This document shows positions 1-64,000 of a stretch of 64,000 nucleotides of DNA, piece after piece (the stretch's first letter is position 1; the number at the start of each line of letters is the position of its first letter). This DNA is from an uncultured Gemmatimonadaceae bacterium. GTDB lineage: Bacteria > Gemmatimonadota > Gemmatimonadetes > Gemmatimonadales > Gemmatimonadaceae. Location: contig CAWHHI010000012.1 of assembly GCA_963829055.1 (NCBI GenBank), positions 160,001 through 224,000 on the forward strand, read 5' to 3'. Made by a program: the position numbers and the translations under genes. A model generated the notes under the pieces. The model saw nothing but the letters and a program-made list of their open reading frames with translations. It was not told the origin of the DNA and made no database searches.

Positions 1-51
1 GGCACGTGTGGTGGCGTGAGACGTACTACGTGCGACATGGATCAGGAACTG

Positions 52-1449
52 TCAGGGCGAGCCTTGCCGAGCTCGCTCGATCCACAGCAAAGCGGCGCTG
101 AGCGGTGCATCGCGACCCGCCGACAGGTCCGCTCGGTTCAACGGAACGAGTTCATCGGGCCGCACGCCAGTACCCTCGATACGTGACCCGTCCGCGGCCA
201 CGAAATCGGCGATGACGTGCATGAGGACATCGCCATTCGGCAGGCGCGTCGCCATGGCTGGTAGTGCCTGCCCCGCGGTGCGTTCCCCGAAGACGCGCGC
301 GCGTCCGAGCGCCTGCAACGCCGCGCTGAACATCTCCGTGGTGCTCGCGGACATTCCGTCGACGAGAATCGCGAGTGGCCGGCTGTAGGGTTCCACCGCA
401 ACGCCGGCTTCCGTTGCGCGACGAGGGTTCGCGACGAATCGCATCTCGTCGCCGCGTGTCCTCATCGTGCCCAGCGTGAGCGGCTCACCAAGGAAGTGGC
501 CGGCCGCACCCATCATCATCCCGGCCACACCGCCCGGATTTCCACGAAGGTCGAGCACGATGCCGGCGCAGTCGCGAGAGGCTTGCACCGCTCGATCGAA
601 CGCTGGCATGACCGGTGGCAGCCAGTAATCGAAGCGGATGACGCCGACGCATCGTCCGTCGGACAACGTACGACGACTCGCGTCGAACGCGGTGGCGAGC
701 GGCGGCAGATTCCCGAATCGAACGAGAGGACCGCGCAGCGAATCCCGCGCGAACGTGACGTCGCGTGTCACGCCGGCACCATCGTGCGCGATCACGCGCA
801 CCGGAGTGCCTGGTGCTCCGCGAAGGACGTGCATTGCCCCGACGATGGCCGACAACCGTTGTGCCGGGAGCGTGTCCGCGTCGCCTAACGCTGCAATGGG
901 ATGGTCGTCGATGCGCTCGACGATCCATCCGGGCGCCACGCCAGCACGCCGCGCTGCTCCGGCGCTATCGACGCGCCACACGACCACGCGCTGATCGACG
1001 ACCCGCAGCGCGAGACCCGACGAGCCTAACGACTCGTCGGCCGTCGCCTCGCTCGCACCCGCCGGCACCGATTGCGCAGGCAGCACTGAGAAGTGCGATT
1101 CGCCAATGCGGCTGAGCATGTCGGTAATGACCGTGCGCAGTGCGCTGTCCGTTGCGGCATGTACGGCACGCGGACGCAGTTCACGGCCAACGGCTGGCCA
1201 GTCGACACGCGTCACGCCGCGGTATTCGAGTGAGCTTCCTACGGTTCGCCACACGGAATCGAACGTAGCAGTTGCGAGCGCGGAGTCGAACGGCGCCCGA
1301 GATCCGGTATCGGAGTCTATGGCGAGGCGCGTCGGCGCCCTCAGTGCCGGGGCATGGCCGTCGGCGCTTCCTGTCTCGACAGGCGCGAGCCACGTGCTCG
1401 CGAATAGCACGACGGGTGCGACGATCGAAGCGCGGACGAAAGCGTACAT
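52..1449 (-). CDS. S41 family (C-terminal processing type) peptidase with PDZ-like region, exported
   Basis: Signal-peptide-like N-terminus; motifs VLDLRGNPGG, LVDGMSASTTE, GERTAG and IEGTGVRPD typical of S41 proteases. Confidence 0.85.
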   Translation of the reverse strand: MYAFVRASIVAPVVLFASTWLAPVETGSADGHAPALRAPTRLAIDSDTGSRAPFDSALATATFDSVWRTVGSSLEYRGVTRVDWPAVGRELRPRAVHAATDSALRTVITDMLSRIGESHFSVLPAQSVPAGASEATADESLGSSGLALRVVDQRVVVWRVDSAGAARRAGVAPGWIVERIDDHPIAALGDADTLPAQRLSAIVGAMHVLRGAPGTPVRVIAHDGAGVTRDVTFARDSLRGPLVRFGNLPPLATAFDASRRTLSDGRCVGVIRFDYWLPPVMPAFDRAVQASRDCAGIVLDLRGNPGGVAGMMMGAAGHFLGEPLTLGTMRTRGDEMRFVANPRRATEAGVAVEPYSRPLAILVDGMSASTTEMFSAALQALGRARVFGERTAGQALPAMATRLPNGDVLMHVIADFVAADGSRIEGTGVRPDELVPLNRADLSAGRDAPLSAALLWIERARQGSP

Positions 1450-1709
1450 TGCGAACCGCCGAGGAAATGCCCGAGAGGGACAGGTGGAGTGCGACGAACA
1501 CAGGGCATCGTCTCAGCAGCCGTCAGCAGTGAAGACGAGCAACCGGTCGTGTCGTTCACGCAGCGCGCACCATTTTGGCACACAGGGCGCGAATTGTGCT
1601 CTCGCTCACCAGCCGACGCGTGACAGGCGCCCTCGCGCGCGCGTCCAATCCCTGACCGGCGCTGCCTCCGTCACTTGCGCCGTGTCGGCCGCCACAATTA
1701 GAACACATC

Positions 1710-2252
1710 ATGCAAAGCACCCGACGTTCATTCGCCGCCCTGCTCGCGGCGGTCATCCTTGCCGTGCCCTGCACGTCCGCTCGCGCGCAGACCCTTCAGC
1801 CGGGCACGCGCGTCCGCGTGCAGTCATCCCAGGTCGTTGCGCCGATCATCGGCAGTTACCAAGGGATGCGGCGTGATACGCTGGTCGTGATCGAAGACGG
1901 CGCCGGCGCACAGGTATGGACGTTCACCAGCTCGGCGGTCGACCGCCTGGAAATCAGCGCTGGAATGAAAGGCCGGAATCGCAAGCCGACGGCGCGCTGG
2001 GCGCTCATAGGTGCCGGCATCGGGGGGGCTGCCGGTTGGCTTACGGCGGTGATCCTGGAAAACGCCAGCAGCAATCAGGAATACAACGACGTCCTCAGCG
2101 CCTTGATCGGCGCCGGCGCGGGCGCTGCATTCGGTGCCGTGTATGGCTCTCACAAGCTGGAGGAGCATTGGACGCCGGTACCGATGCCTGCTCGTGTGGG
2201 AATCCTGCCGACCAGGAACGGCATCAGGTTCTCACTGTCTGCCTCGTTCTGA
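1710..2252 (+). CDS. Exported hypothetical protein with glycine-zipper-like hydrophobic segments
   Basis: Signal peptide ending ARA-Q; GAGIGGAAG and GAGAGAAFG segments; C-terminal SLSASF. Confidence 0.7.
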   Translation: MQSTRRSFAALLAAVILAVPCTSARAQTLQPGTRVRVQSSQVVAPIIGSYQGMRRDTLVVIEDGAGAQVWTFTSSAVDRLEISAGMKGRNRKPTARWALIGAGIGGAAGWLTAVILENASSNQEYNDVLSALIGAGAGAAFGAVYGSHKLEEHWTPVPMPARVGILPTRNGIRFSLSASF

Positions 2253-2399
2253 AGGGCGCGGCCGCGCGGCATCGCGTCCGGCTCACTGATCCCTTCCCCC
2301 CGTTAGTAGCTTGTTCTCGGCGCGGCCATCCGTCGCGCATCGGCGGCGCCATCCAGTGCGCCGCCTGCCGCCCTCAACCGCCGAGCAATCCTGACGTCT

Positions 2400-2885
2400 A
2401 TGCCAGCGCCACTGATTGGCGTGATCATGGGGAGTAAGAGCGACTACGAGCATCTCGCGCCTGCGTGCGCGGTGCTCGATGAGTTGCAGGTGCCTTACGA
2501 GGCACGAGTCGTGTCGGCCCACCGAACTCCAGACTGGATGTTCGAATACGCGTCCACCGCCGAACAACGCGGTCTGCTCGTGATCGTCGCGGCAGCGGGC
2601 GGTGCGGCGCACCTTCCCGGCATGGTCGCGGCAAAGACCCTGGTGCCAGTGCTCGGCGTCCCGGTCCCCGCGACAATGCTGAACGGCATCGACGCGCTGC
2701 TCTCGATCGTGCAGATGCCCGCCGGTGTCCCAGTCGGTACGCTGGCGATTGGTAAGCCGGGCGCGACCAACGCCGCCATCCTGGCCGCCGAGATCGTGGC
2801 GATCCGGCACCCCGAGGTGCGGGAGCGCTTGCGTGCGTGGCGCGACCGCCGGCGCGACGACGTCATGGGACAGCAACTGCCGTAA
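2400..2885 (+). CDS. purE: N5-CAIR mutase
   Basis: IMGSKSD, VSAHRTP, AAHLPGMVAA, SIVQMPAGVPVGT motifs. Confidence 0.97.
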   Translation: MPAPLIGVIMGSKSDYEHLAPACAVLDELQVPYEARVVSAHRTPDWMFEYASTAEQRGLLVIVAAAGGAAHLPGMVAAKTLVPVLGVPVPATMLNGIDALLSIVQMPAGVPVGTLAIGKPGATNAAILAAEIVAIRHPEVRERLRAWRDRRRDDVMGQQLP

Positions 2886-2887
2886 CG

Positions 2888-4031
2888 ATGATCGAGCCTG
2901 GCGCGACAATTGGGATTCTCGGCGGCGGCCAGCTCGGACGGATGACGGGCATGGCTGCGCGCTCGCTCGGCTACGATGTGCACGTGCTCGACCCGGACCC
3001 GAACTGCCCCGCGTCGGTGATCGCGAGCCGCACCGTCGCCGCTCGCTTCGATGATGCGGACGCCGCGGCCTCGCTTGCCGAACGGTGCGCCGTCGTGACG
3101 CTCGAGATCGAGCAGATCGGTACGGCGTCACTCGCAGCGGTCGCGGCTCTCGCGCCACTGCGTCCGAGCGGAGCCGCCGTTCACATCATTCAGGACCGCA
3201 TCCGCCAGAATCAGTGGCTCGAGGCGCAGGGGTTCCCCGTCGGCCCGTTTCGCGCGGTGTCATCGCTCGACGAGAGCATTGCGGCGTTCGAGGCACTCGG
3301 CCGCTGCATCTTCAAGTCGACGAGCGGCGGTTACGACGGGCGCGGGCAGGTGCGCGTCGCGACGGTCGACGAGGCGGCCGCCGCGTGGGAGTCGCTCGGG
3401 GACTCGCCCGTGTCTCGTCGAACAGTTTCTCGACGTGGAGATCGAGATCTCGATGCTCGTAGCCAGACGCCCTGCGGTCACTGGCGTGGCGGAACCCGAG
3501 ACCGTCCTGTTCCCGCCGTCGTTCAACTATCACAGTCAGGGCATTCTCGACTGGTCGATGCTTCCGGCGTCGGTTCCGGAGCTCGTGGCCGGGCGCGCCG
3601 ACTCGATCGCGCGCGGCATCGCGCACGCGTTAGGCATCGAGGGGCTCATCGCGGTCGAGCTGTTCCTGCTGGCGGACGGCCAGCTGCTGGTGAACGAGCT
3701 CGCGCCGCGGCCGCACAACACGTTTCACTCCACGGAGCGCGGCTGCGCGACGAGCCAGTTCGAGCAGCTGGTGCGCGCTGTCTGCGATCTTCCGCTCGGC
3801 AGCACCGAAATCGTGCGCCCGGCCGCGATCGCGAATCTGCTGGGTGATCTGTGGAACAACGGCGATCCGGACTTCGCCGCGGCGCTTCGTGTGCCGACGG
3901 TCCGGCTGCACCTCTACGGCAAAGCGTCGGCGCGACCTGGCCGCAAGATGGGCCATCTCTCGGCCGTCGGAGAGACCGCCGACGAGGCAATGGCTCGCGT
4001 GCTCCGGGCGCGAGACGCAATGCGGCGGTAG
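2888..4031 (+). CDS. purK: N5-CAIR synthetase (frameshift near 3400)
   Basis: IGILGGGQLGRM and GGYDGRGQ in one frame; NELAPRPHN, TSQFEQ and RPGRKMGH in the next frame; directly follows purE. Confidence 0.93.
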
Positions 4032-4067
4032 CAACGCGCCGTCGCGCTGCGTCCTGTCACCGGCGCG

Positions 4068-4808
4068 TTAGGCGCCGACCTCGATCACCCGAAACGGTGT
4101 CTGCTCCGGCCAGCACTTCTTGAGCAACGGCATCGCGACGTTGTAGACGGGAATGCCGGAGCTCGTTCTCCCTTCCAGCGCCCCGTTGTGTGCATGGCCG
4201 TGGATGACGGCCGTTACGGGGTACCTGGCGAGCGGCTCCTCGAGCCGGCTGCTGCCGAGATATGGGAAGATCTCGAGCGGCTCCCCTTCGACGGTGGCGC
4301 GTATCGGCGAGTAGTGCAGCAAGGCCACGCGATGCGGCGTGCGCAACCGGGCGAGCGCGCTCTCGAGCTTGAACGCTTCATTGACGGCTTCGCGCACGAA
4401 CAGCTTGATGATGTCTTCGCCCCAGGGTCCAAGCGCACCGCGTCCGAAGCCGCCACAGAATCCCTTCACGCCCGCGAAGCCCACGCCTTGCAGTTCACAG
4501 GCGTCGCCGTCGAGCACCGTAACGCCCGCGTCCGTGAGGATCTGTCGGACCTCGTCTGCCTTCCCCGCCTCGAAATCGTGATTGCCCAGCACCGTTACGC
4601 ACGGAACGCGGAGTGCTGTTCCCACATCACGCGCGAGCACGCGCGCCTCCTCGGGCAGGCCGTAATCGGTGAGGTCACCGCACATGACGAGCACATCCGC
4701 TCGCTCGGATACCTGCGCAAACACAGACGCGAGCGCGCCCTGCCCCGTCTTACTGACGTGGATGTCGCTCATCGCCGCTATGCGCACGATTCCGGGGGTC
4801 ATTGCCAT
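4068..4808 (-). CDS. Calcineurin-like metallophosphoesterase
   Basis: Metal-binding motifs SDIH, CGDLT, LGNHD, LLHYSP, HGHAH. Confidence 0.92.
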   Translation of the reverse strand: MAMTPGIVRIAAMSDIHVSKTGQGALASVFAQVSERADVLVMCGDLTDYGLPEEARVLARDVGTALRVPCVTVLGNHDFEAGKADEVRQILTDAGVTVLDGDACELQGVGFAGVKGFCGGFGRGALGPWGEDIIKLFVREAVNEAFKLESALARLRTPHRVALLHYSPIRATVEGEPLEIFPYLGSSRLEEPLARYPVTAVIHGHAHNGALEGRTSSGIPVYNVAMPLLKKCWPEQTPFRVIEVGA

Positions 4809-4908
4809 CAGTCAGCTCGTATTCGGGAAATCGTGAGCCAGCTCAGCTAGCCTTACTCTTGCAACGCGGTCGCGCATACGGCTGACCTTCCTCTTCAACA
4901 AGCGTTCC

Positions 4909-5736
4909 GTGCCGCACAAACCAAACTCCAGAACGCCGAGTGAGATCGACCGTGACATGGCGGCTCGCTACACGCGTCGCTTTTACCGCGACGTGCTGAC
5001 GTCGCTCGAGCGAGCGAACGTGCCTGTTCTGGTCGGTGGGGCCTTCGCGTTCTCGCACTTCACGGGCATTCAGCGCCCGACGAAAGATTTCGATCTGTTC
5101 GTGCGCCGCGAGCATATCGAGCGCGCGCTGGCGACGCTCGCCGACGCTGGCTTTCACACGGAGCTCACGTTTCCGCACTGGCTGGGAAAGGCGCGCTCCG
5201 ACGAGTTCCTCGTGGACCTCATCTTTGGCTCGGGAAACGGCGTCGCGCCCGTTGATGATATGTGGTTCGAGAACGCGGTGCAGGCAGAGGCCGTCGGCGT
5301 GCCGGTCTGGCTCTCCCCGGCGGAAGAACTGCTCTGGTCCAAGTCGTTCGTGATGGAACGCGAGCGCTATGACGGGGCGGACGTGATTCACATCCTGCAT
5401 GCGCGTGGGCCGACGCTCGACTGGGCACGGCTGCTCGATCGCTTCGGGGACTACTGGCGAGTGCTGCTCTTGAATCTCGTGCTGTACGGATTCGTCTACC
5501 CAGGCAAGGAGTCGCCGGCGCCTCGATGGGTGACGGACTCGCTCGTGTCGCGGTTCCAGGACGAAACCGAGGATCCGCCGAAGGACGAGCGCATCTGCCG
5601 CGGCACGCTGATCTCGCGCGAGCAGTATCTCATCGACGTGCTCGAGTGGGGCTACGGCGATGCGCGGATGCAGCCGCGCGGGCCAATGAGTGCGACGGAG
5701 ATCGCCCACTGGACCGAGGCCATCGGCAAGGGTTAG
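4909..5736 (+). CDS. Pol-beta-superfamily nucleotidyltransferase, uncharacterised
   Basis: LVGGAFA...RPTKDFDLFV (GG plus DxD) and a later VDLIF aspartate. Confidence 0.85.
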   Translation: MPHKPNSRTPSEIDRDMAARYTRRFYRDVLTSLERANVPVLVGGAFAFSHFTGIQRPTKDFDLFVRREHIERALATLADAGFHTELTFPHWLGKARSDEFLVDLIFGSGNGVAPVDDMWFENAVQAEAVGVPVWLSPAEELLWSKSFVMERERYDGADVIHILHARGPTLDWARLLDRFGDYWRVLLLNLVLYGFVYPGKESPAPRWVTDSLVSRFQDETEDPPKDERICRGTLISREQYLIDVLEWGYGDARMQPRGPMSATEIAHWTEAIGKG

Positions 5737-5747
5737 CCGACGCGAGG

Positions 5748-8700
5748 CTAGTCGCGAAGCTCGGCATCCTCGCGGACGCGGTCGGTCAGCTCGCCACGCG
5801 ATGTCACACCGAGTTTCGCGAAGACATTCGAGAGATGCGTGCTCACGGTTCTCGACGAAATGCTGAGCGCCGCTCCGATCTCCTTGTTCGACTTGCGCGC
5901 CGCCACGAGCCGCGCAATCTCGCGTTCGCGCCCGGTCAGCGAGCCCGCGCCCTCGACGATGGCTTTCGCGGGTGGTCGCGCGCCGAGCTCACGCAGCTGT
6001 TCGCGTGCGCCCCGCAACTCGGTCTCGGCACCGATGCGCGCGAACACGTCATGGGCGCGCCGCAACTCGCGCATCGCGCCTTCGCGATCGCCACGCGCGG
6101 CGAGCAACTGTGCGAGGTTGCGCCGAATGCGCGCGGCATTGAATACGAATGGAACCGCGTCCAGCTGGTCGGCCGCCGAGCCGAGCAGTTCGACCGCTCG
6201 CTCGGTGTCGTTGTCTCTGAGTCGCGCGACCAGCGCATCGCTCGCGATCGCCCAGGCGCGACCGAGCGCGTGGCCCATCCGCGCAGAGTCGGTTCGCAAC
6301 CGTTCCCCGTGCCGCTGCGCCCGCTCGAAATCCTGCAGCCACAACGCGGCCTCGATGATGATCGGCATGAGTCGGTGCACCGACCACGCGATGTACCCGG
6401 AGCTCTCCGCCAGCGCGACGCCAGCTTCGCCTAACGCGATCGCCCGCTTGTAGTCTCCGGTCGCGAGCGCATACGCGGCCATCCCCGTGTGCGCCGGGAC
6501 CACGGTGTTCACGTCCACCGTGCGGTGCGCGGTGTCCGCGGCACCCGACATCGACCAGCTCTCCTCGAACAGTGCTTTCGCTTTCTCCAGCTCGCCGCGT
6601 CCGAGATGCATGAGCCCAGTCCACACGAGGAGTCGCGGCAGCAACGTTCGCGCGCCGACGGCCCGCGCGACGGGTATCGTGCGCTCGGCGAGCGAGAGCC
6701 CGGCGTTCCAATCGCCGATGCCTGACGCGTACTCGATCGACACCTCGTTCGTCCACACCCCGAGCACGGGAGAACGGAGCTCTTCGGCGATCCGTTGCGC
6801 TTCACTCACGTGCCGGGCAAGGTCGCCCGCGTTGCCGGTGAGCCCCGACAGAACCGCAATGCCCCAGTGTGCCGCCCACTCGACCGCGCGCTCGTTGGCC
6901 GAACCCGCAAACGTGATCGCTTGTTCGCCGTGCAGTCGCGCCTCTGCGCCACTCCCAATGAACATGTAGAGCTGCATCAAGGCGCGATGAATTCGCGCGA
7001 GCATGCCGGCGTGCTTCAGTCGCTCCGCGATCTCGAGCGCCGCTTGCAGCTCGGTGAGTGCATCGTTAGGCCGGCCGAGCTCCTGGAACGCGGCAGCACG
7101 AGCGATACGCACGCGGGCCGCGAGTCGCTCGTCGCCGGCGCGCGCCGCCGCCTCGAGTCCAGCGGCATAGTGGGCAAACGCATCATCGTGATGCCCAGCC
7201 CAGAAGCTCGCGAGGCCCAACCTCCGCTCAATGGATGCGATACGGCCTGCGTCGTCGCGCTTTCGCGCGTGGTCGAGCGCACGCTCCCATAGCGCGCGCG
7301 CCGTATCGTATTCGCCGTTTCGCTGTCGGGCTCTCGCCAGATCCTCGACGAGGGTCGCCACCTCGTCCGGTGACGGGGCATCGCGCTCGGCGCCCGCATG
7401 CCGGTCGAGGATATCGAGGGCGCCGCCAAGATAGCTCGCCGCTTCGCGCGTCGCGTACGTCGCGAGCGCGGCGCGGCCGGCGCCGGCCAGGTAGCGCGCC
7501 GCCTTTGGCGCGAGCTCCGGCGATGCCGCGCGCGAGAAGTGAAATGCCAGCTCGTTCGCGTGCGCATCCGACGAGGCGCCGTACAATCGCTCGAGCGCCG
7601 TGCCCAGGCGCCCGTGAAGCAAGCGTGTACGCGCTTTTCCGAGCTCCGCGTAGAGCGTCGCCTGGAGCGTGGGATGCGTGAAGTCGTATTGGAGAGCGTC
7701 CGCGACATCCGCGTCGACGAGCACTCGCTCGCGACGCAGCTCGTCGACTGCTTCGACCAACGACGACGGCGCGAGATCGCTCACGGCTTCGAGCGCGTCG
7801 TATGAAACACGCGAGCCAAGCACCGCCGCGAGGTCGGCGACGATTCGTGCGGTGAGCGACAGTCGGTCGAGCCGCGCGACGATCGCGTCACGCACGGTGC
7901 GCGGTAAATCGAGCTCCGTCACATCCCAGCCCACCCAGCGTCCCTCGTCGCGATGAAGTCTCCCCGAACCGATGAGGGACTTCAGCATTTCCTCGACGAA
8001 GAACGGGTTGCCGCGTGTGCGCTCGTAGAGGAGCGCGGCGAACTCACGGATGCTCGCCGGGTCCATCCCGAACACGTTACCCAACAGCTCATCGCTCTTC
8101 GCTCGCGACAGCGGCGTGAGTCGCAGCACGCTCGCGATTCCCAACCCGACGAGGGAACGCTCCGTACTCGCGAGCGTGGCGTTGGAATCGCGCTGCGCCT
8201 CGTTGTACGAGCAGAGCACGACAATGCGGAGTCCTGCGAGTTGCCGCGCCGTGAAGTGCAGCAACTCGAGCGACGACGCGTCGGCCCACTGCAGATTCTC
8301 GAGCGCGATGAGGAGCGGCCGCTTCGCGGCAAAGCGCCCGAGGAACTGGCTGAAGTTCCAGAGCAGCCGCGCCTTCGTGTCTGACGCAGCACCATTGGCT
8401 TGTGCCCGGGTTTCTGAATGCAGGTCGAGCGCCGGGAACAGCCGAGCGAGCTCCGCCTCGCCTCCGCGCGACAGCACGGTCAAGGTGCCGCGGTCGAGCG
8501 CCTTGAGCACCGGGAGGAGCGCATCCGCGAACACGGCGTATGGCACTCCCGTTTCGACGGGATATGCCCGGCCGACCGCCGTCGACCAGCCGCGCGAGGT
8601 CGCTTCTTCCACGACCGACTCGGCCAACCGCGTCTTCCCGATTCCTCCTTCTCCCGCGAGGAAAATCGTCGATGATGTTCCACGCTCGGCCGCATCGAGC

Positions 8701-8786
8701 GCACGCACGAGCACGGCGCGCTCCACGTCGCGTCCGGTAAGCGGAAGGAGCCCGACCTGCGAGTTGCCAGCGCGGCGGTCCGTCAC
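5748..8786 (-). CDS. Large ATP-binding LuxR-family regulator (AAA ATPase, TPR-like repeats, LuxR HTH)
   Basis: Walker A GEGGIGKT, LENLQWAD, TRGNPFF; C-terminal LTGREREIARLVA...SNKEIG...SSRTVSTHLSNVFAKLGV; start uncertain (ORF open to 8870). Confidence 0.9.
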   Translation of the reverse strand: MTDRRAGNSQVGLLPLTGRDVERAVLVRALDAAERGTSSTIFLAGEGGIGKTRLAESVVEEATSRGWSTAVGRAYPVETGVPYAVFADALLPVLKALDRGTLTVLSRGGEAELARLFPALDLHSETRAQANGAASDTKARLLWNFSQFLGRFAAKRPLLIALENLQWADASSLELLHFTARQLAGLRIVVLCSYNEAQRDSNATLASTERSLVGLGIASVLRLTPLSRAKSDELLGNVFGMDPASIREFAALLYERTRGNPFFVEEMLKSLIGSGRLHRDEGRWVGWDVTELDLPRTVRDAIVARLDRLSLTARIVADLAAVLGSRVSYDALEAVSDLAPSSLVEAVDELRRERVLVDADVADALQYDFTHPTLQATLYAELGKARTRLLHGRLGTALERLYGASSDAHANELAFHFSRAASPELAPKAARYLAGAGRAALATYATREAASYLGGALDILDRHAGAERDAPSPDEVATLVEDLARARQRNGEYDTARALWERALDHARKRDDAGRIASIERRLGLASFWAGHHDDAFAHYAAGLEAAARAGDERLAARVRIARAAAFQELGRPNDALTELQAALEIAERLKHAGMLARIHRALMQLYMFIGSGAEARLHGEQAITFAGSANERAVEWAAHWGIAVLSGLTGNAGDLARHVSEAQRIAEELRSPVLGVWTNEVSIEYASGIGDWNAGLSLAERTIPVARAVGARTLLPRLLVWTGLMHLGRGELEKAKALFEESWSMSGAADTAHRTVDVNTVVPAHTGMAAYALATGDYKRAIALGEAGVALAESSGYIAWSVHRLMPIIIEAALWLQDFERAQRHGERLRTDSARMGHALGRAWAIASDALVARLRDNDTERAVELLGSAADQLDAVPFVFNAARIRRNLAQLLAARGDREGAMRELRRAHDVFARIGAETELRGAREQLRELGARPPAKAIVEGAGSLTGREREIARLVAARKSNKEIGAALSISSRTVSTHLSNVFAKLGVTSRGELTDRVREDAELRD

Positions 8787-9037
8787 GCCGTCACGATCGG
8801 CCAGCCCGCTGGCCCGCCTAACGTGAGCGCAGACCATGCGGCCGCCCCGCGGCCACGCAGGTGCCCGCATGTGCTGAGAGGTCGCGCGAGTCGCCGACTA
8901 CCGAAGGTCATCGAGGCCTAGGGGACACAGGGACGCACACTGCGCTGCGCGACTAATCTGCACCAGCTCCAACTCGCGACCGGACTGCGGTCCTATGTTA
9001 TGCTCATGACGACACTCGCCGCTAGAAGCTGGGATGC

Positions 9038-9072
9038 AAAACGAGCAGGATAGCGACTGAGCGATCCTGCTC
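9038..9072 (-). terminator. Probable intrinsic terminator after the uppS-like gene
   Basis: Stem GAGCAGGAT (9043-9051) / ATCCTGCTC (9064-9072), followed on the minus strand by GTTTT. Confidence 0.6.
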
Positions 9073-9099
9073 CTTAGCGGTCTCTAACATATCGGGGTG

Positions 9100-9858
9100 T
9101 TAGGCGCTGCCATACGCGGCGGCGGGTGGCGCATCTCCGACGTCGCCGAAGCGACGCTCACGACGTTGATACTCGGCGATCGCAGACTCGAGGTCGCGTG
9201 CCGAGAACTCCGGCCACATCCGCGGCGTGAAGACAAGCTCGGCGTATGCGCATTCCCACAAGAGAAAGTCGCTCAGCCGCTGCTCCCCGCCCGTACGTAT
9301 GAGCAGGTCGACGTCCGGAATACCCTCCGGTGCGTGCGCCACGGCCGCCATGGCCTCGCTGAATTTCTCGCGTGTGACCGGGCCGCCTCGTAGGCGCGCG
9401 GCGGCGTCGAGGATGAGGTCGCGCGCAGAGTAATCGACCGCGACGCGCAGATGCATGTCGCGACATTCCGCGGTCGTTTCCTCGGCCGCTTCGATCGCGC
9501 GCCGGAGGGCGGTGCCCAGCCGGTCGCGCCGCCCGACAACACTGAGACGAATGCCGTTCTCGAGACATCGCTGCGTCTCGGCCGCGAGGTAGCGACGGAA
9601 CAGCGCCATCAGCGCCGTGACTTCGGATTCCGGGCGACGCCAGTTGTCCGACGAGAAGGCGTAGAGGGTCAACGCTTCGATTTGTAGCCGGCGCGCCGCC
9701 TCGACGGTTTGCTTCACCGCGCGAGCGCCGGCAGCATGGCCGAAGGTGCGGGGACGGCCGCGCGTATTCGCCCAGCGCCCGTTGCCGTCCATGATGACAG
9801 CGATGTGGCGCGGCATGTACCGCGAAAGTTGCAGGGTGTGTGATGTGCTCACGTTCAT
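9100..9858 (-). CDS. uppS: cis-prenyltransferase (undecaprenyl diphosphate synthase family)
   Basis: [46 protein letters not shown]. Confidence 0.93.
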
Positions 9859-9893
9859 TGCGTCATGCGGCGAACCGTTCGGTCAAGCAGTGG

Positions 9894-10292
9894 TCAGGCA
9901 TCTCTCGCGGCCCGGATCAGCGCTTCCATGTGATCGAGGTAGCGCTCGAATGCTTTGCGGCCCGGTACGGTCAGGGCGTACGCGGTCTTCGGCATCCGAC
10001 CCTCGAATGACTTCGTACACGAGATGTAGCCGGCATCCTCGAGCTTCCGGGCGTGGACGCTCAGGTTGCCATCGGTCGTTTGGAGCAAGCCCTTCAACTC
10101 GTTGAACGTCAGCGATTCGTTCGCCGCCAGCGCGCTGACGATTCCGAGGCGCATCCGCTCGTGGATGAGACGATCGAGCGCACCTGGCGTCGCCTCGGCC
10201 GCGCGGCCGCGCACGCTCCGTAACGCTTCCTTCTCGTCGTCGTGCTTCCTCGCTCCGCCCCGTGGGTCTGGGGCTGCGCCGTGTCTAGCCAC
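9894..10292 (-). CDS. Winged-helix transcriptional regulator (ArsR/MarR-like)
   Basis: LDRLIHERMRLGIVSAL...LTFNELK...TDGNLSVHARKLEDAGYI. Confidence 0.9.
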   Translation of the reverse strand: MARHGAAPDPRGGARKHDDEKEALRSVRGRAAEATPGALDRLIHERMRLGIVSALAANESLTFNELKGLLQTTDGNLSVHARKLEDAGYISCTKSFEGRMPKTAYALTVPGRKAFERYLDHMEALIRAARDA

Positions 10293-10902
10293 CGTGCCTC
10301 CTCGCGATCTGGATCCCGAACACGACGTGAACCACCCCGAACCCGCCGACCATCAGCCAATCTCCAACAGCCGGTGGCGCGAACAGGGCCAACGCCCCGA
10401 GGATCATGAAGCAAACACCCATGACCGGGATGATCCGCACCGAGAATGCGCCGCCCGCGACGACCGCCGTTCCGTATAGCAGCAACCACACGGCGGGAAG
10501 AAGATCGTTTGCGCCGGTACGAAGCAGCGCGACCGTCAGCAGCGCCCCGACGAGCATCGCCGGCGAGAATGCCAGCGCGAGTTTCTGCGCTGGCCCGGAC
10601 ACCATCGACACGTCCGACCGCCTCGCCTTCCGCGCCGTAGCCCACATTGACAGCGCAATGCACGCTGCCGCCGTGACCACCCAGGTCCCTACGCGCCATT
10701 CGACGGTGGGTCGGATGTGGGCGACTGCCGCGGCCACCATGGCCAGTACGCCGACGGCCACGATCCCCCAGCCGGAGATGGCCGTGAACGTTCCTGCTCG
10801 CTCCATCGTTTCGCGGATGAAGCGCAGATTGTCCAGCGCACGGTCACTGAGCGCTGGATCGCGCTCGACCGGCGGCGGACGGAGTGGTCTGACCGTGGCC
10901 AT
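10285..10902 (-). CDS. Integral membrane protein, about six TM segments
   Basis: ALDNLRFIRETMERAG followed by several hydrophobic segments; overlaps the regulator start. Confidence 0.85.
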   Translation of the reverse strand: MATVRPLRPPPVERDPALSDRALDNLRFIRETMERAGTFTAISGWGIVAVGVLAMVAAAVAHIRPTVEWRVGTWVVTAAACIALSMWATARKARRSDVSMVSGPAQKLALAFSPAMLVGALLTVALLRTGANDLLPAVWLLLYGTAVVAGGAFSVRIIPVMGVCFMILGALALFAPPAVGDWLMVGGFGVVHVVFGIQIARRHGG

Positions 10903-10958
10903 GGAGGAGGCTACCCCACCGGCTCATAATTGTCAAGCACTTTTCAGTAAAAAGTGCT
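10903..10958 (-). promoter_or_regulatory. Sigma70-type promoter with an overlapping palindromic operator
   Basis: Minus strand TTGACA (10936-10931), 17 nt, TAGCCT (10913-10908), 5 nt, ATG; inverted repeat AGCACTTTT-N5-AAAAGTGCT at 10936-10958. Confidence 0.75.
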
Positions 10959-11581
10959 CAGGACGGGGCTACTGGTCCCGGTGGTGGATCACTCGCGGGA
11001 AAAGTCTGCTCCACGACCGTGTCGACCCGCCGCTCCTCGATCGCATCCTCGAAGATATCCAGCACCTTCGCGCAGAACTTCGGGAGGTCATCCGGATTTC
11101 GGCTCGTCACCAGCCGCTGGTCCACCTCTACTGGGCGGTCGACCCACTCCCCGCCCGCATTCCGGATATCGGTCTTGAGGCTCGGCCACGACGTCAGCGA
11201 ACGACCGCGAACGGCATCGGCTTCCACCAGCATCCACGGGCCATGGCAGATAGCCGCGATGGGCTTGTCGGCGTCCACGAAGGCGCGGACGAACGCGACG
11301 GCACCGGTGTGCGTGCGCAGCGTGTCCGGGTTCGCGACCCCTCCCGGCAGCACGAGACCGTCGTACTCGCGTGCGCGGACATCTGTGATGACGCGATCGA
11401 CCGCGAAGCGGCCCGCAGGCTTGCCGTCCTGTGTCGCCTGAATTTCACCGGCCTGTAGCGACACGAGGTGAAGCTCTGCGCCCGCACGCGAGAGAGCATC
11501 CCAGGGCTCGGCCAGCTCTCGCTGCTCGACGCCATCGGTGGCCAGAAATGCGATCTTGCGTCCGCCAATTCCAGAGGGCAT
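10958..11581 (-). CDS. DJ-1/PfpI family protein
   Basis: IAFLATDGVEQRE, LVLPGGVANPDTLR, AAICHGPW, LVTSRNPDDLPKF. Confidence 0.93.
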   Translation of the reverse strand: MPSGIGGRKIAFLATDGVEQRELAEPWDALSRAGAELHLVSLQAGEIQATQDGKPAGRFAVDRVITDVRAREYDGLVLPGGVANPDTLRTHTGAVAFVRAFVDADKPIAAICHGPWMLVEADAVRGRSLTSWPSLKTDIRNAGGEWVDRPVEVDQRLVTSRNPDDLPKFCAKVLDIFEDAIEERRVDTVVEQTFPASDPPPGPVAPS

Positions 11582-11718
11582 TGCGTTGTGGAGATCTGGT
11601 TGGGGTCCCTAACGATGGGCTGGACCGCCGATTCCGGCGTCCCGTGGGCACAGAACGCACTCACGATTCGTGCCGCCTCCGACTGGTCCGCGGAAGTCCG
11701 GCCCGCCATTTTCCGCAC

Positions 11719-12798
11719 GTGTCGATCGTACCCATCTATGGCCACGACGCGCTTCGATCGCGACTGGCCTCAGCCATCGTTCGCGGAACGCTGCCGTCCA
11801 GCCTTCTCCTCCACGGGAAGCGCGGGGTCGGCAAGCAGCGGCTAGCGCTGTGGCTCGCGCAGGCGCTCGTCTGCGCCAGCCCGCAGCCCGACGGCAGCCC
11901 CTGCGGCCGCTGCCAGGCGTGCCGGTTTGCGAGCGCACTCGGTCACCCCGACATCCACTGGTTCTTCCCGCGCCCACGGCTCGAGACCGACGCCGGCCCG
12001 GCGGACGTCATGGCCGACTTCTCCGACGCGATCGCCGAGCGAGTGAAATCGTCGGGACTGTATGCGGGATCGTCGGGAAACGATGGCGTGTATGTGGCGA
12101 CGGTACGCACGCTCGTGCAGGCCGCGAGCGTCTCGCCGGCGATGGGCAAGCGCAAGGTCTTCATCGTCGGCGATGCGGAGCGTATGGTCCCGCAAGAGGG
12201 ATCGGAGCAGGCTGCAAACGCGCTGCTGAAGATGCTCGAAGAGCCGCCCGCGAACACGTTCGTCATTCTCACGTCGAGCGAGCCCGGCGCGCTCCTACCG
12301 ACCATTCGCTCTCGCGTGGTCAACATCCGCGTCGCGCCGCTCACGACGCGGGACATGGAATCATTCCTCGCCGACCCGACCGTCGCTGATGCACTGCGAC
12401 GATCACACGCGAAGATGGCGACCGCTGATTACGCCCGCGTTGCCGAAGGCGCACCGGGTCGACTCTTCGAAAGCGACGAGCGCGACGCCGCGATCTCTGG
12501 GGCGCAACGGTTGCTCGAGACAGCGCTGTCCGGTGATCGATCGAAGACCATACGCGCGGCAATGGCACAAGGCAGCTCGAAAGCGCGCGGCGCATTCTCC
12601 GATACACTCGACGAGCTCACGGCACTTCTCGCCGAGCGAGCACGCGCCGCTGTCGCGCGCGGCGATGAGCGAGCCGCTGTCGGCGCGAGTCGCGCCATCG
12701 CAAATGTGGAGCACGCGAAGACGCTCGCAACGGGCAACGTCAGTCCCGCGCTCATCACGGCAACGCTTCTCCGCGACATCGGAGCGCATCTCTCATGA
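11719..12798 (+). CDS. holB: DNA polymerase III delta-prime subunit
   Basis: [11 protein letters not shown], Cys cluster C...[34 protein letters not shown] start inferred. Confidence 0.85.
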
Positions 12799-13271
12799 GC
12801 GATCTCTCGCACGTCGATGAGCAGGGACGCGCACGCATGGTGGACGTCTCTGAAAAAACAGTGACGGTTCGGATGGCGCGTGCGACCGGCTCCATCCGAA
12901 TGGAGCGCGCCACGCTCGATCTCATCCGCGCCAACAGCATCGCGAAGGGCGATGTGTTAGGCATCGCGCGCGTCGCAGGCATCATGGCGGCGAAGCGAAC
13001 GTCCGAGCTCATTCCACTCTGCCATCCGCTTCCTCTCACCGACGTCAGCGTCGACATCGCATTCGACGAAACGCTCCCCGGACTGCGCGTCGAAGCAGCG
13101 GCAAGAACTGCCGCGCAAACAGGCGTCGAAATGGAAGCAATCGTCGCCGTGTCAGTGAGCCTGGTCACCGTCTATGACATGGCAAAAGCGGTAGATAAGA
13201 GCATGGTGATCGGGGAGATTTCCCTGGCCGAGAAGCTCGGCGGCAGGTCCGGTCACTGGCAGCGAACATGA
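12795..13271 (+). CDS. moaC: Cyclic pyranopterin monophosphate synthase
   Basis: [39 protein letters not shown]. Confidence 0.97.
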
Positions 13272-13363
13272 ACGCGTAGTCGCTGCGGGACATGCATTGC
13301 CCGCATCGCGGGAGCGGGCGGCGGCGGTACCCTTCGTACCGCCGTAACCAGTGTAACCAGGAC

Positions 13364-14057
13364 ATGCGAAACCTTCGAGGGACGTACGTCCACCGCGGAG
13401 ATCGCGACCGTCGGCGCCGTAGGATGCGTGCAGGCCTGCTTCTCACGGGCTTTGCGGCATCGGTCGGCTTCGTCGTACGCGACAGCGGTCCGGCCGAAGC
13501 GAAGGCGGAAGCACCGCGCTTCCCCCTCGTCATCGGCAGCGAGGCGGTGCGGCTCCGGACCGAGATCGAAGCGGCGCGCAGCGAGCTGGATCTCGCGAAC
13601 GCGCAGCTCGACCGGTGGCACAAGATCTTCGGGTATTCGAGCCAAGTATCGAGTGGGAGCGGACCTCGCGACGTCGATCTACGACATCGCGTTGGCTGAG
13701 GGCATCGAGCCGGAGTTGGCCTTCCGTCTGGTGCGCGTCGAGAGCGAGTTCAACGAACGTGCGACCAGTCCGGTCGGCGCGGTCGGTCTCACGCAGCTCA
13801 TGGTTCCCACCGCGCGCTTCTTTCAGAAGGGCATCACGCGCGACGCACTGTACGATCGTGACACGAACCTGCGCATCGGCTTCCGCTATCTGCGGACGCT
13901 CGTGCGGGAGTACAAGGGCAACGTGCAATTGGCGCTGCTCGTCTACAACCGTGGTCCGCAGGCGGTTCAGAATTCGCGCGACCAGGGGCTCGATCCTTCC
14001 AACGGGTACGAGCGAGTCGTGATGAAGGGCTACAAGGGACGGGGCGTGATCGACTGA
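13364..14057 (+). CDS. SLT-domain lytic transglycosylase (frameshift near 13640)
   Basis: VRVESEFNERATSPVGAVGLTQLM, NLRIGFRYL, ALLVYNRGP; N-terminal membrane anchor in the upstream frame. Confidence 0.85.
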
Positions 14058-14098
14058 GCCTCGCGTATCGTTAGGTGGTCGTTAGGTATGACAGAACG

Positions 14099-14135
14099 GC
14101 GAAGGGCCTCGGGATGCAATCCCGAGGCCCTTCGC
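14099..14135. terminator. 17-bp stem hairpin between convergent transglycosylase genes
   Basis: GCGAAGGGCCTCGGGAT-GCA-ATCCCGAGGCCCTTCGC. Confidence 0.75.
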
Positions 14136-14165
14136 GCCATCACGTTACCTAACGACGACCGACTG

Positions 14166-15734
14166 CTACTTCTTGGCGACCGTCTTGGTGGTGGGACTGG
14201 ATGACTTGGTCGAGGAGGTCCGCCCCTTGGTCGACGACTTGGCCGACGCCTCCTTGCTCGGGGTGCTGCGACGAGCCGCCGGTCGCACGGCGAGCTGCTG
14301 GCCGGGGTGGATGACCGCCTTCTTCATTCCGTTCAATCGCATGATCGCGCTCACGCTGGTGCCGTATTTCTCCGCAATGCCCCCGAGCGTTTCCCCGCGC
14401 CGGACGACATGCGTACGCGAGCCCGATCGCGAGCGGCTGCCGTAGATCTCGATCGCCGGGTCCGGGATGTCGAGCGCCGCGGTTACTACAGCGCGCGACG
14501 GCACGAGCAGCATCTCGCCAGGGCGCAGGCGCCCGCTCTTGAGCGCACTGACCTTCGGGTTGTACCACTTGAGCTGTCGAGCGGTGATCGACTTGCTCGC
14601 GGCGACGGAGGCGAACGTCTGCCCCTTCTTCGTTTCGACGCGGCTGTAGGCCGTGCGCTCCTCGGGATCGAGCGCGGCGAACACGCTGTCGAACCCCGCG
14701 GCGTGGCCGAGCGGCACGCGGGCCAGGAAGCGCGTCCCGGGTGGCGTCACCCCGCGCAGAATCTGCGGGTTCAGTTCGCGAATGGAGTCCAGCGGCGCCC
14801 CGCTCGCCTTCGCGATCGCGGCGAGCGGCGTTGATGCTGGCACTGAGACCGAATCGTACGCGAACGGCGTGAGCGTTCGGATCTTCATGTTGTATTTCGC
14901 CGGCTCTTTCGCGACCAGTGCAGCCGCGATCAGTTGCGGCACGTAGTTCTTCGTTTCGCCACGCAGGTAGTCGTGCTCGGCCAGCGCGAAGAACGCATCG
15001 TCACCAGTCGAGCCGTCCTGATCGTCGCCTAACCGCGACAATCCGCGAGAGACGCGACCAGACCCGCCGTTGTAGGCCGCCGCCGCGAGATACAACGAAC
15101 CGAACTCTTCGCGAAGCCATCCGAGAAACTTCACGGCGGCGTCCGTCGACCTGATGGGGTCACGGCGCTCGTCGACCCACCAGTCCACGCGGAGGCCGGT
15201 GCCGCGGGCCGTCCCGGTCATGAACTGCCACATGCCGACGGCGGCCGCTTTCGAGTACGCGTGCTGGTCGAATCCACTCTCGACCAGCGCCAGGTAGTAC
15301 ATGTCCTCGGGAATATTTGCGGCCCGGAACTTTTTGCGGATCATCGGCTCGTAGCGCGAGCCCCTCTCGAGCCGCGTTATGAACCGCTCGCGCGCAGATC
15401 CGGTGAATGCGTTGACGTAGAACTCGACGCGTCGGTGCGTCTCGTAGGACCGCACGTCGATATCCCAGGTCGCGCCCTCGGGAACCGTCGAGTCGGCGGG
15501 CGTGACTACGGAGTCGCCGAAGACCGCGACCGCTTGCCGTGTGAGCACGGAATCAGGAATCGCGATGACGACGGGTGCGATGGCATCCGGCATCCGCGCG
15601 GTGTCTCGAGCGGCAGCCGCGACCCCACTGGTTGTCTTGGCCGCGGCAGGCGCGGGGCGCGAGGCTGGCTTCGCCCGTCCTCCGCACGCAGTGAGACCGA
15701 GCACGAGAGCGAGCGTGAGTACTGCAGCCTTCAT
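14166..15734 (-). CDS. MltD-like lytic transglycosylase lipoprotein with LysM domains
   Basis: Lipobox LTAC; YLALVESGF, GMWQFM, VDERRDP, AAYNGG, ETKNYVP; LysM HVVRRGETLGGIAEKYG. Confidence 0.9.
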   Translation of the reverse strand: MKAAVLTLALVLGLTACGGRAKPASRPAPAAAKTTSGVAAAARDTARMPDAIAPVVIAIPDSVLTRQAVAVFGDSVVTPADSTVPEGATWDIDVRSYETHRRVEFYVNAFTGSARERFITRLERGSRYEPMIRKKFRAANIPEDMYYLALVESGFDQHAYSKAAAVGMWQFMTGTARGTGLRVDWWVDERRDPIRSTDAAVKFLGWLREEFGSLYLAAAAYNGGSGRVSRGLSRLGDDQDGSTGDDAFFALAEHDYLRGETKNYVPQLIAAALVAKEPAKYNMKIRTLTPFAYDSVSVPASTPLAAIAKASGAPLDSIRELNPQILRGVTPPGTRFLARVPLGHAAGFDSVFAALDPEERTAYSRVETKKGQTFASVAASKSITARQLKWYNPKVSALKSGRLRPGEMLLVPSRAVVTAALDIPDPAIEIYGSRSRSGSRTHVVRRGETLGGIAEKYGTSVSAIMRLNGMKKAVIHPGQQLAVRPAARRSTPSKEASAKSSTKGRTSSTKSSSPTTKTVAKK

Positions 15735-15968
15735 GTGATCCTCTCGTGTTCTCGTTGCACGCGGACTCGAACGACTCGGACGTACGACCTCGCGCAGGCT
15801 CACGAGGCGGGCGTAGAAGCCGCTGGTTGCCATCCCACACCACACCACCTGTCGGAGTTCCCGTCAGGCGGTCTGAGGAGCCGGCGCCCCTGAACTTACA
15901 CGTCGCCCTGCGCACGGGAACCACTCGCCCTGATCTTCACCAACGCCGCCCTGCGTGTAGACGGGGAG

Positions 15969-16436
15969 TCAGCGTGTCGCGATGAAGTTGCCGAGCACGC
16001 GGTTCGTCGCGTGCAGCACCGCGACGACAGCGCTTCGCAACGGGTCATCCTCGGCGAGATGACAGCCGAGCAGCCGCTGCTGCGGCCCACCGCCGTGCGT
16101 CGCGAGAACGGAGACGATGACGATGTTCGCGTCGAACGCACGCATCGTCTTCACCCCCACGAGCTCGAAGCGCAGAGTACCGCTGGAGAACTGTTCGATC
16201 GCGCGCAGCGACGCATCCGCGGCGACGCGCAGATCTCCGAGCGTGCTCGTGACGCCCTCCGCCTTGCCCGTGACGCGTTCGCCTTCCATCCACTCCAGCT
16301 CCACTTCGGAGCGACACGTGCCGGAGGGTGCGCGATGAAAAACAAAGTTCGTGAAGCGGAGTCGCTCGCGCTTCAGCTGCGCCTGACTGATCACCGAACC
16401 GCTGGGGTGCTCGCTCGACGACGAGGGAGGAAGCAT
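15969..16436 (-). CDS. Hypothetical protein
   Basis: 155-aa ORF with natural-looking composition; no family recognised. Confidence 0.7.
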   Translation of the reverse strand: MLPPSSSSEHPSGSVISQAQLKRERLRFTNFVFHRAPSGTCRSEVELEWMEGERVTGKAEGVTSTLGDLRVAADASLRAIEQFSSGTLRFELVGVKTMRAFDANIVIVSVLATHGGGPQQRLLGCHLAEDDPLRSAVVAVLHATNRVLGNFIATR

Positions 16437-16572
16437 GCAGTTTGGGTGGCCAAGTGAGGAGTTTCGGACGGCATGGGCTGCTGCTTCAGGAACACGACTG
16501 AGGGAGCCTCAGGCAACGCCGAAACGGACTCTTCGATTGCACGAATCGTCAACGCGTCTATATTCGCGGATC

Positions 16573-17487
16573 ATGCGACTCGGATCACATAACGCGCGCA
16601 TTTTCTGCGGCGTCCTCCTCGTGTGCATCGTCACGCGTTCGGTATTCGCTCAGGCCGGCGACTCGTTGCGCGCACAGCTCGCGGAACGCATTGCGGCGAC
16701 ACCCGGTGCGGTTGTCGGCGTGTACTACAAGTCACTCGCGTCAGGCGAGCTGGTCACGATCGATCCGGATTCGTCGTTCCACGCGGCGAGCACGATGAAA
16801 GTTCCGGTGATGATCGAGTTCTTCCGACAGGTGGAACGCGGCGGCCTCGCGGCGACGCAACCAGTGCTGCTCGTGAATCAGTTCGCGTCCATCGTCGACG
16901 GCTCACCGTTTTCGGTGGCGCCGATCGATGACTCCGACAGCACGATGTACCTGCGCATCGGGGATCGCGTATCCGCACGCGAGCTCGTGGAACGGATGAT
17001 CGTTCGCTCGAGCAACCTCGCGACGAACGCGGTCATCGCGCTCATCGGCGCCTCGCACGCGGACTCCACCGCGCACGCACTCGGCGCGCGGAACATTCGC
17101 GTGCTGCGTGGCGTGGAGGACGGCAAGGCGTTTCAGAAAGGCATGAACAACACGACGACGCCTCGCGACCTCGGCGTCTTGCTGGAGGCCATCGAGCGGC
17201 GTACTGCGGCGTCGAAGATCGCGTGTGATACGATGCTCGCGATTCTCAGTCGTCAGGAATTCAACGACGAGATTCCGGCCGGTCTCCCGCCGGGCACACG
17301 CGTCGCGCACAAGACGGGAAGCATCACCGCGGTGCTGCACGACGCCGCGATCGTGTACCCGCAGGGCAAGACGCCGTACGTCCTGGTCGTGCTGACGCGA
17401 AACATTCCCGACGAACGCGCAGCGCGCGTCCTGATCGCGGACCTGTCACGGCTCGTCTACCAGCACGTCGGGCAGCCTGCTAGTTAG
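16573..17487 (+). CDS. Class A beta-lactamase-like serine hydrolase
   Basis: Signal peptide; SxxK (AASTMK), SSN, HKTG motifs. Confidence 0.88.
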   Translation: MRLGSHNARIFCGVLLVCIVTRSVFAQAGDSLRAQLAERIAATPGAVVGVYYKSLASGELVTIDPDSSFHAASTMKVPVMIEFFRQVERGGLAATQPVLLVNQFASIVDGSPFSVAPIDDSDSTMYLRIGDRVSARELVERMIVRSSNLATNAVIALIGASHADSTAHALGARNIRVLRGVEDGKAFQKGMNNTTTPRDLGVLLEAIERRTAASKIACDTMLAILSRQEFNDEIPAGLPPGTRVAHKTGSITAVLHDAAIVYPQGKTPYVLVVLTRNIPDERAARVLIADLSRLVYQHVGQPAS

Positions 17488-17498
17488 GCACCATCGAA

Positions 17499-20357
17499 CT
17501 AGTTAGGCACCACCGTGTGAGTTGGCGCGTTGAGCGGCAAGTCGACAGTGAACACGCTTCCCTCTCCGATCGTACTCCTCGCGCTCACGTTGCCGCCGAG
17601 TAGTCGGGCCAGTTGACGGGCCACGCTCAGTCCAAGTCCTGTGCCACCGGCGCGACGCGTCATTCGCTGGTCGACTTGCCAGAAGGCATCGAACACACGC
17701 TCGAGATGCTCGCCCGCGATGCCCGGCCCGGTATCCGATACCTCGAACTGCACACGGTCGTTACACACTCGCGCCGATAGACGCACGGCACCGGCCGCCG
17801 TGAACTTCACCGCGTTCGCCAGCAGGTTGATGATGATCTGGCGGACCTTCTGCGGGTCGCTGCGCATGAGGGCGCGTGAGTCGTGACCCGTCAGCGTGAA
17901 TTCGAGCGATTTCTTCTCCGCCAGCGGACGCACGATCGACGCCGCCTGTTCCAGTAACGCCGCCAGCCCGAAGTCCTCGACGCGCACGTGCTCGCGACCC
18001 GCCTCGATGCGCGCGAAGCTGAGGATGTCTTCGATGAGCATGAGCAGGTGTTCGCTGCTCGCTCGCACGCGGGAGAGATGATCGCGCTGTGTGTCGTTGA
18101 CCGGGCCGACGACTTCATCGGCCAACAGCTCTGTATAGCCAACGACCGCGGTGAGCGGCGTTCGCAGCTCGTGGCTCATGATCGCCAGGAAATCGCTCTT
18201 CGCCTGGTTCGCCGCTTCGGCCTCGGCCCGAGCACGTCGCTCGGCGTCATGCAGGCGCGCGTTGTCCACCGCCATCGCGACGCGCTGCGCCAACTCCTCG
18301 ATCAACGCGCGGTCCTTCTCGTCGAACCGCCGCCGGCCGCCGGTCGTGGACAGCGACATCACGCCGAGCGTGCGTCCGCGCGCGCGGAGCGCGACGAACA
18401 CACAGGATGTCGGATTGAGACGTCGCGCGAGTGCCAGTGAGTCGGCGGAGTCATCGACGACGAGCGGCAGAACGCCCGGGGTGATCTCGGGATAGAAGAG
18501 CGACACTCCGGTCGCCAGGACCGCTCGTGCTGGATGCCGCGATTCGGGGGTGATGGGATTTCGCTGCCGCATCTCACCCACGAGACGCGTGAGCTCGTTG
18601 GAGTCGAACACCGTGGCCACGCGCTCCAGTTGCGAGCCCTGCGCGACGAGGTCGATGACACAGCTGCTCGCGACCGCTGGGACAGCCAGCTCGGCGATGT
18701 TGGAGAGGGTCGTCTCATAGTCCAGCGAGGACGACAACAACGTGCTCGCTTCCGCCAGAAACCGAAGGCGCTCATCGTGACGCCGGCGCTCGTCGATATC
18801 GCGAAAGATGAGCGACAACCCATCGTCTGTCGGGTAGGCGCGATACTCGATCCAGCGCTGCATCGAGTTGCTGTAGGTCTCGCCGATCGCGTGATGCCGG
18901 CCTGCCATCGCGCTGCGCAACGCGCGCGCGAACTCCGTGCCCTCGTTCCCGGGGTGCACGTCCCAGAGCACGCGACCAATGAGATCCTCGGCCTGAAGGC
19001 CGAGGAGGTCAGCCGCGACGCGATTGATGTACCCGTAGCGCCACTGCCGGTCCAACGTCACGAAGCCATCGGCGATCGCCTCCAGCACGTTTGCCTGGCG
19101 CTGCTGTACCGCAGCGATGGCCTGCTTCGCTCGCATCTCCGACACGTACAACCGCGCCCGGTCGACTGCCTGCGCGCACTGGTGCGCGAGCGCCGCCAGC
19201 AGCGTGCGTTCGTACGGCCCGAACGTGGCGCCGGCTTCGAAGTCGAACGTCATGGCGCCAACGCACCGATCGTTCGCCATGAGCGGAATCGCTGCGGTGC
19301 ATTCGATGCCGTCGCGACTCATGATCAGGTCGGGATAGCGCGCGCGTCGGTCGATAGCGCTCGCGAGGATGATCGGCTCGCGTGCACCTAACGCATCCGT
19401 CACCGGTAATGCGGCGTGCATCGGCACGCGGCGCGCCTGCTCGAGCACCTCCGTCCCGTATCCAGCCGCACCAACGAGATCGAGCGCGGTTCCGGGATCG
19501 GCGATGACGTAGACGAGCGCCGAGCACGCGCCTAACGCTTCGAGCCCGTGACTGACGATGACCTCACCGACCTGCGAAGGCGTCCGGGCGGTGGACAGCG
19601 CCGCGGTGATCGACTGGAGACGCTCCAGCCGCAGCGCCGCCTGTTCCGCGACGACCCGCGCCGCGCGCTCATCGGCGTACAGGCGCGCGTTGTCGATCGC
19701 GATCGCCGCATACCGCGCGAGATCCTGCGCCAGCGTCAGGTCATCTCGCTCGTACCGCCGATGGGACTCCACCATGCCGAGAGAGATCGCGCCGAACGTA
19801 CGGCCGCGCGCGATGAGCGGCACGCAGATCCCGGATCGCAGCCCGATCCGGAGAAAGACCGCCTTCTCCTGTTCCGACAGACCGGCGCGGCGAATCAGGT
19901 CATCGGTTACGTTCGGGAAGAACGCCGGCAGCCCCGTGCGCAGCACCTGCGGTAGCCCGTTCGGCGATCCCCAGTCGCGTTCAACGTCCGCGCCAAGCTT
20001 TCTCGCCCAGGCGAGTTGCGCGCCGTCTCGGCCAGCAACCGCCACACGCCGTACGACTGGCGGCCATTCGCCGGCGGCCTGCGGGTGCACGACGTCGACC
20101 GCACACCAGTCAGCGAAGGTGGGCACCGCGGCGTCAGCCACCTGCTGGAGTATGCCTTCGTAATCCAGCGACTCGGACAGGAGTCGCCCGACTTCGGCGA
20201 GGAAGACGGCTCGCGCCCGCGAGCTCGGGGCCGCTTCGGTGGCGTGGTCTGGCGATACGCCGTTATCCGGCGACGTCAGCCCGCTGACAGCGGCACCGTC
20301 CCCGGGAACCGACGTTCTCGGCGATCGTTTCGGAGCGGCGGTGTGGTCGAAGTCCAC
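17499..20357 (-). CDS. Cytoplasmic sensor histidine kinase (GAF-GAF-PAS-GAF-HisKA-HATPase)
   Basis: Repeated GAF signatures (PLIARGRTFG, AIDNARLY); PAS (DGFVTLDRQWRY); H box MSHELRTPL; NAVKF, DTGPGI, GGTGLGL; start uncertain. Confidence 0.9.
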   Translation of the reverse strand: MDFDHTAAPKRSPRTSVPGDGAAVSGLTSPDNGVSPDHATEAAPSSRARAVFLAEVGRLLSESLDYEGILQQVADAAVPTFADWCAVDVVHPQAAGEWPPVVRRVAVAGRDGAQLAWARKLGADVERDWGSPNGLPQVLRTGLPAFFPNVTDDLIRRAGLSEQEKAVFLRIGLRSGICVPLIARGRTFGAISLGMVESHRRYERDDLTLAQDLARYAAIAIDNARLYADERAARVVAEQAALRLERLQSITAALSTARTPSQVGEVIVSHGLEALGACSALVYVIADPGTALDLVGAAGYGTEVLEQARRVPMHAALPVTDALGAREPIILASAIDRRARYPDLIMSRDGIECTAAIPLMANDRCVGAMTFDFEAGATFGPYERTLLAALAHQCAQAVDRARLYVSEMRAKQAIAAVQQRQANVLEAIADGFVTLDRQWRYGYINRVAADLLGLQAEDLIGRVLWDVHPGNEGTEFARALRSAMAGRHHAIGETYSNSMQRWIEYRAYPTDDGLSLIFRDIDERRRHDERLRFLAEASTLLSSSLDYETTLSNIAELAVPAVASSCVIDLVAQGSQLERVATVFDSNELTRLVGEMRQRNPITPESRHPARAVLATGVSLFYPEITPGVLPLVVDDSADSLALARRLNPTSCVFVALRARGRTLGVMSLSTTGGRRRFDEKDRALIEELAQRVAMAVDNARLHDAERRARAEAEAANQAKSDFLAIMSHELRTPLTAVVGYTELLADEVVGPVNDTQRDHLSRVRASSEHLLMLIEDILSFARIEAGREHVRVEDFGLAALLEQAASIVRPLAEKKSLEFTLTGHDSRALMRSDPQKVRQIIINLLANAVKFTAAGAVRLSARVCNDRVQFEVSDTGPGIAGEHLERVFDAFWQVDQRMTRRAGGTGLGLSVARQLARLLGGNVSARSTIGEGSVFTVDLPLNAPTHTVVPN

Positions 20358-20586
20358 GGAGGCGCAACAGTTTGAAGCCGATTGTCGATGCGCGGGCGGT
20401 GTAAGATTCGCCGAGTCGCGCTGCCCGCAAGTGCCGACGCCGTGTTGGTACTGTCGGAGGCGAGCGACAGATCGGCGATTGGTGACCCGAGGCGCGCATT
20501 CCCAATCCTCGACGACGGAAGACCAATCGGAACGGTCACCGGCGAGCCCAGCCATTGTTTCGATTCTAGACCGCGAGCCGCGACGC

Positions 20587-21697
20587 GTGCCTAGTCCTGA
20601 CCTTTCGCGTTCCGTCGGTGACTCCGAGCCGCTCGTCGAGCGCGACGTGGTCATCGTCGGCGGCGGTCAGTCCGCGCTGGCCGTGAGCTACTACCTCCGA
20701 CGCACGGGATTGTCGTACGTCTTACTCGACGACGGCGCTGCGCCGGGTGGAGCGTGGCGGCACACATGGCGATCATTGCGACTGTTCTCGCCGGCGCAGT
20801 GGAGCTCGCTGCCGGGCCGGCTCATGCCCGGTGGCACGCATCGATATCCGTCGCGGGACGAGGCGCTCGAGTACCTCGCCGACTACGAAACGCGCTACGA
20901 TGTCCCGGTGGTGCGCCCGGCGCGCGTCAATGCGGTGCGGGACGATCGAGAGCGCCTCGTCGTCGATTCCAGCGTGGGACGCTGGTCGGCGCGCGCCGTG
21001 ATCAGCGCGACGGGAACGTGGGCGGCGCCTAACGTGCCGCGCGTGCCGGGTGACGACGTGTTCACTGGGCGGATCCTTCATTCCTCGCGCTATCGCTCGC
21101 CTGAGACATTCGCTGGCCAACGCGTCATCGTCGTGGGAGGCGGGAACTCCGGCGCGCAGATTCTCGCCGACCTGCATGAGCACGCCAGCGTGACGTGGGC
21201 CACGCGATCGCCCCCGACGTTCCTGCCGGACGACATCGACGGTCGGTATCTCTTCAGCGAAGAGAGCGCCCGCTACCGCGCGACGACAGCAGGCACCGCG
21301 GCTCCGCCGCGCACGCTCGGTGACATCGTGATGGTCGAGCCGGTGCGGAAGGCGCGGGACGATGGCGTTCTGAACGCGATACCGATGTTCACCGCATTCA
21401 CGGCTGATGGTGCCATGTGGCCAGACGGGAGCCGCACGCGCGAAGATGCCGTGATTCTCGCGACCGGATTCAAGCCGGCAATCGCGCACCTCGCGCCGCT
21501 CGGCATCATCACGCCTAACGGGAGAGTGGAAGTCCGCGGCACGCGTTCCGTGCGAGACCCGCGCGTCTGGCTTGTCGGGTACGGCGAGTGGACAGGGTAC
21601 GCGTCGGCTACGCTGATCGGGGTCGGACGCACGGCGCGCGCGACTGTGGACGAAGTCGCGCGCGCCCTTCGGTGCCGATGGAGAAGACCGGCCCTAA
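20587..21697 (+). CDS. ArsO-like flavin-containing monooxygenase (probable frameshift just before the stop)
   Basis: IVGGGQSALA, LRLFSPAQWSSLPG, SATG, LHSSRY, VGGGNSGAQI, WTGYASATLIGVG; likely true stop TAA at 21695 in a shifted frame. Confidence 0.85.
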
Positions 21698-21741
21698 CGA
21701 TTGCGGATTCACCCCGCCTGATGATCTCGAGCACCGCGCGC

Positions 21742-22305
21742 TCAGCTGAGCTTGCTTCTGACCGCTTTGGCCCGCTCGAGGTGTGCCTCCATCTTCGGCA
21801 GCGTCTTCGTGATCGCGCGCTTCAGGTTCGCGTCCTTGGTCTTCTCGTCGAGGTCCTTCAGGACGCCGATCGTCTCCTGGTGCAAGTCGATCTGCTCATC
21901 CATGAATTCCTTGTCGAGCTCCTTGCCATCCTTCTTGGCCTTCAGGTCCTCGATATCCTTCTTGAATTCCTTTGCGAGGTCGGCCGCCTTCTCGCTCATC
22001 TGCGGCTCGACGTTGAGCTTGGTCGCGAGCCCATACATGGAGTCGAGCGCCGCACGATGATCCTTGACCATCATGCGCGCGAATTCCTTCACAGTCGGGT
22101 CCGTCCCGTGATTCACTCCGAGCTGGCTGTAGTCGACGACACCGTGGTGTATCATCGCGAGCACACCGATGACTTCCTGTCCGGTGCCCCGTGGTGAGGT
22201 TATGAGCGGGGCGATCGGTTGATCGATCTTCAACGGGCGCGCGGCCAGGATGCCGACTATGCTCAGGGCCAGAGCGGCCGTGAGTCGAAGCACTTGGGTC
22301 TGCAT
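21742..22305 (-). CDS. DUF4142-like exported ferritin-fold protein
   Basis: GGAGG RBS; signal peptide; VKEFARMMVKDH, FMDEQIDLHQE, LPKMEAHLERAK. Confidence 0.8.
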   Translation of the reverse strand: MQTQVLRLTAALALSIVGILAARPLKIDQPIAPLITSPRGTGQEVIGVLAMIHHGVVDYSQLGVNHGTDPTVKEFARMMVKDHRAALDSMYGLATKLNVEPQMSEKAADLAKEFKKDIEDLKAKKDGKELDKEFMDEQIDLHQETIGVLKDLDEKTKDANLKRAITKTLPKMEAHLERAKAVRSKLS

Positions 22306-22878
22306 GTCCCCCTCCGAGTTAGGCATGACACGCAAACGTCGGGACAAGCCTCGTGCGGCGAAAGTGTCCCGATGGTAGCATCTGATCGGACGGCGGCGCA
22401 CCACTGGCGCCAGTATCGTGCGGCATGCGCCATGATCCCACAAACCTGGACCACGTGGCCATGAGCAGGCCGCTTCTATCCGAGCGCATGACGGCGGCAC
22501 TCGCCACGCGGTGGCGACTGGACGCGCCAGTTGCCGATCGCGCCCTGCGGCGTTCTGGACGCGGCGGGTCGTTGGCGGACCGCCTGCGCTGTGGCTGCGA
22601 TGCCCGCCCAGTTGGACAAGACGCCGAACGCAACGCGACGCCTAACGGCATTCCGCGGCTGCCCCAGAACAGGCCACGCCGGTGGGTGCCTAACGGCGCA
22701 GCAAGTGCCACACGCTCGCACGACGGGCGGCCTCGGGTGGCTGGCGTCCGGCAACGTACATGCACCGACGACCGCGATCACGCGCTGGTCGAGAGCGAGG
22801 CCGAACTCCTGGCCGAGGCGGCAACACGATACACGGCAGCGGAGGCCGGAGCACCGGCCCGGAAGGCTCGCGCAGTAG

Positions 22879-22902
22879 GGCGATACACCAGGCGATACAC
22901 CA
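22879..22902. repeat. 12-bp tandem direct repeat about 70 bp from the tRNA 3' end
   Basis: GGCGATACACCA twice in tandem. Confidence 0.8.
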
Positions 22903-22972
22903 CCGTACCGACGCCCAGCATTGCCTTGACAGTTAGGCGGGATAATCGCTTTGAATTCCGGCAGTTACAGCA

Positions 22973-23045
<73 letters not shown>

Positions 23046-23114
23046 GCTCGTGCAGGTCGATGAATCTATTCACCCGCCCGCGCCCGTGGCACTGATTCCC
23101 CGCGTCGATCCCGC

Positions 23115-25175
23115 CTACGACACCAGCAGGTGCTTCACGACTTTCACGAGCGCCATAGGCAGCTGCTGTGGATTGCGCAGCACGGCGTGCCCAGCCTCGC
23201 CAAAGATCCGACCCAGGTACTCCTGGCCCTGGCGGTCGATGGTCAGGCAGAACGGATAGACCCCCTGCCCACGCGCCTCGATGATCGCCTGACGCGTATC
23301 CTCGACGCCGCTCAGCCCCTCGTAGTCATCCACGTCGTTCGGCTTTCCGTCGGAGATGATCAGGAGCAGCCGGTGCGCTGCCGGCTGCTCCTCCAGTAAC
23401 GCCGCGGCGTGGCGGATGGCGGCACCGGCGCGTGTGTACCCCTCGGGCTCGAGCGCAGCCATGCGGCGCCGTACGAGCTTTCCGTTCTGCTCGTCGAATG
23501 ACTTGATCGTCCTCATGCGCACGTTGCTGCGTCCCTTGCCTGAGAACGTCAGCACGGCGTAGAGATCGCCCAGCGCGTCGAGAGCCTCGCTGGCGAGCAG
23601 CAGTGCCACTTTCTCGACGTCGATCACCCGTCGCTGGGAGTCCACCCATTCATCCGTCGACCCGCTGATGTCGATGAGCAGCATGATCGCGATACCCCGG
23701 CGCGCAGGGCGGACGGCGATGTAGAGCCGGTCATCCACACCGTGGCCAGCGCGCTGGTCCACGAGCGCACGCACACACGCCGACAGATCGAGCGCGTCGC
23801 CATCGCGCTGCTGCGACATTCGGGACCGTCGCGCGCGCAAGCGCTCGAACCGCTCCCGGAGGCGCCTAACGAGCGCGCCGTGCCGCGCGAGAATCGCATC
23901 GCCCCACCGGTCGTCGGCGACGTCCGGCTCGTGCCGGCGTACGACCGCGCCGGCGGCGCGATAGTCTCCGGTTTCCCAGTCCCACTCCGGGTACTCGATG
24001 CCCTCCCCTGCCGGCTTCGGCCGCGGAACGCGACTCTTCGCGCGTGTCCGATGCGCTGCGCCCTCCGCTCGGCGATCGGCTTCCGTCGCTGACTCGGGAG
24101 AGTCCGGCTCCATCGCGCCCGCATCACGCTCCGCCGCGTCGTTGTGAGGCTTCGCCTGCACCGCGCCGGCCTCCGCGCCCGTGCCATCCGACGATGCGAC
24201 TCGTCGCTGCCCTTCCGCGTGAGGCACGACCTTCCCGTCGCGCCGAGCGTCGGTGCTGCCCTCGTCGACACCGCTCTGACTCGATTGCTTGCCACCGCTT
24301 CCTGACCCACGACCGAACTGTCCAACGCCGTACTTGCTACCGCGGAACGCCGCCAGATCATCAGCGGGCTTGATGGGCGCGGCGCCAGGTTTCGGCGGAG
24401 GAATGCGCACGTTGCCCCACGGCGCGACGGGCGCGATGCCGCGGTACTTCCCGCTGACCTCGGGCGTTTCACTGATCGTGCGCCGCGCCCATTCCAGCGA
24501 ATCGTCAGGCGATCCGGCCGAGGCGCCGGCGCCAGAGCTCGGTCGCGTTAGGTCCGTCGCCAACGACTTTCGGAGCAGACTCTCGACTGCACGCTCCGCC
24601 GCCGTCAATGCAATCAGTGACGGTCGCATTCCGAGCGCCTGCGCGCGGGCGGCGACGAGCGCGCTACGAAGGCCCGGGACAGATCGCGCGATCGCCGCGT
24701 CCACCTCCGCGCCCTCGCGCAACAGGTACAGGTCACGCTCGACTGACGTCGCCGCTGCGGACACCCGCGACGTGGTCCCGCGCGCGATCCGCTCCGCCTG
24801 CTCGATTGCCATGAGTCGATACTCGGTGAGCGCGCTCTCGACATCGCCCCGCGCGATCTCGCGCGGAAGTTGAATGCGCTCGCCGTCAGTCGCCGGTAGC
24901 GGCGCGCTGTGACGCAGATGCGCCGGGCCCACGAGATCGCGAATGAACGACCACGCTTTCCGCTTCGGCGCCTCGGCGACCGTGATGGGAATCGGTCGGT
25001 CGTACACCGCGGTCACGAGCAGCTCGAGCCGACGACGAACGTCATCGAGCCGCACGACACCGCGCCGCTGACCCGCGAGCGCCGTGCGCGCAGTCCCGAG
25101 TGCGGCGACGACATTCGCCGCCGCGCGACGGATCGCCGAGGTCGCGCCCGCGCCCACGATCGGCGAGTAAGCCAC
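23115..25175 (-). CDS. norD: NorD/CbbO-like VWA domain protein
   Basis: YPEWDW, MIDAS motifs DISGS, GYTRAG, ISDGKPND; adjacent to a NorQ-type ATPase. Confidence 0.8.
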   Translation of the reverse strand: MAYSPIVGAGATSAIRRAAANVVAALGTARTALAGQRRGVVRLDDVRRRLELLVTAVYDRPIPITVAEAPKRKAWSFIRDLVGPAHLRHSAPLPATDGERIQLPREIARGDVESALTEYRLMAIEQAERIARGTTSRVSAAATSVERDLYLLREGAEVDAAIARSVPGLRSALVAARAQALGMRPSLIALTAAERAVESLLRKSLATDLTRPSSGAGASAGSPDDSLEWARRTISETPEVSGKYRGIAPVAPWGNVRIPPPKPGAAPIKPADDLAAFRGSKYGVGQFGRGSGSGGKQSSQSGVDEGSTDARRDGKVVPHAEGQRRVASSDGTGAEAGAVQAKPHNDAAERDAGAMEPDSPESATEADRRAEGAAHRTRAKSRVPRPKPAGEGIEYPEWDWETGDYRAAGAVVRRHEPDVADDRWGDAILARHGALVRRLRERFERLRARRSRMSQQRDGDALDLSACVRALVDQRAGHGVDDRLYIAVRPARRGIAIMLLIDISGSTDEWVDSQRRVIDVEKVALLLASEALDALGDLYAVLTFSGKGRSNVRMRTIKSFDEQNGKLVRRRMAALEPEGYTRAGAAIRHAAALLEEQPAAHRLLLIISDGKPNDVDDYEGLSGVEDTRQAIIEARGQGVYPFCLTIDRQGQEYLGRIFGEAGHAVLRNPQQLPMALVKVVKHLLVS

Positions 25176-25178
25176 GCG

Positions 25179-26072
25179 CTACAGCGTCGCGTTGACGATG
25201 TCGGAGATCGCGAGAACCAGGTCTGGATCGTCGGTCAGCGGACCGACCAACGCGGCGCGACACGCAGCCGCCGGTGCGATGCCACTCGCGACCAGGCGCG
25301 CCGTCGCAACGAGGAGCCGCGTGCTCGGCGCCTCCGCCAACCCCTGGTCCCGAAGGCGACGCACGCGTTGGCCGATTCTGACGAGAGCGTCGGCGACTTC
25401 CGCGTCGACTCCACTCTCGTGAGCGACGATCGTGGCCTCGACATCGGGCGGAGGAAAGTCGAAGTCGAGCGCCACGAATCGCTGCCGCGTGCTCGGCTTG
25501 AGGTCCTTGATCGCGTGCTGATAGCCCGGGTTGTACGAGATGACGACCTGAAAGCCGCGGGCGGCCTCGATGAGCTCGCCGGTTCGCTCGATAGGCAGCA
25601 ACCGACGATCGTCGGTGAGCGGGTGGATCACGACGACGGTGTCCTGCCGCGCTTCCACGATCTCGTCGAGGTAGCAGATGGCGCCCGTACGCGCGGCAAT
25701 GGTGAGTGGCCCGTCGACCCACACGGTCTCGCCACCGCGAATGAGGTACCGCCCCGTTAGGTCGCTCGCCGAAAGGTCGTCGTGACACGCGATCGTGACG
25801 AGCGGCCGCTGGAGTCGCCAGGCCATGTGCTCGACGAATCGCGTCTTTCCACACCCCGTCGGCCCCTTGAGCATCACAGGGAGTGCGCGCTCGTGACACA
25901 TTGAGAAGATCTCGATCTCGTCGCCCGTCGCTACGTAGTACGGCTCGTCCTCGGCTGGGAGCCGAACGCCATGCTGGACCGCCGAGCGGTCGTCCGTTGA
26001 GGGAGCTCGCACCAGGTCGAATGGAAAGAGGTGGAACGGCAGCGACGAGCCAGTCACCGGTTGCGCGGGCAA
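25179..26072 (-). CDS. norQ: CbbQ/NirQ/NorQ family MoxR AAA+ ATPase
   Basis: LKGPTGCGKTRFVEHMA, CHDDL, WVDGPLT, YLDEIVEARQD, SYNPGYQ, KPSTRQRF; start uncertain. Confidence 0.9.
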   Translation of the reverse strand: MPAQPVTGSSLPFHLFPFDLVRAPSTDDRSAVQHGVRLPAEDEPYYVATGDEIEIFSMCHERALPVMLKGPTGCGKTRFVEHMAWRLQRPLVTIACHDDLSASDLTGRYLIRGGETVWVDGPLTIAARTGAICYLDEIVEARQDTVVVIHPLTDDRRLLPIERTGELIEAARGFQVVISYNPGYQHAIKDLKPSTRQRFVALDFDFPPPDVEATIVAHESGVDAEVADALVRIGQRVRRLRDQGLAEAPSTRLLVATARLVASGIAPAAACRAALVGPLTDDPDLVLAISDIVNATL

Positions 26073-26305
26073 TCTAGACCGATGTCAGTGGACCCGAAAC
26101 GTTGCTTGCACGGCGCGGACCCCGCTCGAACATGTGCAACTGTCCAGCCTGGTCCTCGGCAGGGAACGCGAGCGCTTTCACCTTGGCGCTCCAACCCAGC
26201 TCATGTCCAATAGGGGAAGCGACGTGCTACGTCACGCTTCCCGCTCCGCCGTCAGGGATGCCGTCCTCAGGGGATACGGTCCTCGGCGCGCGACGTCTCG
26301 CGCGC

Positions 26306-27151
26306 CTAACGATAGCACTCCACCATCACGGTCACGCGGCGTCCTATGTCTCCAACATCCGCGTTTCCGAGCCGCGCGTTTGACGGAGCGGTGCGATAGC
26401 GAATCGCGAGGTCGTCGAGAAACGTGCGCGCGATATCCGCCTTCAACGCGAAGTTCACGTTCTGCGGGAGATCGCCTGTCTCCTCTGCCACCACGCGGGC
26501 GTTCAACTTCGTGACGACGATGCCGACCACGTTCCCGCTCGCATCGAATAGCGGCCCGCCGCTGCTGCCTTGCTGGACAGGAGCGCTCATCTGGAGAATC
26601 GCCGGGTCGTTGTGGATGCCTGCCAATGCGCTCACCGATCCGGTTGTCACGCTCGGCTCATCGGCGAGGAGACCCGCCAGTGGAAATCCGACGGCAACGA
26701 TGTCGTCTCCTGGCCGGATCGCAGCGCCAACCCGAAAAGCTGCAACGCCACCGAACGTTGCGTCGGCGCGGATCACGGCCAGATCGTCGTGCGCATGCAG
26801 CGCGACCACCTGCGCCTTGAACCCAGTCGACGAATCGGCACGCACGGACACGCTCTGACAGCCGTTCACGACATGGCGGTTCGTGACGATGTAGCCATCA
26901 GGGGAAACGATGAACCCGGAACCGCTCGCGTCCGGTCCGGCGCGACGGGTGAGACCAACGCTCGGCCCGGCGCGCGATGACGTCGGACGGGGCACCGCGT
27001 CTCGTGGCGGAATTCTCTCGCGACCACAGCGCTCGGAGGCGGCGTCGGCGTGATCACCGAACGACTCGGCGAACGGGCCGGCGCCATCCCGCGGTGTACC
27101 GCGGCCATTGCCACGCACACCACGGCAATACCGACCCTGGTCAGGAAACAT
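26306..27151 (-). CDS. Trypsin-like (S1C-type) serine protease without PDZ; N-terminal part probably frameshifted
   Basis: SGSGFIVSPDGYIVTNRHVV, DDLAV, QGSSGGPL catalytic triad motifs. Confidence 0.85.
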   Translation of the reverse strand: MFPDQGRYCRGVRGNGRGTPRDGAGPFAESFGDHADAASERCGRERIPPRDAVPRPTSSRAGPSVGLTRRAGPDASGSGFIVSPDGYIVTNRHVVNGCQSVSVRADSSTGFKAQVVALHAHDDLAVIRADATFGGVAAFRVGAAIRPGDDIVAVGFPLAGLLADEPSVTTGSVSALAGIHNDPAILQMSAPVQQGSSGGPLFDASGNVVGIVVTKLNARVVAEETGDLPQNVNFALKADIARTFLDDLAIRYRTAPSNARLGNADVGDIGRRVTVMVECYR

Positions 27152-27231
27152 TCTCGTCGGCCCCATCCCTCAAGGACGACGGGCTGGGATAGCCGGTTAC
27201 TCAGAGCCACCGATTCCAGCGCACCGGATGC

Positions 27232-27263
27232 GAAAAGCCCCGGCCAGCTGGCCGGGGCTTTTC
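27232..27263. terminator. Perfect 32-bp palindrome, probable bidirectional terminator after the OmpA-family gene
   Basis: GAAAAGCCCCGGCCAG|CTGGCCGGGGCTTTTC. Confidence 0.85.
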
Positions 27264-27309
27264 CTAACGAGTGCCTTCCAGATGGAAGCGCGCTAGTCAG
27301 TCCGTGCAG

Positions 27310-27979
27310 TTACTGGGGCAGCGAAGCGGTCGCCGCCGCAGCGGTCGCACCGTTCGTCTCGACGACGAACACAACGCGGCGGTTCGCCTCGGCGCCCGGA
27401 TCTTCCTTCTGCGCCTTGTGCGTTGACCAGGCGGCTCTCGCCGTAACCGACCGTGCGGATGTTGGCCGTGTTCAGCCCCTTCTCGCCGAGGTACGCCGCA
27501 ACCGCATCAGCGCGACGCTTCGACAGATCCATGTTGTAGCGCGTGGAGCCGGCCGGATCGGCGAAGCCTTCGACCGTGATCAACGAGCCAGAGTAGTACT
27601 TGTTCGCAACGTTGGCAAAGCGATCGAGGGCGGCCTTGTCGGCCTCACGAACGCTCGCATCGTCAAACGCAAAGTTCACCGGGAAGGCGAACTTCAGGCC
27701 CTCTTCCATGGCCGTGATCTTCGCGCCGAACTCGGTGCGAAGCGCGGTCAGGTCGTTACGAAGGCTCGTAACATCGGTCTTCACCGTCGCGACTTCTGAC
27801 TTGACGCCAGCAAGGTCGCTGGAAACGGTCGCGATCGAATTGCTCAGGCCGCTATCAGCGGCGATGCGAGCGGCACGCTCATCCCGAACCGACGTGCGGA
27901 CGAAACCCTTCGTCGCGCATGCGCCAAGGACGGTCGAACCCAGGATCACCGCTCCGACTGCACGCAGATTTGCTCTCAT
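27310..27979 (-). CDS. OmpA/Pal-family peptidoglycan-binding lipoprotein with coiled-coil (frameshift near 27420)
   Basis: Lipobox LGAC; heptad region; VEGFADPAG...YNMDLSKRRADAV; NRRVVF in the shifted frame. Confidence 0.9.
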
Positions 27980-28095
27980 ATCGCTGCTCTCCAATTGCAA
28001 AGAGGTCTCGACTCCACCACGACGATTTCACTGAATTGCGAAAACCGTACCGGAGCGTAGCGAACGTCGCACTTGCCTATCTTTCGACGTTACAG

Positions 28096-28195
28096 TGTGA
28101 TGAGCATCACACGAAATACGCGTTCGCCGCACAAAAGTCTCCGTGACGAGCAATTAAACGAAAAGCAACGGCGAAAACCTGAGACGTACATCACA
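28096..28195. promoter_or_regulatory. Two CRP/FNR-family-type boxes upstream of the OmpA-family gene
   Basis: TGTGA-TGAGCA-TCACA (28096-28111) and TGAGA-CGTACA-TCACA (28180-28195) in an AT-rich intergenic region. Confidence 0.65.
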
Positions 28196-28213
28196 AACGT
28201 TAAAAAAATTTGA

Positions 28214-29133
28214 CTATGTGGCCGAACGCGCGAGCCATTCGCCGCCGTCTACCACGAGTATCGCGCCCGTAATCCAGCTGGCCGCGGGCGATGCGAGAAA
28301 CACCACCGCATTCGCGATGTCGCGCGGCGTTCCCCAGCGCGCGAGTGGGATCTGTCGCGCACGCTGCTCGATTGCGACGCGGACGCGTTCACTCGCATCG
28401 TGCTGACCCGCATCACTCGTTATGCGCTCGCCGGTACGTGCGCTCGTGCGTTCGTTCGGCGTGCAGCCGGCGGCTCGGCCGCGCCGCCGAAGAGATCCTT
28501 CCCTGCAGGCGGACGGGCGAACGCCTTCAGCACGCCCTCCGTGGGGACCGGGCCGGGCGCTACGGCGTTCACTCGGACGCGGTCGGACGCCCACTCGACG
28601 GCGAGCGTCTTCGTCAGCGCGTCGATGCCGCCCTTGGCCGCGGTCGCGTGCGCCATCTGCGGCCAGCCGCGGTAGTGAAGCGTCATGGAGATGTTGACGA
28701 TGCTGCCGCCACCCGCCGCGCGCATGTGCGGCAGAGCCGCCTGCGAGCAGAAGAACGTCCCGTACAGATCGATCTCGACGACGCTTCGCCACGCGTTAGG
28801 GCTCATCGTCTCGGACGGCACATAGAAGTTGCCGGCGGCGTTGTTGACGAGCAGGTCCAGCCGCCCGCGCTGTCCAACGACCTCCGCCATCGTCGCCTGC
28901 ACGCGCTCCGGATCACGGACATCGAGCGTCGCGATGGACGCCGCACCACCCGACGCCCGGATGCGTTCGGCGGCGGGCTCGAGATGTTCCGTTCGCCGGC
29001 TCGCGAGCACAACGTGCATGCCGAGTGACGCGAGCAGCTCGGCGATCCCGAACCCGATGCCGGTCCCGCCGCCCGTGATGATGCCCGTCTGACCCGCGAG
29101 GAGTCCGTCGCGAAAGATAGGCGCGTCAGGCAC
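28214..29133 (-). CDS. SDR oxidoreductase, 2,4-dienoyl-CoA reductase-like (frameshift near 28425)
   Basis: [34 protein letters not shown]-terminal IPLARWGTP...VDGG in the adjacent frame. Confidence 0.87.
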
Positions 29134-29161
29134 GGAGCTCTCCGGTGTGAGATGAGTGTCG

Positions 29162-29932
29162 TTAGGCGCCGGTCTCCATCGCCATCACGTCCAGCATCAC
29201 GTGCGCAATGGAATCCGGAGGCGACGCATGAGGCACGAACGCGTCAGCAGGACCGTCGATGACGACCTCGGGCGGCGAATCGAAGTCCAGCGACAGTTGC
29301 TGCCGAATGCGCATGAAACTCTTTCGGTGATGCGGCGTGATGCCGGCGGCGGCCAGCCCCGCCACGTGATCGGGCGTAGCGTAGCCGACGTTCTGCGACC
29401 ATCGATACGACGGATAGCGTTCGCTCAGGCTGTGCATCAGTCGATCACGCGTCACCTTCGCGATGATCGACGCACACGCGATGGAGAAGCATCGCGCATC
29501 GCCGTGAACGACCGCCGTGTGCGGAATGGTCAGCGACCGGATCGCCTTCCCGTCAATGAGCACATGGTCCGGGGGCACGCGGAGGCGGCCGAGCGCCCGC
29601 CGCATGGCGAGCGTACTGGCGTGATAGATGTTGAGACGATCGATCTCGCGTACCGACGCCGCGCCAAGGCCAATTGCAAGCGCGCGCTCGCGTATGAGCT
29701 TCGCGAGCCGGACGCGTTCGGCGGCAGTGAGGGCCTTCGAGTCGTCGACGCCGCGAATGGCTCGCGCGTCGGGCGGCATGATGACGGCACATGCGACGAC
29801 GGGGCCCGCAAGGGGGCCCCGTCCGACCTCATCGACTCCGGCGATGAGTGGGCCGCGTTGCTTCCGCAGTTCCCGCTCTATGTCGCTCCAACGTCGGCGC
29901 GCTGGTCCCGCCGAGCGCCGACGATCCGGCAT
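29162..29932 (-). CDS. rnhB: Ribonuclease HII
   Basis: AGVDEVGRGPLAGPV, DDSKAL, SIACASIIAKVTRD, HHRKSF; follows rplS. Confidence 0.96.
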   Translation of the reverse strand: MPDRRRSAGPARRRWSDIERELRKQRGPLIAGVDEVGRGPLAGPVVACAVIMPPDARAIRGVDDSKALTAAERVRLAKLIRERALAIGLGAASVREIDRLNIYHASTLAMRRALGRLRVPPDHVLIDGKAIRSLTIPHTAVVHGDARCFSIACASIIAKVTRDRLMHSLSERYPSYRWSQNVGYATPDHVAGLAAAGITPHHRKSFMRIRQQLSLDFDSPPEVVIDGPADAFVPHASPPDSIAHVMLDVMAMETGA

Positions 29933-29934
29933 GC

Positions 29935-30321
29935 TCAGGTCTCCGAGGTAGCAGCCTCGGTGACGGGAACGGCGACGCGAACTTTCTTCTCGCGAATTCT
30001 CGTGGCCTTACCCGTGAGGTGACGCAGGTAGTAGAGTTTTGCGCGACGGACGCGCCCGCGCCGGACGACATGGATCTCGGCGAGCATCGGGCTGTGCACC
30101 GGGAAGATGCGCTCGACGCCGACGCTGTTCGAGATCTTGCGGACGGTGAACGTCTCGCTGACGCCGCTGCCGCGTCGCGCAATGCAGACGCCTTCGAACG
30201 CCTGAAGTCGCTCCTTGTCGCCTTCCTTCACCCGCACGTTGACGCGCAACGTGTCACCGGGGCGGAACGGCGGGACGTTGGGACGGAGCCACTCTTTCTG
30301 GGTTTCGATGAACGGATGCAT
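29935..30321 (-). CDS. rplS: 50S ribosomal protein L19
   Basis: [35 protein letters not shown]. Confidence 0.98.
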
Positions 30322-30480
30322 ATGACGCTCTGGGCTGAAAGGTCTTGCCCGATAAAGGGTTCGCTTGGCAGACCCACAACTTAAGCGACCAGTATCGTCC
30401 TCGCCAGCCACAGCCCAGGCTTCTCCCGGGTGCTGACGGCGTATTTTGGCGGCACTGAGCCCCGGAGTGGGGTCGGGCTG

Positions 30481-30981
30481 CTACTGGATGGGCCCGCGCA
30501 GTGCGCCTTGCGGCTCACGCGTCGTACGAAGCGAAACGTAGAAGTTCGCGGGATTCGCCCGGAGCTCGTCAAGCAGCGGCGCGCCCACAGGATCGACCAG
30601 CACGCCGGTGCCACGTACCTGGATGTACTTGTCCTTGAGCGACGCGCCATTGAACAGCGTTACGACAGGTGCCCCGGCGCGGCCGGCTCGGTAAATGAGC
30701 GCCGCCGTGAAGTTCTCACCCGAGGGGTTGTAGACATTCAGGTGGTACTCCAATGTGCTGTCCTTCCGCACCTTGAGCTCCACTCGCCCGCGAGCGAACG
30801 AACGGGCGGCCGCTCCTGCCGTCCGACCACCAGTCGGCGCAGTCAGTCCGGATGAGAATACTCGTCGCGCTCCTCCATCCCCCGGAACCGACGCGGTTGG
30901 CGCCGGCATGTTGGCCACGTTGCCGGTCGCTGCATCGAGGCAGCCGGTAAGGGGAATCAGCAGGAGGAGAGCAAGTCGCAT
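30481..30981 (-). CDS. CHRD-domain-like lipoprotein
   Basis: Lipobox LTGC; C-terminal NPANFYVSLRTTREPQGALRGPI resembles the CHRD YvNvHT...GeiRGq end. Confidence 0.65.
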   Translation of the reverse strand: MRLALLLLIPLTGCLDAATGNVANMPAPTASVPGDGGARRVFSSGLTAPTGGRTAGAAARSFARGRVELKVRKDSTLEYHLNVYNPSGENFTAALIYRAGRAGAPVVTLFNGASLKDKYIQVRGTGVLVDPVGAPLLDELRANPANFYVSLRTTREPQGALRGPIQ

Positions 30982-31066
30982 TCGGCAGAGGAACGAGTAT
31001 CGGTCGGCGCGGCGTTCTGCCAGGGTACCAAGGTCCTAGGCACGACCCATTCCACCACGTGATGGG

Positions 31067-31768
31067 TTACCAAGAAGTTGCGCTCGCTGCGTCACTCGGC
31101 AAGAGGTCGCAGAATACAAAGCCGTCTCGCTCCACCACGACGCCCCGTTGCGTAGCGATCGAGTGAACGAACATGGGCGCGTCGTACACGAACGTGTGAA
31201 ACTCCCCGCGTTCTCCGCACGGATCGGCCGCGCTCGGCAGGGCATTCAGCAACGCGGCATCGAACTCACTGCCGCAATGCGACACGTCGATCTGACGCGG
31301 ATCGACACACACGAGCACGGCCTTGAATCCGGCGCGGATGAAGTCCGCCGCGAGTTTGCCGGTTGGCTTGCCCCACAACGGAAACAGCGGCCGGAGTCCT
31401 GCCTCGCCGACGACGCGCTCCCGATACGCACGAACGTCCGCGAGGTGGAGATCGCCGAACGCGACGCAGGTAATGCCAGCCGCATGGAGCCGATCGAGCT
31501 CGTCACGGGTGGCCTGCTCGTACTGATCGTTCGTTGCTGCGGCCGGGATGCGAACCGTCCAGAGCGGAATGCCGAGCGCTTCCGCCTGCGCGGTCACCAG
31601 CGCCGTCCGCACGCCGTGCATGCTCACGCGGTCGTAGCCGTCAGTAATCGTCGTCAACAGCCCACGAATGTCGACGGTCGGATCCCGCAGCAAGACGTGC
31701 AGCGCCAGCGCGCTGTCCTTACCACCGCTCCAACTCACGACCGTCGGCTCTCGCACTGCGGAAGTCAT
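31067..31768 (-). CDS. PP-loop ATP-binding protein (diphthine-ammonia ligase-like)
   Basis: SWSGGKDS, FGDLHL, PLW, DPCGERGEFHTFV. Confidence 0.88.
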   Translation of the reverse strand: MTSAVREPTVVSWSGGKDSALALHVLLRDPTVDIRGLLTTITDGYDRVSMHGVRTALVTAQAEALGIPLWTVRIPAAATNDQYEQATRDELDRLHAAGITCVAFGDLHLADVRAYRERVVGEAGLRPLFPLWGKPTGKLAADFIRAGFKAVLVCVDPRQIDVSHCGSEFDAALLNALPSAADPCGERGEFHTFVYDAPMFVHSIATQRGVVVERDGFVFCDLLPSDAASATSW

Positions 31769-31788
31769 GCGTGGTTCACGTATCGGTA

Positions 31789-32472
31789 TCAGGCATCGCT
31801 CACGTCGACGGCCGCGCCGTCCTCCCTCGCTCGCGTGAGACGCTCGCCCTGATCCCTGCGCCAGTCAGCGATCCGCTTGTGATCGCCCGAGAGTAGCACG
31901 TCTGGCACGTCGTGTCCGCGAAAGCTCGGCGGTCTCGTGTAGCTCGGCGCGCTCAGGCCACGGTCGTCGAAGAACGAGTCCCCGCGCGCGCTGTCGAGAT
32001 CGGACATCGCACCGGGAAGCAGCCGCACCGTCGCGTCCACGATCGCGAGCGCCGCGGGCTCGCCACCACTCAGCACGAAGTCGCCGAGCGAGATCTCTTC
32101 GGTCGCGAGGAAATCCGCGACGCGCTGATCGATGTCTTTGTAGTGTCCACAGAGCAGCGTCAGCGTTTCGCTTCCCGCGAAGCGCACGGCGTCCGCATGG
32201 CTGAACCGACGTCCGCGAGGCGACAGCAGCACGATCGGTCCCGCGATCTGAAGCGACTCGACGGCCTCGAAGAACGGCCCCGGCTTCATCACCATTCCCG
32301 CACCGCCGCCATACGGGTAGTCGTCTACCGTCCGGTGCCGATCGTGAGTGAAGTCGCGGAGGTCAACGACGTTGTATGTCACGGCGCCGGCGGCCGCCGC
32401 TCGCGCCGGAATGCTCAGCGCGAGCGGAGCCGCGAAGAACTCGGGAAAGATCGTGACGACATCGATCCTCAC
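31789..32472 (-). CDS. trmD: tRNA (guanine37-N1)-methyltransferase
   Basis: VDDYPYGGGAGMVMK, ISLGDFVLSGGE, YTRP, VLLSGDH. Confidence 0.97.
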   Translation of the reverse strand: MRIDVVTIFPEFFAAPLALSIPARAAAAGAVTYNVVDLRDFTHDRHRTVDDYPYGGGAGMVMKPGPFFEAVESLQIAGPIVLLSPRGRRFSHADAVRFAGSETLTLLCGHYKDIDQRVADFLATEEISLGDFVLSGGEPAALAIVDATVRLLPGAMSDLDSARGDSFFDDRGLSAPSYTRPPSFRGHDVPDVLLSGDHKRIADWRRDQGERLTRAREDGAAVDVSDA

Positions 32473-33003
32473 TCGAGCAAACCCTCGGGCGGATCGATCT
32501 CCAGCCGACGCTCGGCGAGATCAACGCGGGTTACGACCTCACCACGAAACGGGATGAGGACGCTCCCACTCGGACGCCTAACGTCGAGCATGACGCCCTG
32601 TGGCAACTCGTAGACGTCGGTCACCTCGCCGACAGGCTCGAGAGAGCCGGCGCGCACGACGGACAAGCCGAACAGGTCGTGGATGTAGACCTCACCTTCC
32701 TCGACCGGCGCGAGCTCATTCACGCGGCGCGAGAAGGTAGCGCTCACGCCACAGCTCGGCCTCGTTGCGGTCGGCGATGCTATCGAACGCAACGATCCAC
32801 CCGCCCTTGAATGGGCGGCTTTCCTCGACCACGAGCTCTCGTCGGTCGCGCGCGGGATCGCCATCGACGGTTCCCGCAAAAACACGACGGCCGGGCGCGA
32901 AGACCGCGTCCGGCACGTTGGTCAGCGGCTCGACGACGAGCTCGCCGTGGATTCCGTGTGCTTTGCGGACGCGCCCGACGATCGCGAATTCGGGCGCCGT
33001 CAC
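32469..33003 (-). CDS. rimM: 16S rRNA processing protein RimM (frameshift near 32720)
   Basis: VGRVRKAHGIHGE, DRNEAE; then YIHDLFGL, LIPF, IDPPEGLLE in the next frame; synteny. Confidence 0.93.
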
Positions 33004-33004
33004 G

Positions 33005-33340
33005 TCACTCCGCCGTGCCGGCGGGGGCGTCAGCAGCCGCCTCGCGGACCGGAACGGCCGCGGTGTTCAGCTTGCGGGCAAGACGCGCCTCGTGGCGGAC
33101 CTTCAGGAGCCCCGCCTTTCTGAGAAGCGAACGCACCGTGTCGCTCGGCTGAGCGCCGACGTCGAGCCAGTGATTCGCGCGCTCGGTGTTCAGCTGGACG
33201 GCCTGATCGCCCTGGCGCGGATAGTACTGGCCAATGATCTCGATGAAGCGTCCGTCGCGCGGGCTCGTCGACTCGGCGACGACAATGCGATAGGACGGCG
33301 AGTTCTTGCGGCCGGTGCGGCGAAGTCGAATGCGAACCAT
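33005..33340 (-). CDS. rpsP: 30S ribosomal protein S16
   Basis: MVRIRLRRTGRKNSPSYRIVVA, PRDGRFIE, GAQPSDTV. Confidence 0.98.
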   Translation of the reverse strand: MVRIRLRRTGRKNSPSYRIVVAESTSPRDGRFIEIIGQYYPRQGDQAVQLNTERANHWLDVGAQPSDTVRSLLRKAGLLKVRHEARLARKLNTAAVPVREAAADAPAGTAE

Positions 33341-33447
33341 GGTGTGTTTCCCGTTAGGCGTGTCGTACACAACGCTGGGTTCCTCGCGCCTCCGGAAGGT
33401 CCGGAACGCACCCAGCAAGCAGCAACTAGCAAGCGGTAGCCAGCAAG

Positions 33448-34780
33448 TTACCGCATCCCCATCATCCCGGGCGGCAATCGCATGCCGCCGCCTGACGAGG
33501 CCTTCTTCATCATCTTCTTCATGTCGCGGAACTGCTCCAGCAGTCGGTTGACTTCGTTCGTCGGCCGGCCCGAGCCTTTCGCGATACGTGAGCGTCGCGA
33601 CCCGTTGATCAGAGTCGGATCCTTTCGCTCTGCAGGCGTCATGGAGAGCACGATCGCTTCGACGTGCTTCATGCGCTTCGGATCGAGATTGGCCTGCTTG
33701 AGCATTTTGGAATTCACGCCAGGAAGCATCTTCAGGATCCCTTCGATGGGACCGAGCTTCTGCATCTGACGCATGGCGGTGAGCATGTCGTTCAGGTCCA
33801 TGCCTTCCTTGCGGACCTTTTTCTCCAGCTTCCTCGCCTCGTCCTCGTCGAACGCCGACTGCGCCTTCTCGACGAGCGAGACCACGTCGCCCATCTGGAG
33901 AATGCGGCCGGCCATGCGCTCAGGATGGAACTCCTCGAGCGCATCGGTCTTCTCGCCGACGCCGATGTACTTGATCGGCTTCTTCGTGACGCCGTAGATC
34001 GACAGCGCCGCGCCACCGCGCGCGTCGCCATCGAGCTTCGTGAGAATCACACCGGTTATCGACAGCGCCTGGTCGAAGCCCTGCGCGATTCGCACGGCCT
34101 CCTGACCGGTCATGCCGTCGGCCACCAGAAGGATCTCGTCGGGGTGAACGGCTTCTTTCACCTTTACGAGCTCCTTCATCATCTCTTCATCGATCTGCAG
34201 TCGGCCTGCGGTGTCGATGATCACAACGCGGTCGCGGGCGCGGCGGGACTGTTCGATCCCCTGCTTCACGATCCGCACGACGTCCTTTGTCGTGCGATCG
34301 GCGTACACGGGAATCTCGAGCTGCGCACCGAGTGTTTCGAGCTGATCGATGGCGGCCGGCCGATACACGTCCGCGGCGATCAGTCGCGTGGGTCGCGACT
34401 CACCCTTGAGACGACGCGCGAGCTTGGCAGCGGTCGTCGTCTTACCCGACCCCTGTAGCCCCACCATCATCACGATCGTCGGTGGGAGTGGAGCTATGCT
34501 TGAGTCCCTCTCGATGCTCGCCGAGCATGGCGGCGAGCTCGTCGTGGACAATCTTGACCAGTTGTTGCGCGGGGGAGACCGTGCGCAACGCCGACACGCC
34601 GACGGACTTCTTCTCGACGCGCTCCAGGAACTCGCGCGTCAGCTGGAAGTTTACGTCAGCTTCGAGGAGAACTCGGCGAACCTCGCGGAGTCCTTCCTTG
34701 ATGTCGGCATCAGTAAGGACGCCACGGCCACGGAGGCGCGCAAACGTCGCTTCGAGTTTCTCGGACAGCTCATCGAACAT
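33448..34780 (-). CDS. ffh: Signal recognition particle protein (frameshift near 34495)
   Basis: LLEADVN, GLQGSGKTT, DTAGRLQID, TKLDGDARGGAALS, M domain. Confidence 0.96.
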
Positions 34781-34892
34781 AGCCGTTAAACGTAGATAGC
34801 CGTGCGGGTTGAAGCAACCGCAGATGGCTGTCATTCCGGGCCTATCTTGTTAGCTTACCCGGTCCCTTCCCCCTCGCCGCCGCAGACGTCGC

Positions 34893-37347
34893 ATGGCTCG
34901 TAACCAACGTAAAGAAGAGATCCTCAAATCCGAGCTCCCGCCGGCGCTGCCGCTCATGGCGCTGCGGTCCACCATCGTCTATCCGCTTGGTACGATCGCG
35001 GTGCAGATGGGGGCTCCGGAAAACCTGGCCCTGCTGCGCGCCAACGAGGAAGCGGGCCTGATCGTCGCTCTCGTCGTCGCCAGTGGCGATCACGATGAGC
35101 CGGTCGAGCCTGGAAAGTTCGTTGGGCGGGTGGGCGTTGCCGCCCGGGTGCATGAGCGGATCAATCTGCCGGGCGACACGGTGCAGATCACGCTGCAGGG
35201 ACTTCGTCGCATCACGATCGAGTCGATCGAGCAGACGAGCCCCTACGCTATCGCGTCGATCAAGGCGGCCAGAGAAACGCCGGCCGAGCCGGCGGAGCTC
35301 GAGGATCTCGTGGCGCGGGTGGTATCCGCCGCCGAGACGCTCGCGGACCTCGTCGACCGCATTCCCGGACGAGGTGCCGCAGATCCTCAAGATGAACGTG
35401 TCCGATCCAGGACGGTTCGCCGACCTCGCGGCCACGAACATGAACTTCCGGATCTCGGACAAGGACGAAGTCCTGCAGCGGCTCGATGTCGGCCAGCGCA
35501 TTCGGTTCATCCTGTCGCGCCTCGAGCGCGAAGTCGCGCGCGCTCGCGTCATGGAAGACGTGAAGCGCCAGACCGAGGTGAAGATCGAGCAGCATCAGCG
35601 CGAGTTCTATCTGCGCCAGCAGCTCCGCGCGATTCAGGCGGAGCTCGGCGAGGCAGACCCCGGTGAGAAGGAAGCCCTCGACACGCTCAAGAAGATCGAA
35701 GAGGCGAAGCTTCCCGAGAAGGTGGCGCAGGAAGCTCGGCGTGAGACCGAGCGGCTGCGCATGCTCTCACCGGCATCGAGCGAGTATCAGGTCATTCGCA
35801 CGTACATGGACTGGATCCTGTCGCTGCCGTGGCACAAGCGGTCGGGCGACGAGGAGATCGCGCTCAAGAAAGTGGAGGAGGCGCTCGACACGCGGCACTA
35901 CGGGTTGCTCGAGGCGAAAGAGCGCATCATCGAGTTTCTCGCGGTGCGCAAGCTCAGAGGCGGCGATCCGCATGGCCCCATTCTTTGCCTTGTCGGCCCC
36001 CCCGGCACCGGCAAGACGTCGTTAGGCGAGGCGATCGCGAAAGCCATCGGGCGCGAGTTCTACCGCATCTCCGTCGGCGGCGTCCGCGACGAAGCGGAGA
36101 TTCGCGGGCATCGACGGACGTACGTCGGCGCGCTTCCGGGGCTGCTCATCCAGGCGCTCAGGCGCGTGGGCGTGAAAGACCCGGTGCTCATGATCGACGA
36201 GATCGACAAGATGTCCGCCGGCGGACCGTCCGGCGATCCCACCGCGGCGATGCTCGAAGTACTCGACCCGTCGCAGAACGACGAGTTCGTCGATCACTAC
36301 CTGAATCTCCCGTTCGATCTTTCGGCCTGTCTGTTCATCTGCACGGCGAACAACCTGTTCGACATTCCGGCGCCGCTCCGCGACCGGATGGAAGTCATTC
36401 GCATCGCGGGGTACACGGTCGAGGAGAAGGTCGAGATCGCGTGGCGGTATCTCATGCCGCGGCTGCTCGAGGAGCATGGCATCACCGACAAGGACATTCA
36501 GTTCACGGACGAGGTGCTCAGCTTCATCTCGGGCCGCTACTCGCGTGAGGCAGGTCTCCGCAACTTCGAGCGCAACCTCGCGTCGATCATGCGGAAGCGC
36601 GCGCGGGCCAAGGCCGAGGGCGAAGAGGGCGCGTGGATCATCGACCTCGCGCGCGTCGAGCACATCCTCGGTGCGCCGCGCTACGCCATGGAAGAAGCGG
36701 AGAAGGAACCGGAGATCGGCGTCGTCACCGGCCTCGCCTGGACGTCGACCGGCGGTGACATCATGCTCATCGAGGCGCTGCGCATGGCAGGCAGCGGTCG
36801 CCTAACGGTAACCGGCCAGCTCGGTGACGTGATGCGCGAGTCCGTGGACGCCGCTCTGTCGTTCGTGCGGTCGCGCGCGAAGGTGTTGGAGATTCCGGAG
36901 CAGGACTTCCGCGAGAGCGACCTGCACATCCACTTCCCCGCGGGCGCGATTCCCAAGGACGGACCGAGCGCGGGCATCGCCGTCACGCTCGCCATCGCCA
37001 GCGTGTGGAGCCGGCGCCCCGTTAGGCGCGACGTCGCCATGACGGGCGAGGTGACGCTGCGCGGCAAGGTGCTGGAGATCGGCGGCGTCAAGGAAAAGAC
37101 CCTCGCGGCGTATCGCGCCGGTCTGCGCGAGGTGATCATGCCGAAGGGGAACGAAAAGGATCTGCGCGACGTGCCGCCGGAGGTGCGCGCGAACATGGCG
37201 TTCACGTTCGTGGCGACGATGGACGAGGTGCTCCGTCTTGCGCTGCTGCCAGCGCCGGCGCCGGAGCTGGCCGATCAGGTCGCACCGGAGATTCAGCCGA
37301 CGTCTGATCGCGCCACCGCCGAAGCGGAGGCGGTGCCGGCGGACTAG
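34893..37347 (+). CDS. lon: Lon protease (frameshift near 35365)
   Basis: Lon N domain; GPPGTGKTSLG, IRGHRRTYVGA, IDEIDK; catalytic PKDGPSAG and GGVKEK. Confidence 0.96.
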
Positions 37348-37372
37348 TTCCCGCTCGGGATGCCGTTGCGCG

Positions 37373-38683
37373 TCAATCGCGCAACGTCACCTTCGTCAGG
37401 TCGATCGCGTCGGTGGGCGCGCCGGTCGGCACGTCCATGTAGAGGACGACCGGGCGTCCGCCGACTTCGGTCGTCGTGATCTGGATCGTGCGGCCGCCGA
37501 CGTCATAGGTGCGGGCCTCGCTGCTTGCAGCACGCGGTTTGGCGTTGCGGTAGCGCTTCAGGATGACCGTGTCGACGATGTCGAAGAATTCGCCGGCGTC
37601 GATTCTCGAGTCCCACACCGTCACCCACGCAATGCCGTCGCCGCCCTTCGTGTCGAACAGCACGAAGCGATCGCCATCCCAACCGGCGGCGCCGCGGATT
37701 GCCGCGTTCTGATCCTGCAGGTGCTGGAACAGGAACAGACGCGTCTCGAACTCGCCAAGGTTGTTCGAGTACACGCTCTTCGCTCCGCCGCGTGAGCTCC
37801 GGTAGCGTGACGACTGTTGGCGGATCGGCCTTGTCGAAGTAGGCGGACGTGTGGAGGATCTGCTCCGTCGACAGCGGCATCTCCGCCAAATGGAACCTTG
37901 CCCGGTCGCGTTTCGTCGAAGTGGCGCATGAACTCGGCGCCGCTCAGATACGGGAAGATCAGCGTCTCCTGGATGATCATCGGCGCGGACGAGAACACGG
38001 GCATGCTGCTCTGGCCTTCCCGGATCATGTCGCGCACGCGATCCCATCCGCCCGGCAGCTGTGCCGCGAGGTTACTCGTGCCGAGCATCGCCTGCACCTG
38101 CTCGAACGTCGCCTGCCCTTCGATGACGGCCTGCGCCGCGACCTGACGATCGTTGTCGCCCGTGATCTTCTGAATCGAGTCGAGATTCAGATACTGATCC
38201 TGTAGCGCGTGCACGAGCTCGTGGGTCACCGTCACGCCGACCATTGCCGGGTCGGCGCCGTCGACGACGTACAGGACCTTCGTGGCCGGATCGTAGTAGC
38301 CGACGACCTGCTCCGTGAGCAGCTCGAGCATGAACGGGCGCAGTTGCAGCGTATCGGAGATGAGCCCGAAGCGGCGATACGTGCGCTCGATGCGCGCTGA
38401 TCTCGGCCGCGGGCATCGACTCGTTGAACTTCTGCATGAGGAACGAGCGGACCTCGTCCTTCGATCGCCGCTCGACCTTCGGTGGCGTCTTGAAGGGCAA
38501 CCCGACCGCTTTCTCGATGCGCGGCACCGCGTCGTTCACTTCCTTTGCATAGGGGCCGGAGTTGCTCGCTGCGGAGCCTTTCGCTGCAGCGCCGCCGTCT
38601 CGCGAGCACGCACCTAACGTTGCGAGTGCCAACGAGCACAGGGCCGCGAGCGCACGTGCCCTAACGAGTCTTACTCCGTCCAT
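37373..38683 (-). CDS. Lipoprotein with HExxH zinc-metallopeptidase-like motif (about three frameshifts)
   Basis: Lipobox LGAC; GYYDP...HELVHALQDQ...EGQA; FPYLSG, PLSTEQILH and AAGWDGD spread over adjacent frames. Confidence 0.75.
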
Positions 38684-39886
38684 GTCACGTCCTTTGAAGT
38701 GGCGAGCCTGACGACGCGTGCAATATCATGACCCCGGACGACGATGCCCTGCTCCGCGAGCACGCGCTGCAACTCCGCGTCGAGCGCCGCCAGCGACGTT
38801 GGGTCGTCGGACGACGCGCGGGGCGGACTGGCTGGACGCTCGCGGCGCAGACGTGGCGGCGGCGCCGTTGGTGGACGCTGCCGCGGCTTCGGGCACGCCA
38901 GCCGGCGGAACGAAGATCGCCTCGATCTCCGCGCCGAACCGCTCCAACGCGGCGAAGCCGTTGCGGGCCATCCGCTCGATTGGATCGTCCTCGGGATCGA
39001 CGCGATCCATCGGCTCCTCCACGGTCTCGGAACGCGGCTGCTGCCGTTCCGCTCCCTTCCGTTCCGGACGAGCCGCCGCAAGCGCGCGCCGACGTCGAAT
39101 GAGCTCCTGCGCGCGCTCCGAGTACTCTGCCACGGCGTGCGTGTGCGCACAGGCTTCGTCGAGCGCGTCGATGGCGCGATCCGGCCGCATGCGATCCGTC
39201 TCGTACCGATCGGTGAGCTCGACGGCCGCGCGCACCGCGGATTCGGTGATGACGACGTTATGATGGCGTTCGAGTCGCTCGACGCGGGCCCTGATGATGT
39301 CGAGCGTCTCATCGGCGGACAGCTCGCGAACGAGGACACGCTGAAACCGCCGCTCGAGCGCGGGGTCACCGCAGACCCAGCGTTCGTACTCGTCGTTCGT
39401 GGTCGCGCCGATCACGCGGAAGTCGCCGCGGACGAGCGCCGGCTTGAGCATGTTGCCGGCATCCATCGCGACGCCCATGGCGGTGCCCTGCCCAATCAGG
39501 TTGTGCAGCTCATCGATGAACAGCACGACGTCGGGTGACGCGGTCGTGTCGGCAACGAGGCGTCGAATGCGCTCCTCGTAGTCGCCGCGGTACGTGGTGC
39601 CCGCGAGGAGCGAGACGTGGTCGACGGCCATGATGCGCGTGCCGCGCAGCGACAGCGGCACATCGTTCGCCGCGAGCCGCTGCGCGAGCCCTTCGACGAT
39701 CGCCGTCTTGCCGACGCCGGCTGGACCCACCAGTGCAGGATTGTTCTTGCCGTGACGGAGCAGGATGTCCATCACGCGGGAGATCTCTTCGGCGCGGCAT
39801 CGCACCGGTTCGAGACGACCTTCGCGCGCATCCGCGGTCAGGTCGCGCGCATAGCGTCCGAGAACGCCGTCAGATTGGCGGGCCAT
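38671..39886 (-). CDS. Stand-alone Clp/Hsp100 first AAA+ module (frameshift near 38830)
   Basis: RYARDLT, KNNPALVGPAGVGKTAIVEGLAQR, FIDELH, GATTNDEY, DPALERRFQ, PDRAIDALDEAC; ends HDIARVVRLATSKDVTWTE. Confidence 0.85.
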
Positions 39887-39943
39887 GGGGTCAGCTTTGA
39901 GACATCGCAGCGTCTCGCTGCGTGACACTCATCCGGGTGCGGA

Positions 39944-40812
39944 TCATCCGGGTCCGGTCATGCGGCCGGCGTACCAGCCGATGAGGTCATATCCCCAAAG
40001 CAAAGTGGCGAGCGCGGCGGGCGCAAGGAAAACACCGAATGGAACGTGTGGCAGCTCAGCTGGCGCGTCGCCGAGTGCGAGGTCGAATTGCGGCTCGGCA
40101 CTGGTTCGCGACGGAGCCGCGAGAGCGGGTACACGACGCCCAGGAACGCGACGACACCGATCACCGCGCCAACGAACACGACGAGCAGCGCTCGTCCCGG
40201 ACCAACGGCCGCGCCGATCACCGCCATGAGCGTCACGTCGCCAAAGCCCATCGCTTCCTTCTTGAGCGCGACCTCGCCCAACCAGCCGGCAATGGCGATC
40301 GCGCCGGCGCCGGCGCACGCGCCGATCATCGCATCGTACGGATCCGCAAACGGCGACGGCTGATTGAGCATTGTGCCCACGACCGCGGTCAGGAACACCC
40401 ACAGCAATCCGAATACGGTGAAGCCGTCAGGGATGAGGTAGTGTCGCGCATCCGTGACGGCGATACCGAGTAGCACGGTTCCGAGCACCGCGACGCGAAC
40501 CGCGGTGAACGTCGGGCCAAACGCGAGCACGGTTCCCAGCCATCCGAGGCCAGTGATCAATTCGATCGCCGGATAGAGCGTGGAGATCGGCAGCGCACAG
40601 CCGCGGCATTTACCGCGCAGCAGGACCCAACTCAGAATCGGGATGTTGTCGAGCGCCGTGATCGGGCGCTCGCAGCGCGGACAGCGAGAGCGAGGACGCA
40701 CGACGGAGAGATCGTGCGGCCATCGCGTTATGCAGACGTTGAGAAACGATCCCACGCATGCGCCGACGACGAATGCGAAGAGCAGCTCGGGCCAGACGGT
40801 GACGGGCGTCAC
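39944..40812 (-). CDS. pilD: Prepilin peptidase / N-methyltransferase (frameshift near 40105)
   Basis: GSFLNVCITRWP, two CxxC, DNIPILSW, TDARHYLIPD, MGFGD; VPFGVFLA in the shifted frame. Confidence 0.92.
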
Positions 40813-41568
40813 GGGCGAAGCTCGTAGAGGAGAATACCGGCGGCAACGGCGACGTTCAGCGACTCGACGGAGTCGGCGAGCGGCAGCGCGACAAAGTGAG
40901 GCGACGAGCGGCGTAGCTCATCGCTCAAGCCACTGCCTTCGTTGCCCACGGCGAGCGCCAGACGGCGCGGCGCCGTGGCACGATCGACGGGCGTGCCGCG
41001 CGCGTCTGCGCCCCACAACGGCATACTGGCGCCGTCGAGGAACAGTCGGAGCTCGTCCCATGTACAATGAAGTGCCGGGTGGAAGAAGTGAGCGCCCATT
41101 GCGCTACGGACGACTTTGGCGTTCCACAGGTCAACGGTTCCCGGAAGTGCGACTGTGGCGGTGGCGCCAAGGGCGGCTGCGGTACGCACCAGGGTGCCGA
41201 CGTTGCCGGGGTCCTGGATGCCATCCAGCACGAGCACGCGGGCAGGATCGGACAGTCGCATAGTCCTGCAGCGCGCGCCTGGGGATTTCGGCGATGATGA
41301 GGATGCCTTGTGGAGTCTCTGTCTCGCTCGCGCTTTCGAATTCGGCGGCGGTGACGTCGGTGACCTCTATGTTCCGCGCCGTGAGGGCGTCACGCAGTGC
41401 GGTGCCGCGCGCGTTCGATGTGAGCTGCGGCGAGGTGAGCGCGCCGACGATGCGCAGCGCGGATCGCGCGAGCTCTTCGCCCGCGCGAACGCCTTCGACG
41501 ACGAATAGTGCATTGCGATCGCGTGCTTTGCGACGGCGGAGGTCGCGTGCTAACGTCAGTAGTCGCAC
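40809..41568 (-). CDS. TrmH/SpoU family RNA methyltransferase (frameshift near 41265)
   Basis: FVVEGVR, ETPQGI; LDGIQDPGNVGTLVR, GNEGSG, ESLNVAVA. Confidence 0.92.
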
Positions 41569-41642
41569 AGTATTACGTGGGACCAGTCGATTGGAATGCC
41601 TCTTGCCTTTTTTAGGCTGAGCAATACAGACCAGGAGCAAGC

Positions 41643-42453
41643 ATGAAACGTATACTCATCGGGTTGGCGCTCGCGGCGACGGGATCTGCTTGCGCGATCT
41701 CGACGCAGCAAGAAGTGCAGATGGGAACTGAATACGCGCAACAGATCAATGCGCAGCTTCCCGTCGTCAAAGATCCCGAAATCGTCCGCTACATCAACGT
41801 GATCGGCGACTCGATCGCGAAGCTCACGGATGACCGCCATCTGGATTGGCAGTTCTTCGTCGTGAACGCGGCCGAGGTGAACGCGTTCGCCGTGCCCGGT
41901 GGCTACGTCTACGTGAATCGCGGGCTCATCGAGCGCGCGCAGCGCATGGATCAACTCGCGGGCGTGTTGGGGCACGAGATCGGACACGTGACGCGTCGTC
42001 ACTCCGTGCAGCAGATGCAGAAGGCGCAGGAGCGCGAACATCGGTGTGACGCTGGCGTGCGTGCTCACGAGCGTGTGTAACAACCAGGCAACTGGAGCCG
42101 CGATCGACGTGGCGGGCGGTGCGCTGTTCGCGAAGTTCAGCCGCGACGATGAGGCGGAAGCCGATGCCGAAGGCGTGAAGAACGTCGTGCGCGCGGGCAT
42201 CGACCCGCGCGGAATCCCGGAGATGTTCCAGATCCTGCTGAACGAGCGCGAATCCTCGCCGTCATCGGTGAGCTCGTTTTTCGCCACGCACCCGCTCGAG
42301 GAGGATCGCATTCAGGCGACGCAGGCGCAGATCGCGAAGATCGCCCCCACGATCCTGAATGGCTTGACGAAGGACAGCCAGAGCTTCCAGGCGTTCAAGC
42401 AGCGCGTTCGTGCGCTCCCTGCTCCCCCGCCGCCGCCGCGGGCGAGTCAGTAA
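41643..42453 (+). CDS. M48 family metallopeptidase lipoprotein (frameshift near 42030)
   Basis: Lipobox-like [32 protein letters not shown]. Confidence 0.9.
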
Positions 42454-42473
42454 CTCGCGGACAGGATGAACGC

Positions 42474-42517
42474 AGAAACGGCCTCGGGGACGCATTCAGT
42501 CTCCCGAGGCCGTTTCT
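42474..42517 (+). terminator. Probable intrinsic terminator
   Basis: AGAAACGGCCTCGGG ... CCCGAGGCCGTTTCT 15-bp stem, about 20 bp after the stop codon. Confidence 0.75.
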
Positions 42518-42543
42518 TCAGGTAGTCGACCATTCTTCTCTCC

Positions 42544-43323
42544 ATGCACATTGCACTCACCATCGCCGGCTCCGACTCGGGCGGCGGCGCTGGCATCCAG
42601 GCAGACCTCAAGACGTTTCACCGGTTCGGCGTGTACGGAACGTCGGCCATCACGGCGTTGACGGCGCAGAACACGCGCGGTGTCGATCGAGTGGATCGCT
42701 GTGGACGCCAGCGTTCGTGCGACGGCAGATCGATGCCGTCGCGTCCGATCTGCGGCCGCACGCCGTGAAGAGCGGCATGCTCGGGACGGCCGCCATCGTG
42801 CGCGCAGTCGCCGACAGCGTGCGCGAACACCGGCTTGCACCGTTCGTCGTCGATCCCGTGATGGTCGCGACGTCAGGCGACCCGCTACTCGACACCAGCG
42901 CCGTCACGGCGGTTCGCGATGACCTAACGCCGCTCGCCGACCTCATCACGCCCAACCTCGACGAGGTCGCGGTGCTTCTCGGAGTGCGTCCTCGAGACGA
43001 AGGTGAAATGTGCGATGCGGCCGAGCGTTTGGTGCGCGAGCTCGGGGCGCGCGCGGCGCTCGTGAAGGGCGGCCATCTCGACGGCCACGACATCGTCGAC
43101 GTCCTGTACGACGGCCAGCTGCACATTCTGGCGGCGACCACGGATCGTTACCAGCAGCACGCACGGCACCGGCTGTACGCTGTCCGCCGCTATCGCGGCG
43201 CTACTCGCGCTCGGGCATTCGCTGCCGGATGCCGTGATGGAGGCGCTCGCGTTCGTCCAGCGCGCCATCGAGACGGCCCCCGGACTCGGCGGCGGACACG
43301 GCCCGCTCAACCACTGGGCCTAA
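42544..43323 (+). CDS. thiD: Hydroxymethylpyrimidine/phosphomethylpyrimidine kinase (two frameshifts)
   Basis: [55 protein letters not shown]. Confidence 0.93.
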
Positions 43324-43349
43324 CGCATCACCACGCGAGCCGCGGGCGG

Positions 43350-44190
43350 TCAAAGCTCGCGCACCCACTCGAGTACGACAGCCTCGAACCGTCCGGCCGC
43401 CTCACGCGTCGTCGCGATCACTTCCTCGTGATCGATGGGAGCCGTCGTGATCCCGCACGCGAGGTTGGTCACACAGCTCATGCCGGCAACCCGCATCCCG
43501 CTGGCCCTCGCGGCAATGACTTCGGGCACAGTGGACATGCCAATAGCGTCGAGACCGAAGCGTTCGAGCATCCGCACTTCCGCGGGTGTTTCGTACGAAG
43601 GGCCTAACGCCCAGCCGTAGACCCCTTCGACGAGCGATACACCCGCCCGTTTCCCGGCCTGGTGCAACGCCGCTCGCAGCGCAGCGTCGTAGGGGTTGGA
43701 CATGTCCGGGAACCGATCATCACCCGGCTCGACCGCGCCGAACAGCGGGTTCCGTCCGGTCAGGTTCGCGTGGTCCGCTATGACCATCAGGTCGCCCGGG
43801 CGGAACGTTCGCCGGATCCCCCCCGCCGCGTTGGACACGAACAACACCTCGGCGCCTAACGCCGCGAGGACACGCGCCGGTAACGCGGCGAGGGTGGCGT
43901 CGTGGCCCTCGTACATGTGAAACCGTCCCGCCAGCGCGACGGCAGGCCGGCCTGCCAGCGATCCCGCGACGAGCATGCCGGGATGCCCGATGACCGTGGG
44001 CGTGGGGAAACCGGGAATGTCGGCGTACGCGACACGCCGCGCGTTTTCGAAGCGCCCAGCCAGACCGGCGAGCCCGGAGCCCAGGATGAGGCCCACGGCC
44101 GGTGTCTCTGTTCCGATGCGATCCTGGATCGCTCGGGCGGCCTGAGCGGCGGCCGCTTTGCCGAATCGAGGAACTCGCGGTCACACTCAC
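43350..44190 (-). CDS. punA: Purine nucleoside phosphorylase, trimeric type (start region possibly frameshifted)
   Basis: LILGSGL, GRFHMYEG, SNAAGG, GPSYETPAE, GMSTVPE. Confidence 0.93.
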
Positions 44191-45233
44191 GACTGCTCTG
44201 ACCGCAGAACAGCAATGTCCGCTTTGGCCTTCCCGATGAGCATTGCGCGCTCGTCGTCCGACAGGAACGCGCTCTCGAAGCCGTTCAGCGCGACGGCGCA
44301 GAGCTCGTCGAACGAGAAGTCGAGTCGTTCGGCCGCATGGATGTATTCGTCTGTGAGCGTGGTGCCGCTCATCAGACGATTGTCAGTGTTGAGCACGACG
44401 TTCATGCCGGCGTCGAAGTACCGACGGAACGGATGCGCTTCGTAGGATTCGGCGGCGTGCGTCTGGACGTTACTCGTCAGGCAGATCTCGAGCGCGACGT
44501 GCCGCTCGTTCAGATCCTCGGTGAGCGCGGCATCTTCGATGAGCCGAGTGGCGTGGCCGATACGTTGCGCACCGCAGGCGTAGACTGCCTCGCGCACGGA
44601 ATGCGCACCTGCGCCTTCGCCCGCGTGACACGTGCACGCGAGCCCATGCTCGCGTGCATGCTCGAACGCCCTTGCGTGCTCCGATGCCGGGTGGCCGCGC
44701 TCGCCGCCCGCGAGGTCGAATCCGACGACGCCGCGCCCCCTGTAGTCCACCGCGAGGCGCGCCAGCTCCATCGAGATGCCGGGCGAGAGATTGCGCAGCG
44801 CGCAGATGATCAGGCGGCTCACGATTCCGTGGTCGCGCTGCGCGCGCTCGACGCCGCGAAGCGCGGCCTCCACGGTGTCGCCGAGCGTCAGGTCATGCCG
44901 CGTGTTGAGGACCGGCGAGTAGCGCATCTCAATGTATCGCACACCCTCCGCGGCCGCGTCTTCCGCCAGCTCGTACGCGATGCGCTCGAGCGACTCGGCT
45001 GTCTGCATCACCGACAGCGTGATATCAAAGCGCGTCAGATAGTCTTCGAGGTTCTGCGCATCACGAACGACCATGAATTCGCGCAATGCATCGACATCGT
45101 CCGCGGGCATCGGCACGTGGTGGTCACGCCCGAGCTCGAGCAGGGTCGACGGACGAACCGATCCGTCGAGATGGCAGTGGAGCTCGGCTTTCGGGAGCCG
45201 GCGCAGCAGCGCGCGGGCGGGGATTGGCGACAT
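44187..45233 (-). CDS. add: Adenosine deaminase
   Basis: PKAELHCHLDGS, GFDLAG, HAGE, RIGH, EICLTSN, NTDN. Confidence 0.95.
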   Translation of the reverse strand: MSPIPARALLRRLPKAELHCHLDGSVRPSTLLELGRDHHVPMPADDVDALREFMVVRDAQNLEDYLTRFDITLSVMQTAESLERIAYELAEDAAAEGVRYIEMRYSPVLNTRHDLTLGDTVEAALRGVERAQRDHGIVSRLIICALRNLSPGISMELARLAVDYRGRGVVGFDLAGGERGHPASEHARAFEHAREHGLACTCHAGEGAGAHSVREAVYACGAQRIGHATRLIEDAALTEDLNERHVALEICLTSNVQTHAAESYEAHPFRRYFDAGMNVVLNTDNRLMSGTTLTDEYIHAAERLDFSFDELCAVALNGFESAFLSDDERAMLIGKAKADIAVLRSEQS

Positions 45234-45242
45234 GGAGCGGGT

Positions 45243-45473
45243 CTAGTCGTTAGGCTCGTCGGCGTCGTGCCGGCGGCGGGCGGGCAGCACGCGGAAGATC
45301 GCACCACCGTGGAGGGGCGCATCGGGGGCGGTCGGAAGGCCGCGGCTGTCCGCGATCACACGTTCGCCGACAGCAACTTCGTCGGCCGCGGCGGCGTTCC
45401 AGGCGCGCACCGCGTCCAGCGCCGTCGAACCCGGCGGAAGGTCGAGACCCGTAGCGTTGACGTAGACTCGCAT
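45243..45473 (-). CDS. Small protein, possibly beta-grasp (ThiS/2Fe-2S-like) fold
   Basis: MRVYVNATGLDLPPGSTALDAV resembles a beta-grasp N-terminus; tightly packed in the operon. Confidence 0.6.
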   Translation of the reverse strand: MRVYVNATGLDLPPGSTALDAVRAWNAAAADEVAVGERVIADSRGLPTAPDAPLHGGAIFRVLPARRRHDADEPND

Positions 45474-45487
45474 CGTGGTGGGGCGAT

Positions 45488-48400
45488 TCAAGGGAGAGCG
45501 GCGGTCAGGCGTGATTCGAACGGATACCGCAGCGGCTGCGGCCGGGATTGGACGTAGCGTATCAGGGCGTCGAGGTCAGGGATGCCGAGTGGCTCGGTCT
45601 TGAGTGCCTGGCCCGCGAGGCCCAGCCCATCGCCGCCCGCGACGAGGAAGTTCGTGAGCACGAGCGTGTACGTCGCGTCGTCACGCAGCGGCTGACCGTT
45701 CGCCATTGCGACGCTGACCGAGCCGCGAGCCCGGCGGCTTGGCCGGAGCATAGACGATGGTCACGCCGCTCACGTGCGCGTTGATCTCGTCGCGCCCGAC
45801 GAGTCGCTCGAGGTACGCGCGCAGGTCCCGCCCGCGGACGGTGAGCCGATACAGCGTGTTGGCGAACGGATGGATCTCGAACAGGCTGCCGTACGTCGCC
45901 TGCCCCGCTTGCAGATCCGCACGAATGCCGCCGTTGTTCATCACGGCGACGTCCCCCTTCCCCGCCGCGCGCTGCGCGTCGGCGATGAGGTTGCCCAACG
46001 CATACTGTCGCCCGGACCGACGCAGCGGCTCGGCGATCTGCGCGATCGGGCGGCCCATCTCGGCCGCGACGGCGGCGACCACGCGCTTGACGAGTGAGTC
46101 CACTCCGGGATTCGGCACGACGGAATCAGCCAGCACGTCACGGACGTCGATGGTGGCGGCCCCGCCGCCTAACGGCACGTCGATGACACCGACGGCACGT
46201 CCGTGCGACCGCGCCTGGACGATCGGGATCCCGTTCACGTGCGTGTTCACGAACGAATGGGTGTGGCCGCTCACGATGGCGTCCACGCGCTCGGTGATGC
46301 CGCGAGCGAGGTCGATGATCTCGCCGTCGCATGTCGGCTCGCCAGCGGACGCACGCTGGCAGAACGCGCCAGCATGGGCGACGACGACCACCGCCTCGGC
46401 ACCCCGCGCGCGAAGTGCGCGAGCGCGCTCGTTCACGAGCGGAGCCGGCGCGGGGAACGTGAGGTCAGCGATATTCAGAACGAGCGTCGTGCGCGGGGTC
46501 TCCACTGTCGAGACCGCCGATGACGCCGACCTTGACCCCGCCTACGGAGATCAACGTGTCGTCCGGCATCCACGCGACGTCCCGGCCATCCGCGAAGCGA
46601 ACGTTCGCGCCGAGAATCGGGTAGCGCGCCTGCCGCATGCGCGCGCGCAGCGAATCGCGCCCCCAGTCCCATTCGTGGTTGCCTAACGCTGCCGCCGAGT
46701 AACCGAGCTTGTTGTACAGCTCGACGACGGTTGCGCCGTACGTACGGTTCGATGCGGCGGAGCCCTGGAACATGTCGCCGCCGTCGAGCAGCATGCTCGT
46801 GCACGTCGTTCGCGCCGCGCACTCGGCGCGCGCCTGCGTGATGACGGTCGCGACGTATGCGGCCCCGCCACGGCGGATGCCCGCGGAGTCGGGGCGCGGC
46901 TCGAACGACCCGTGGAAGTCGTTCGTCGCGATGATTCGCAGCGTGCGGCCAGGCGGCACCGGAAGGGGCGTCGGGTGCGGACGGGGAATGCCCGCGGCGC
47001 CCAGCGCGGGCGGCGTGCGCACCGGGCCGCCCGCCGGCTCGGCGCGTGTTGCGGTGCATGGCGAGGTACGCAGCCTCGACCGCCGGCGCCGGCTCGAGAC
47101 GCCAGTTCGGCGTGAAGTACGCGTTAGGCTCGAGCGTGCGTTGTCGCGTGACCTCGTCGATCAACAGTTGGCGAAGCTCCTGCTGCTTGTCGTACACGAC
47201 TGGCGCGCCCTGCAGCATCGCGTAGCCGCCGCCACCGCTTTGTCGATAGTTGTTCAGCGCGAGCGTGAATGTGTCGGTGTCCGCCACGGGCTTTCCCTTC
47301 ACACTCAACGTCGTGACGCGTGATCCGATCGGACGCGACACGTCCATGACGTAGTCGGCACCTGCCACGATGTCGAAGTTGTAGCCCGGGATGCGCTCGT
47401 TCACGAGCGGCGTGGTTCGACCGGTGTCGCCGGCGAAGGTCCGGTAGTACCGCGCGCTGAACTCGAGGTAGTCGCGCAGCTGGCGTCCGGAGATACGCAC
47501 GGCCCGCAGCGTGTTGTCGTACGGATACAGCCGCGCGAGCTCGGCGACGGTCACAGGGCCTGCGTCGAGTGCGGCATCGAGCGAGAAGGCGGAGCCGGCA
47601 GCAAGGTCCGCTCCGGCCGTGCGACGCTCCACCTCGAGCACGAAATCCATGAGAGGTGTATCGCGAACTCGGGCTGAGTCGCCGCGCCACGCGCTGGTGG
47701 TCGTGCCGACGGGACGATTGACGTACGCGATGGTTGCGGTGTGCGCGCGCGACACCGCGCTTACGACCGCCGGATTCTCAGCGTGGCCGGCGGACTGCAC
47801 CGTTGTACCGCGGCTGCTGGCGATGCGCCATTGCCCTGCACTGCGTTCCACCACGAGGTGCGCGACGCCGACGCTCGTCGCCCAGTTCTTCGGCTGAAGC
47901 AGGCGCGTCGTGCCGATGACGCTGTCAGCGAGCTCCTGATGCGAATGGCCGAACACAAGAAGATCGATGCCGGGAACTTCACGGGCGACACGTGCTGCGA
48001 CGTTCTCACTGGGCAACCCGGTCGTCACCGTGTCGTAGCTCGACTGACCGGTGAGGCCCGAGTGCAGCGTCACGACGATGACGTCCGCGCCTTTTGCGCG
48101 CGCATCGGCAACCGCGGTGCGCACCTCGGGGACGATGTCACGGATCACGACGCGTCCCCGGAGGTTGTCGCGATCCCACAGCATCGATCCGGGAGTCGTC
48201 GCGCCGACGATGCCGACCCGCACGTCACCGCGTTTCACGATGACGAACGCCGGATAGGCCCGTGCGCCGTTGGCGAGGTACGCGTTCGCGGCCAGAAAGG
48301 GGAACGACGCCTCCCGAATGGCGCGGCCGAGCGTGGAGAGGCCGTAGTTGAACTCGTGGTTACCGACCGCGGACGCGTCGTACCGCATGACATTCATCGC

Positions 48401-48749
48401 GGCAATGACCGGGTGAGGACCGGTCGTATCGACACGCGCACCAACGAACGCGAGCGGATTCCCCTGTAACAGGTCGCCCGCATCGACGAGGACGACGCGG
48501 TCGGGGTTCGCCGTCCGAACGGAATCGACGATGGTCGCCGCTCGAGAGAGCCCCCGGAGCGAGTCGGCGCCGCCCGCGTAGTAGTCCCAACCCGTGAGGC
48601 GACCGTGAACATCGGTGGTGGCCGCAACGACGAGGTCGAAGGACTCGGCGGGACTACCGGTCCGACGGTTCGCCGCACACGAATGCGATCCACGGCGCGA
48701 ACCCGAACAGGAGCGCGCGGCGCGCGAGGGAGGACACGGGACGTGACAT
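45488..48749 (-). CDS. Exported tandem nucleotidase: CpdB-like 2',3'-cyclic phosphodiesterase/3'-nucleotidase plus 5'-nucleotidase (several frameshifts)
   Basis: Two full metallophosphoesterase motif sets (TTDVHG/DAGD/GNHEFN/GHSH and TNDFHG/DGGD/GNHEWD/GHTH), each followed by a nucleotidase C-terminal domain (LYPYDN; NNGGIR, HPFAN). Confidence 0.88.
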
Positions 48750-48819
48750 TGGGGAAAGGTACGTCAGTGCCGCAGCCGGCAGAATCCAGTGGTGGTACGG
48801 TTGTGCGATTGACGAACCG

Positions 48820-49572
48820 ATGGAGGCCGACAAGCTTGATCGCATGCCGATACAGAACCGTGACGGTGCGGACGCTTCTCTTTACGACGTCGGCACGCGA
48901 ACGTCCGGCGAGAGCAGTGCAGCCGAGTCGTTGGACGCGTCGCACAGGAAGCCGCTGGTGATAGGCATTGCCGGTGGCTCGGGGTCCGGGAAATCGACGG
49001 TCGCGCGAAAAGTTGGTGAAGCGATCTCGCGGTCGTCGGTCGCGTTTCTCGACATGGATGCCTACTATCGCAACTTCGCGCATCTTCCGATGGAAGATCG
49101 CAAGCGCGTGAACTGGGATCACCCCGAGGCGTTCGACACGAGGTTGTTCGCGTCGCAGGTACGAGACCTATGTGCCGGGAAGCCTGTGGACAAACCCGTC
49201 TACGACTTCGTCACGCACACACGAAGTCCGCGCACGGAGCATGTGAGTCCGGCGAATGTGCTCGTGCTCGACGGCATTCTGCTCTTCGTGGACGAGGAGA
49301 TGCGGGCGCTGTGTGACGTGAAGGTGTTCGTCGACGCAGACCCCGACATTCGACTCATCCGGCGTCTCCGACGTGACGTGCAGAAGCGTGGGCGGACGCT
49401 CGACGATGTGATCGCGCAGTACCTCGAGACCGTTCACCCCATGCATTTGCAATTCGTCGAACCGAGTAAACGTTATGCGGACGTGATCGTGCCACGAGGA
49501 GGGCACAACGCCATCGCCATCGAGATGATCGTCGCGAAAATCCAGCACCGCCTGCGCGGGCGGCCGGCGTGA
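48820..49572 (+). CDS. udk: Uridine kinase
   Basis: IGIAGGSGSGKST, NWDHPEAFD, RRLRRDV, FVEPSKRYAD; start uncertain. Confidence 0.95.
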   Translation: MEADKLDRMPIQNRDGADASLYDVGTRTSGESSAAESLDASHRKPLVIGIAGGSGSGKSTVARKVGEAISRSSVAFLDMDAYYRNFAHLPMEDRKRVNWDHPEAFDTRLFASQVRDLCAGKPVDKPVYDFVTHTRSPRTEHVSPANVLVLDGILLFVDEEMRALCDVKVFVDADPDIRLIRRLRRDVQKRGRTLDDVIAQYLETVHPMHLQFVEPSKRYADVIVPRGGHNAIAIEMIVAKIQHRLRGRPA

Positions 49573-50291
49573 CACAGACTCCCGTGAGCGGCGAGCGCCT
49601 GCTCGTCGTGGACGACGAACCCGATATCGCGGCGCTCGTCTCGTTTCATCTGGTGAAAGCCGGGTACCGCGTCTCGACAGCGGCCAATGGGACGGACGCG
49701 ATCGCGCAGACGCGACAGGAGCATCCCGTCCTGATCGTTCTCGATCTCATGCTTCCCGGCATGTCGGGCTACGAGGTGCTCGAGCAACTGCGCGCCGACA
49801 ATGCAACGCGAGATGTCGCGGTGCTCATGCTCACCGCGCGCAAGGAAGAGCAGGATCGCATTCGCGGTCTCTCGCTCGGCGCCGATGACTATCTGACGAA
49901 ACCGTTCAGCCCGCAGGAGCTCGTGCTTCGTGTGGGCGCGATCCTCCGCCGCGTTGCGCAGGCCCCGTCGCCAGCGGCCGACGTTCTGCGCATCGGGACG
50001 CTGCAGATCGACCGCGGCGCGCATCGCGTCGCCGTCGACGGCGCGGACGTCGAGCTCACGCCGACCGAATACCGCCTGCTCGTCACGCTGGCAGAGCGTC
50101 GCGGGCGCGTGCAGGCGCGCGGTCATCTGCTGGAGACCGTGTGGGAAGCGGCGCCGGACATCCAGACCCGAACGGTGGACATGCACGTGCAGCGACTGCG
50201 GACGAAGCTCGGGTCCGCCGGCGACCTGATCGAAACGGTTCGCGGATTCGGCTATCGGTTGCGCACGGCGGGGCAGTCACGCAGCGCGTGA
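49569..50291 (+). CDS. phoB: PhoB-like response regulator (OmpR family)
   Basis: VVDDE, LDLMLP, GADDYLTKPFSP, TRTVDMHVQRLR, ETVRGFGY; adjacent to phoR and pst genes. Confidence 0.88.
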   Translation: MTQTPVSGERLLVVDDEPDIAALVSFHLVKAGYRVSTAANGTDAIAQTRQEHPVLIVLDLMLPGMSGYEVLEQLRADNATRDVAVLMLTARKEEQDRIRGLSLGADDYLTKPFSPQELVLRVGAILRRVAQAPSPAADVLRIGTLQIDRGAHRVAVDGADVELTPTEYRLLVTLAERRGRVQARGHLLETVWEAAPDIQTRTVDMHVQRLRTKLGSAGDLIETVRGFGYRLRTAGQSRSA

Positions 50292-50301
50292 CCACGCCGA
50301 C

Positions 50302-52020
50302 GTGAAGCTCACCCAGCGGCTGCTCATCGGCTCGCTTCTCATAGTTGGCGTCCTCGTCGCGCTCGTCGTCGCAATTCTCGACGGACGGTTGCGACTCCGG
50401 TTCTACGAGGAGAGCTCGGCTGCCCTACTCCGCGAAGCACGCCTCGTTGCCGCTCAATGGCGACCCGGCCTGAACGTCGACTCGCTCGCGAATGCAGCCG
50501 GCGGGGCACTCGGCCATCGAGTTACGCTCATCGACTCGTCGGGCAAGGTCGTCGGCGACTCCGAGTTCGATCCACCGGCACTCGGCGAGCTCGAGAACCA
50601 CCTAACGCGGCCCGAGGTGCAGGATGCACTGCGCGGCGGCACTGGCACTTCACGGCGCGTGAGCCCGTCGGCCGGAGACGAGGAGCTGTACGCGGCGGTG
50701 CGCTCGGGCCACGGCGTCGCCCGTGTCTCTGTGAGTGCAGTCGCAATCCAACAACTGTTCGCGCGCGCGCGCGCCGACGTACTCGTGGCGGCAGGCATCG
50801 CGCTCGCGCTCGCGTTCGTGCTCGCGTGGTTCTTCTCGCAGTCCGTTGCGCGTCCGGTGGTCGAGCTCCGGGACGTGGCGCGATCACTCGCCGCCGGAGA
50901 TCTCAAGCGTCGGCCCTCGCTCGCCGCTCCGGGCGAAGTCGGCGACCTCGCCAGTGCGATTCATCGACTGGCCGAGCAGTTGAGCAGTCGGCTCGAAGCG
51001 CTCGAGGCGGAAGAAGTGAGGCTCGTCGCGCTGACCGAGTCGCTCAACGAGGGCGTCATCGCGATCGACGCGCGACAGCAAGTCGCGCAGGTGAACCAGC
51101 GCGCGCGTGACCTGCTCGGTCTCAAGGACACCGTTCCGTTTCCTGCGTCCAACCTGCCACGGGAGCGCGGGCTCCGGGAAGCGATCGGCACTGCGCTGGC
51201 GGGCCACGCCGTCGACGCGCATGAGGTACAGATCGGCGGGCGCGAGCTCGCGCTCACCGCGCGGCCACTGCAGACGGGCGGCGCGGTCATCGCGCTGTTT
51301 GATCTCACGCCGGTACGACGCCTGGAGATCGTGCGCCGCGACTTCGTGGCGAACGTCTCGCACGAGTTGCGGACGCCGCTCACCGTCATCGGCGGCTTCG
51401 CCGAGACCCTGCTGGACGATTCGCTCCCTGACGAGCAGCGGCGTCAGTTCACGCAAACCGTGCTCGCGAACACGCAGCGCATGCAGCGCCTCGTGGACGA
51501 CCTGCTGGACCTCTCGCGCATCGAGTCCGGCGGGTGGAAGTCCAAGCCGGTGCGGACCGATGTGCGCGCGCTCGCCTCCGAAGCGTTGGCGGCAGTCGAG
51601 CAGCAGCACCCGGAGAAGCACCTGGATCTGCGACTGGAGATCGGTGCTGGGGCGACGCATGTCTGGGCTGATCCCACCGCCTTGCGTCAGGTGCTGGCGA
51701 ACCTCGTCGACAACGCGGTGCGGCACACCAATCAGGGTACGGTGACGGTCTACTCGCAACGCGCGCCGGGTGGCGTCGCGGTTGGCGTTCGCGACACCGG
51801 CATCGGGATACCGGCCGAGCATCTGCCGCGGATCTTCGAGCGCTTCTATCGTGTGGACGCCGGCCGCTCCCGCTCCGAGGGCGGCACCGGCCTCGGGCTG
51901 GCCATCGTGAAGCATCTCGTCGAGGGCCACCGCGGCCGCGTTAGGGCCGAGAGCACGGTCGGCCGCGGCACGAACATCTGGGCGGAATTCCCCGAGGCCA
52001 CGTCCGTTACAGCGACGTGA
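50302..52020 (+). CDS. phoR: PhoR-like sensor kinase (TM-HAMP-PAS-HisKA-HATPase)
   Basis: ENHLTRPEV, RRDFVANVSHELRTPLT, RIFERFYRVD, GGTGLGLAIVKH. Confidence 0.9.
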   Translation: MKLTQRLLIGSLLIVGVLVALVVAILDGRLRLRFYEESSAALLREARLVAAQWRPGLNVDSLANAAGGALGHRVTLIDSSGKVVGDSEFDPPALGELENHLTRPEVQDALRGGTGTSRRVSPSAGDEELYAAVRSGHGVARVSVSAVAIQQLFARARADVLVAAGIALALAFVLAWFFSQSVARPVVELRDVARSLAAGDLKRRPSLAAPGEVGDLASAIHRLAEQLSSRLEALEAEEVRLVALTESLNEGVIAIDARQQVAQVNQRARDLLGLKDTVPFPASNLPRERGLREAIGTALAGHAVDAHEVQIGGRELALTARPLQTGGAVIALFDLTPVRRLEIVRRDFVANVSHELRTPLTVIGGFAETLLDDSLPDEQRRQFTQTVLANTQRMQRLVDDLLDLSRIESGGWKSKPVRTDVRALASEALAAVEQQHPEKHLDLRLEIGAGATHVWADPTALRQVLANLVDNAVRHTNQGTVTVYSQRAPGGVAVGVRDTGIGIPAEHLPRIFERFYRVDAGRSRSEGGTGLGLAIVKHLVEGHRGRVRAESTVGRGTNIWAEFPEATSVTAT

Positions 52021-52043
52021 CGGGCGCGCACTGATGGCGTGAC
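52006..52043 (+). promoter_or_regulatory. Pho-box-like 11-bp-period repeats
   Basis: GTTAC 52006, GTGAC 52017, GTGAC 52039. Confidence 0.6.
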
Positions 52044-52057
52044 GGCGCCGGGAGAGC

Positions 52058-52459
52058 TTGAGCGCAACGCCCTCCGGAGCCCCGGTGATCCACAAGTCTG
52101 GACTTACGATAGAATCCCACGCGAGCGCCGCCAGTGCGTATCTCAGCGGCCCGCTCTCGCTCGGGTTGACGGCCCGTGCCATCAGCGCGTTCTGCGCGTT
52201 GCCGACGCGCGTGCGTGCCCTACGCGTCGACCTCCGGGCCATCACGGTCTGCGATGTCGACGCCCTGCTCATGCTCGAATCGCTCGTCGTCGAGTGGTGT
52301 CATGCGCGACGCGGTGTGAGTCGTATTACACGACCGCGCGTCGGCGGCCGTGACCCGTTCGTTGCAATTCCGTGCGCGATTCGAGACGCGCCTGACGCAC
52401 AGTTAGGACCAGAGCGTGATGTTCGAGTCCTCTCGTCGCCACCTACTCTCATCTGGTGA
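52058..52459 (+). CDS. Small STAS-like protein
   Basis: LSGPLS...VDLRAITVCDVDALLMLESL resembles the STAS lDls.v.fiDSsgl pattern; start uncertain (GTG at 52085 possible). Confidence 0.5.
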   Translation: MSATPSGAPVIHKSGLTIESHASAASAYLSGPLSLGLTARAISAFCALPTRVRALRVDLRAITVCDVDALLMLESLVVEWCHARRGVSRITRPRVGGRDPFVAIPCAIRDAPDAQLGPERDVRVLSSPPTLIW

Positions 52460-52460
52460 A

Positions 52461-55300
52461 ATGGACACAATCTTGTCGGATCTCGGGCTCGCGGTGCGGG
52501 CTCGTTTCGTACGTAGCATTCTCTTCGTCGCGTGTGTGGCTGTTCCGTCGACGCCAATCGCACTCTCCGCGCAGCAGCCCGCTGCGCCCGAAGCCGCGCG
52601 CACGGGGCGCATCGTCGGCAGAATTCTGGACGCCGCGACCGGTCAGGGCCTGAGCGACGTCGGCGTGCAGATCGTCGGCACGACGTTAGGCACCTCGTCC
52701 GCGATCGAAGGCCGATACACCGTGGTGAACGTTCCCGCCGGCACTGTGACAATTCAGGTGCGACGGATCGGCTACGCACCGAAGACCGTCACTGGCATCC
52801 TGCTCGAATGCCGGCCAGACGCTCGAGCAGAACATCACGCATGCAGCCCGCCACGGTGCAACTGCAGGCGATGCAGGTGACTGCGGCCAACGAACGCGGC
52901 ACCGTGAACGAGGCACTGGACCAGCAGCGCACAGCGACTGGCATCGTGAGCTCCGTGACCGCAGAGCAGATCACGCGGAGCCCCGACAGCGACGCCGCGC
53001 AGGCCGTACAGCGGGTGAGCGGGGTGACGGTCCAGGATGGGCGCTATGTGTTCGTCCGCGGGCTCGGAGAGCGGTACACGACGGCGTCGCTGAATGGAGC
53101 GCGAATCCCGAGTCCGGAGCCGGAGAAGCGCGTGGTGCCGCTCGACATGTTTCCGTCCGGGCTTCTTCAGTCGATCACGACGTCCAAGACCTTCACGCCC
53201 GATCAGTCGGGCGATTTCAGCGGCGCGCAGGTCGACATCCGCACACGCGAGTTCCCGGCACGGCGGCAGATCACGTATTCGCTGACGACCGGGGTCAACT
53301 CCGGCTCTACCGGCTCGAACATCCTGACCGCTCCACGTGCCGGAGGCGAGCGGTTGGCCTTCGTCGGGACGAAGCGCGACCTGCCGTGGCTCGTCGCGTC
53401 CGTCGGCAACTTCCAGCAGATCAATCTCAATCAGGGCGACAAGAATCTCCTGATCAACACGTTCCGGAACTCGTGGGCGCCAGAGACCGAGCGCGCGTCG
53501 CCTAACGTCACAGCGTCCATGTCGGTCGGCGGGAACGACGCCATGCTCGGGCACCGCGTCGGCTATGTGGCGTCCGGGACATACTCGCTCGTGCAGGACC
53601 AGAAATCCGAACAGACGCGTGCGCTCGCTGATCGCGGCACCACCTTCGGCGAGACACGCGAGATCGACCACTTCGACGGTTCCACAGGGAGCTCGTCGGT
53701 GCTGTGGGGCGGACTCGTCAATCTGAGCACGCTCGTTGGCACGAACACGCGACTCATGTTCAACAACACGTACAACCGGACGGCGGACAACGACGCCCGG
53801 TCGGAGACGGGGTCCCTGGAAAACGAGGGCGTCCGTGCGCACATCGACCGGCTCCAGTACGTCGAGCGCAGCGTGCGGTCGAATCAGCTCGCCGGCGAGC
53901 ACCAGGTGGGAGACCGGCACAAGGTGGATTGGGCAGCGACGTCGTCGGCCGTCACGCGCGATGAGCCGGATCGCTCCGAGTTCGTGTCCGTTCTCGAACG
54001 CACGACGCCTAACGGGCCCGAGTCCTCGCTGTGGCTGAACACGGGCAACCAGGGCGCGGTCCGTACGTTCTCCAAGCTGGACGAACAGAGCAGCGAGGGG
54101 AAACTCAACTACCAGCTCACGTTCCCGTGGCGTGGGCGCGATAACCTGGTGAAGGTCGGTGGGCTCTACCGCGCCACTGACCGTGACGCCGACTCGCGCG
54201 CGTTCAGCATCAGCGCTGCGGCAGCGCCCTTGTCGGTCCGCGAGCTGCCGCCGGAGGAGCTGTTCGACGGGCGCTTCAGCCAGGGCGCGTCCAACGTGTT
54301 CGACATTGCTCCGTTGGGTCAGGGCGGTGCGTACGACGCGCGCGATCGGTTGACGGCGAGCTACGCCATGACGGAGATCGGCATCACGGACCGAGTTCGC
54401 TTCATTGGCGGCGCGCGGTTGGAGCTCGACAACGTCCGTGTCAACGCCGTGTCCACACTCGGGTCTCCGGTGTCGACGGACAAGTCGTGGACGGACGTGC
54501 TACCGTCAGCGGCCGTCAACGTTAGGCTGACGGAGGCGCAGAGCGTCCGTCTGTCGGTGTCCCGCACGCTTGCTCGCCCCGAATACCGCGAGCTCGCCCC
54601 GATCGCGAGTCGCGACGTGATTGGTGGCGACAACATCGAAGGGGACCCGAATCTCGAGCGTACACTCATCTCGAACGCCGACGTTCGCTGGGAGTGGTAT
54701 CCCAACGCCGGTGAAGTCGTGAGCGTGGCGCTGTTCGGCAAGCGTTTCGAGAAACCGATCGAGCGCGTGTATCGGCCCGTGGGAAGCGGATCGCGCACTG
54801 TGTTCTATCTGAACGCGGCAGGAGCCGACAACTACGGGATCGAGCTCGAGCTGCGGAAGAATATGGGTATCCTCGCGCGTGCGCTCGAGCCACTTACCGC
54901 CTTCACGAACGTCACGGTGATGGAGAGCAAGATCGAGCTCGGGGAGACGACCGCGAGCGCCACGAACAAGAATCGCCGGATGGTCGGGCAGTCTCCGTAT
55001 GTCGTTAACGCAGGACTCACGTACGCTCCGCTTCGCGGATCCACGAGCGCGACGCTGCTCTTCAATCGCGTCGGCGAGCGCATCGACGCCGCAGGCGATC
55101 AGCCCCTACCTGACGTGGTCGAGCAGGCGCGCACCGCACTGGATTTCTCGGTGCACTTCCCGCTGCTCTCCTCGCTCAGTGGACGCTTCGACGCCAAGAA
55201 TCTGCTCAATGATCCATACAAGACCGTGCAGGGCTCGGTCACGCGCGAATACTATCGCACCGGCCGCGTGCTCCAGCTTGGACTCGTGTGGCGTCCGTAG
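52461..55300 (+). CDS. TonB-dependent receptor with N-terminal carboxypeptidase-regulatory-like domain (frameshift near 52810-52840)
   Basis: GRIVGRILDAATG N-domain; plug SDAAQAVQRVSGV...VRGLGERY...VPLDMFP; barrel strands, KNLLN, C-terminal LGLVWRP. Confidence 0.92.
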
Positions 55301-55307
55301 TCGCGTT

Positions 55308-55433
55308 GTCATTCCGAGCGGAGCGCCGGAGGCGCGGAGTCGAGGAATCTTGCGCTCCGGCAGAGCGCCTGACGCTCGACGCGTGACCGAGGATTCCTCG
55401 ACTCCGCCGCTGCGCGGCTGCGCTCGGAATGAC
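55308..55433. repeat. REP-like palindromic element
   Basis: Outer arms GTCATTCCGAGCG / CGCTCGGAATGAC; inner arms GCGGAGTCGAGGAATC (55334-55349) / GATTCCTCGACTCCGC (55392-55407). Confidence 0.85.
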
Positions 55434-55438
55434 GCGCC

Positions 55439-55465
55439 GTGACATCGCCGTGACGCGCGTGAGAC
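55439..55465 (+). promoter_or_regulatory. Pho-box-like 11-bp-period repeats
   Basis: GTGAC 55439, GTGAC 55450, GAGAC 55461, about 100 bp upstream of the lipoprotein start. Confidence 0.6.
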
Positions 55466-55564
55466 ACAGCCACCATACGCCGGCAGTTACTTAGCCGCGG
55501 CTGCCGCGAGTGCGGATGAGCCGATCAAGGCGACACTCGACACGACATTATACCAGGGTGACCG

Positions 55565-57331
55565 ATGCTCCTTTCCGGACGTAGGATTTCGGCGTTGACG
55601 CTCGCGATGGCGACGTTCGCGCTCGCGGCGTGCAGTGACGATGACCCCACCGAGCCCACTGTTCCGCCGGTGCTTGGCGCGTCGGCCGCTCCGAATCCCG
55701 CGGCGACGACCAGCAGCATCATCGTGACGTTTCAGAGCCGAACTGGCGACAACAGCTACAACATCGAACGTGCGGAAGGCGCGACGGGCGGCACGTTCGC
55801 GCAGGTAGGCACGGTACCAGCTCCGGCAGCTCCGGTGACGGTCACGTACACGGACAATGCGTTGAAGCTGAACACGACGTACCGCTATCGCATCTTCGCG
55901 GTGCGCGGCTCGCAGACGAGCACCGCGTCGTCGGAGTTTACCGCAACGACCGCAGCGGCAGGCGGCGCCGGCAACGTCGATGTGACCGCCGATATCGCGA
56001 CCAATACGACGTGGACGAACGACAAGACATACACGCTCAAGGGCTTCATTCACGTCGCCAGCGGTGCCACCCTAACGATTCAGCCGGGCACCAAGATCAT
56101 GGGCGACTTCGCCACGCTCGGATCGTCGCTGTTCATCCTCCGCGGCGCGAAGATCAACGCCGTCGGGACGGCCGATGCGCCGATCGTCTTCACGTCGTCA
56201 CGCGCGGTGGGTCAGCGCCAGCCGGGTGACTGGGGCGGCCTGATCATCATCGGCAATGCGAAGATCAACCGGAGCGGCACGGTTTCGGTCGAAGGCACCG
56301 GAACCGATGGCTCCGCCGTGGTGAGCGGCAAGAACTACACGGTTAATTATTCTGGCGGGACCGCGGACGATGACAACAGCGGCACCCTCAGCTACGTCCG
56401 AGTGGAGTTCGCTGGCTTCGCGCCCGCGCCCGATCAGGAGCTCAACTCGTTCACGTTCGCGGCCGTCGGAAGCGGGACGCGCATCTCCTACCTCCAGTCG
56501 ATGGCCGGTCTCGACGACTCCTACGAGTTTTTCGGCGGCGGCCTCGTTGGCGATCACCTCGTATCGTACGAATCGGGCGACGATCACTTCGACATGTCCG
56601 AAGGCTTCAGGGGCAAGCTGCAGTACCTGATCGCGTTCCAGTCGACGCAGCTGACGCCGCGCACCGGTTCGGGGTCACTCGCGAGCGATCCCGAAGGGAT
56701 CGAGAACGACGGCTGCAACGGCAGCGGCTGCGACCTCGGTTTCAACTCGGCGCCATTCACGATTCCGGTGATCGCGAACTTCACGCTCGTCGGCACGGGC
56801 GACGCGGCCACGTCCGGTACCGCAGGCGGACTTGGCATGATGGTTCGTCGTGGCACCGGCGGGTACTACGTGAACGGCGTCATCGCTCGCTACCCACGCG
56901 GCGGCGTGAGCCTTCGCGATGCAGACACGTACACCCGCGCTGGCGCGACGCCCATCACGGACTTGGCGACCGCCGACCTCGCGATCAAGAACGTCCTGTT
57001 CACCGAGAACGCGACGATCTTCCAGGGCGCGAACGGCACGAACGTCCAGAACTCGCTCGACCTCGCAGGCAACTCGCTCGTGAGCAGCACCACGGCAACG
57101 GCGGCACTGTTCACAGCGTTTCCTGCGACGGTGAGCGGCACGACGACGGCGGCGGCATTCGACTGGACGCCCGCAACGGGGGCACCGATCACGACGGGCG
57201 GACTCGCGACGTTTACCGGCAAGCTCGCGACGGCTGCAGGGACGACGGTCGCCGGAACGGCCTATCTCGGAGCTGCGCAGCCGGGTGGCACGAAGTGGTG
57301 GCAGGGATGGACGATCTACGCGCGCAACTAG
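55565..57331 (+). CDS. Lipoprotein with FN3-like domain and Gly/Asp-rich (probably beta-helical) domain, TBDR partner
   Basis: Lipobox LAAC; FN3-like YTDNALKLNTTYRYRI; LTIQPGT, APIVFTS, GDWGGL, DNSGTLSYVRVEFAG, DDSYEFFGG. Confidence 0.85.
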   Translation: MLLSGRRISALTLAMATFALAACSDDDPTEPTVPPVLGASAAPNPAATTSSIIVTFQSRTGDNSYNIERAEGATGGTFAQVGTVPAPAAPVTVTYTDNALKLNTTYRYRIFAVRGSQTSTASSEFTATTAAAGGAGNVDVTADIATNTTWTNDKTYTLKGFIHVASGATLTIQPGTKIMGDFATLGSSLFILRGAKINAVGTADAPIVFTSSRAVGQRQPGDWGGLIIIGNAKINRSGTVSVEGTGTDGSAVVSGKNYTVNYSGGTADDDNSGTLSYVRVEFAGFAPAPDQELNSFTFAAVGSGTRISYLQSMAGLDDSYEFFGGGLVGDHLVSYESGDDHFDMSEGFRGKLQYLIAFQSTQLTPRTGSGSLASDPEGIENDGCNGSGCDLGFNSAPFTIPVIANFTLVGTGDAATSGTAGGLGMMVRRGTGGYYVNGVIARYPRGGVSLRDADTYTRAGATPITDLATADLAIKNVLFTENATIFQGANGTNVQNSLDLAGNSLVSSTTATAALFTAFPATVSGTTTAAAFDWTPATGAPITTGGLATFTGKLATAAGTTVAGTAYLGAAQPGGTKWWQGWTIYARN

Positions 57332-57504
57332 ACCATTCGTGTGATTCCGAGGACGCTGTCGCCCTCGGATCTCTCACCGGGAGCGATAGCTTCATCTGAC
57401 CCATTCCGTTTCAGCGTCATGACAGCGCCGTCCCGCCGTCGCCTTCTAATGACGCGCTCTCCGCAGCGATCCTCGCGTCGGGCTATCCGCGGCGTGCGAC
57501 AACG

Positions 57505-58122
57505 GTGCGTCCGTCTCGAACCGCGCGAGCGGCATCCGCTGACTCCGCCACCGCGGAGCAGCGCGCCGAGTCGGAGCGCGCGCGACAGGACTCCATCGTG
57601 CGGGCGCGGCCCGGGTACATCGTCGACAGCATCCTCCCTGTCGAAGAACAGATTCGGCGATTCCAAGCGACGCTTGGCACACGCCCAGGGGGATTTTCTC
57701 ACGGCGCGGCCACGCGAAAGGCACTCGTCGCGCAGTTCGTTCGCGCCATCGAGCGCAACGACACGACAGCGCTCACCCAGCTGGTCGTCGACCGCGACGA
57801 GTTCGGCTACCTGGTCTACCCGACGTCGCCTAACGTGGCACCGCCCTACCGCCAGGCGCCCGATCTGGTGTGGCTCATGCGCTCCGCCGGCACGGAGAAA
57901 GCCGTCACGAGATTAATGGCCCGATTCGGCGGCCGACCGCTTGGATTTGTAGGGCACTCCTGTGCCACACCGCTCGAGCGCCAGGGCGAGAACACCGTCT
58001 GGTCTCGCTGCGTCGTTCGCCGTGCCGGAGACGGAGGCAACACGACTTCGCTACGGATGTTCGGCTCGATCATCGAGCGCGGCGGCCAGTTCAAGTTCCT
58101 TTCCCTGAGCAACGGACTCTGA
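57505..58122 (+). CDS. Hypothetical protein; true N-terminus probably upstream and frameshifted
   Basis: Natural-looking ORF (PGYIVDSILP...FGSIIERGGQFKFLS) co-oriented within the cluster. Confidence 0.65.
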   Translation: MRPSRTARAASADSATAEQRAESERARQDSIVRARPGYIVDSILPVEEQIRRFQATLGTRPGGFSHGAATRKALVAQFVRAIERNDTTALTQLVVDRDEFGYLVYPTSPNVAPPYRQAPDLVWLMRSAGTEKAVTRLMARFGGRPLGFVGHSCATPLERQGENTVWSRCVVRRAGDGGNTTSLRMFGSIIERGGQFKFLSLSNGL

Positions 58123-58154
58123 CCCGACGCCACCAGACAATCAGTCAACCGAGT

Positions 58155-58208
58155 GCGACGGGCGCGTTACCCGTGCGTTGCGAGTCCGTTACAAAACCCG
58201 GATAATGT
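58155..58208 (+). promoter_or_regulatory. Pho-box-like array with a correctly spaced -10 element
   Basis: GCGAC 58155, GTTAC 58166, GTTGC 58177, GTTAC 58188, then 10 nt, then TAATGT 58203-58208. Confidence 0.7.
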
Positions 58209-58261
58209 AACGGCGCAATGGTCGAGCACCCTGCGGCCGCTCTCCAACCTCGGACAACTGA

Positions 58262-59476
58262 ATGCGTCGACTATCCGGATTGCTCTGCTGCGCCGTCACG
58301 ATTGCAGCAGCCGCTCTCTCGAATACCTCGCTCTCCGCACAGGACACCACTCGAACCACCCGTCCCGATACGGCGCGGCAACCCGCCGACACGCAACCGA
58401 CACCGCCCCCGCCGGCCCCCGCTGCGTCGCTGCCATTCGACTTCTCCGGCATCATTTACGCGAACTACCAGTACGGTGGCGTGAAGGGCAATCGCTCCGT
58501 CAATCGCTTCGAGGTCGAGCGCGCGTATCTGACCTTTCGCGCGACACCGGGCGAGCACTTTTCCATTCGCATCACGACGGACCTGTACCAGCAGCGCGAT
58601 ACCACGCGCGACCAGTACTACCGCGGGTGGGCCATCCGCGCGAAGTACGCGTACGTGCAATACGACTTCATCCGCGGCATCGGCGATGAGCTGAAGGCGA
58701 ACGTCAGGCTCGGCCTGTTACCGACCGTGATCATCGAACAGGAGGAGCAGTTCTGGCAGCGAGGCCTCTCGCAGGTGGCTATCGAGCAGAACGGGTTCTT
58801 CTCGTCGTCCGACGCCGGGGCGGCGACCACGTTCACCCTGCCGCGCAAGCGCGGCGAGTTCTACGCCTCCATCACGAACGGGTCAGGGTACGCGTCGCGT
58901 GAAACGGACCGCTTCAAGGACTACGCGGCGCGCCTCACGCTCACGCCGCTCGCGAACACGTTCGGATTCTGGAAAGGCCTAACGATCTCGCCGTGGTATT
59001 ACAATGGTGATCGCGCGAGCGACTTCGCCCGTCGCCGGGGCACGGTCGCCGCTGTGTCGAGCGCACTACGAAAAGACCGAGCGGGCGTGTTCATTGGCCT
59101 CCGCGATCCGCGAATCGTCCTCGGAGCCGAGCTCGCGCAGAAGTGGGACGTCTTTGAATCGGCAGACACCACGCGTGACATAACGCCGACGGCGGTCGAG
59201 CGAACGGCACGTGTAATCTCGCTCCACACGACGATTCGCCCGCTGACGTTCATCAACAGCGCGCCCAACTGGCCTGTCGCCATCGTGCTCCGCGCCGACG
59301 ACATCAAGCCGAACATCGATAGCGACCCGTACACCCGGAACTACATCGCCGGTCTGCAGTGGGAGTTCAACCGGCGAACGTCGTTCACGTTCGACTATCA
59401 GAACCAGGTGCCGAAGGACGGCAGCACGGCTGTGGACAACAAGGTGTACTTCCTCCACGTCATCGCCGCGTTCTGA
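58262..59476 (+). CDS. Outer-membrane beta-barrel, putative phosphate-regulated porin
   Basis: Signal peptide; NRFEVERAYLTF, KYAYVQY amphipathic strands; terminal Phe; directly upstream of pstS. Confidence 0.75.
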   Translation: MRRLSGLLCCAVTIAAAALSNTSLSAQDTTRTTRPDTARQPADTQPTPPPPAPAASLPFDFSGIIYANYQYGGVKGNRSVNRFEVERAYLTFRATPGEHFSIRITTDLYQQRDTTRDQYYRGWAIRAKYAYVQYDFIRGIGDELKANVRLGLLPTVIIEQEEQFWQRGLSQVAIEQNGFFSSSDAGAATTFTLPRKRGEFYASITNGSGYASRETDRFKDYAARLTLTPLANTFGFWKGLTISPWYYNGDRASDFARRRGTVAAVSSALRKDRAGVFIGLRDPRIVLGAELAQKWDVFESADTTRDITPTAVERTARVISLHTTIRPLTFINSAPNWPVAIVLRADDIKPNIDSDPYTRNYIAGLQWEFNRRTSFTFDYQNQVPKDGSTAVDNKVYFLHVIAAF

Positions 59477-59515
59477 ATCGTGATGCAGCCGATCAACCTA
59501 ACGAGACATCATCGC

Positions 59516-60550
59516 ATGCGAAAATTTGCAAAGCTGGCCGTCCTCTGCCTGGTGCCAGTCGCACTGAGCGCACAGGCTGACCTCACTGGGGCGGGCGCTA
59601 CGTTCCCGTATCCGATCTACTCGAAGTGGTTCGCCGAATACGCCAAGACGGGCGTGAAGATCAACTACCAGTCCATCGGATCGGGCGGTGGTATCCGCCA
59701 GCTCTCCGACGGCACGGTCGACTTCGGCGCATCGGACTCGCCGATGACGGACGGTGAGATGCAGAAGGCGAAGGGTGGCCGCGTGCTGCACTTTCCGACG
59801 GTCATCGGCGCCGTCGCGATCGTGTACAACGTGCCTGGCATCTCGAAGCCGCTCAACCTCGATGGCGGTACGGTCTCCGACATCTTCCTCGGCAAGGTTC
59901 GTAAGTGGAACGACGGCAAGATCGCCAAGCTCAATCCCGGCGTCTCGCTGCCCGCGCGCGACATTCTCGTGGTCCATCGCTCGGATGGCAGCGGCACGAC
60001 CTACATCTTCACTGACTTCCTGTCGTCGGCGAGCAAGGAGTGGCTCGCGGGACCGGGTCGGTCGAAGGAGGTGGCGTGGCCAATCGGCCTCGGGGGCAAG
60101 GGCAACGACGGCGTTGCCGGTCAGGTCAAGCAGATTCCCGGCGCCATCGGGTATGTCGAGCTGGCGTACGCGCGGCAGAATAACCTGGCCTTTGCCGCCA
60201 TCAAGAACGCGGCTGGCGCCTTCATCACGCCGTCAGTGGAATCGGCGACGGCCGCGGCAGACGGTGTCGCCGCGAAGCTGAACCCGAAGAGCGACTATCG
60301 CGTGTCGATCGTCAACGCGCCCGGTGCACAGGCGTACCCGGTGACGTCGTTCACGTGGCTGCTGGTGTATCAGGATCAGACCGATCCGATCAAGGGGAAA
60401 AAGCTCGTGGACTTCATGCGCTGGGCCCTAACGAGTGGCCAGGCGTCCGCGGCCGCGCTGGACTATGCGCCACTTCCGAAAGTGATCGCCGATCGCCTCG
60501 TCGAACGGTTAGGCACGATCCGGATGTCCGGGGCGGCGGCGACCCAGTAG
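59516..60550 (+). CDS. pstS: Phosphate ABC transporter binding protein, soluble type
   Basis: GAGATFPYP, SIGSGGG, DFGASD, HRSDGSGTT, GYVELAYA; signal peptide without a lipobox. Confidence 0.96.
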   Translation: MRKFAKLAVLCLVPVALSAQADLTGAGATFPYPIYSKWFAEYAKTGVKINYQSIGSGGGIRQLSDGTVDFGASDSPMTDGEMQKAKGGRVLHFPTVIGAVAIVYNVPGISKPLNLDGGTVSDIFLGKVRKWNDGKIAKLNPGVSLPARDILVVHRSDGSGTTYIFTDFLSSASKEWLAGPGRSKEVAWPIGLGGKGNDGVAGQVKQIPGAIGYVELAYARQNNLAFAAIKNAAGAFITPSVESATAAADGVAAKLNPKSDYRVSIVNAPGAQAYPVTSFTWLLVYQDQTDPIKGKKLVDFMRWALTSGQASAAALDYAPLPKVIADRLVERLGTIRMSGAAATQ

Positions 60551-60575
60551 CGCAGTTCCGACCCGCCGGCGGAGT

Positions 60576-60591
60576 GTGACGTGGCCGTTAC
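60576..60591 (+). promoter_or_regulatory. Pho-box-like repeat pair upstream of the second pstS
   Basis: GTGAC 60576 and GTTAC 60587. Confidence 0.55.
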
Positions 60592-60655
60592 ATGCCGTAG
60601 CTCCGCCTGTCCGGTTCGCACGACAACGTTCAGATAACTCCATTTGGAGGACGCA

Positions 60656-61757
60656 GTGACTCGTTCGACTCTATTCACCCTCGCCGCCGCTGGACTCGTC
60701 TCCACCGCCGCATGCGCGGGCAGCGATACGAAAGCTGCATCGGACTCGAGCGCCGCGAGCAGCGCGCCGTCCGCATCGACGAGCGCCCGCGTCGACCTTA
60801 CCGGCGCAGGTGCAACGTTTCCGTATCCGATCTACTCGAAGTGGATCTCCGATTACAGCGCCAAGACGGGCGTCAAGATCAACTACCAGGCGATCGGATC
60901 CGGCGGGGGAATTCGGCAACTCCAGGAAGGCACCGTCGACTTCGGTGCATCCGATGCACCGATGACCGACGAGGAACTGGCGAAGGCGAAAGGTCCCGTC
61001 CTGCACATTCCCACAGTGCTCGGCGCGGTTGTTCTGACGTATAACGTGCCCGGCCTCACGCAGCCGCTCAATCTGAGCGGCGACGTAATCGCTGACATCT
61101 TCCTCGGAAAGATCACGAAGTGGAATGACAGCCGCCTTGCGTCGCTCAACCCTGGCGTGAAGCTGCCTGCTCGCGATCTCCTCGTCGTTCATCGGTCGGA
61201 GGGCAGCGGTACGACGTACATCTTCTCCGATTATCTGACAGCGGTCAGCCCTGCCTGGGCAGCTGGCCCCGGCAAGGGGAAAGAGCTCAAGTGGCCCGTG
61301 GGCTTGGGCGGTCGGGGCAACGATGGCGTCTCGGGTCAGGTGAAGCAGACACCAGGCACGATCGGCTACGTCGAGCTCGCGTACGCGAATCAGAACAAGC
61401 TCGCGGTCGCGAAGGTGAAGAACGCCGCCGGACAATTCGTTGCGCCGACGATTGCGTCGATCACTGCGGCCGCCGCGGGCGCCGCGGAGAAGCTTCCACC
61501 GACAACGGACTACCGCGTATCGATCGTCAATGCACCGGGCGCCGCAGGCGTATCCGATCTCGTCGTTCACGTGGCTGCTCGTGTATCAGCGGCAGACGGA
61601 CGCCACGAAGTCGAAGAAGCTCGTCGATTTCATGAAGTGGGCGCTCACGGAAGGTGAAGGGTCCGCAGCGACGCTCGACTACGCACCGCTGCCGGCATCG
61701 CTCGGCGCACAGCTCATGGATCGCGTGGCATCGATTCAGGTCGGCACCGCGTCGTGA
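60656..61757 (+). CDS. pstS: Phosphate ABC transporter binding protein, lipoprotein type (frameshift near 61545)
   Basis: GGAGG RBS; lipobox TAAC; GAGATFPYP, HRSEGSGTT; YPISSFTWLL in the shifted frame. Confidence 0.94.
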
Positions 61758-62740
61758 GCGAAGTCGCTCGCCCGCTGGTCACCACGCGTCAGGACGACAC
61801 CGGGATCGCGGCACGCATCGAAGGCTCGGCCATCGGCGATACGGTGTATCGCTGGATGACGACGGCCTTCGCGTTATGCGTCCCGGTCTTGTTGCTGCTC
61901 ATTGCGCTCGGGGTCGGGACCGCGGCGTGGCCGGCGTTCAAGGCATTCGGCTTCGGGTTTCTCACCTCGAGCGACTGGGATCCGCCGCATAACGTGTTCG
62001 GCGCCGCGCCGGCGATCTACGGGACGATCATCTCCGCGATCATCGCGCTCGTGATCGCGACGCCGCTCGCGCTGGGTGTCGCGATCTTTCTGTCGGAATT
62101 CGCGCCGTCCTGGCTGCGTCAACCCGTCGCGTTTCTGGTTGACCTGCTCGCCGCGATCCCGAGCGTCGTCTACGGGCTGTGGGGCATCTTCGTTCTGCAA
62201 CCGGTGCTCCGGGATCGCGTCATGCCGTTCCTCGCAGGACTGCCGGTGATCGGGAAGTCGGCGTTGTTCGAGGGCCCGGCATACGGCCCGAGCATGTTAG
62301 GCGCCGGCCTCATCCTCGCCATCATGGTCCTCCCGTTCATCTCCGCCGTGTCGCGCGAGGTGCTGATGGCCGTTCCTCGCTCGCAGCGCGAGGCTGCGTT
62401 GGCGCTGGGCGCCACCAAGTGGGAGATGATCGCGGACGCGGTTGTGCCCTATGCACGATCGGGAATCATCGGCGGCATCATCCTTGGTCTCGGACGTGCA
62501 CTCGGCGAGACGATGGCGGTCACGATGCTGATCGGCAACGTCCACCAGATCTCGGCGTCGCTGTTTGCGCCCGGGTACACGATGGCGTCGCTGATCGCCA
62601 ACGAATTCGCGGAAGCGACGGGCGATCTCCACCTGTCCGCGTTGATGGGCGTCGGCGCTGTGCTGTTCGTGCTCACGTTGATCGTCAACGCCATCGCGCG
62701 CTGGCTCGTGTGGCGCGTGTCGCGTGAGGCGCGTTCGTGA
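61754..62740 (+). CDS. pstC: Phosphate ABC transporter permease
   Basis: LLAAIPSVVYGLWG, EAALALGATKWE, GRALGETMAVTMLIGN, IANEFAEA. Confidence 0.97.
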   Translation: MSEVARPLVTTRQDDTGIAARIEGSAIGDTVYRWMTTAFALCVPVLLLLIALGVGTAAWPAFKAFGFGFLTSSDWDPPHNVFGAAPAIYGTIISAIIALVIATPLALGVAIFLSEFAPSWLRQPVAFLVDLLAAIPSVVYGLWGIFVLQPVLRDRVMPFLAGLPVIGKSALFEGPAYGPSMLGAGLILAIMVLPFISAVSREVLMAVPRSQREAALALGATKWEMIADAVVPYARSGIIGGIILGLGRALGETMAVTMLIGNVHQISASLFAPGYTMASLIANEFAEATGDLHLSALMGVGAVLFVLTLIVNAIARWLVWRVSREARS

Positions 62741-63669
62741 CGACGTCAACGATGCCGGTCAAGCCAGGCAATCGCGGACCTCGCCCGTCCGGCGTTCAGC
62801 GTGCCGCGGCGGAGCGAACCCGCACGACACTCGGGCGGCGGCGTGTCGTGAACGTCGTGATGATCGGCGTCACGATGCTCGCCGCCGTCGTGGCCACGCT
62901 GCCGTTGATCTTCATCCTCGGCCATCTGATCAGCGCCGGCGCGTCGTCGATCAATCTCGCGTTCTTCACCGAGATCCCGAAGCCGCCGGGCGAAACCGGT
63001 GGCGGCATGGCGAACGCGATGGTCGGCACGCTGGTGCTGATCGGCGCGGCGTCGGCCGTCGGCCTGCCCGTGGGAATCGGCGCAGGGCTCTACCTCGCCG
63101 AGAATCGAGGGACGCTGCTCGCGAACGCCGTGCGCTTTCTATCGGACGTCTTGAACGGTCTGCCGTCGATCGTCATGGGCATCTTCGCGTGGCAGTTCCT
63201 CGTGAAGCCCATGGGCAAGTTCACGGCGCTGGCCGGTGGCATCGCGCTCGGCGCCATGATGATTCCGCTGGTGACGCGCACGACGGAAGAGATGATCAGC
63301 ATTGTGCCCGTATCGCTCCGCGAGGCTGCGCTGGCGTTAGGCTATTCGCGCTGGCGCACGTCGCTCGTCGTGGTGTTGCGGACTGCATTGCCGGGCATCG
63401 TCACCGGGGCGCTCGTGGCCGTGTCACGCATCGCCGGCGAGACGGCGCCGCTGCTGTTCACCGTGTTAGGCAATCAGTTCTGGTCGTTGTCGCTCCGCGA
63501 ACCGATTGCGGCGCTCCCGCTACAGATCTTCAATTTCGCGATCAGCCCGTACGACGCGCAGCATGCGCTCGCGTGGGCTGGTGCGCTGGTCCTCATTGGT
63601 ATTGTCCTCATCATCAGCCTTGCAGCCCGTTTCGCGACACGCTCCCGATTCGGCCGTGGTGGCGACTGA
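62737..63669 (+). CDS. pstA: Phosphate ABC transporter permease
   Basis: GGMANAMVGT, GLPSIVMG, REAALALG, RIAGETAPLLFT, AWAGALVL. Confidence 0.97.
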   Translation: MTTSTMPVKPGNRGPRPSGVQRAAAERTRTTLGRRRVVNVVMIGVTMLAAVVATLPLIFILGHLISAGASSINLAFFTEIPKPPGETGGGMANAMVGTLVLIGAASAVGLPVGIGAGLYLAENRGTLLANAVRFLSDVLNGLPSIVMGIFAWQFLVKPMGKFTALAGGIALGAMMIPLVTRTTEEMISIVPVSLREAALALGYSRWRTSLVVVLRTALPGIVTGALVAVSRIAGETAPLLFTVLGNQFWSLSLREPIAALPLQIFNFAISPYDAQHALAWAGALVLIGIVLIISLAARFATRSRFGRGGD

Positions 63670-64000
63670 GTCGCCGCGGGTTCCCCGCCCCACCGCGTCT
63701 GCACCGGCGGCGGCGGTGGGCGGGCCGGCTCGCGTGCGCCTCGACGCGAGCCGGCTGAGTGCGTTCTTCGGTGCCGCCGAAGTCGTACGCCAGGTCTCCA
63801 TCACGTTCCGCGATCGCGAGGTCACCGCGATCATCGGGCCATCGGGGTGCGGCAAGTCCACGCTGTTGCGCTGTCTCAATCGCATGCACGAGACGGTGCC
63901 GACAGCGCGCGTCACCGGTGCGATCACGCTCGACGGCCAGGACATCTACGCGCGCGGCGTGAATCCCATCGAGGTGCGACGTCACGTCGGTATGGTATTC
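63659..64000 (+). CDS. pstB: Phosphate ABC transporter ATPase (partial, runs off the window)
   Basis: Read manually: VTAIIGPSGCGKSTLLRCLNRMHE...VRRHVGMVF. Confidence 0.95.
   Translation, partial: MATESPRVPRPTASAPAAAVGGPARVRLDASRLSAFFGAAEVVRQVSITFRDREVTAIIGPSGCGKSTLLRCLNRMHETVPTARVTGAITLDGQDIYARGVNPIEVRRHVGMVF

Follow-up and report, generated by a model that had tools for sequence, protein, structure and literature searches.

In DNA uptake, Neisseria and Haemophilus rely on self-recognition tags. Close inverted pairs of these tags (DUS and USS) form in terminators. We have analyzed a word which resembles them, both in a 64-kb stretch of DNA (the window) and in the whole Gemmatimonadaceae assembly to which it belongs, with 7,784,024 bases (7.78 Mb) in 20 contigs. 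The host is a soil bacterium. The heptamer is CCTAACG, and its full form is the octamer GCCTAACG. Neisseria DUS have an average distance of about 1.15–1.5 kb (PMC2397512), and the mean gap of this word is similar: 1.19 kb for the heptamer and 1.51 kb for the octamer. For DUS, kept sites with slightly more diverged flanks have also been described (PMC2397512), a pattern found here as well. Unlike DUS and USS, this word is not enriched in closely spaced inverted pairs; whatever their orientation, close pairs are depleted. A full-text search of the literature found no paper on this word.

Abundance, strand and spacing

The window contains 52 exact heptamers, 34 forward and 18 reverse. The octamer has 34 copies, and 11 additional cores (CCTAAC/GTTAGG) raise the hexamer count to 63. 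A preliminary description of this DNA had given the same counts and coordinates, and its claim of enrichment is confirmed: 100 dinucleotide-preserving shuffles contain 3.02 heptamers on average (sd 1.77, maximum 8), and none of them reaches 52. The whole assembly has 6391 heptamers and 5004 octamers. Markov models predict 131 (order 1), 102 (order 2) or 258 (order 3) octamers, an observed/expected ratio of 49 under order 2, and the CCTAACG/GCCTAACG family ranks first at k = 6, 7 and 8, for orders 1–3 alike. Most CTAA tetramers (7103 of 8933) are part of CCTAAC. The word logo is R-CCTAAC-R. Foreign segments of the assembly lack the word. The flanks are not conserved and there is no information outside the eight bases, so the word is not a mobile repeat.

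A base-calling artefact can also be ruled out, because the word is equally or more dense in the assemblies of many relatives. The stretch is also covered by contigs from four sequencing runs, each of a different study; of their 296 substitutions, the 40 listed all lie outside motif sites.

The preliminary description had considered a polarized signal of the Chi/KOPS type or a clustered one like matS. Both are excluded. There is no replication polarity with respect to GC skew in the whole assembly: forward and reverse copies number 1069 and 1157 where the skew of the bin is positive, and 1698 and 1684 where it is negative, and in contig C16 the sign of the skew flips and the strand of the word does not change. 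The distribution is uniform and over-dispersed. Sites avoid each other, with 6.4% of gaps below 200 bp against 15.5% expected; a control heptamer of similar frequency gives 19.6% against 17.7%.

A signal at the DNA level

CCTAACG/GCCTAACG is a DNA-level signal and is not protein-driven, as had been suggested. Genic copies are found in both orientations (2060 sense, 2194 antisense) and in all four stop-free frames. Five within-gene shuffles of synonymous codons give 349–387 heptamers and 152–169 octamers each, and genes contain 4260 (11 times more) and 3379 (20 times more). The octamer is present about once per 1.5 kb through the genes of the host and its relatives, against their codon habits: in called CDS of the assembly the core includes 1954 of 2948 TTA codons (66%), 810 of 4168 CTA and 577 of 6802 AGG. 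The word also supplies 320 of 938 TAA and 246 of 1939 TAG stops.

The copies in the window are given below with their strand and, as n/m, the number of aligned congeners in which the site is kept in place. ORFs are our own crude gene calls, and copies are octamers unless indicated. The TTA reading GCG-TTA-GGC (A-L-G) is found at 884..890 (+, 3/3) in ORF 52-1449(-), 3628..3634 (-, 3/4) in 3435-4031(+), 6430..6436 (+, 3/5) in 5748-8786(-), 19531..19537 (+, 3/4) in 17499-20357(-), 43603..43609 and 43855..43861 (both +, 3/4) in 43350-44096(-), and 63335..63341 (-, 3/5) in 62737-63669(+). ORF 17499-20357(-) also reads GCG-TTA-GGT (A-L-G) at 19387..19393 (+, ACCTAACG, 0/4). TCG-TTA-GGC (S-L-G) is found at 1025..1031 (+, 3/3) in ORF 52-1449(-), and CCG-TTA-GGC (P-L-G) at 46168..46174 (+, 4/5) in 45681-46505(-).

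CCT-AAC (P-N) is read at 7064..7070 (-, 0/3) in ORF 5748-8786(-), 28794..28800 (-, not octamer, 0/1) in 28420-29133(-), 33352..33358 (-, 0/4) in 33005-33418(-), 45248..45254 (-, 2/5) in 45243-45491(-), 47122..47128 (-, 0/5) in 46475-48397(-), 53501..53507 (+, 1/3; as previously read) and 54008..54014 (+, 1/2) in 52841-55300(+), and 57829..57835 (+, 2/2) in 57505-58122(+). GTT-AGG (V-R) appears at 23865..23871 (+) in ORF 23115-25175(-), 32577..32583 (+, 2/4) in 32469-32747(-), 46682..46688 (+, 0/5; congeners have CCGAGCG or CCGAGGG) in 46475-48397(-), 51939..51945 (-, not octamer, 0/4) in 50302-52020(+), and 54520..54526 (-, 1/2) in 52841-55300(+). CTA-ACG (L-T) corresponds to 24546..24552 (-, not octamer) in ORF 23115-25175(-), 25755..25761 (-, not octamer) in 25179-26072(-), 50601..50607 (+, ACCTAACG, 4/4) in 50302-52020(+), 56071..56077 (+, CCCTAACG, 2/2) in 55565-57331(+), 58978..58984 (+, 0/5) in 58280-59476(+), and 59497..59503 (+, ACCTAACG, 3/3) and 60427..60433 (+, CCCTAACG, 2/5) in 59480-60550(+).

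Three readings proposed for lon (35374-37347, +) are correct: TCG-TTA-GGC (S-L-G) at 36020..36026 (-, 4/4), which adjoins Walker A (after GPPGTGKT), CGC-CTA-ACG (R-L-T) at 36801..36807 (+, 3/4) and CCC-GTT-AGG (P-V-R) at 37020..37026 (-, 0/4). Of four copies described as stop codons, three are such: the TAA of ORF 4068-4808(-) at 4066..4072 (-, 2/5), the TAG of 26306-27151(-) at 26305..26311 (+) and the TAA of 29162-29932(-) at 29160..29166 (-, 2/2). The fourth, 43319..43325 (+), lies outside called ORFs and is not tied to any of them. An additional copy, 42923..42929 (+, ACCTAACG), overlaps the stop of ORF 42924-43268(-).

Other copies outside called ORFs are 8817..8823 (+, not aligned), 11608..11614 (+, not octamer, 0/2), 21028..21034 (+, 3/4), 21514..21520 (+, 1/2), 21693..21699 (+, not octamer), 22641..22647 and 22689..22695 (both +), 27263..27269 (+, not octamer), 38613..38619 (+, ACCTAACG, 0/4), 38660..38666 (+, CCCTAACG, 3/4) and 52684..52690 (-, 3/3). 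Three intergenic copies, none an octamer, are 14069..14075 (-, 2/2), 14080..14086 (-, 0/2), 11 bp from the former, and 14148..14154 (+, not aligned).

DNA identity to the congeners is about 77%. Of 142 site-by-congener comparisons, 71 (50%) have the site in the same position, and the corresponding figure for heptamers in general is 18%. Compared with random positions, the 150-bp flanks of sites show slightly lower identity (0.74–0.76 versus 0.77 in four of five congeners). Some sites were gained through several synonymous changes towards rare codons. At 37020 the congeners have GTC-CGG or GTC-AGG, and the site was therefore gained by synonymous changes, such as GTC-CGG to GTT-AGG.

Uptake, methylation or another reader

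The preliminary description had placed the word in the HIP1/DUS class of DNA-level signals, and this part stands. Of the options it offered, an uptake sequence appears to fit best. We suggest that GCCTAACG may serve some Gemmatimonadaceae as a lineage-specific "self" word, a functional analogue of DUS and USS maintained by biased DNA uptake and recombination, a tentative reading to which we give a probability of about 0.4. Within the machinery for transformation (type IV pilus, ComEA, ComEC), a DNA receptor at the surface or in the periplasm would prefer double-stranded DNA bearing the word. Fragments from kin with the word would be taken up and recombined more often, and for this reason alleles with the word would displace wordless ones by molecular drive, until the coding cost balances the drive. 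If so, this balance would account for about one site per 1.2–1.5 kb, and for the location of sites at the least costly positions, namely spacers, stop codons and synonymous TTA in x-L-G. Close sites would be sparse, since another site less than about 200 bp away would bring little gain, and dialects (GCCTAACG versus GCCTSACG) would reflect changes of receptor.

A motif driven by a methyltransferase or by repair, also proposed before, is weakened as an explanation. Matches to the main DNA methyltransferase families are absent from the source genome (none to PF00145, PF01555, PF02384 or Vsr), the only D12-class gene of this genome shows no association with the word across relatives, and the short-range repulsion of sites would not be expected from a repair bias that is purely local. 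Another reader acting at a scale of about 1 kb would fit, as it is compatible with all the properties described above. Regarding uptake, the source assembly encodes ComEC and has a pilMNO cluster, as well as five or more pilin-like genes. ComEC is found in 40 of 41 relatives, HHH_3/ComEA-like proteins in 41 of 41 and two ORFs of the pilus cluster in 37 and 36 of 41, in all cases including word-poor relatives; therefore, none of these genes tracks the word, and no protein emerged as its reader. In genome G000 itself, HHH_3 is represented by no more than a weak match of 81 aa. Open-access text yielded no account of natural transformation for the phylum Gemmatimonadota.

Distribution among relatives

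The word is also found in relatives, and neither the D12-class methyltransferase gene nor the competence genes track it among them. Its distribution within Gemmatimonadaceae is patchy and coherent with clades. All seven genomes of the genus contain it (2501–5112 copies each), and word-rich loci group as clades in a Lon tree.

In the integron attC sites of the clade, the R box has the same sequence as the word, and dialects do not co-vary with this box. Under the uptake reading, the identity could only be chance or a side effect. Both this identity and the GCCTSACG dialect are additions to the preliminary description. GCCTSACG is a sister dialect which replaces GCCTAACG in other genera, with 4641 copies in one example against 655 of a control.

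Abundance and placement of the word

The heptamer CCTAACG (CGTTAGG on the other strand) belongs to a real, strong and undescribed family of hyperabundant words in Gemmatimonadaceae. We have found no published description of it in open-access full text, using four spellings. The preliminary description had presented it as an iterated word similar to HIP1 or DUS, and its counts and coordinates are borne out: the window contains 52 copies, 34 on the plus strand and 18 on the minus strand. In 100 shuffles which preserve dinucleotides, 3.02 ± 1.77 copies are expected, the maximum is 8 and none of the shuffles reaches 52. There are 63 copies of the hexamer core CCTAAC, and 34 of the 52 heptamers extend to the octamer GCCTAACG, which differs from its own reverse complement and is thus non-palindromic.

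The window corresponds to C12:160001-224000 of the source assembly (G000; 7,784,024 bases in 20 contigs). In the whole assembly we have detected 6391 heptamers, present on all 20 contigs, and 5004 octamers. The excess, originally estimated from base composition, also holds against Markov models: the octamer is expected 131, 102 and 258 times under orders 1, 2 and 3, and it leads the words of k = 6, 7 and 8 together with its sub-words. Over the order-2 expectation, the excess in these 7.78 Mb is 49x for the octamer and 26x for the heptamer. A maximal-order Markov ranking conceals the word, because every sub-word is likewise enriched, while lower orders reveal it. As many as 7103 of the 8933 CTAA tetramers of the assembly are inside CCTAAC.

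The logo of the word is G(0.79)/A(0.12)-CCTAAC-G(0.90)/A(0.07). Information is near zero outside positions -1 to +7, so this is a bare word and not the core of a longer repeat. At position 8, G is found first genome-wide (5004 copies), then A (435 copies, 10x). Several single-mismatch neighbours are depleted, for example GACTAACG (0.22x), GTCTAACG (0.20x), GCTTAACG (0.27x) and GCCTAAKG (0.17–0.25x).

Genes were predicted with a crude caller of our own, based on codon log-odds, which gives 7507 ORFs with unreliable starts, covering 78% of the genome. Called ORFs contain 2060 copies of the word in sense and 2194 in antisense orientation, 67% of all copies in G000; 2137 more are outside. A dispersed repeat of the REP/MITE type does not account for the word, since there is no conserved flank beyond the core and most copies are inside called ORFs. 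All four stop-free frames are used: x-L-G (1640), P-N (1260), L-T (800) and V-R (554). The preliminary description held that the word is not driven by protein sequence and that it uses codons which are normally avoided, and both points stand. Five synonymous shuffles within genes give 349–387 heptamers each versus 4260 observed, and 152–169 octamers versus 3379. In called coding sequences, 1954 of 2948 TTA codons, 810 of 4168 CTA codons and 577 of 6802 AGG codons are inside the core. The word also supplies 320 of 938 TAA stops and 246 of 1939 TAG stops. Frames, shuffles, rare codons and stops therefore place the word where it is cheapest, which speaks for a force acting at the DNA level and checked by coding constraint.

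The two strands of G000 are used almost equally (3154 and 3237 copies). The correlation of word strand skew with GC skew over 137 bins of 50 kb is weak (r = -0.17): forward and reverse copies number 1069 and 1157 in bins with positive skew, and 1698 and 1684 where the skew is negative. On contig C16 the skew sign flips near 550 kb, and the word strand does not switch there. Polarity of the Chi/KOPS type, an option left by the preliminary description, is thus not seen with GC skew. Density is uniform over contigs, and spacing is more even than random: gaps below 200 bp are 6.4% versus 15.5% for an exponential distribution, and gaps below 100 bp 2.3% versus 8.1%. For the equally frequent control heptamer CGAGCAG, gaps below 200 bp are 19.6% versus 17.7% expected. 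Terminator-like inverted pairs are not in excess in G000, because all four combinations of orientation show a depletion of close pairs.

Conservation in congeners and distribution among relatives

Five congeners (G001–G005) can be aligned with the window, their DNA identity being about 77%. They are kin, so these comparisons are non-independent trials. The heptamer is kept in place in 71 of 142 site-by-genome comparisons, versus 18% for all heptamers: 18/33 in G001, 23/38 in G002, 20/33 in G005, 9/27 in G004 and 1/11 in G003. The two genomes with low conservation are the same two which have about half the genome-wide word density. The best-kept class of sites is x-L-G (TTA). Congeners without a site usually show G or C at the central T-A-A, and at several sites the difference amounts to two or three synonymous changes, for example from GTC-CGG to GTT-AGG (37020) and from CCGAGCG to CCTAACG (46682). 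Alignment with the congeners shows an unbroken reading frame and synonymous codons at the word sites, which correspond to point changes, not to indels. The 150-bp flanks of the sites are slightly more diverged than random places in four of the five congeners (0.74–0.76 versus 0.77, small n). The flanks evolve no more slowly than other places, therefore conservation of the word is not a by-product of slow surroundings.

All seven genomes of the window's genus contain 2501–5112 octamers. The word-richest genome, G014 (5.1 Mb, 6360 octamers), belongs to another genus. A few genera have 170–600 octamers, and most are below the reversed control word. Among 301 genomes sampled evenly from the phylum, 14 have the word at or above the level of its reversed control, by reading of the table: 11 are in the window's family and three in one genus of the sister family. 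In the rest of the sample the word is typically about 10x rarer than the reversed control. Tallies of relatives include G013, G090, G208, G129, G361 and G334 only as word-poor members of the denominator.

Among relatives the word occurs in at least two dialects, and its density is graded between 0 and about 1.9 per kb. In other genera the hyperabundant form is GCCTSACG (S = C or G), with counts of 4641, 3738, 3631, 3413 and 3288 versus 655, 573, 463, 557 and 594 for its control. In genomes with the GCCTAACG dialect, GCCTSACG is only about 2.4x its control. One locus of a relative (L027) shows the variant CGCCTAAC-N. A striking case is the genus g46, which is split: two genomes (G245 and G302) have 3896 and 4141 copies and a third one (G298) has 66, with no excess of GCCTSACG either (514 versus 641 for the control).

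In a quick Lon tree (80 loci plus the window, midpoint root, densities taken from loci of 3–22 kb), word-rich loci form clades: 4/4 loci in the window's genus, 9/10 in a second clade and 3/4 in a third one, which is nested among word-poor lineages. The branches starred on this tree force at least three changes of the word. By their titles, the nearest Lon relatives are all metagenome-assembled Gemmatimonadaceae or Gemmatimonadota from soil-type samples. In metagenome runs, the share of words present is 0.43–0.62 in 19 runs and 0.25 in the 20th; this shows that near relatives are found in soil and rhizosphere samples, nothing more.

We should also note that in some word-poor relatives (loci L010, L028, L052, L056 and L030) one of the most frequent heptamers is CGATCGC, which forms the core of HIP1, the palindrome of cyanobacteria; for example, 5.6 kb contain 19 copies and 7.9 kb contain 26. 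Different iterated words may exist in other lineages of the family.

The integron R box and the search for a reader

The attC sites of integrons are paired inverted R boxes around an imperfect hairpin of 50–130 nt, and the R-box consensus is RYYYAAC/GTTRRRY. GCCTAAC/GTTAGGC fits this consensus and is equal, letter for letter, to the R boxes in attC sites of the clade itself: the identity of the word with the integron R box is real. G000 contains a chromosomal integron (C20:200400-209000, locus L143), whose intI gene (C20:208008-208985, minus strand; 265.7 bits versus a cut-off of 265) is upstream of the cassettes and in the same orientation. Downstream of intI there are at least three clear attC sites (C20:205102, 205717 and 207189), which read GCCTAACGC ... 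ACGTTAGSY, and the cassette ORFs include DUF4440, DUF1801 and DUF1990 proteins. In word-poor relatives, most GCCTAACG copies are inside cassette arrays, reading GCCTAACA ... CGTTAGGC; for example, 20 kb of G027:C95 contain 19 GCCTAACA and 23 CGTTAGGC boxes in attC pairs. Two word-poor relatives have large cassette arrays (G027:C95:1-24000, locus L106, and G025:C3:1-8000, locus L107), with an attC pair every 500–600 bp or so, some 23 pairs in 20 kb.

Most copies of the word are not of this type: more than 99% are single, with no partner box or hairpin, and are found in ordinary genes. A scan of both strands of G000 gives 11 attC-like matches with strong hairpins among 120 R''...R' pairs, several of the 11 being the same place read on both strands, versus 6391 words. 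Isolated attC-like hairpins are found far from intI, at C9:93485, C20:163143, C20:192696, C20:890462, C18:97494, C16:66005 and C11:626475; these may be single cassettes which went into other places of the chromosome. Of the 41 relatives, 24 have an IntI above the family cut-off, whether or not they are rich in the word, which makes integrons a common feature of the order. No intact IntI was found in the word-rich G002, G004 and G014. The dialect is also independent of the R box: in 4/4 genomes of the GCCTSACG dialect whose intI locus was read (G041, G336, G370 and G342), CCTAAC persists at the integron sites, whereas GCCTSACG is the form found in the genes around them. In G041, which has no assembled cassette array and 110 scattered GCCTAACG copies, this comparison rests on a single site beside intI. 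Two other genomes in the comparison are G083, with no IntI match, and G333, whose contig is too short to show sites. The identity between word and R box was noticed post hoc, and it may be due to chance, although the consensus admits only about 16 of 8192 heptamer pairs; it is probably not causal.

We have also looked for a methylation or repair system which might drive the word. Profiles for the methyltransferase families PF00145 (C5), PF01555 (N6/N4) and PF02384 (N6) and for Vsr (PF03852) have no match in the 7.78 Mb of G000, which is 86% complete. Of 14 control genomes, the same searches do give matches in 9–12 for the methyltransferase families and in 3 for Vsr. G000 has a sole D12-class adenine methyltransferase gene (C8:134570-135701, or L144:6570-7701, minus strand), which is frameshifted and split over two frames. 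It is flanked by the genes for a CoA-transferase and for an ECF sigma factor, with no restriction gene beside it. Genes of this class are present in 14 of 41 relatives, including the word-poor G007, G009, G013, G017 and G023, and were not found in G014. A methyltransferase or Vsr is therefore an unlikely driver: four families are without a match in this 86% complete assembly, and the one D12-class gene, broken by a frameshift, is distributed among relatives independently of the word.

Competence machinery is present in G000 and equally present in word-poor relatives. It includes ComEC (C16:789233-790018) and a type IV pilus cluster (C12:396-403 kb) with pilM, pilN, pilO, two major-pilin paralogues and a minor pilin; three more pilin-like genes are found besides this cluster. 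ComEC (40/41 relatives) and HHH_3 (41/41) do not discriminate, they are near-universal in the order, word-poor relatives included. Strong HHH_3 matches are in proteins of 750–1490 aa, which we presume to be Tex-like. Two unassigned ORFs of the pilus cluster, with 305 and 382 aa, are likewise found in 37/41 and 36/41 relatives, word-poor ones included; within the cluster, the profiling covered these two ORFs. Thus, among ComEC, HHH_3, the two pilus-cluster ORFs and IntI, no candidate tracks the word over the 41 relatives. In the window, Rfam detects a single RNA gene, tRNA-Lys (anticodon TTT; 22973-23045, minus strand), and tandem repeats show nothing relevant.

Comparison with known systems and interpretation

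To our knowledge, hyperabundant self words of the DUS/USS type are known from only two proteobacterial families, and their origin is a long-standing question. Our tentative reading, to which we assign a probability of about 0.4, is that the word is a putative self tag of this kind. Like DUS, it is a short non-palindromic word found about once per kb on both strands, with no polarity and a spacing of some 1.2–1.5 kb; and its dialects differ at single positions. It is also kept in place though its surroundings are slightly more diverged. This property has been described for DUS, and similar results for USS, by Treangen et al. 2008 (PMC2397512). DUS are missing from foreign DNA; the three large word-free stretches of G000 are foreign too, but they resemble chimeric contig ends more than islands. 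The receptor of DUS is ComP, a minor pilin of Neisseriaceae, according to the abstract of PMC3868556; no ComP-like reader was identified in G000. On the other hand, the word has 8 bp versus 10–12 in DUS, it is mostly inside genes, it shows no excess of inverted pairs or terminators, and it belongs to a different phylum.

Other known words share some of these features. USS of Pasteurellaceae, too, are found largely within genes, where they use several frames; their density is about one per kb and they lack replication polarity. They have a 9-bp core plus AT-rich flanks which add information, whereas in our case nothing beyond 8 bp is informative and the word has its A and T bases at the centre, in a genome with 66% G+C. 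HIP1 (GCGATCGC) of cyanobacteria is likewise a hyperabundant octamer which runs through coding sequence, patchy by lineage. However, HIP1 is a palindrome tied to GATC/CGATCG methylation, while the word is asymmetric and the three main DNA methyltransferase families have no match in G000 (86% complete). Chi and KOPS are polarised, unlike the word. In open-access text we have found no mention of natural competence or of a DNA uptake sequence in Gemmatimonadetes and, judging by titles, nothing related to integron attC sites in this group.

The main rival of the self tag is an array of binding sites, about one per kb, for a chromosomal DNA-binding protein (nucleoid-associated or chromosome-structuring), kept by selection and not by drive. 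Even spacing, short-range repulsion, uniform density over contigs and conservation in place all agree with such an array; dialects would be expected if the specificity of the protein shifts, and competence is not needed. However, each of some 5000–6400 sites would need a value which overrides codon usage, including the rare TTA, CTA and AGG, and a codon cost per site over thousands of sites is the classical argument for drive. Close relatives manage without the word, as shown by the 66 copies of one g46 genome versus 3896 and 4141 in the others, and no candidate protein was identified. We find this array doubtful. Biased mismatch repair or mutation, HIP1-like or very-short-patch-like, would convert near-cognates into the word, with methylation being optional. 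The depletion of several single-mismatch neighbours (0.17–0.27x) suggests such a process, as does the HIP1-like course of the word through coding sequence. Nevertheless, the depleted neighbours all contain a CTAA/TTAG context which is avoided generally, and a local repair bias would not be expected to keep sites from lying within 200 bp of one another. This repulsion, together with the lack of matches to PF00145, PF01555, PF02384 and PF03852 in the 7.78 Mb of G000 (86% complete) and with a sole D12-class gene which is frameshifted, present in word-poor relatives and not found in the word-richest genome, makes a HIP1-like or VSP-like origin unlikely.

The word might also consist of R-box half-sites for IntI: landing pads for cassettes (attG-like), decoys or raw material for cassettes. 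It fits the attC consensus, the attC sites of G000 and the arrays of its relatives share it, and the preference at position 8, G and then A, resembles R' and R''. According to a preprint (10.1101/2022.09.11.507474), genomic sites which have a GWT core can receive cassettes through IntI. Even so, the distribution of IntI (24/41 relatives, many of them word-poor, with none intact found in three word-rich genomes), the 11 attC-like hairpins, the lack of co-variation between dialect and R box, and sites which arise by synonymous point changes with no insertion scars make IntI a very unlikely reader, and we have rejected it as a candidate. A polarised signal for recombination or segregation (Chi, KOPS/AIMS) is hardly credible. 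The word is indeed the most over-represented octamer, and Chi is among the most over-represented octamers of E. coli, but the word has no strand bias by GC skew, no switch at the skew change of C16 and an excess (20–49x) far above that of Chi.

The probability of chance, composition or a sequencing artefact is negligible. G000 does have single-base indels relative to short-read contigs: those from four runs of four studies all lack one window base at 38394, and contigs from independent runs lack others at 37883, 40109, 40111, 41258 and 42494. Such positions are likely single-base insertion errors of the assembly which break reading frames, and residual indel errors may explain part of the low gene coverage. 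The artefact, which the preliminary description had named as a refuting alternative, is nevertheless refuted: no shuffle out of 100 reaches the count, the excess survives Markov and codon-preserving nulls, the identical word is found in many independent assemblies, and the sites keep the frame and align with synonymous codons of congeners. Among the 40 of 296 contig differences listed (contigs, not raw reads), none is inside a motif site, which is weak support for the word.

A reading of wider reach, which we consider quite improbable, combines the self tag with the integron. Gemmatimonadaceae would have evolved their own DNA-uptake specificity, with dialects, and GCCTAACG would be at the same time the R' box of attC, so that uptake is coupled to capture. 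Cassettes would therefore be released into soil already tagged, and transformation would preferentially feed single-stranded cassette DNA to the resident integron. We know of no DNA-uptake specificity outside Proteobacteria, and Gemmatimonadaceae would be the first case if this were true. In Vibrio, transformation which feeds single-stranded cassette DNA to the integron has been shown to work (PMC12614218). In lineages with the GCCTAACG dialect, every integron cassette carries the word.

In any case, a genomic portrait similar to that of DUS/USS is found in a soil phylum dominated by uncultured species, with near relatives which have the word or lack it. Split genera such as g46 are a natural experiment: they may allow the reader to be sought by comparative genomics, and drive to be told from selection. 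If the word were an uptake tag, natural transformation would rank among the major ways in which genes spread between the abundant bacteria of soil.

For these metagenome-assembled genomes the word has a practical use as well, being a sensitive marker of DNA which is foreign or mis-assembled. G000 is rated 86% complete and 4% contaminated, and the G+C of the window is 66–67%. Three large word-free stretches, all at contig ends, are found at C6:5440-55038, C11:1-44055 and C6:591808-623330 (loci L135–L142), with G+C of 0.70, 0.66 and 0.73. They contain second copies, 47–60% identical, of FtsK, AroC (chorismate synthase), FolD, PepA and TrpG. Since these are second copies of single-copy housekeeping genes, the stretches are probably chimeric contig ends or contaminant DNA, which the word has exposed; genomic islands fit less well. 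Smaller word-free gaps of 12–16 kb are also present in G000, and a DDE transposase is found at C6:665-1984.

Finally, many Gemmatimonadaceae loci, though not the window, contain short tandem arrays with units of 7–8 bp, often as facing inverted arrays between genes. The unit is species-specific: CCCTGAA, CCACGAT, CTGCTTT and GCCAATA are examples. Such arrays are found at L026:4571-12092, L065:3090-16163, L057:15-12659, L079:5190-12766, L013:12014-12153 and L047:17182-17314.
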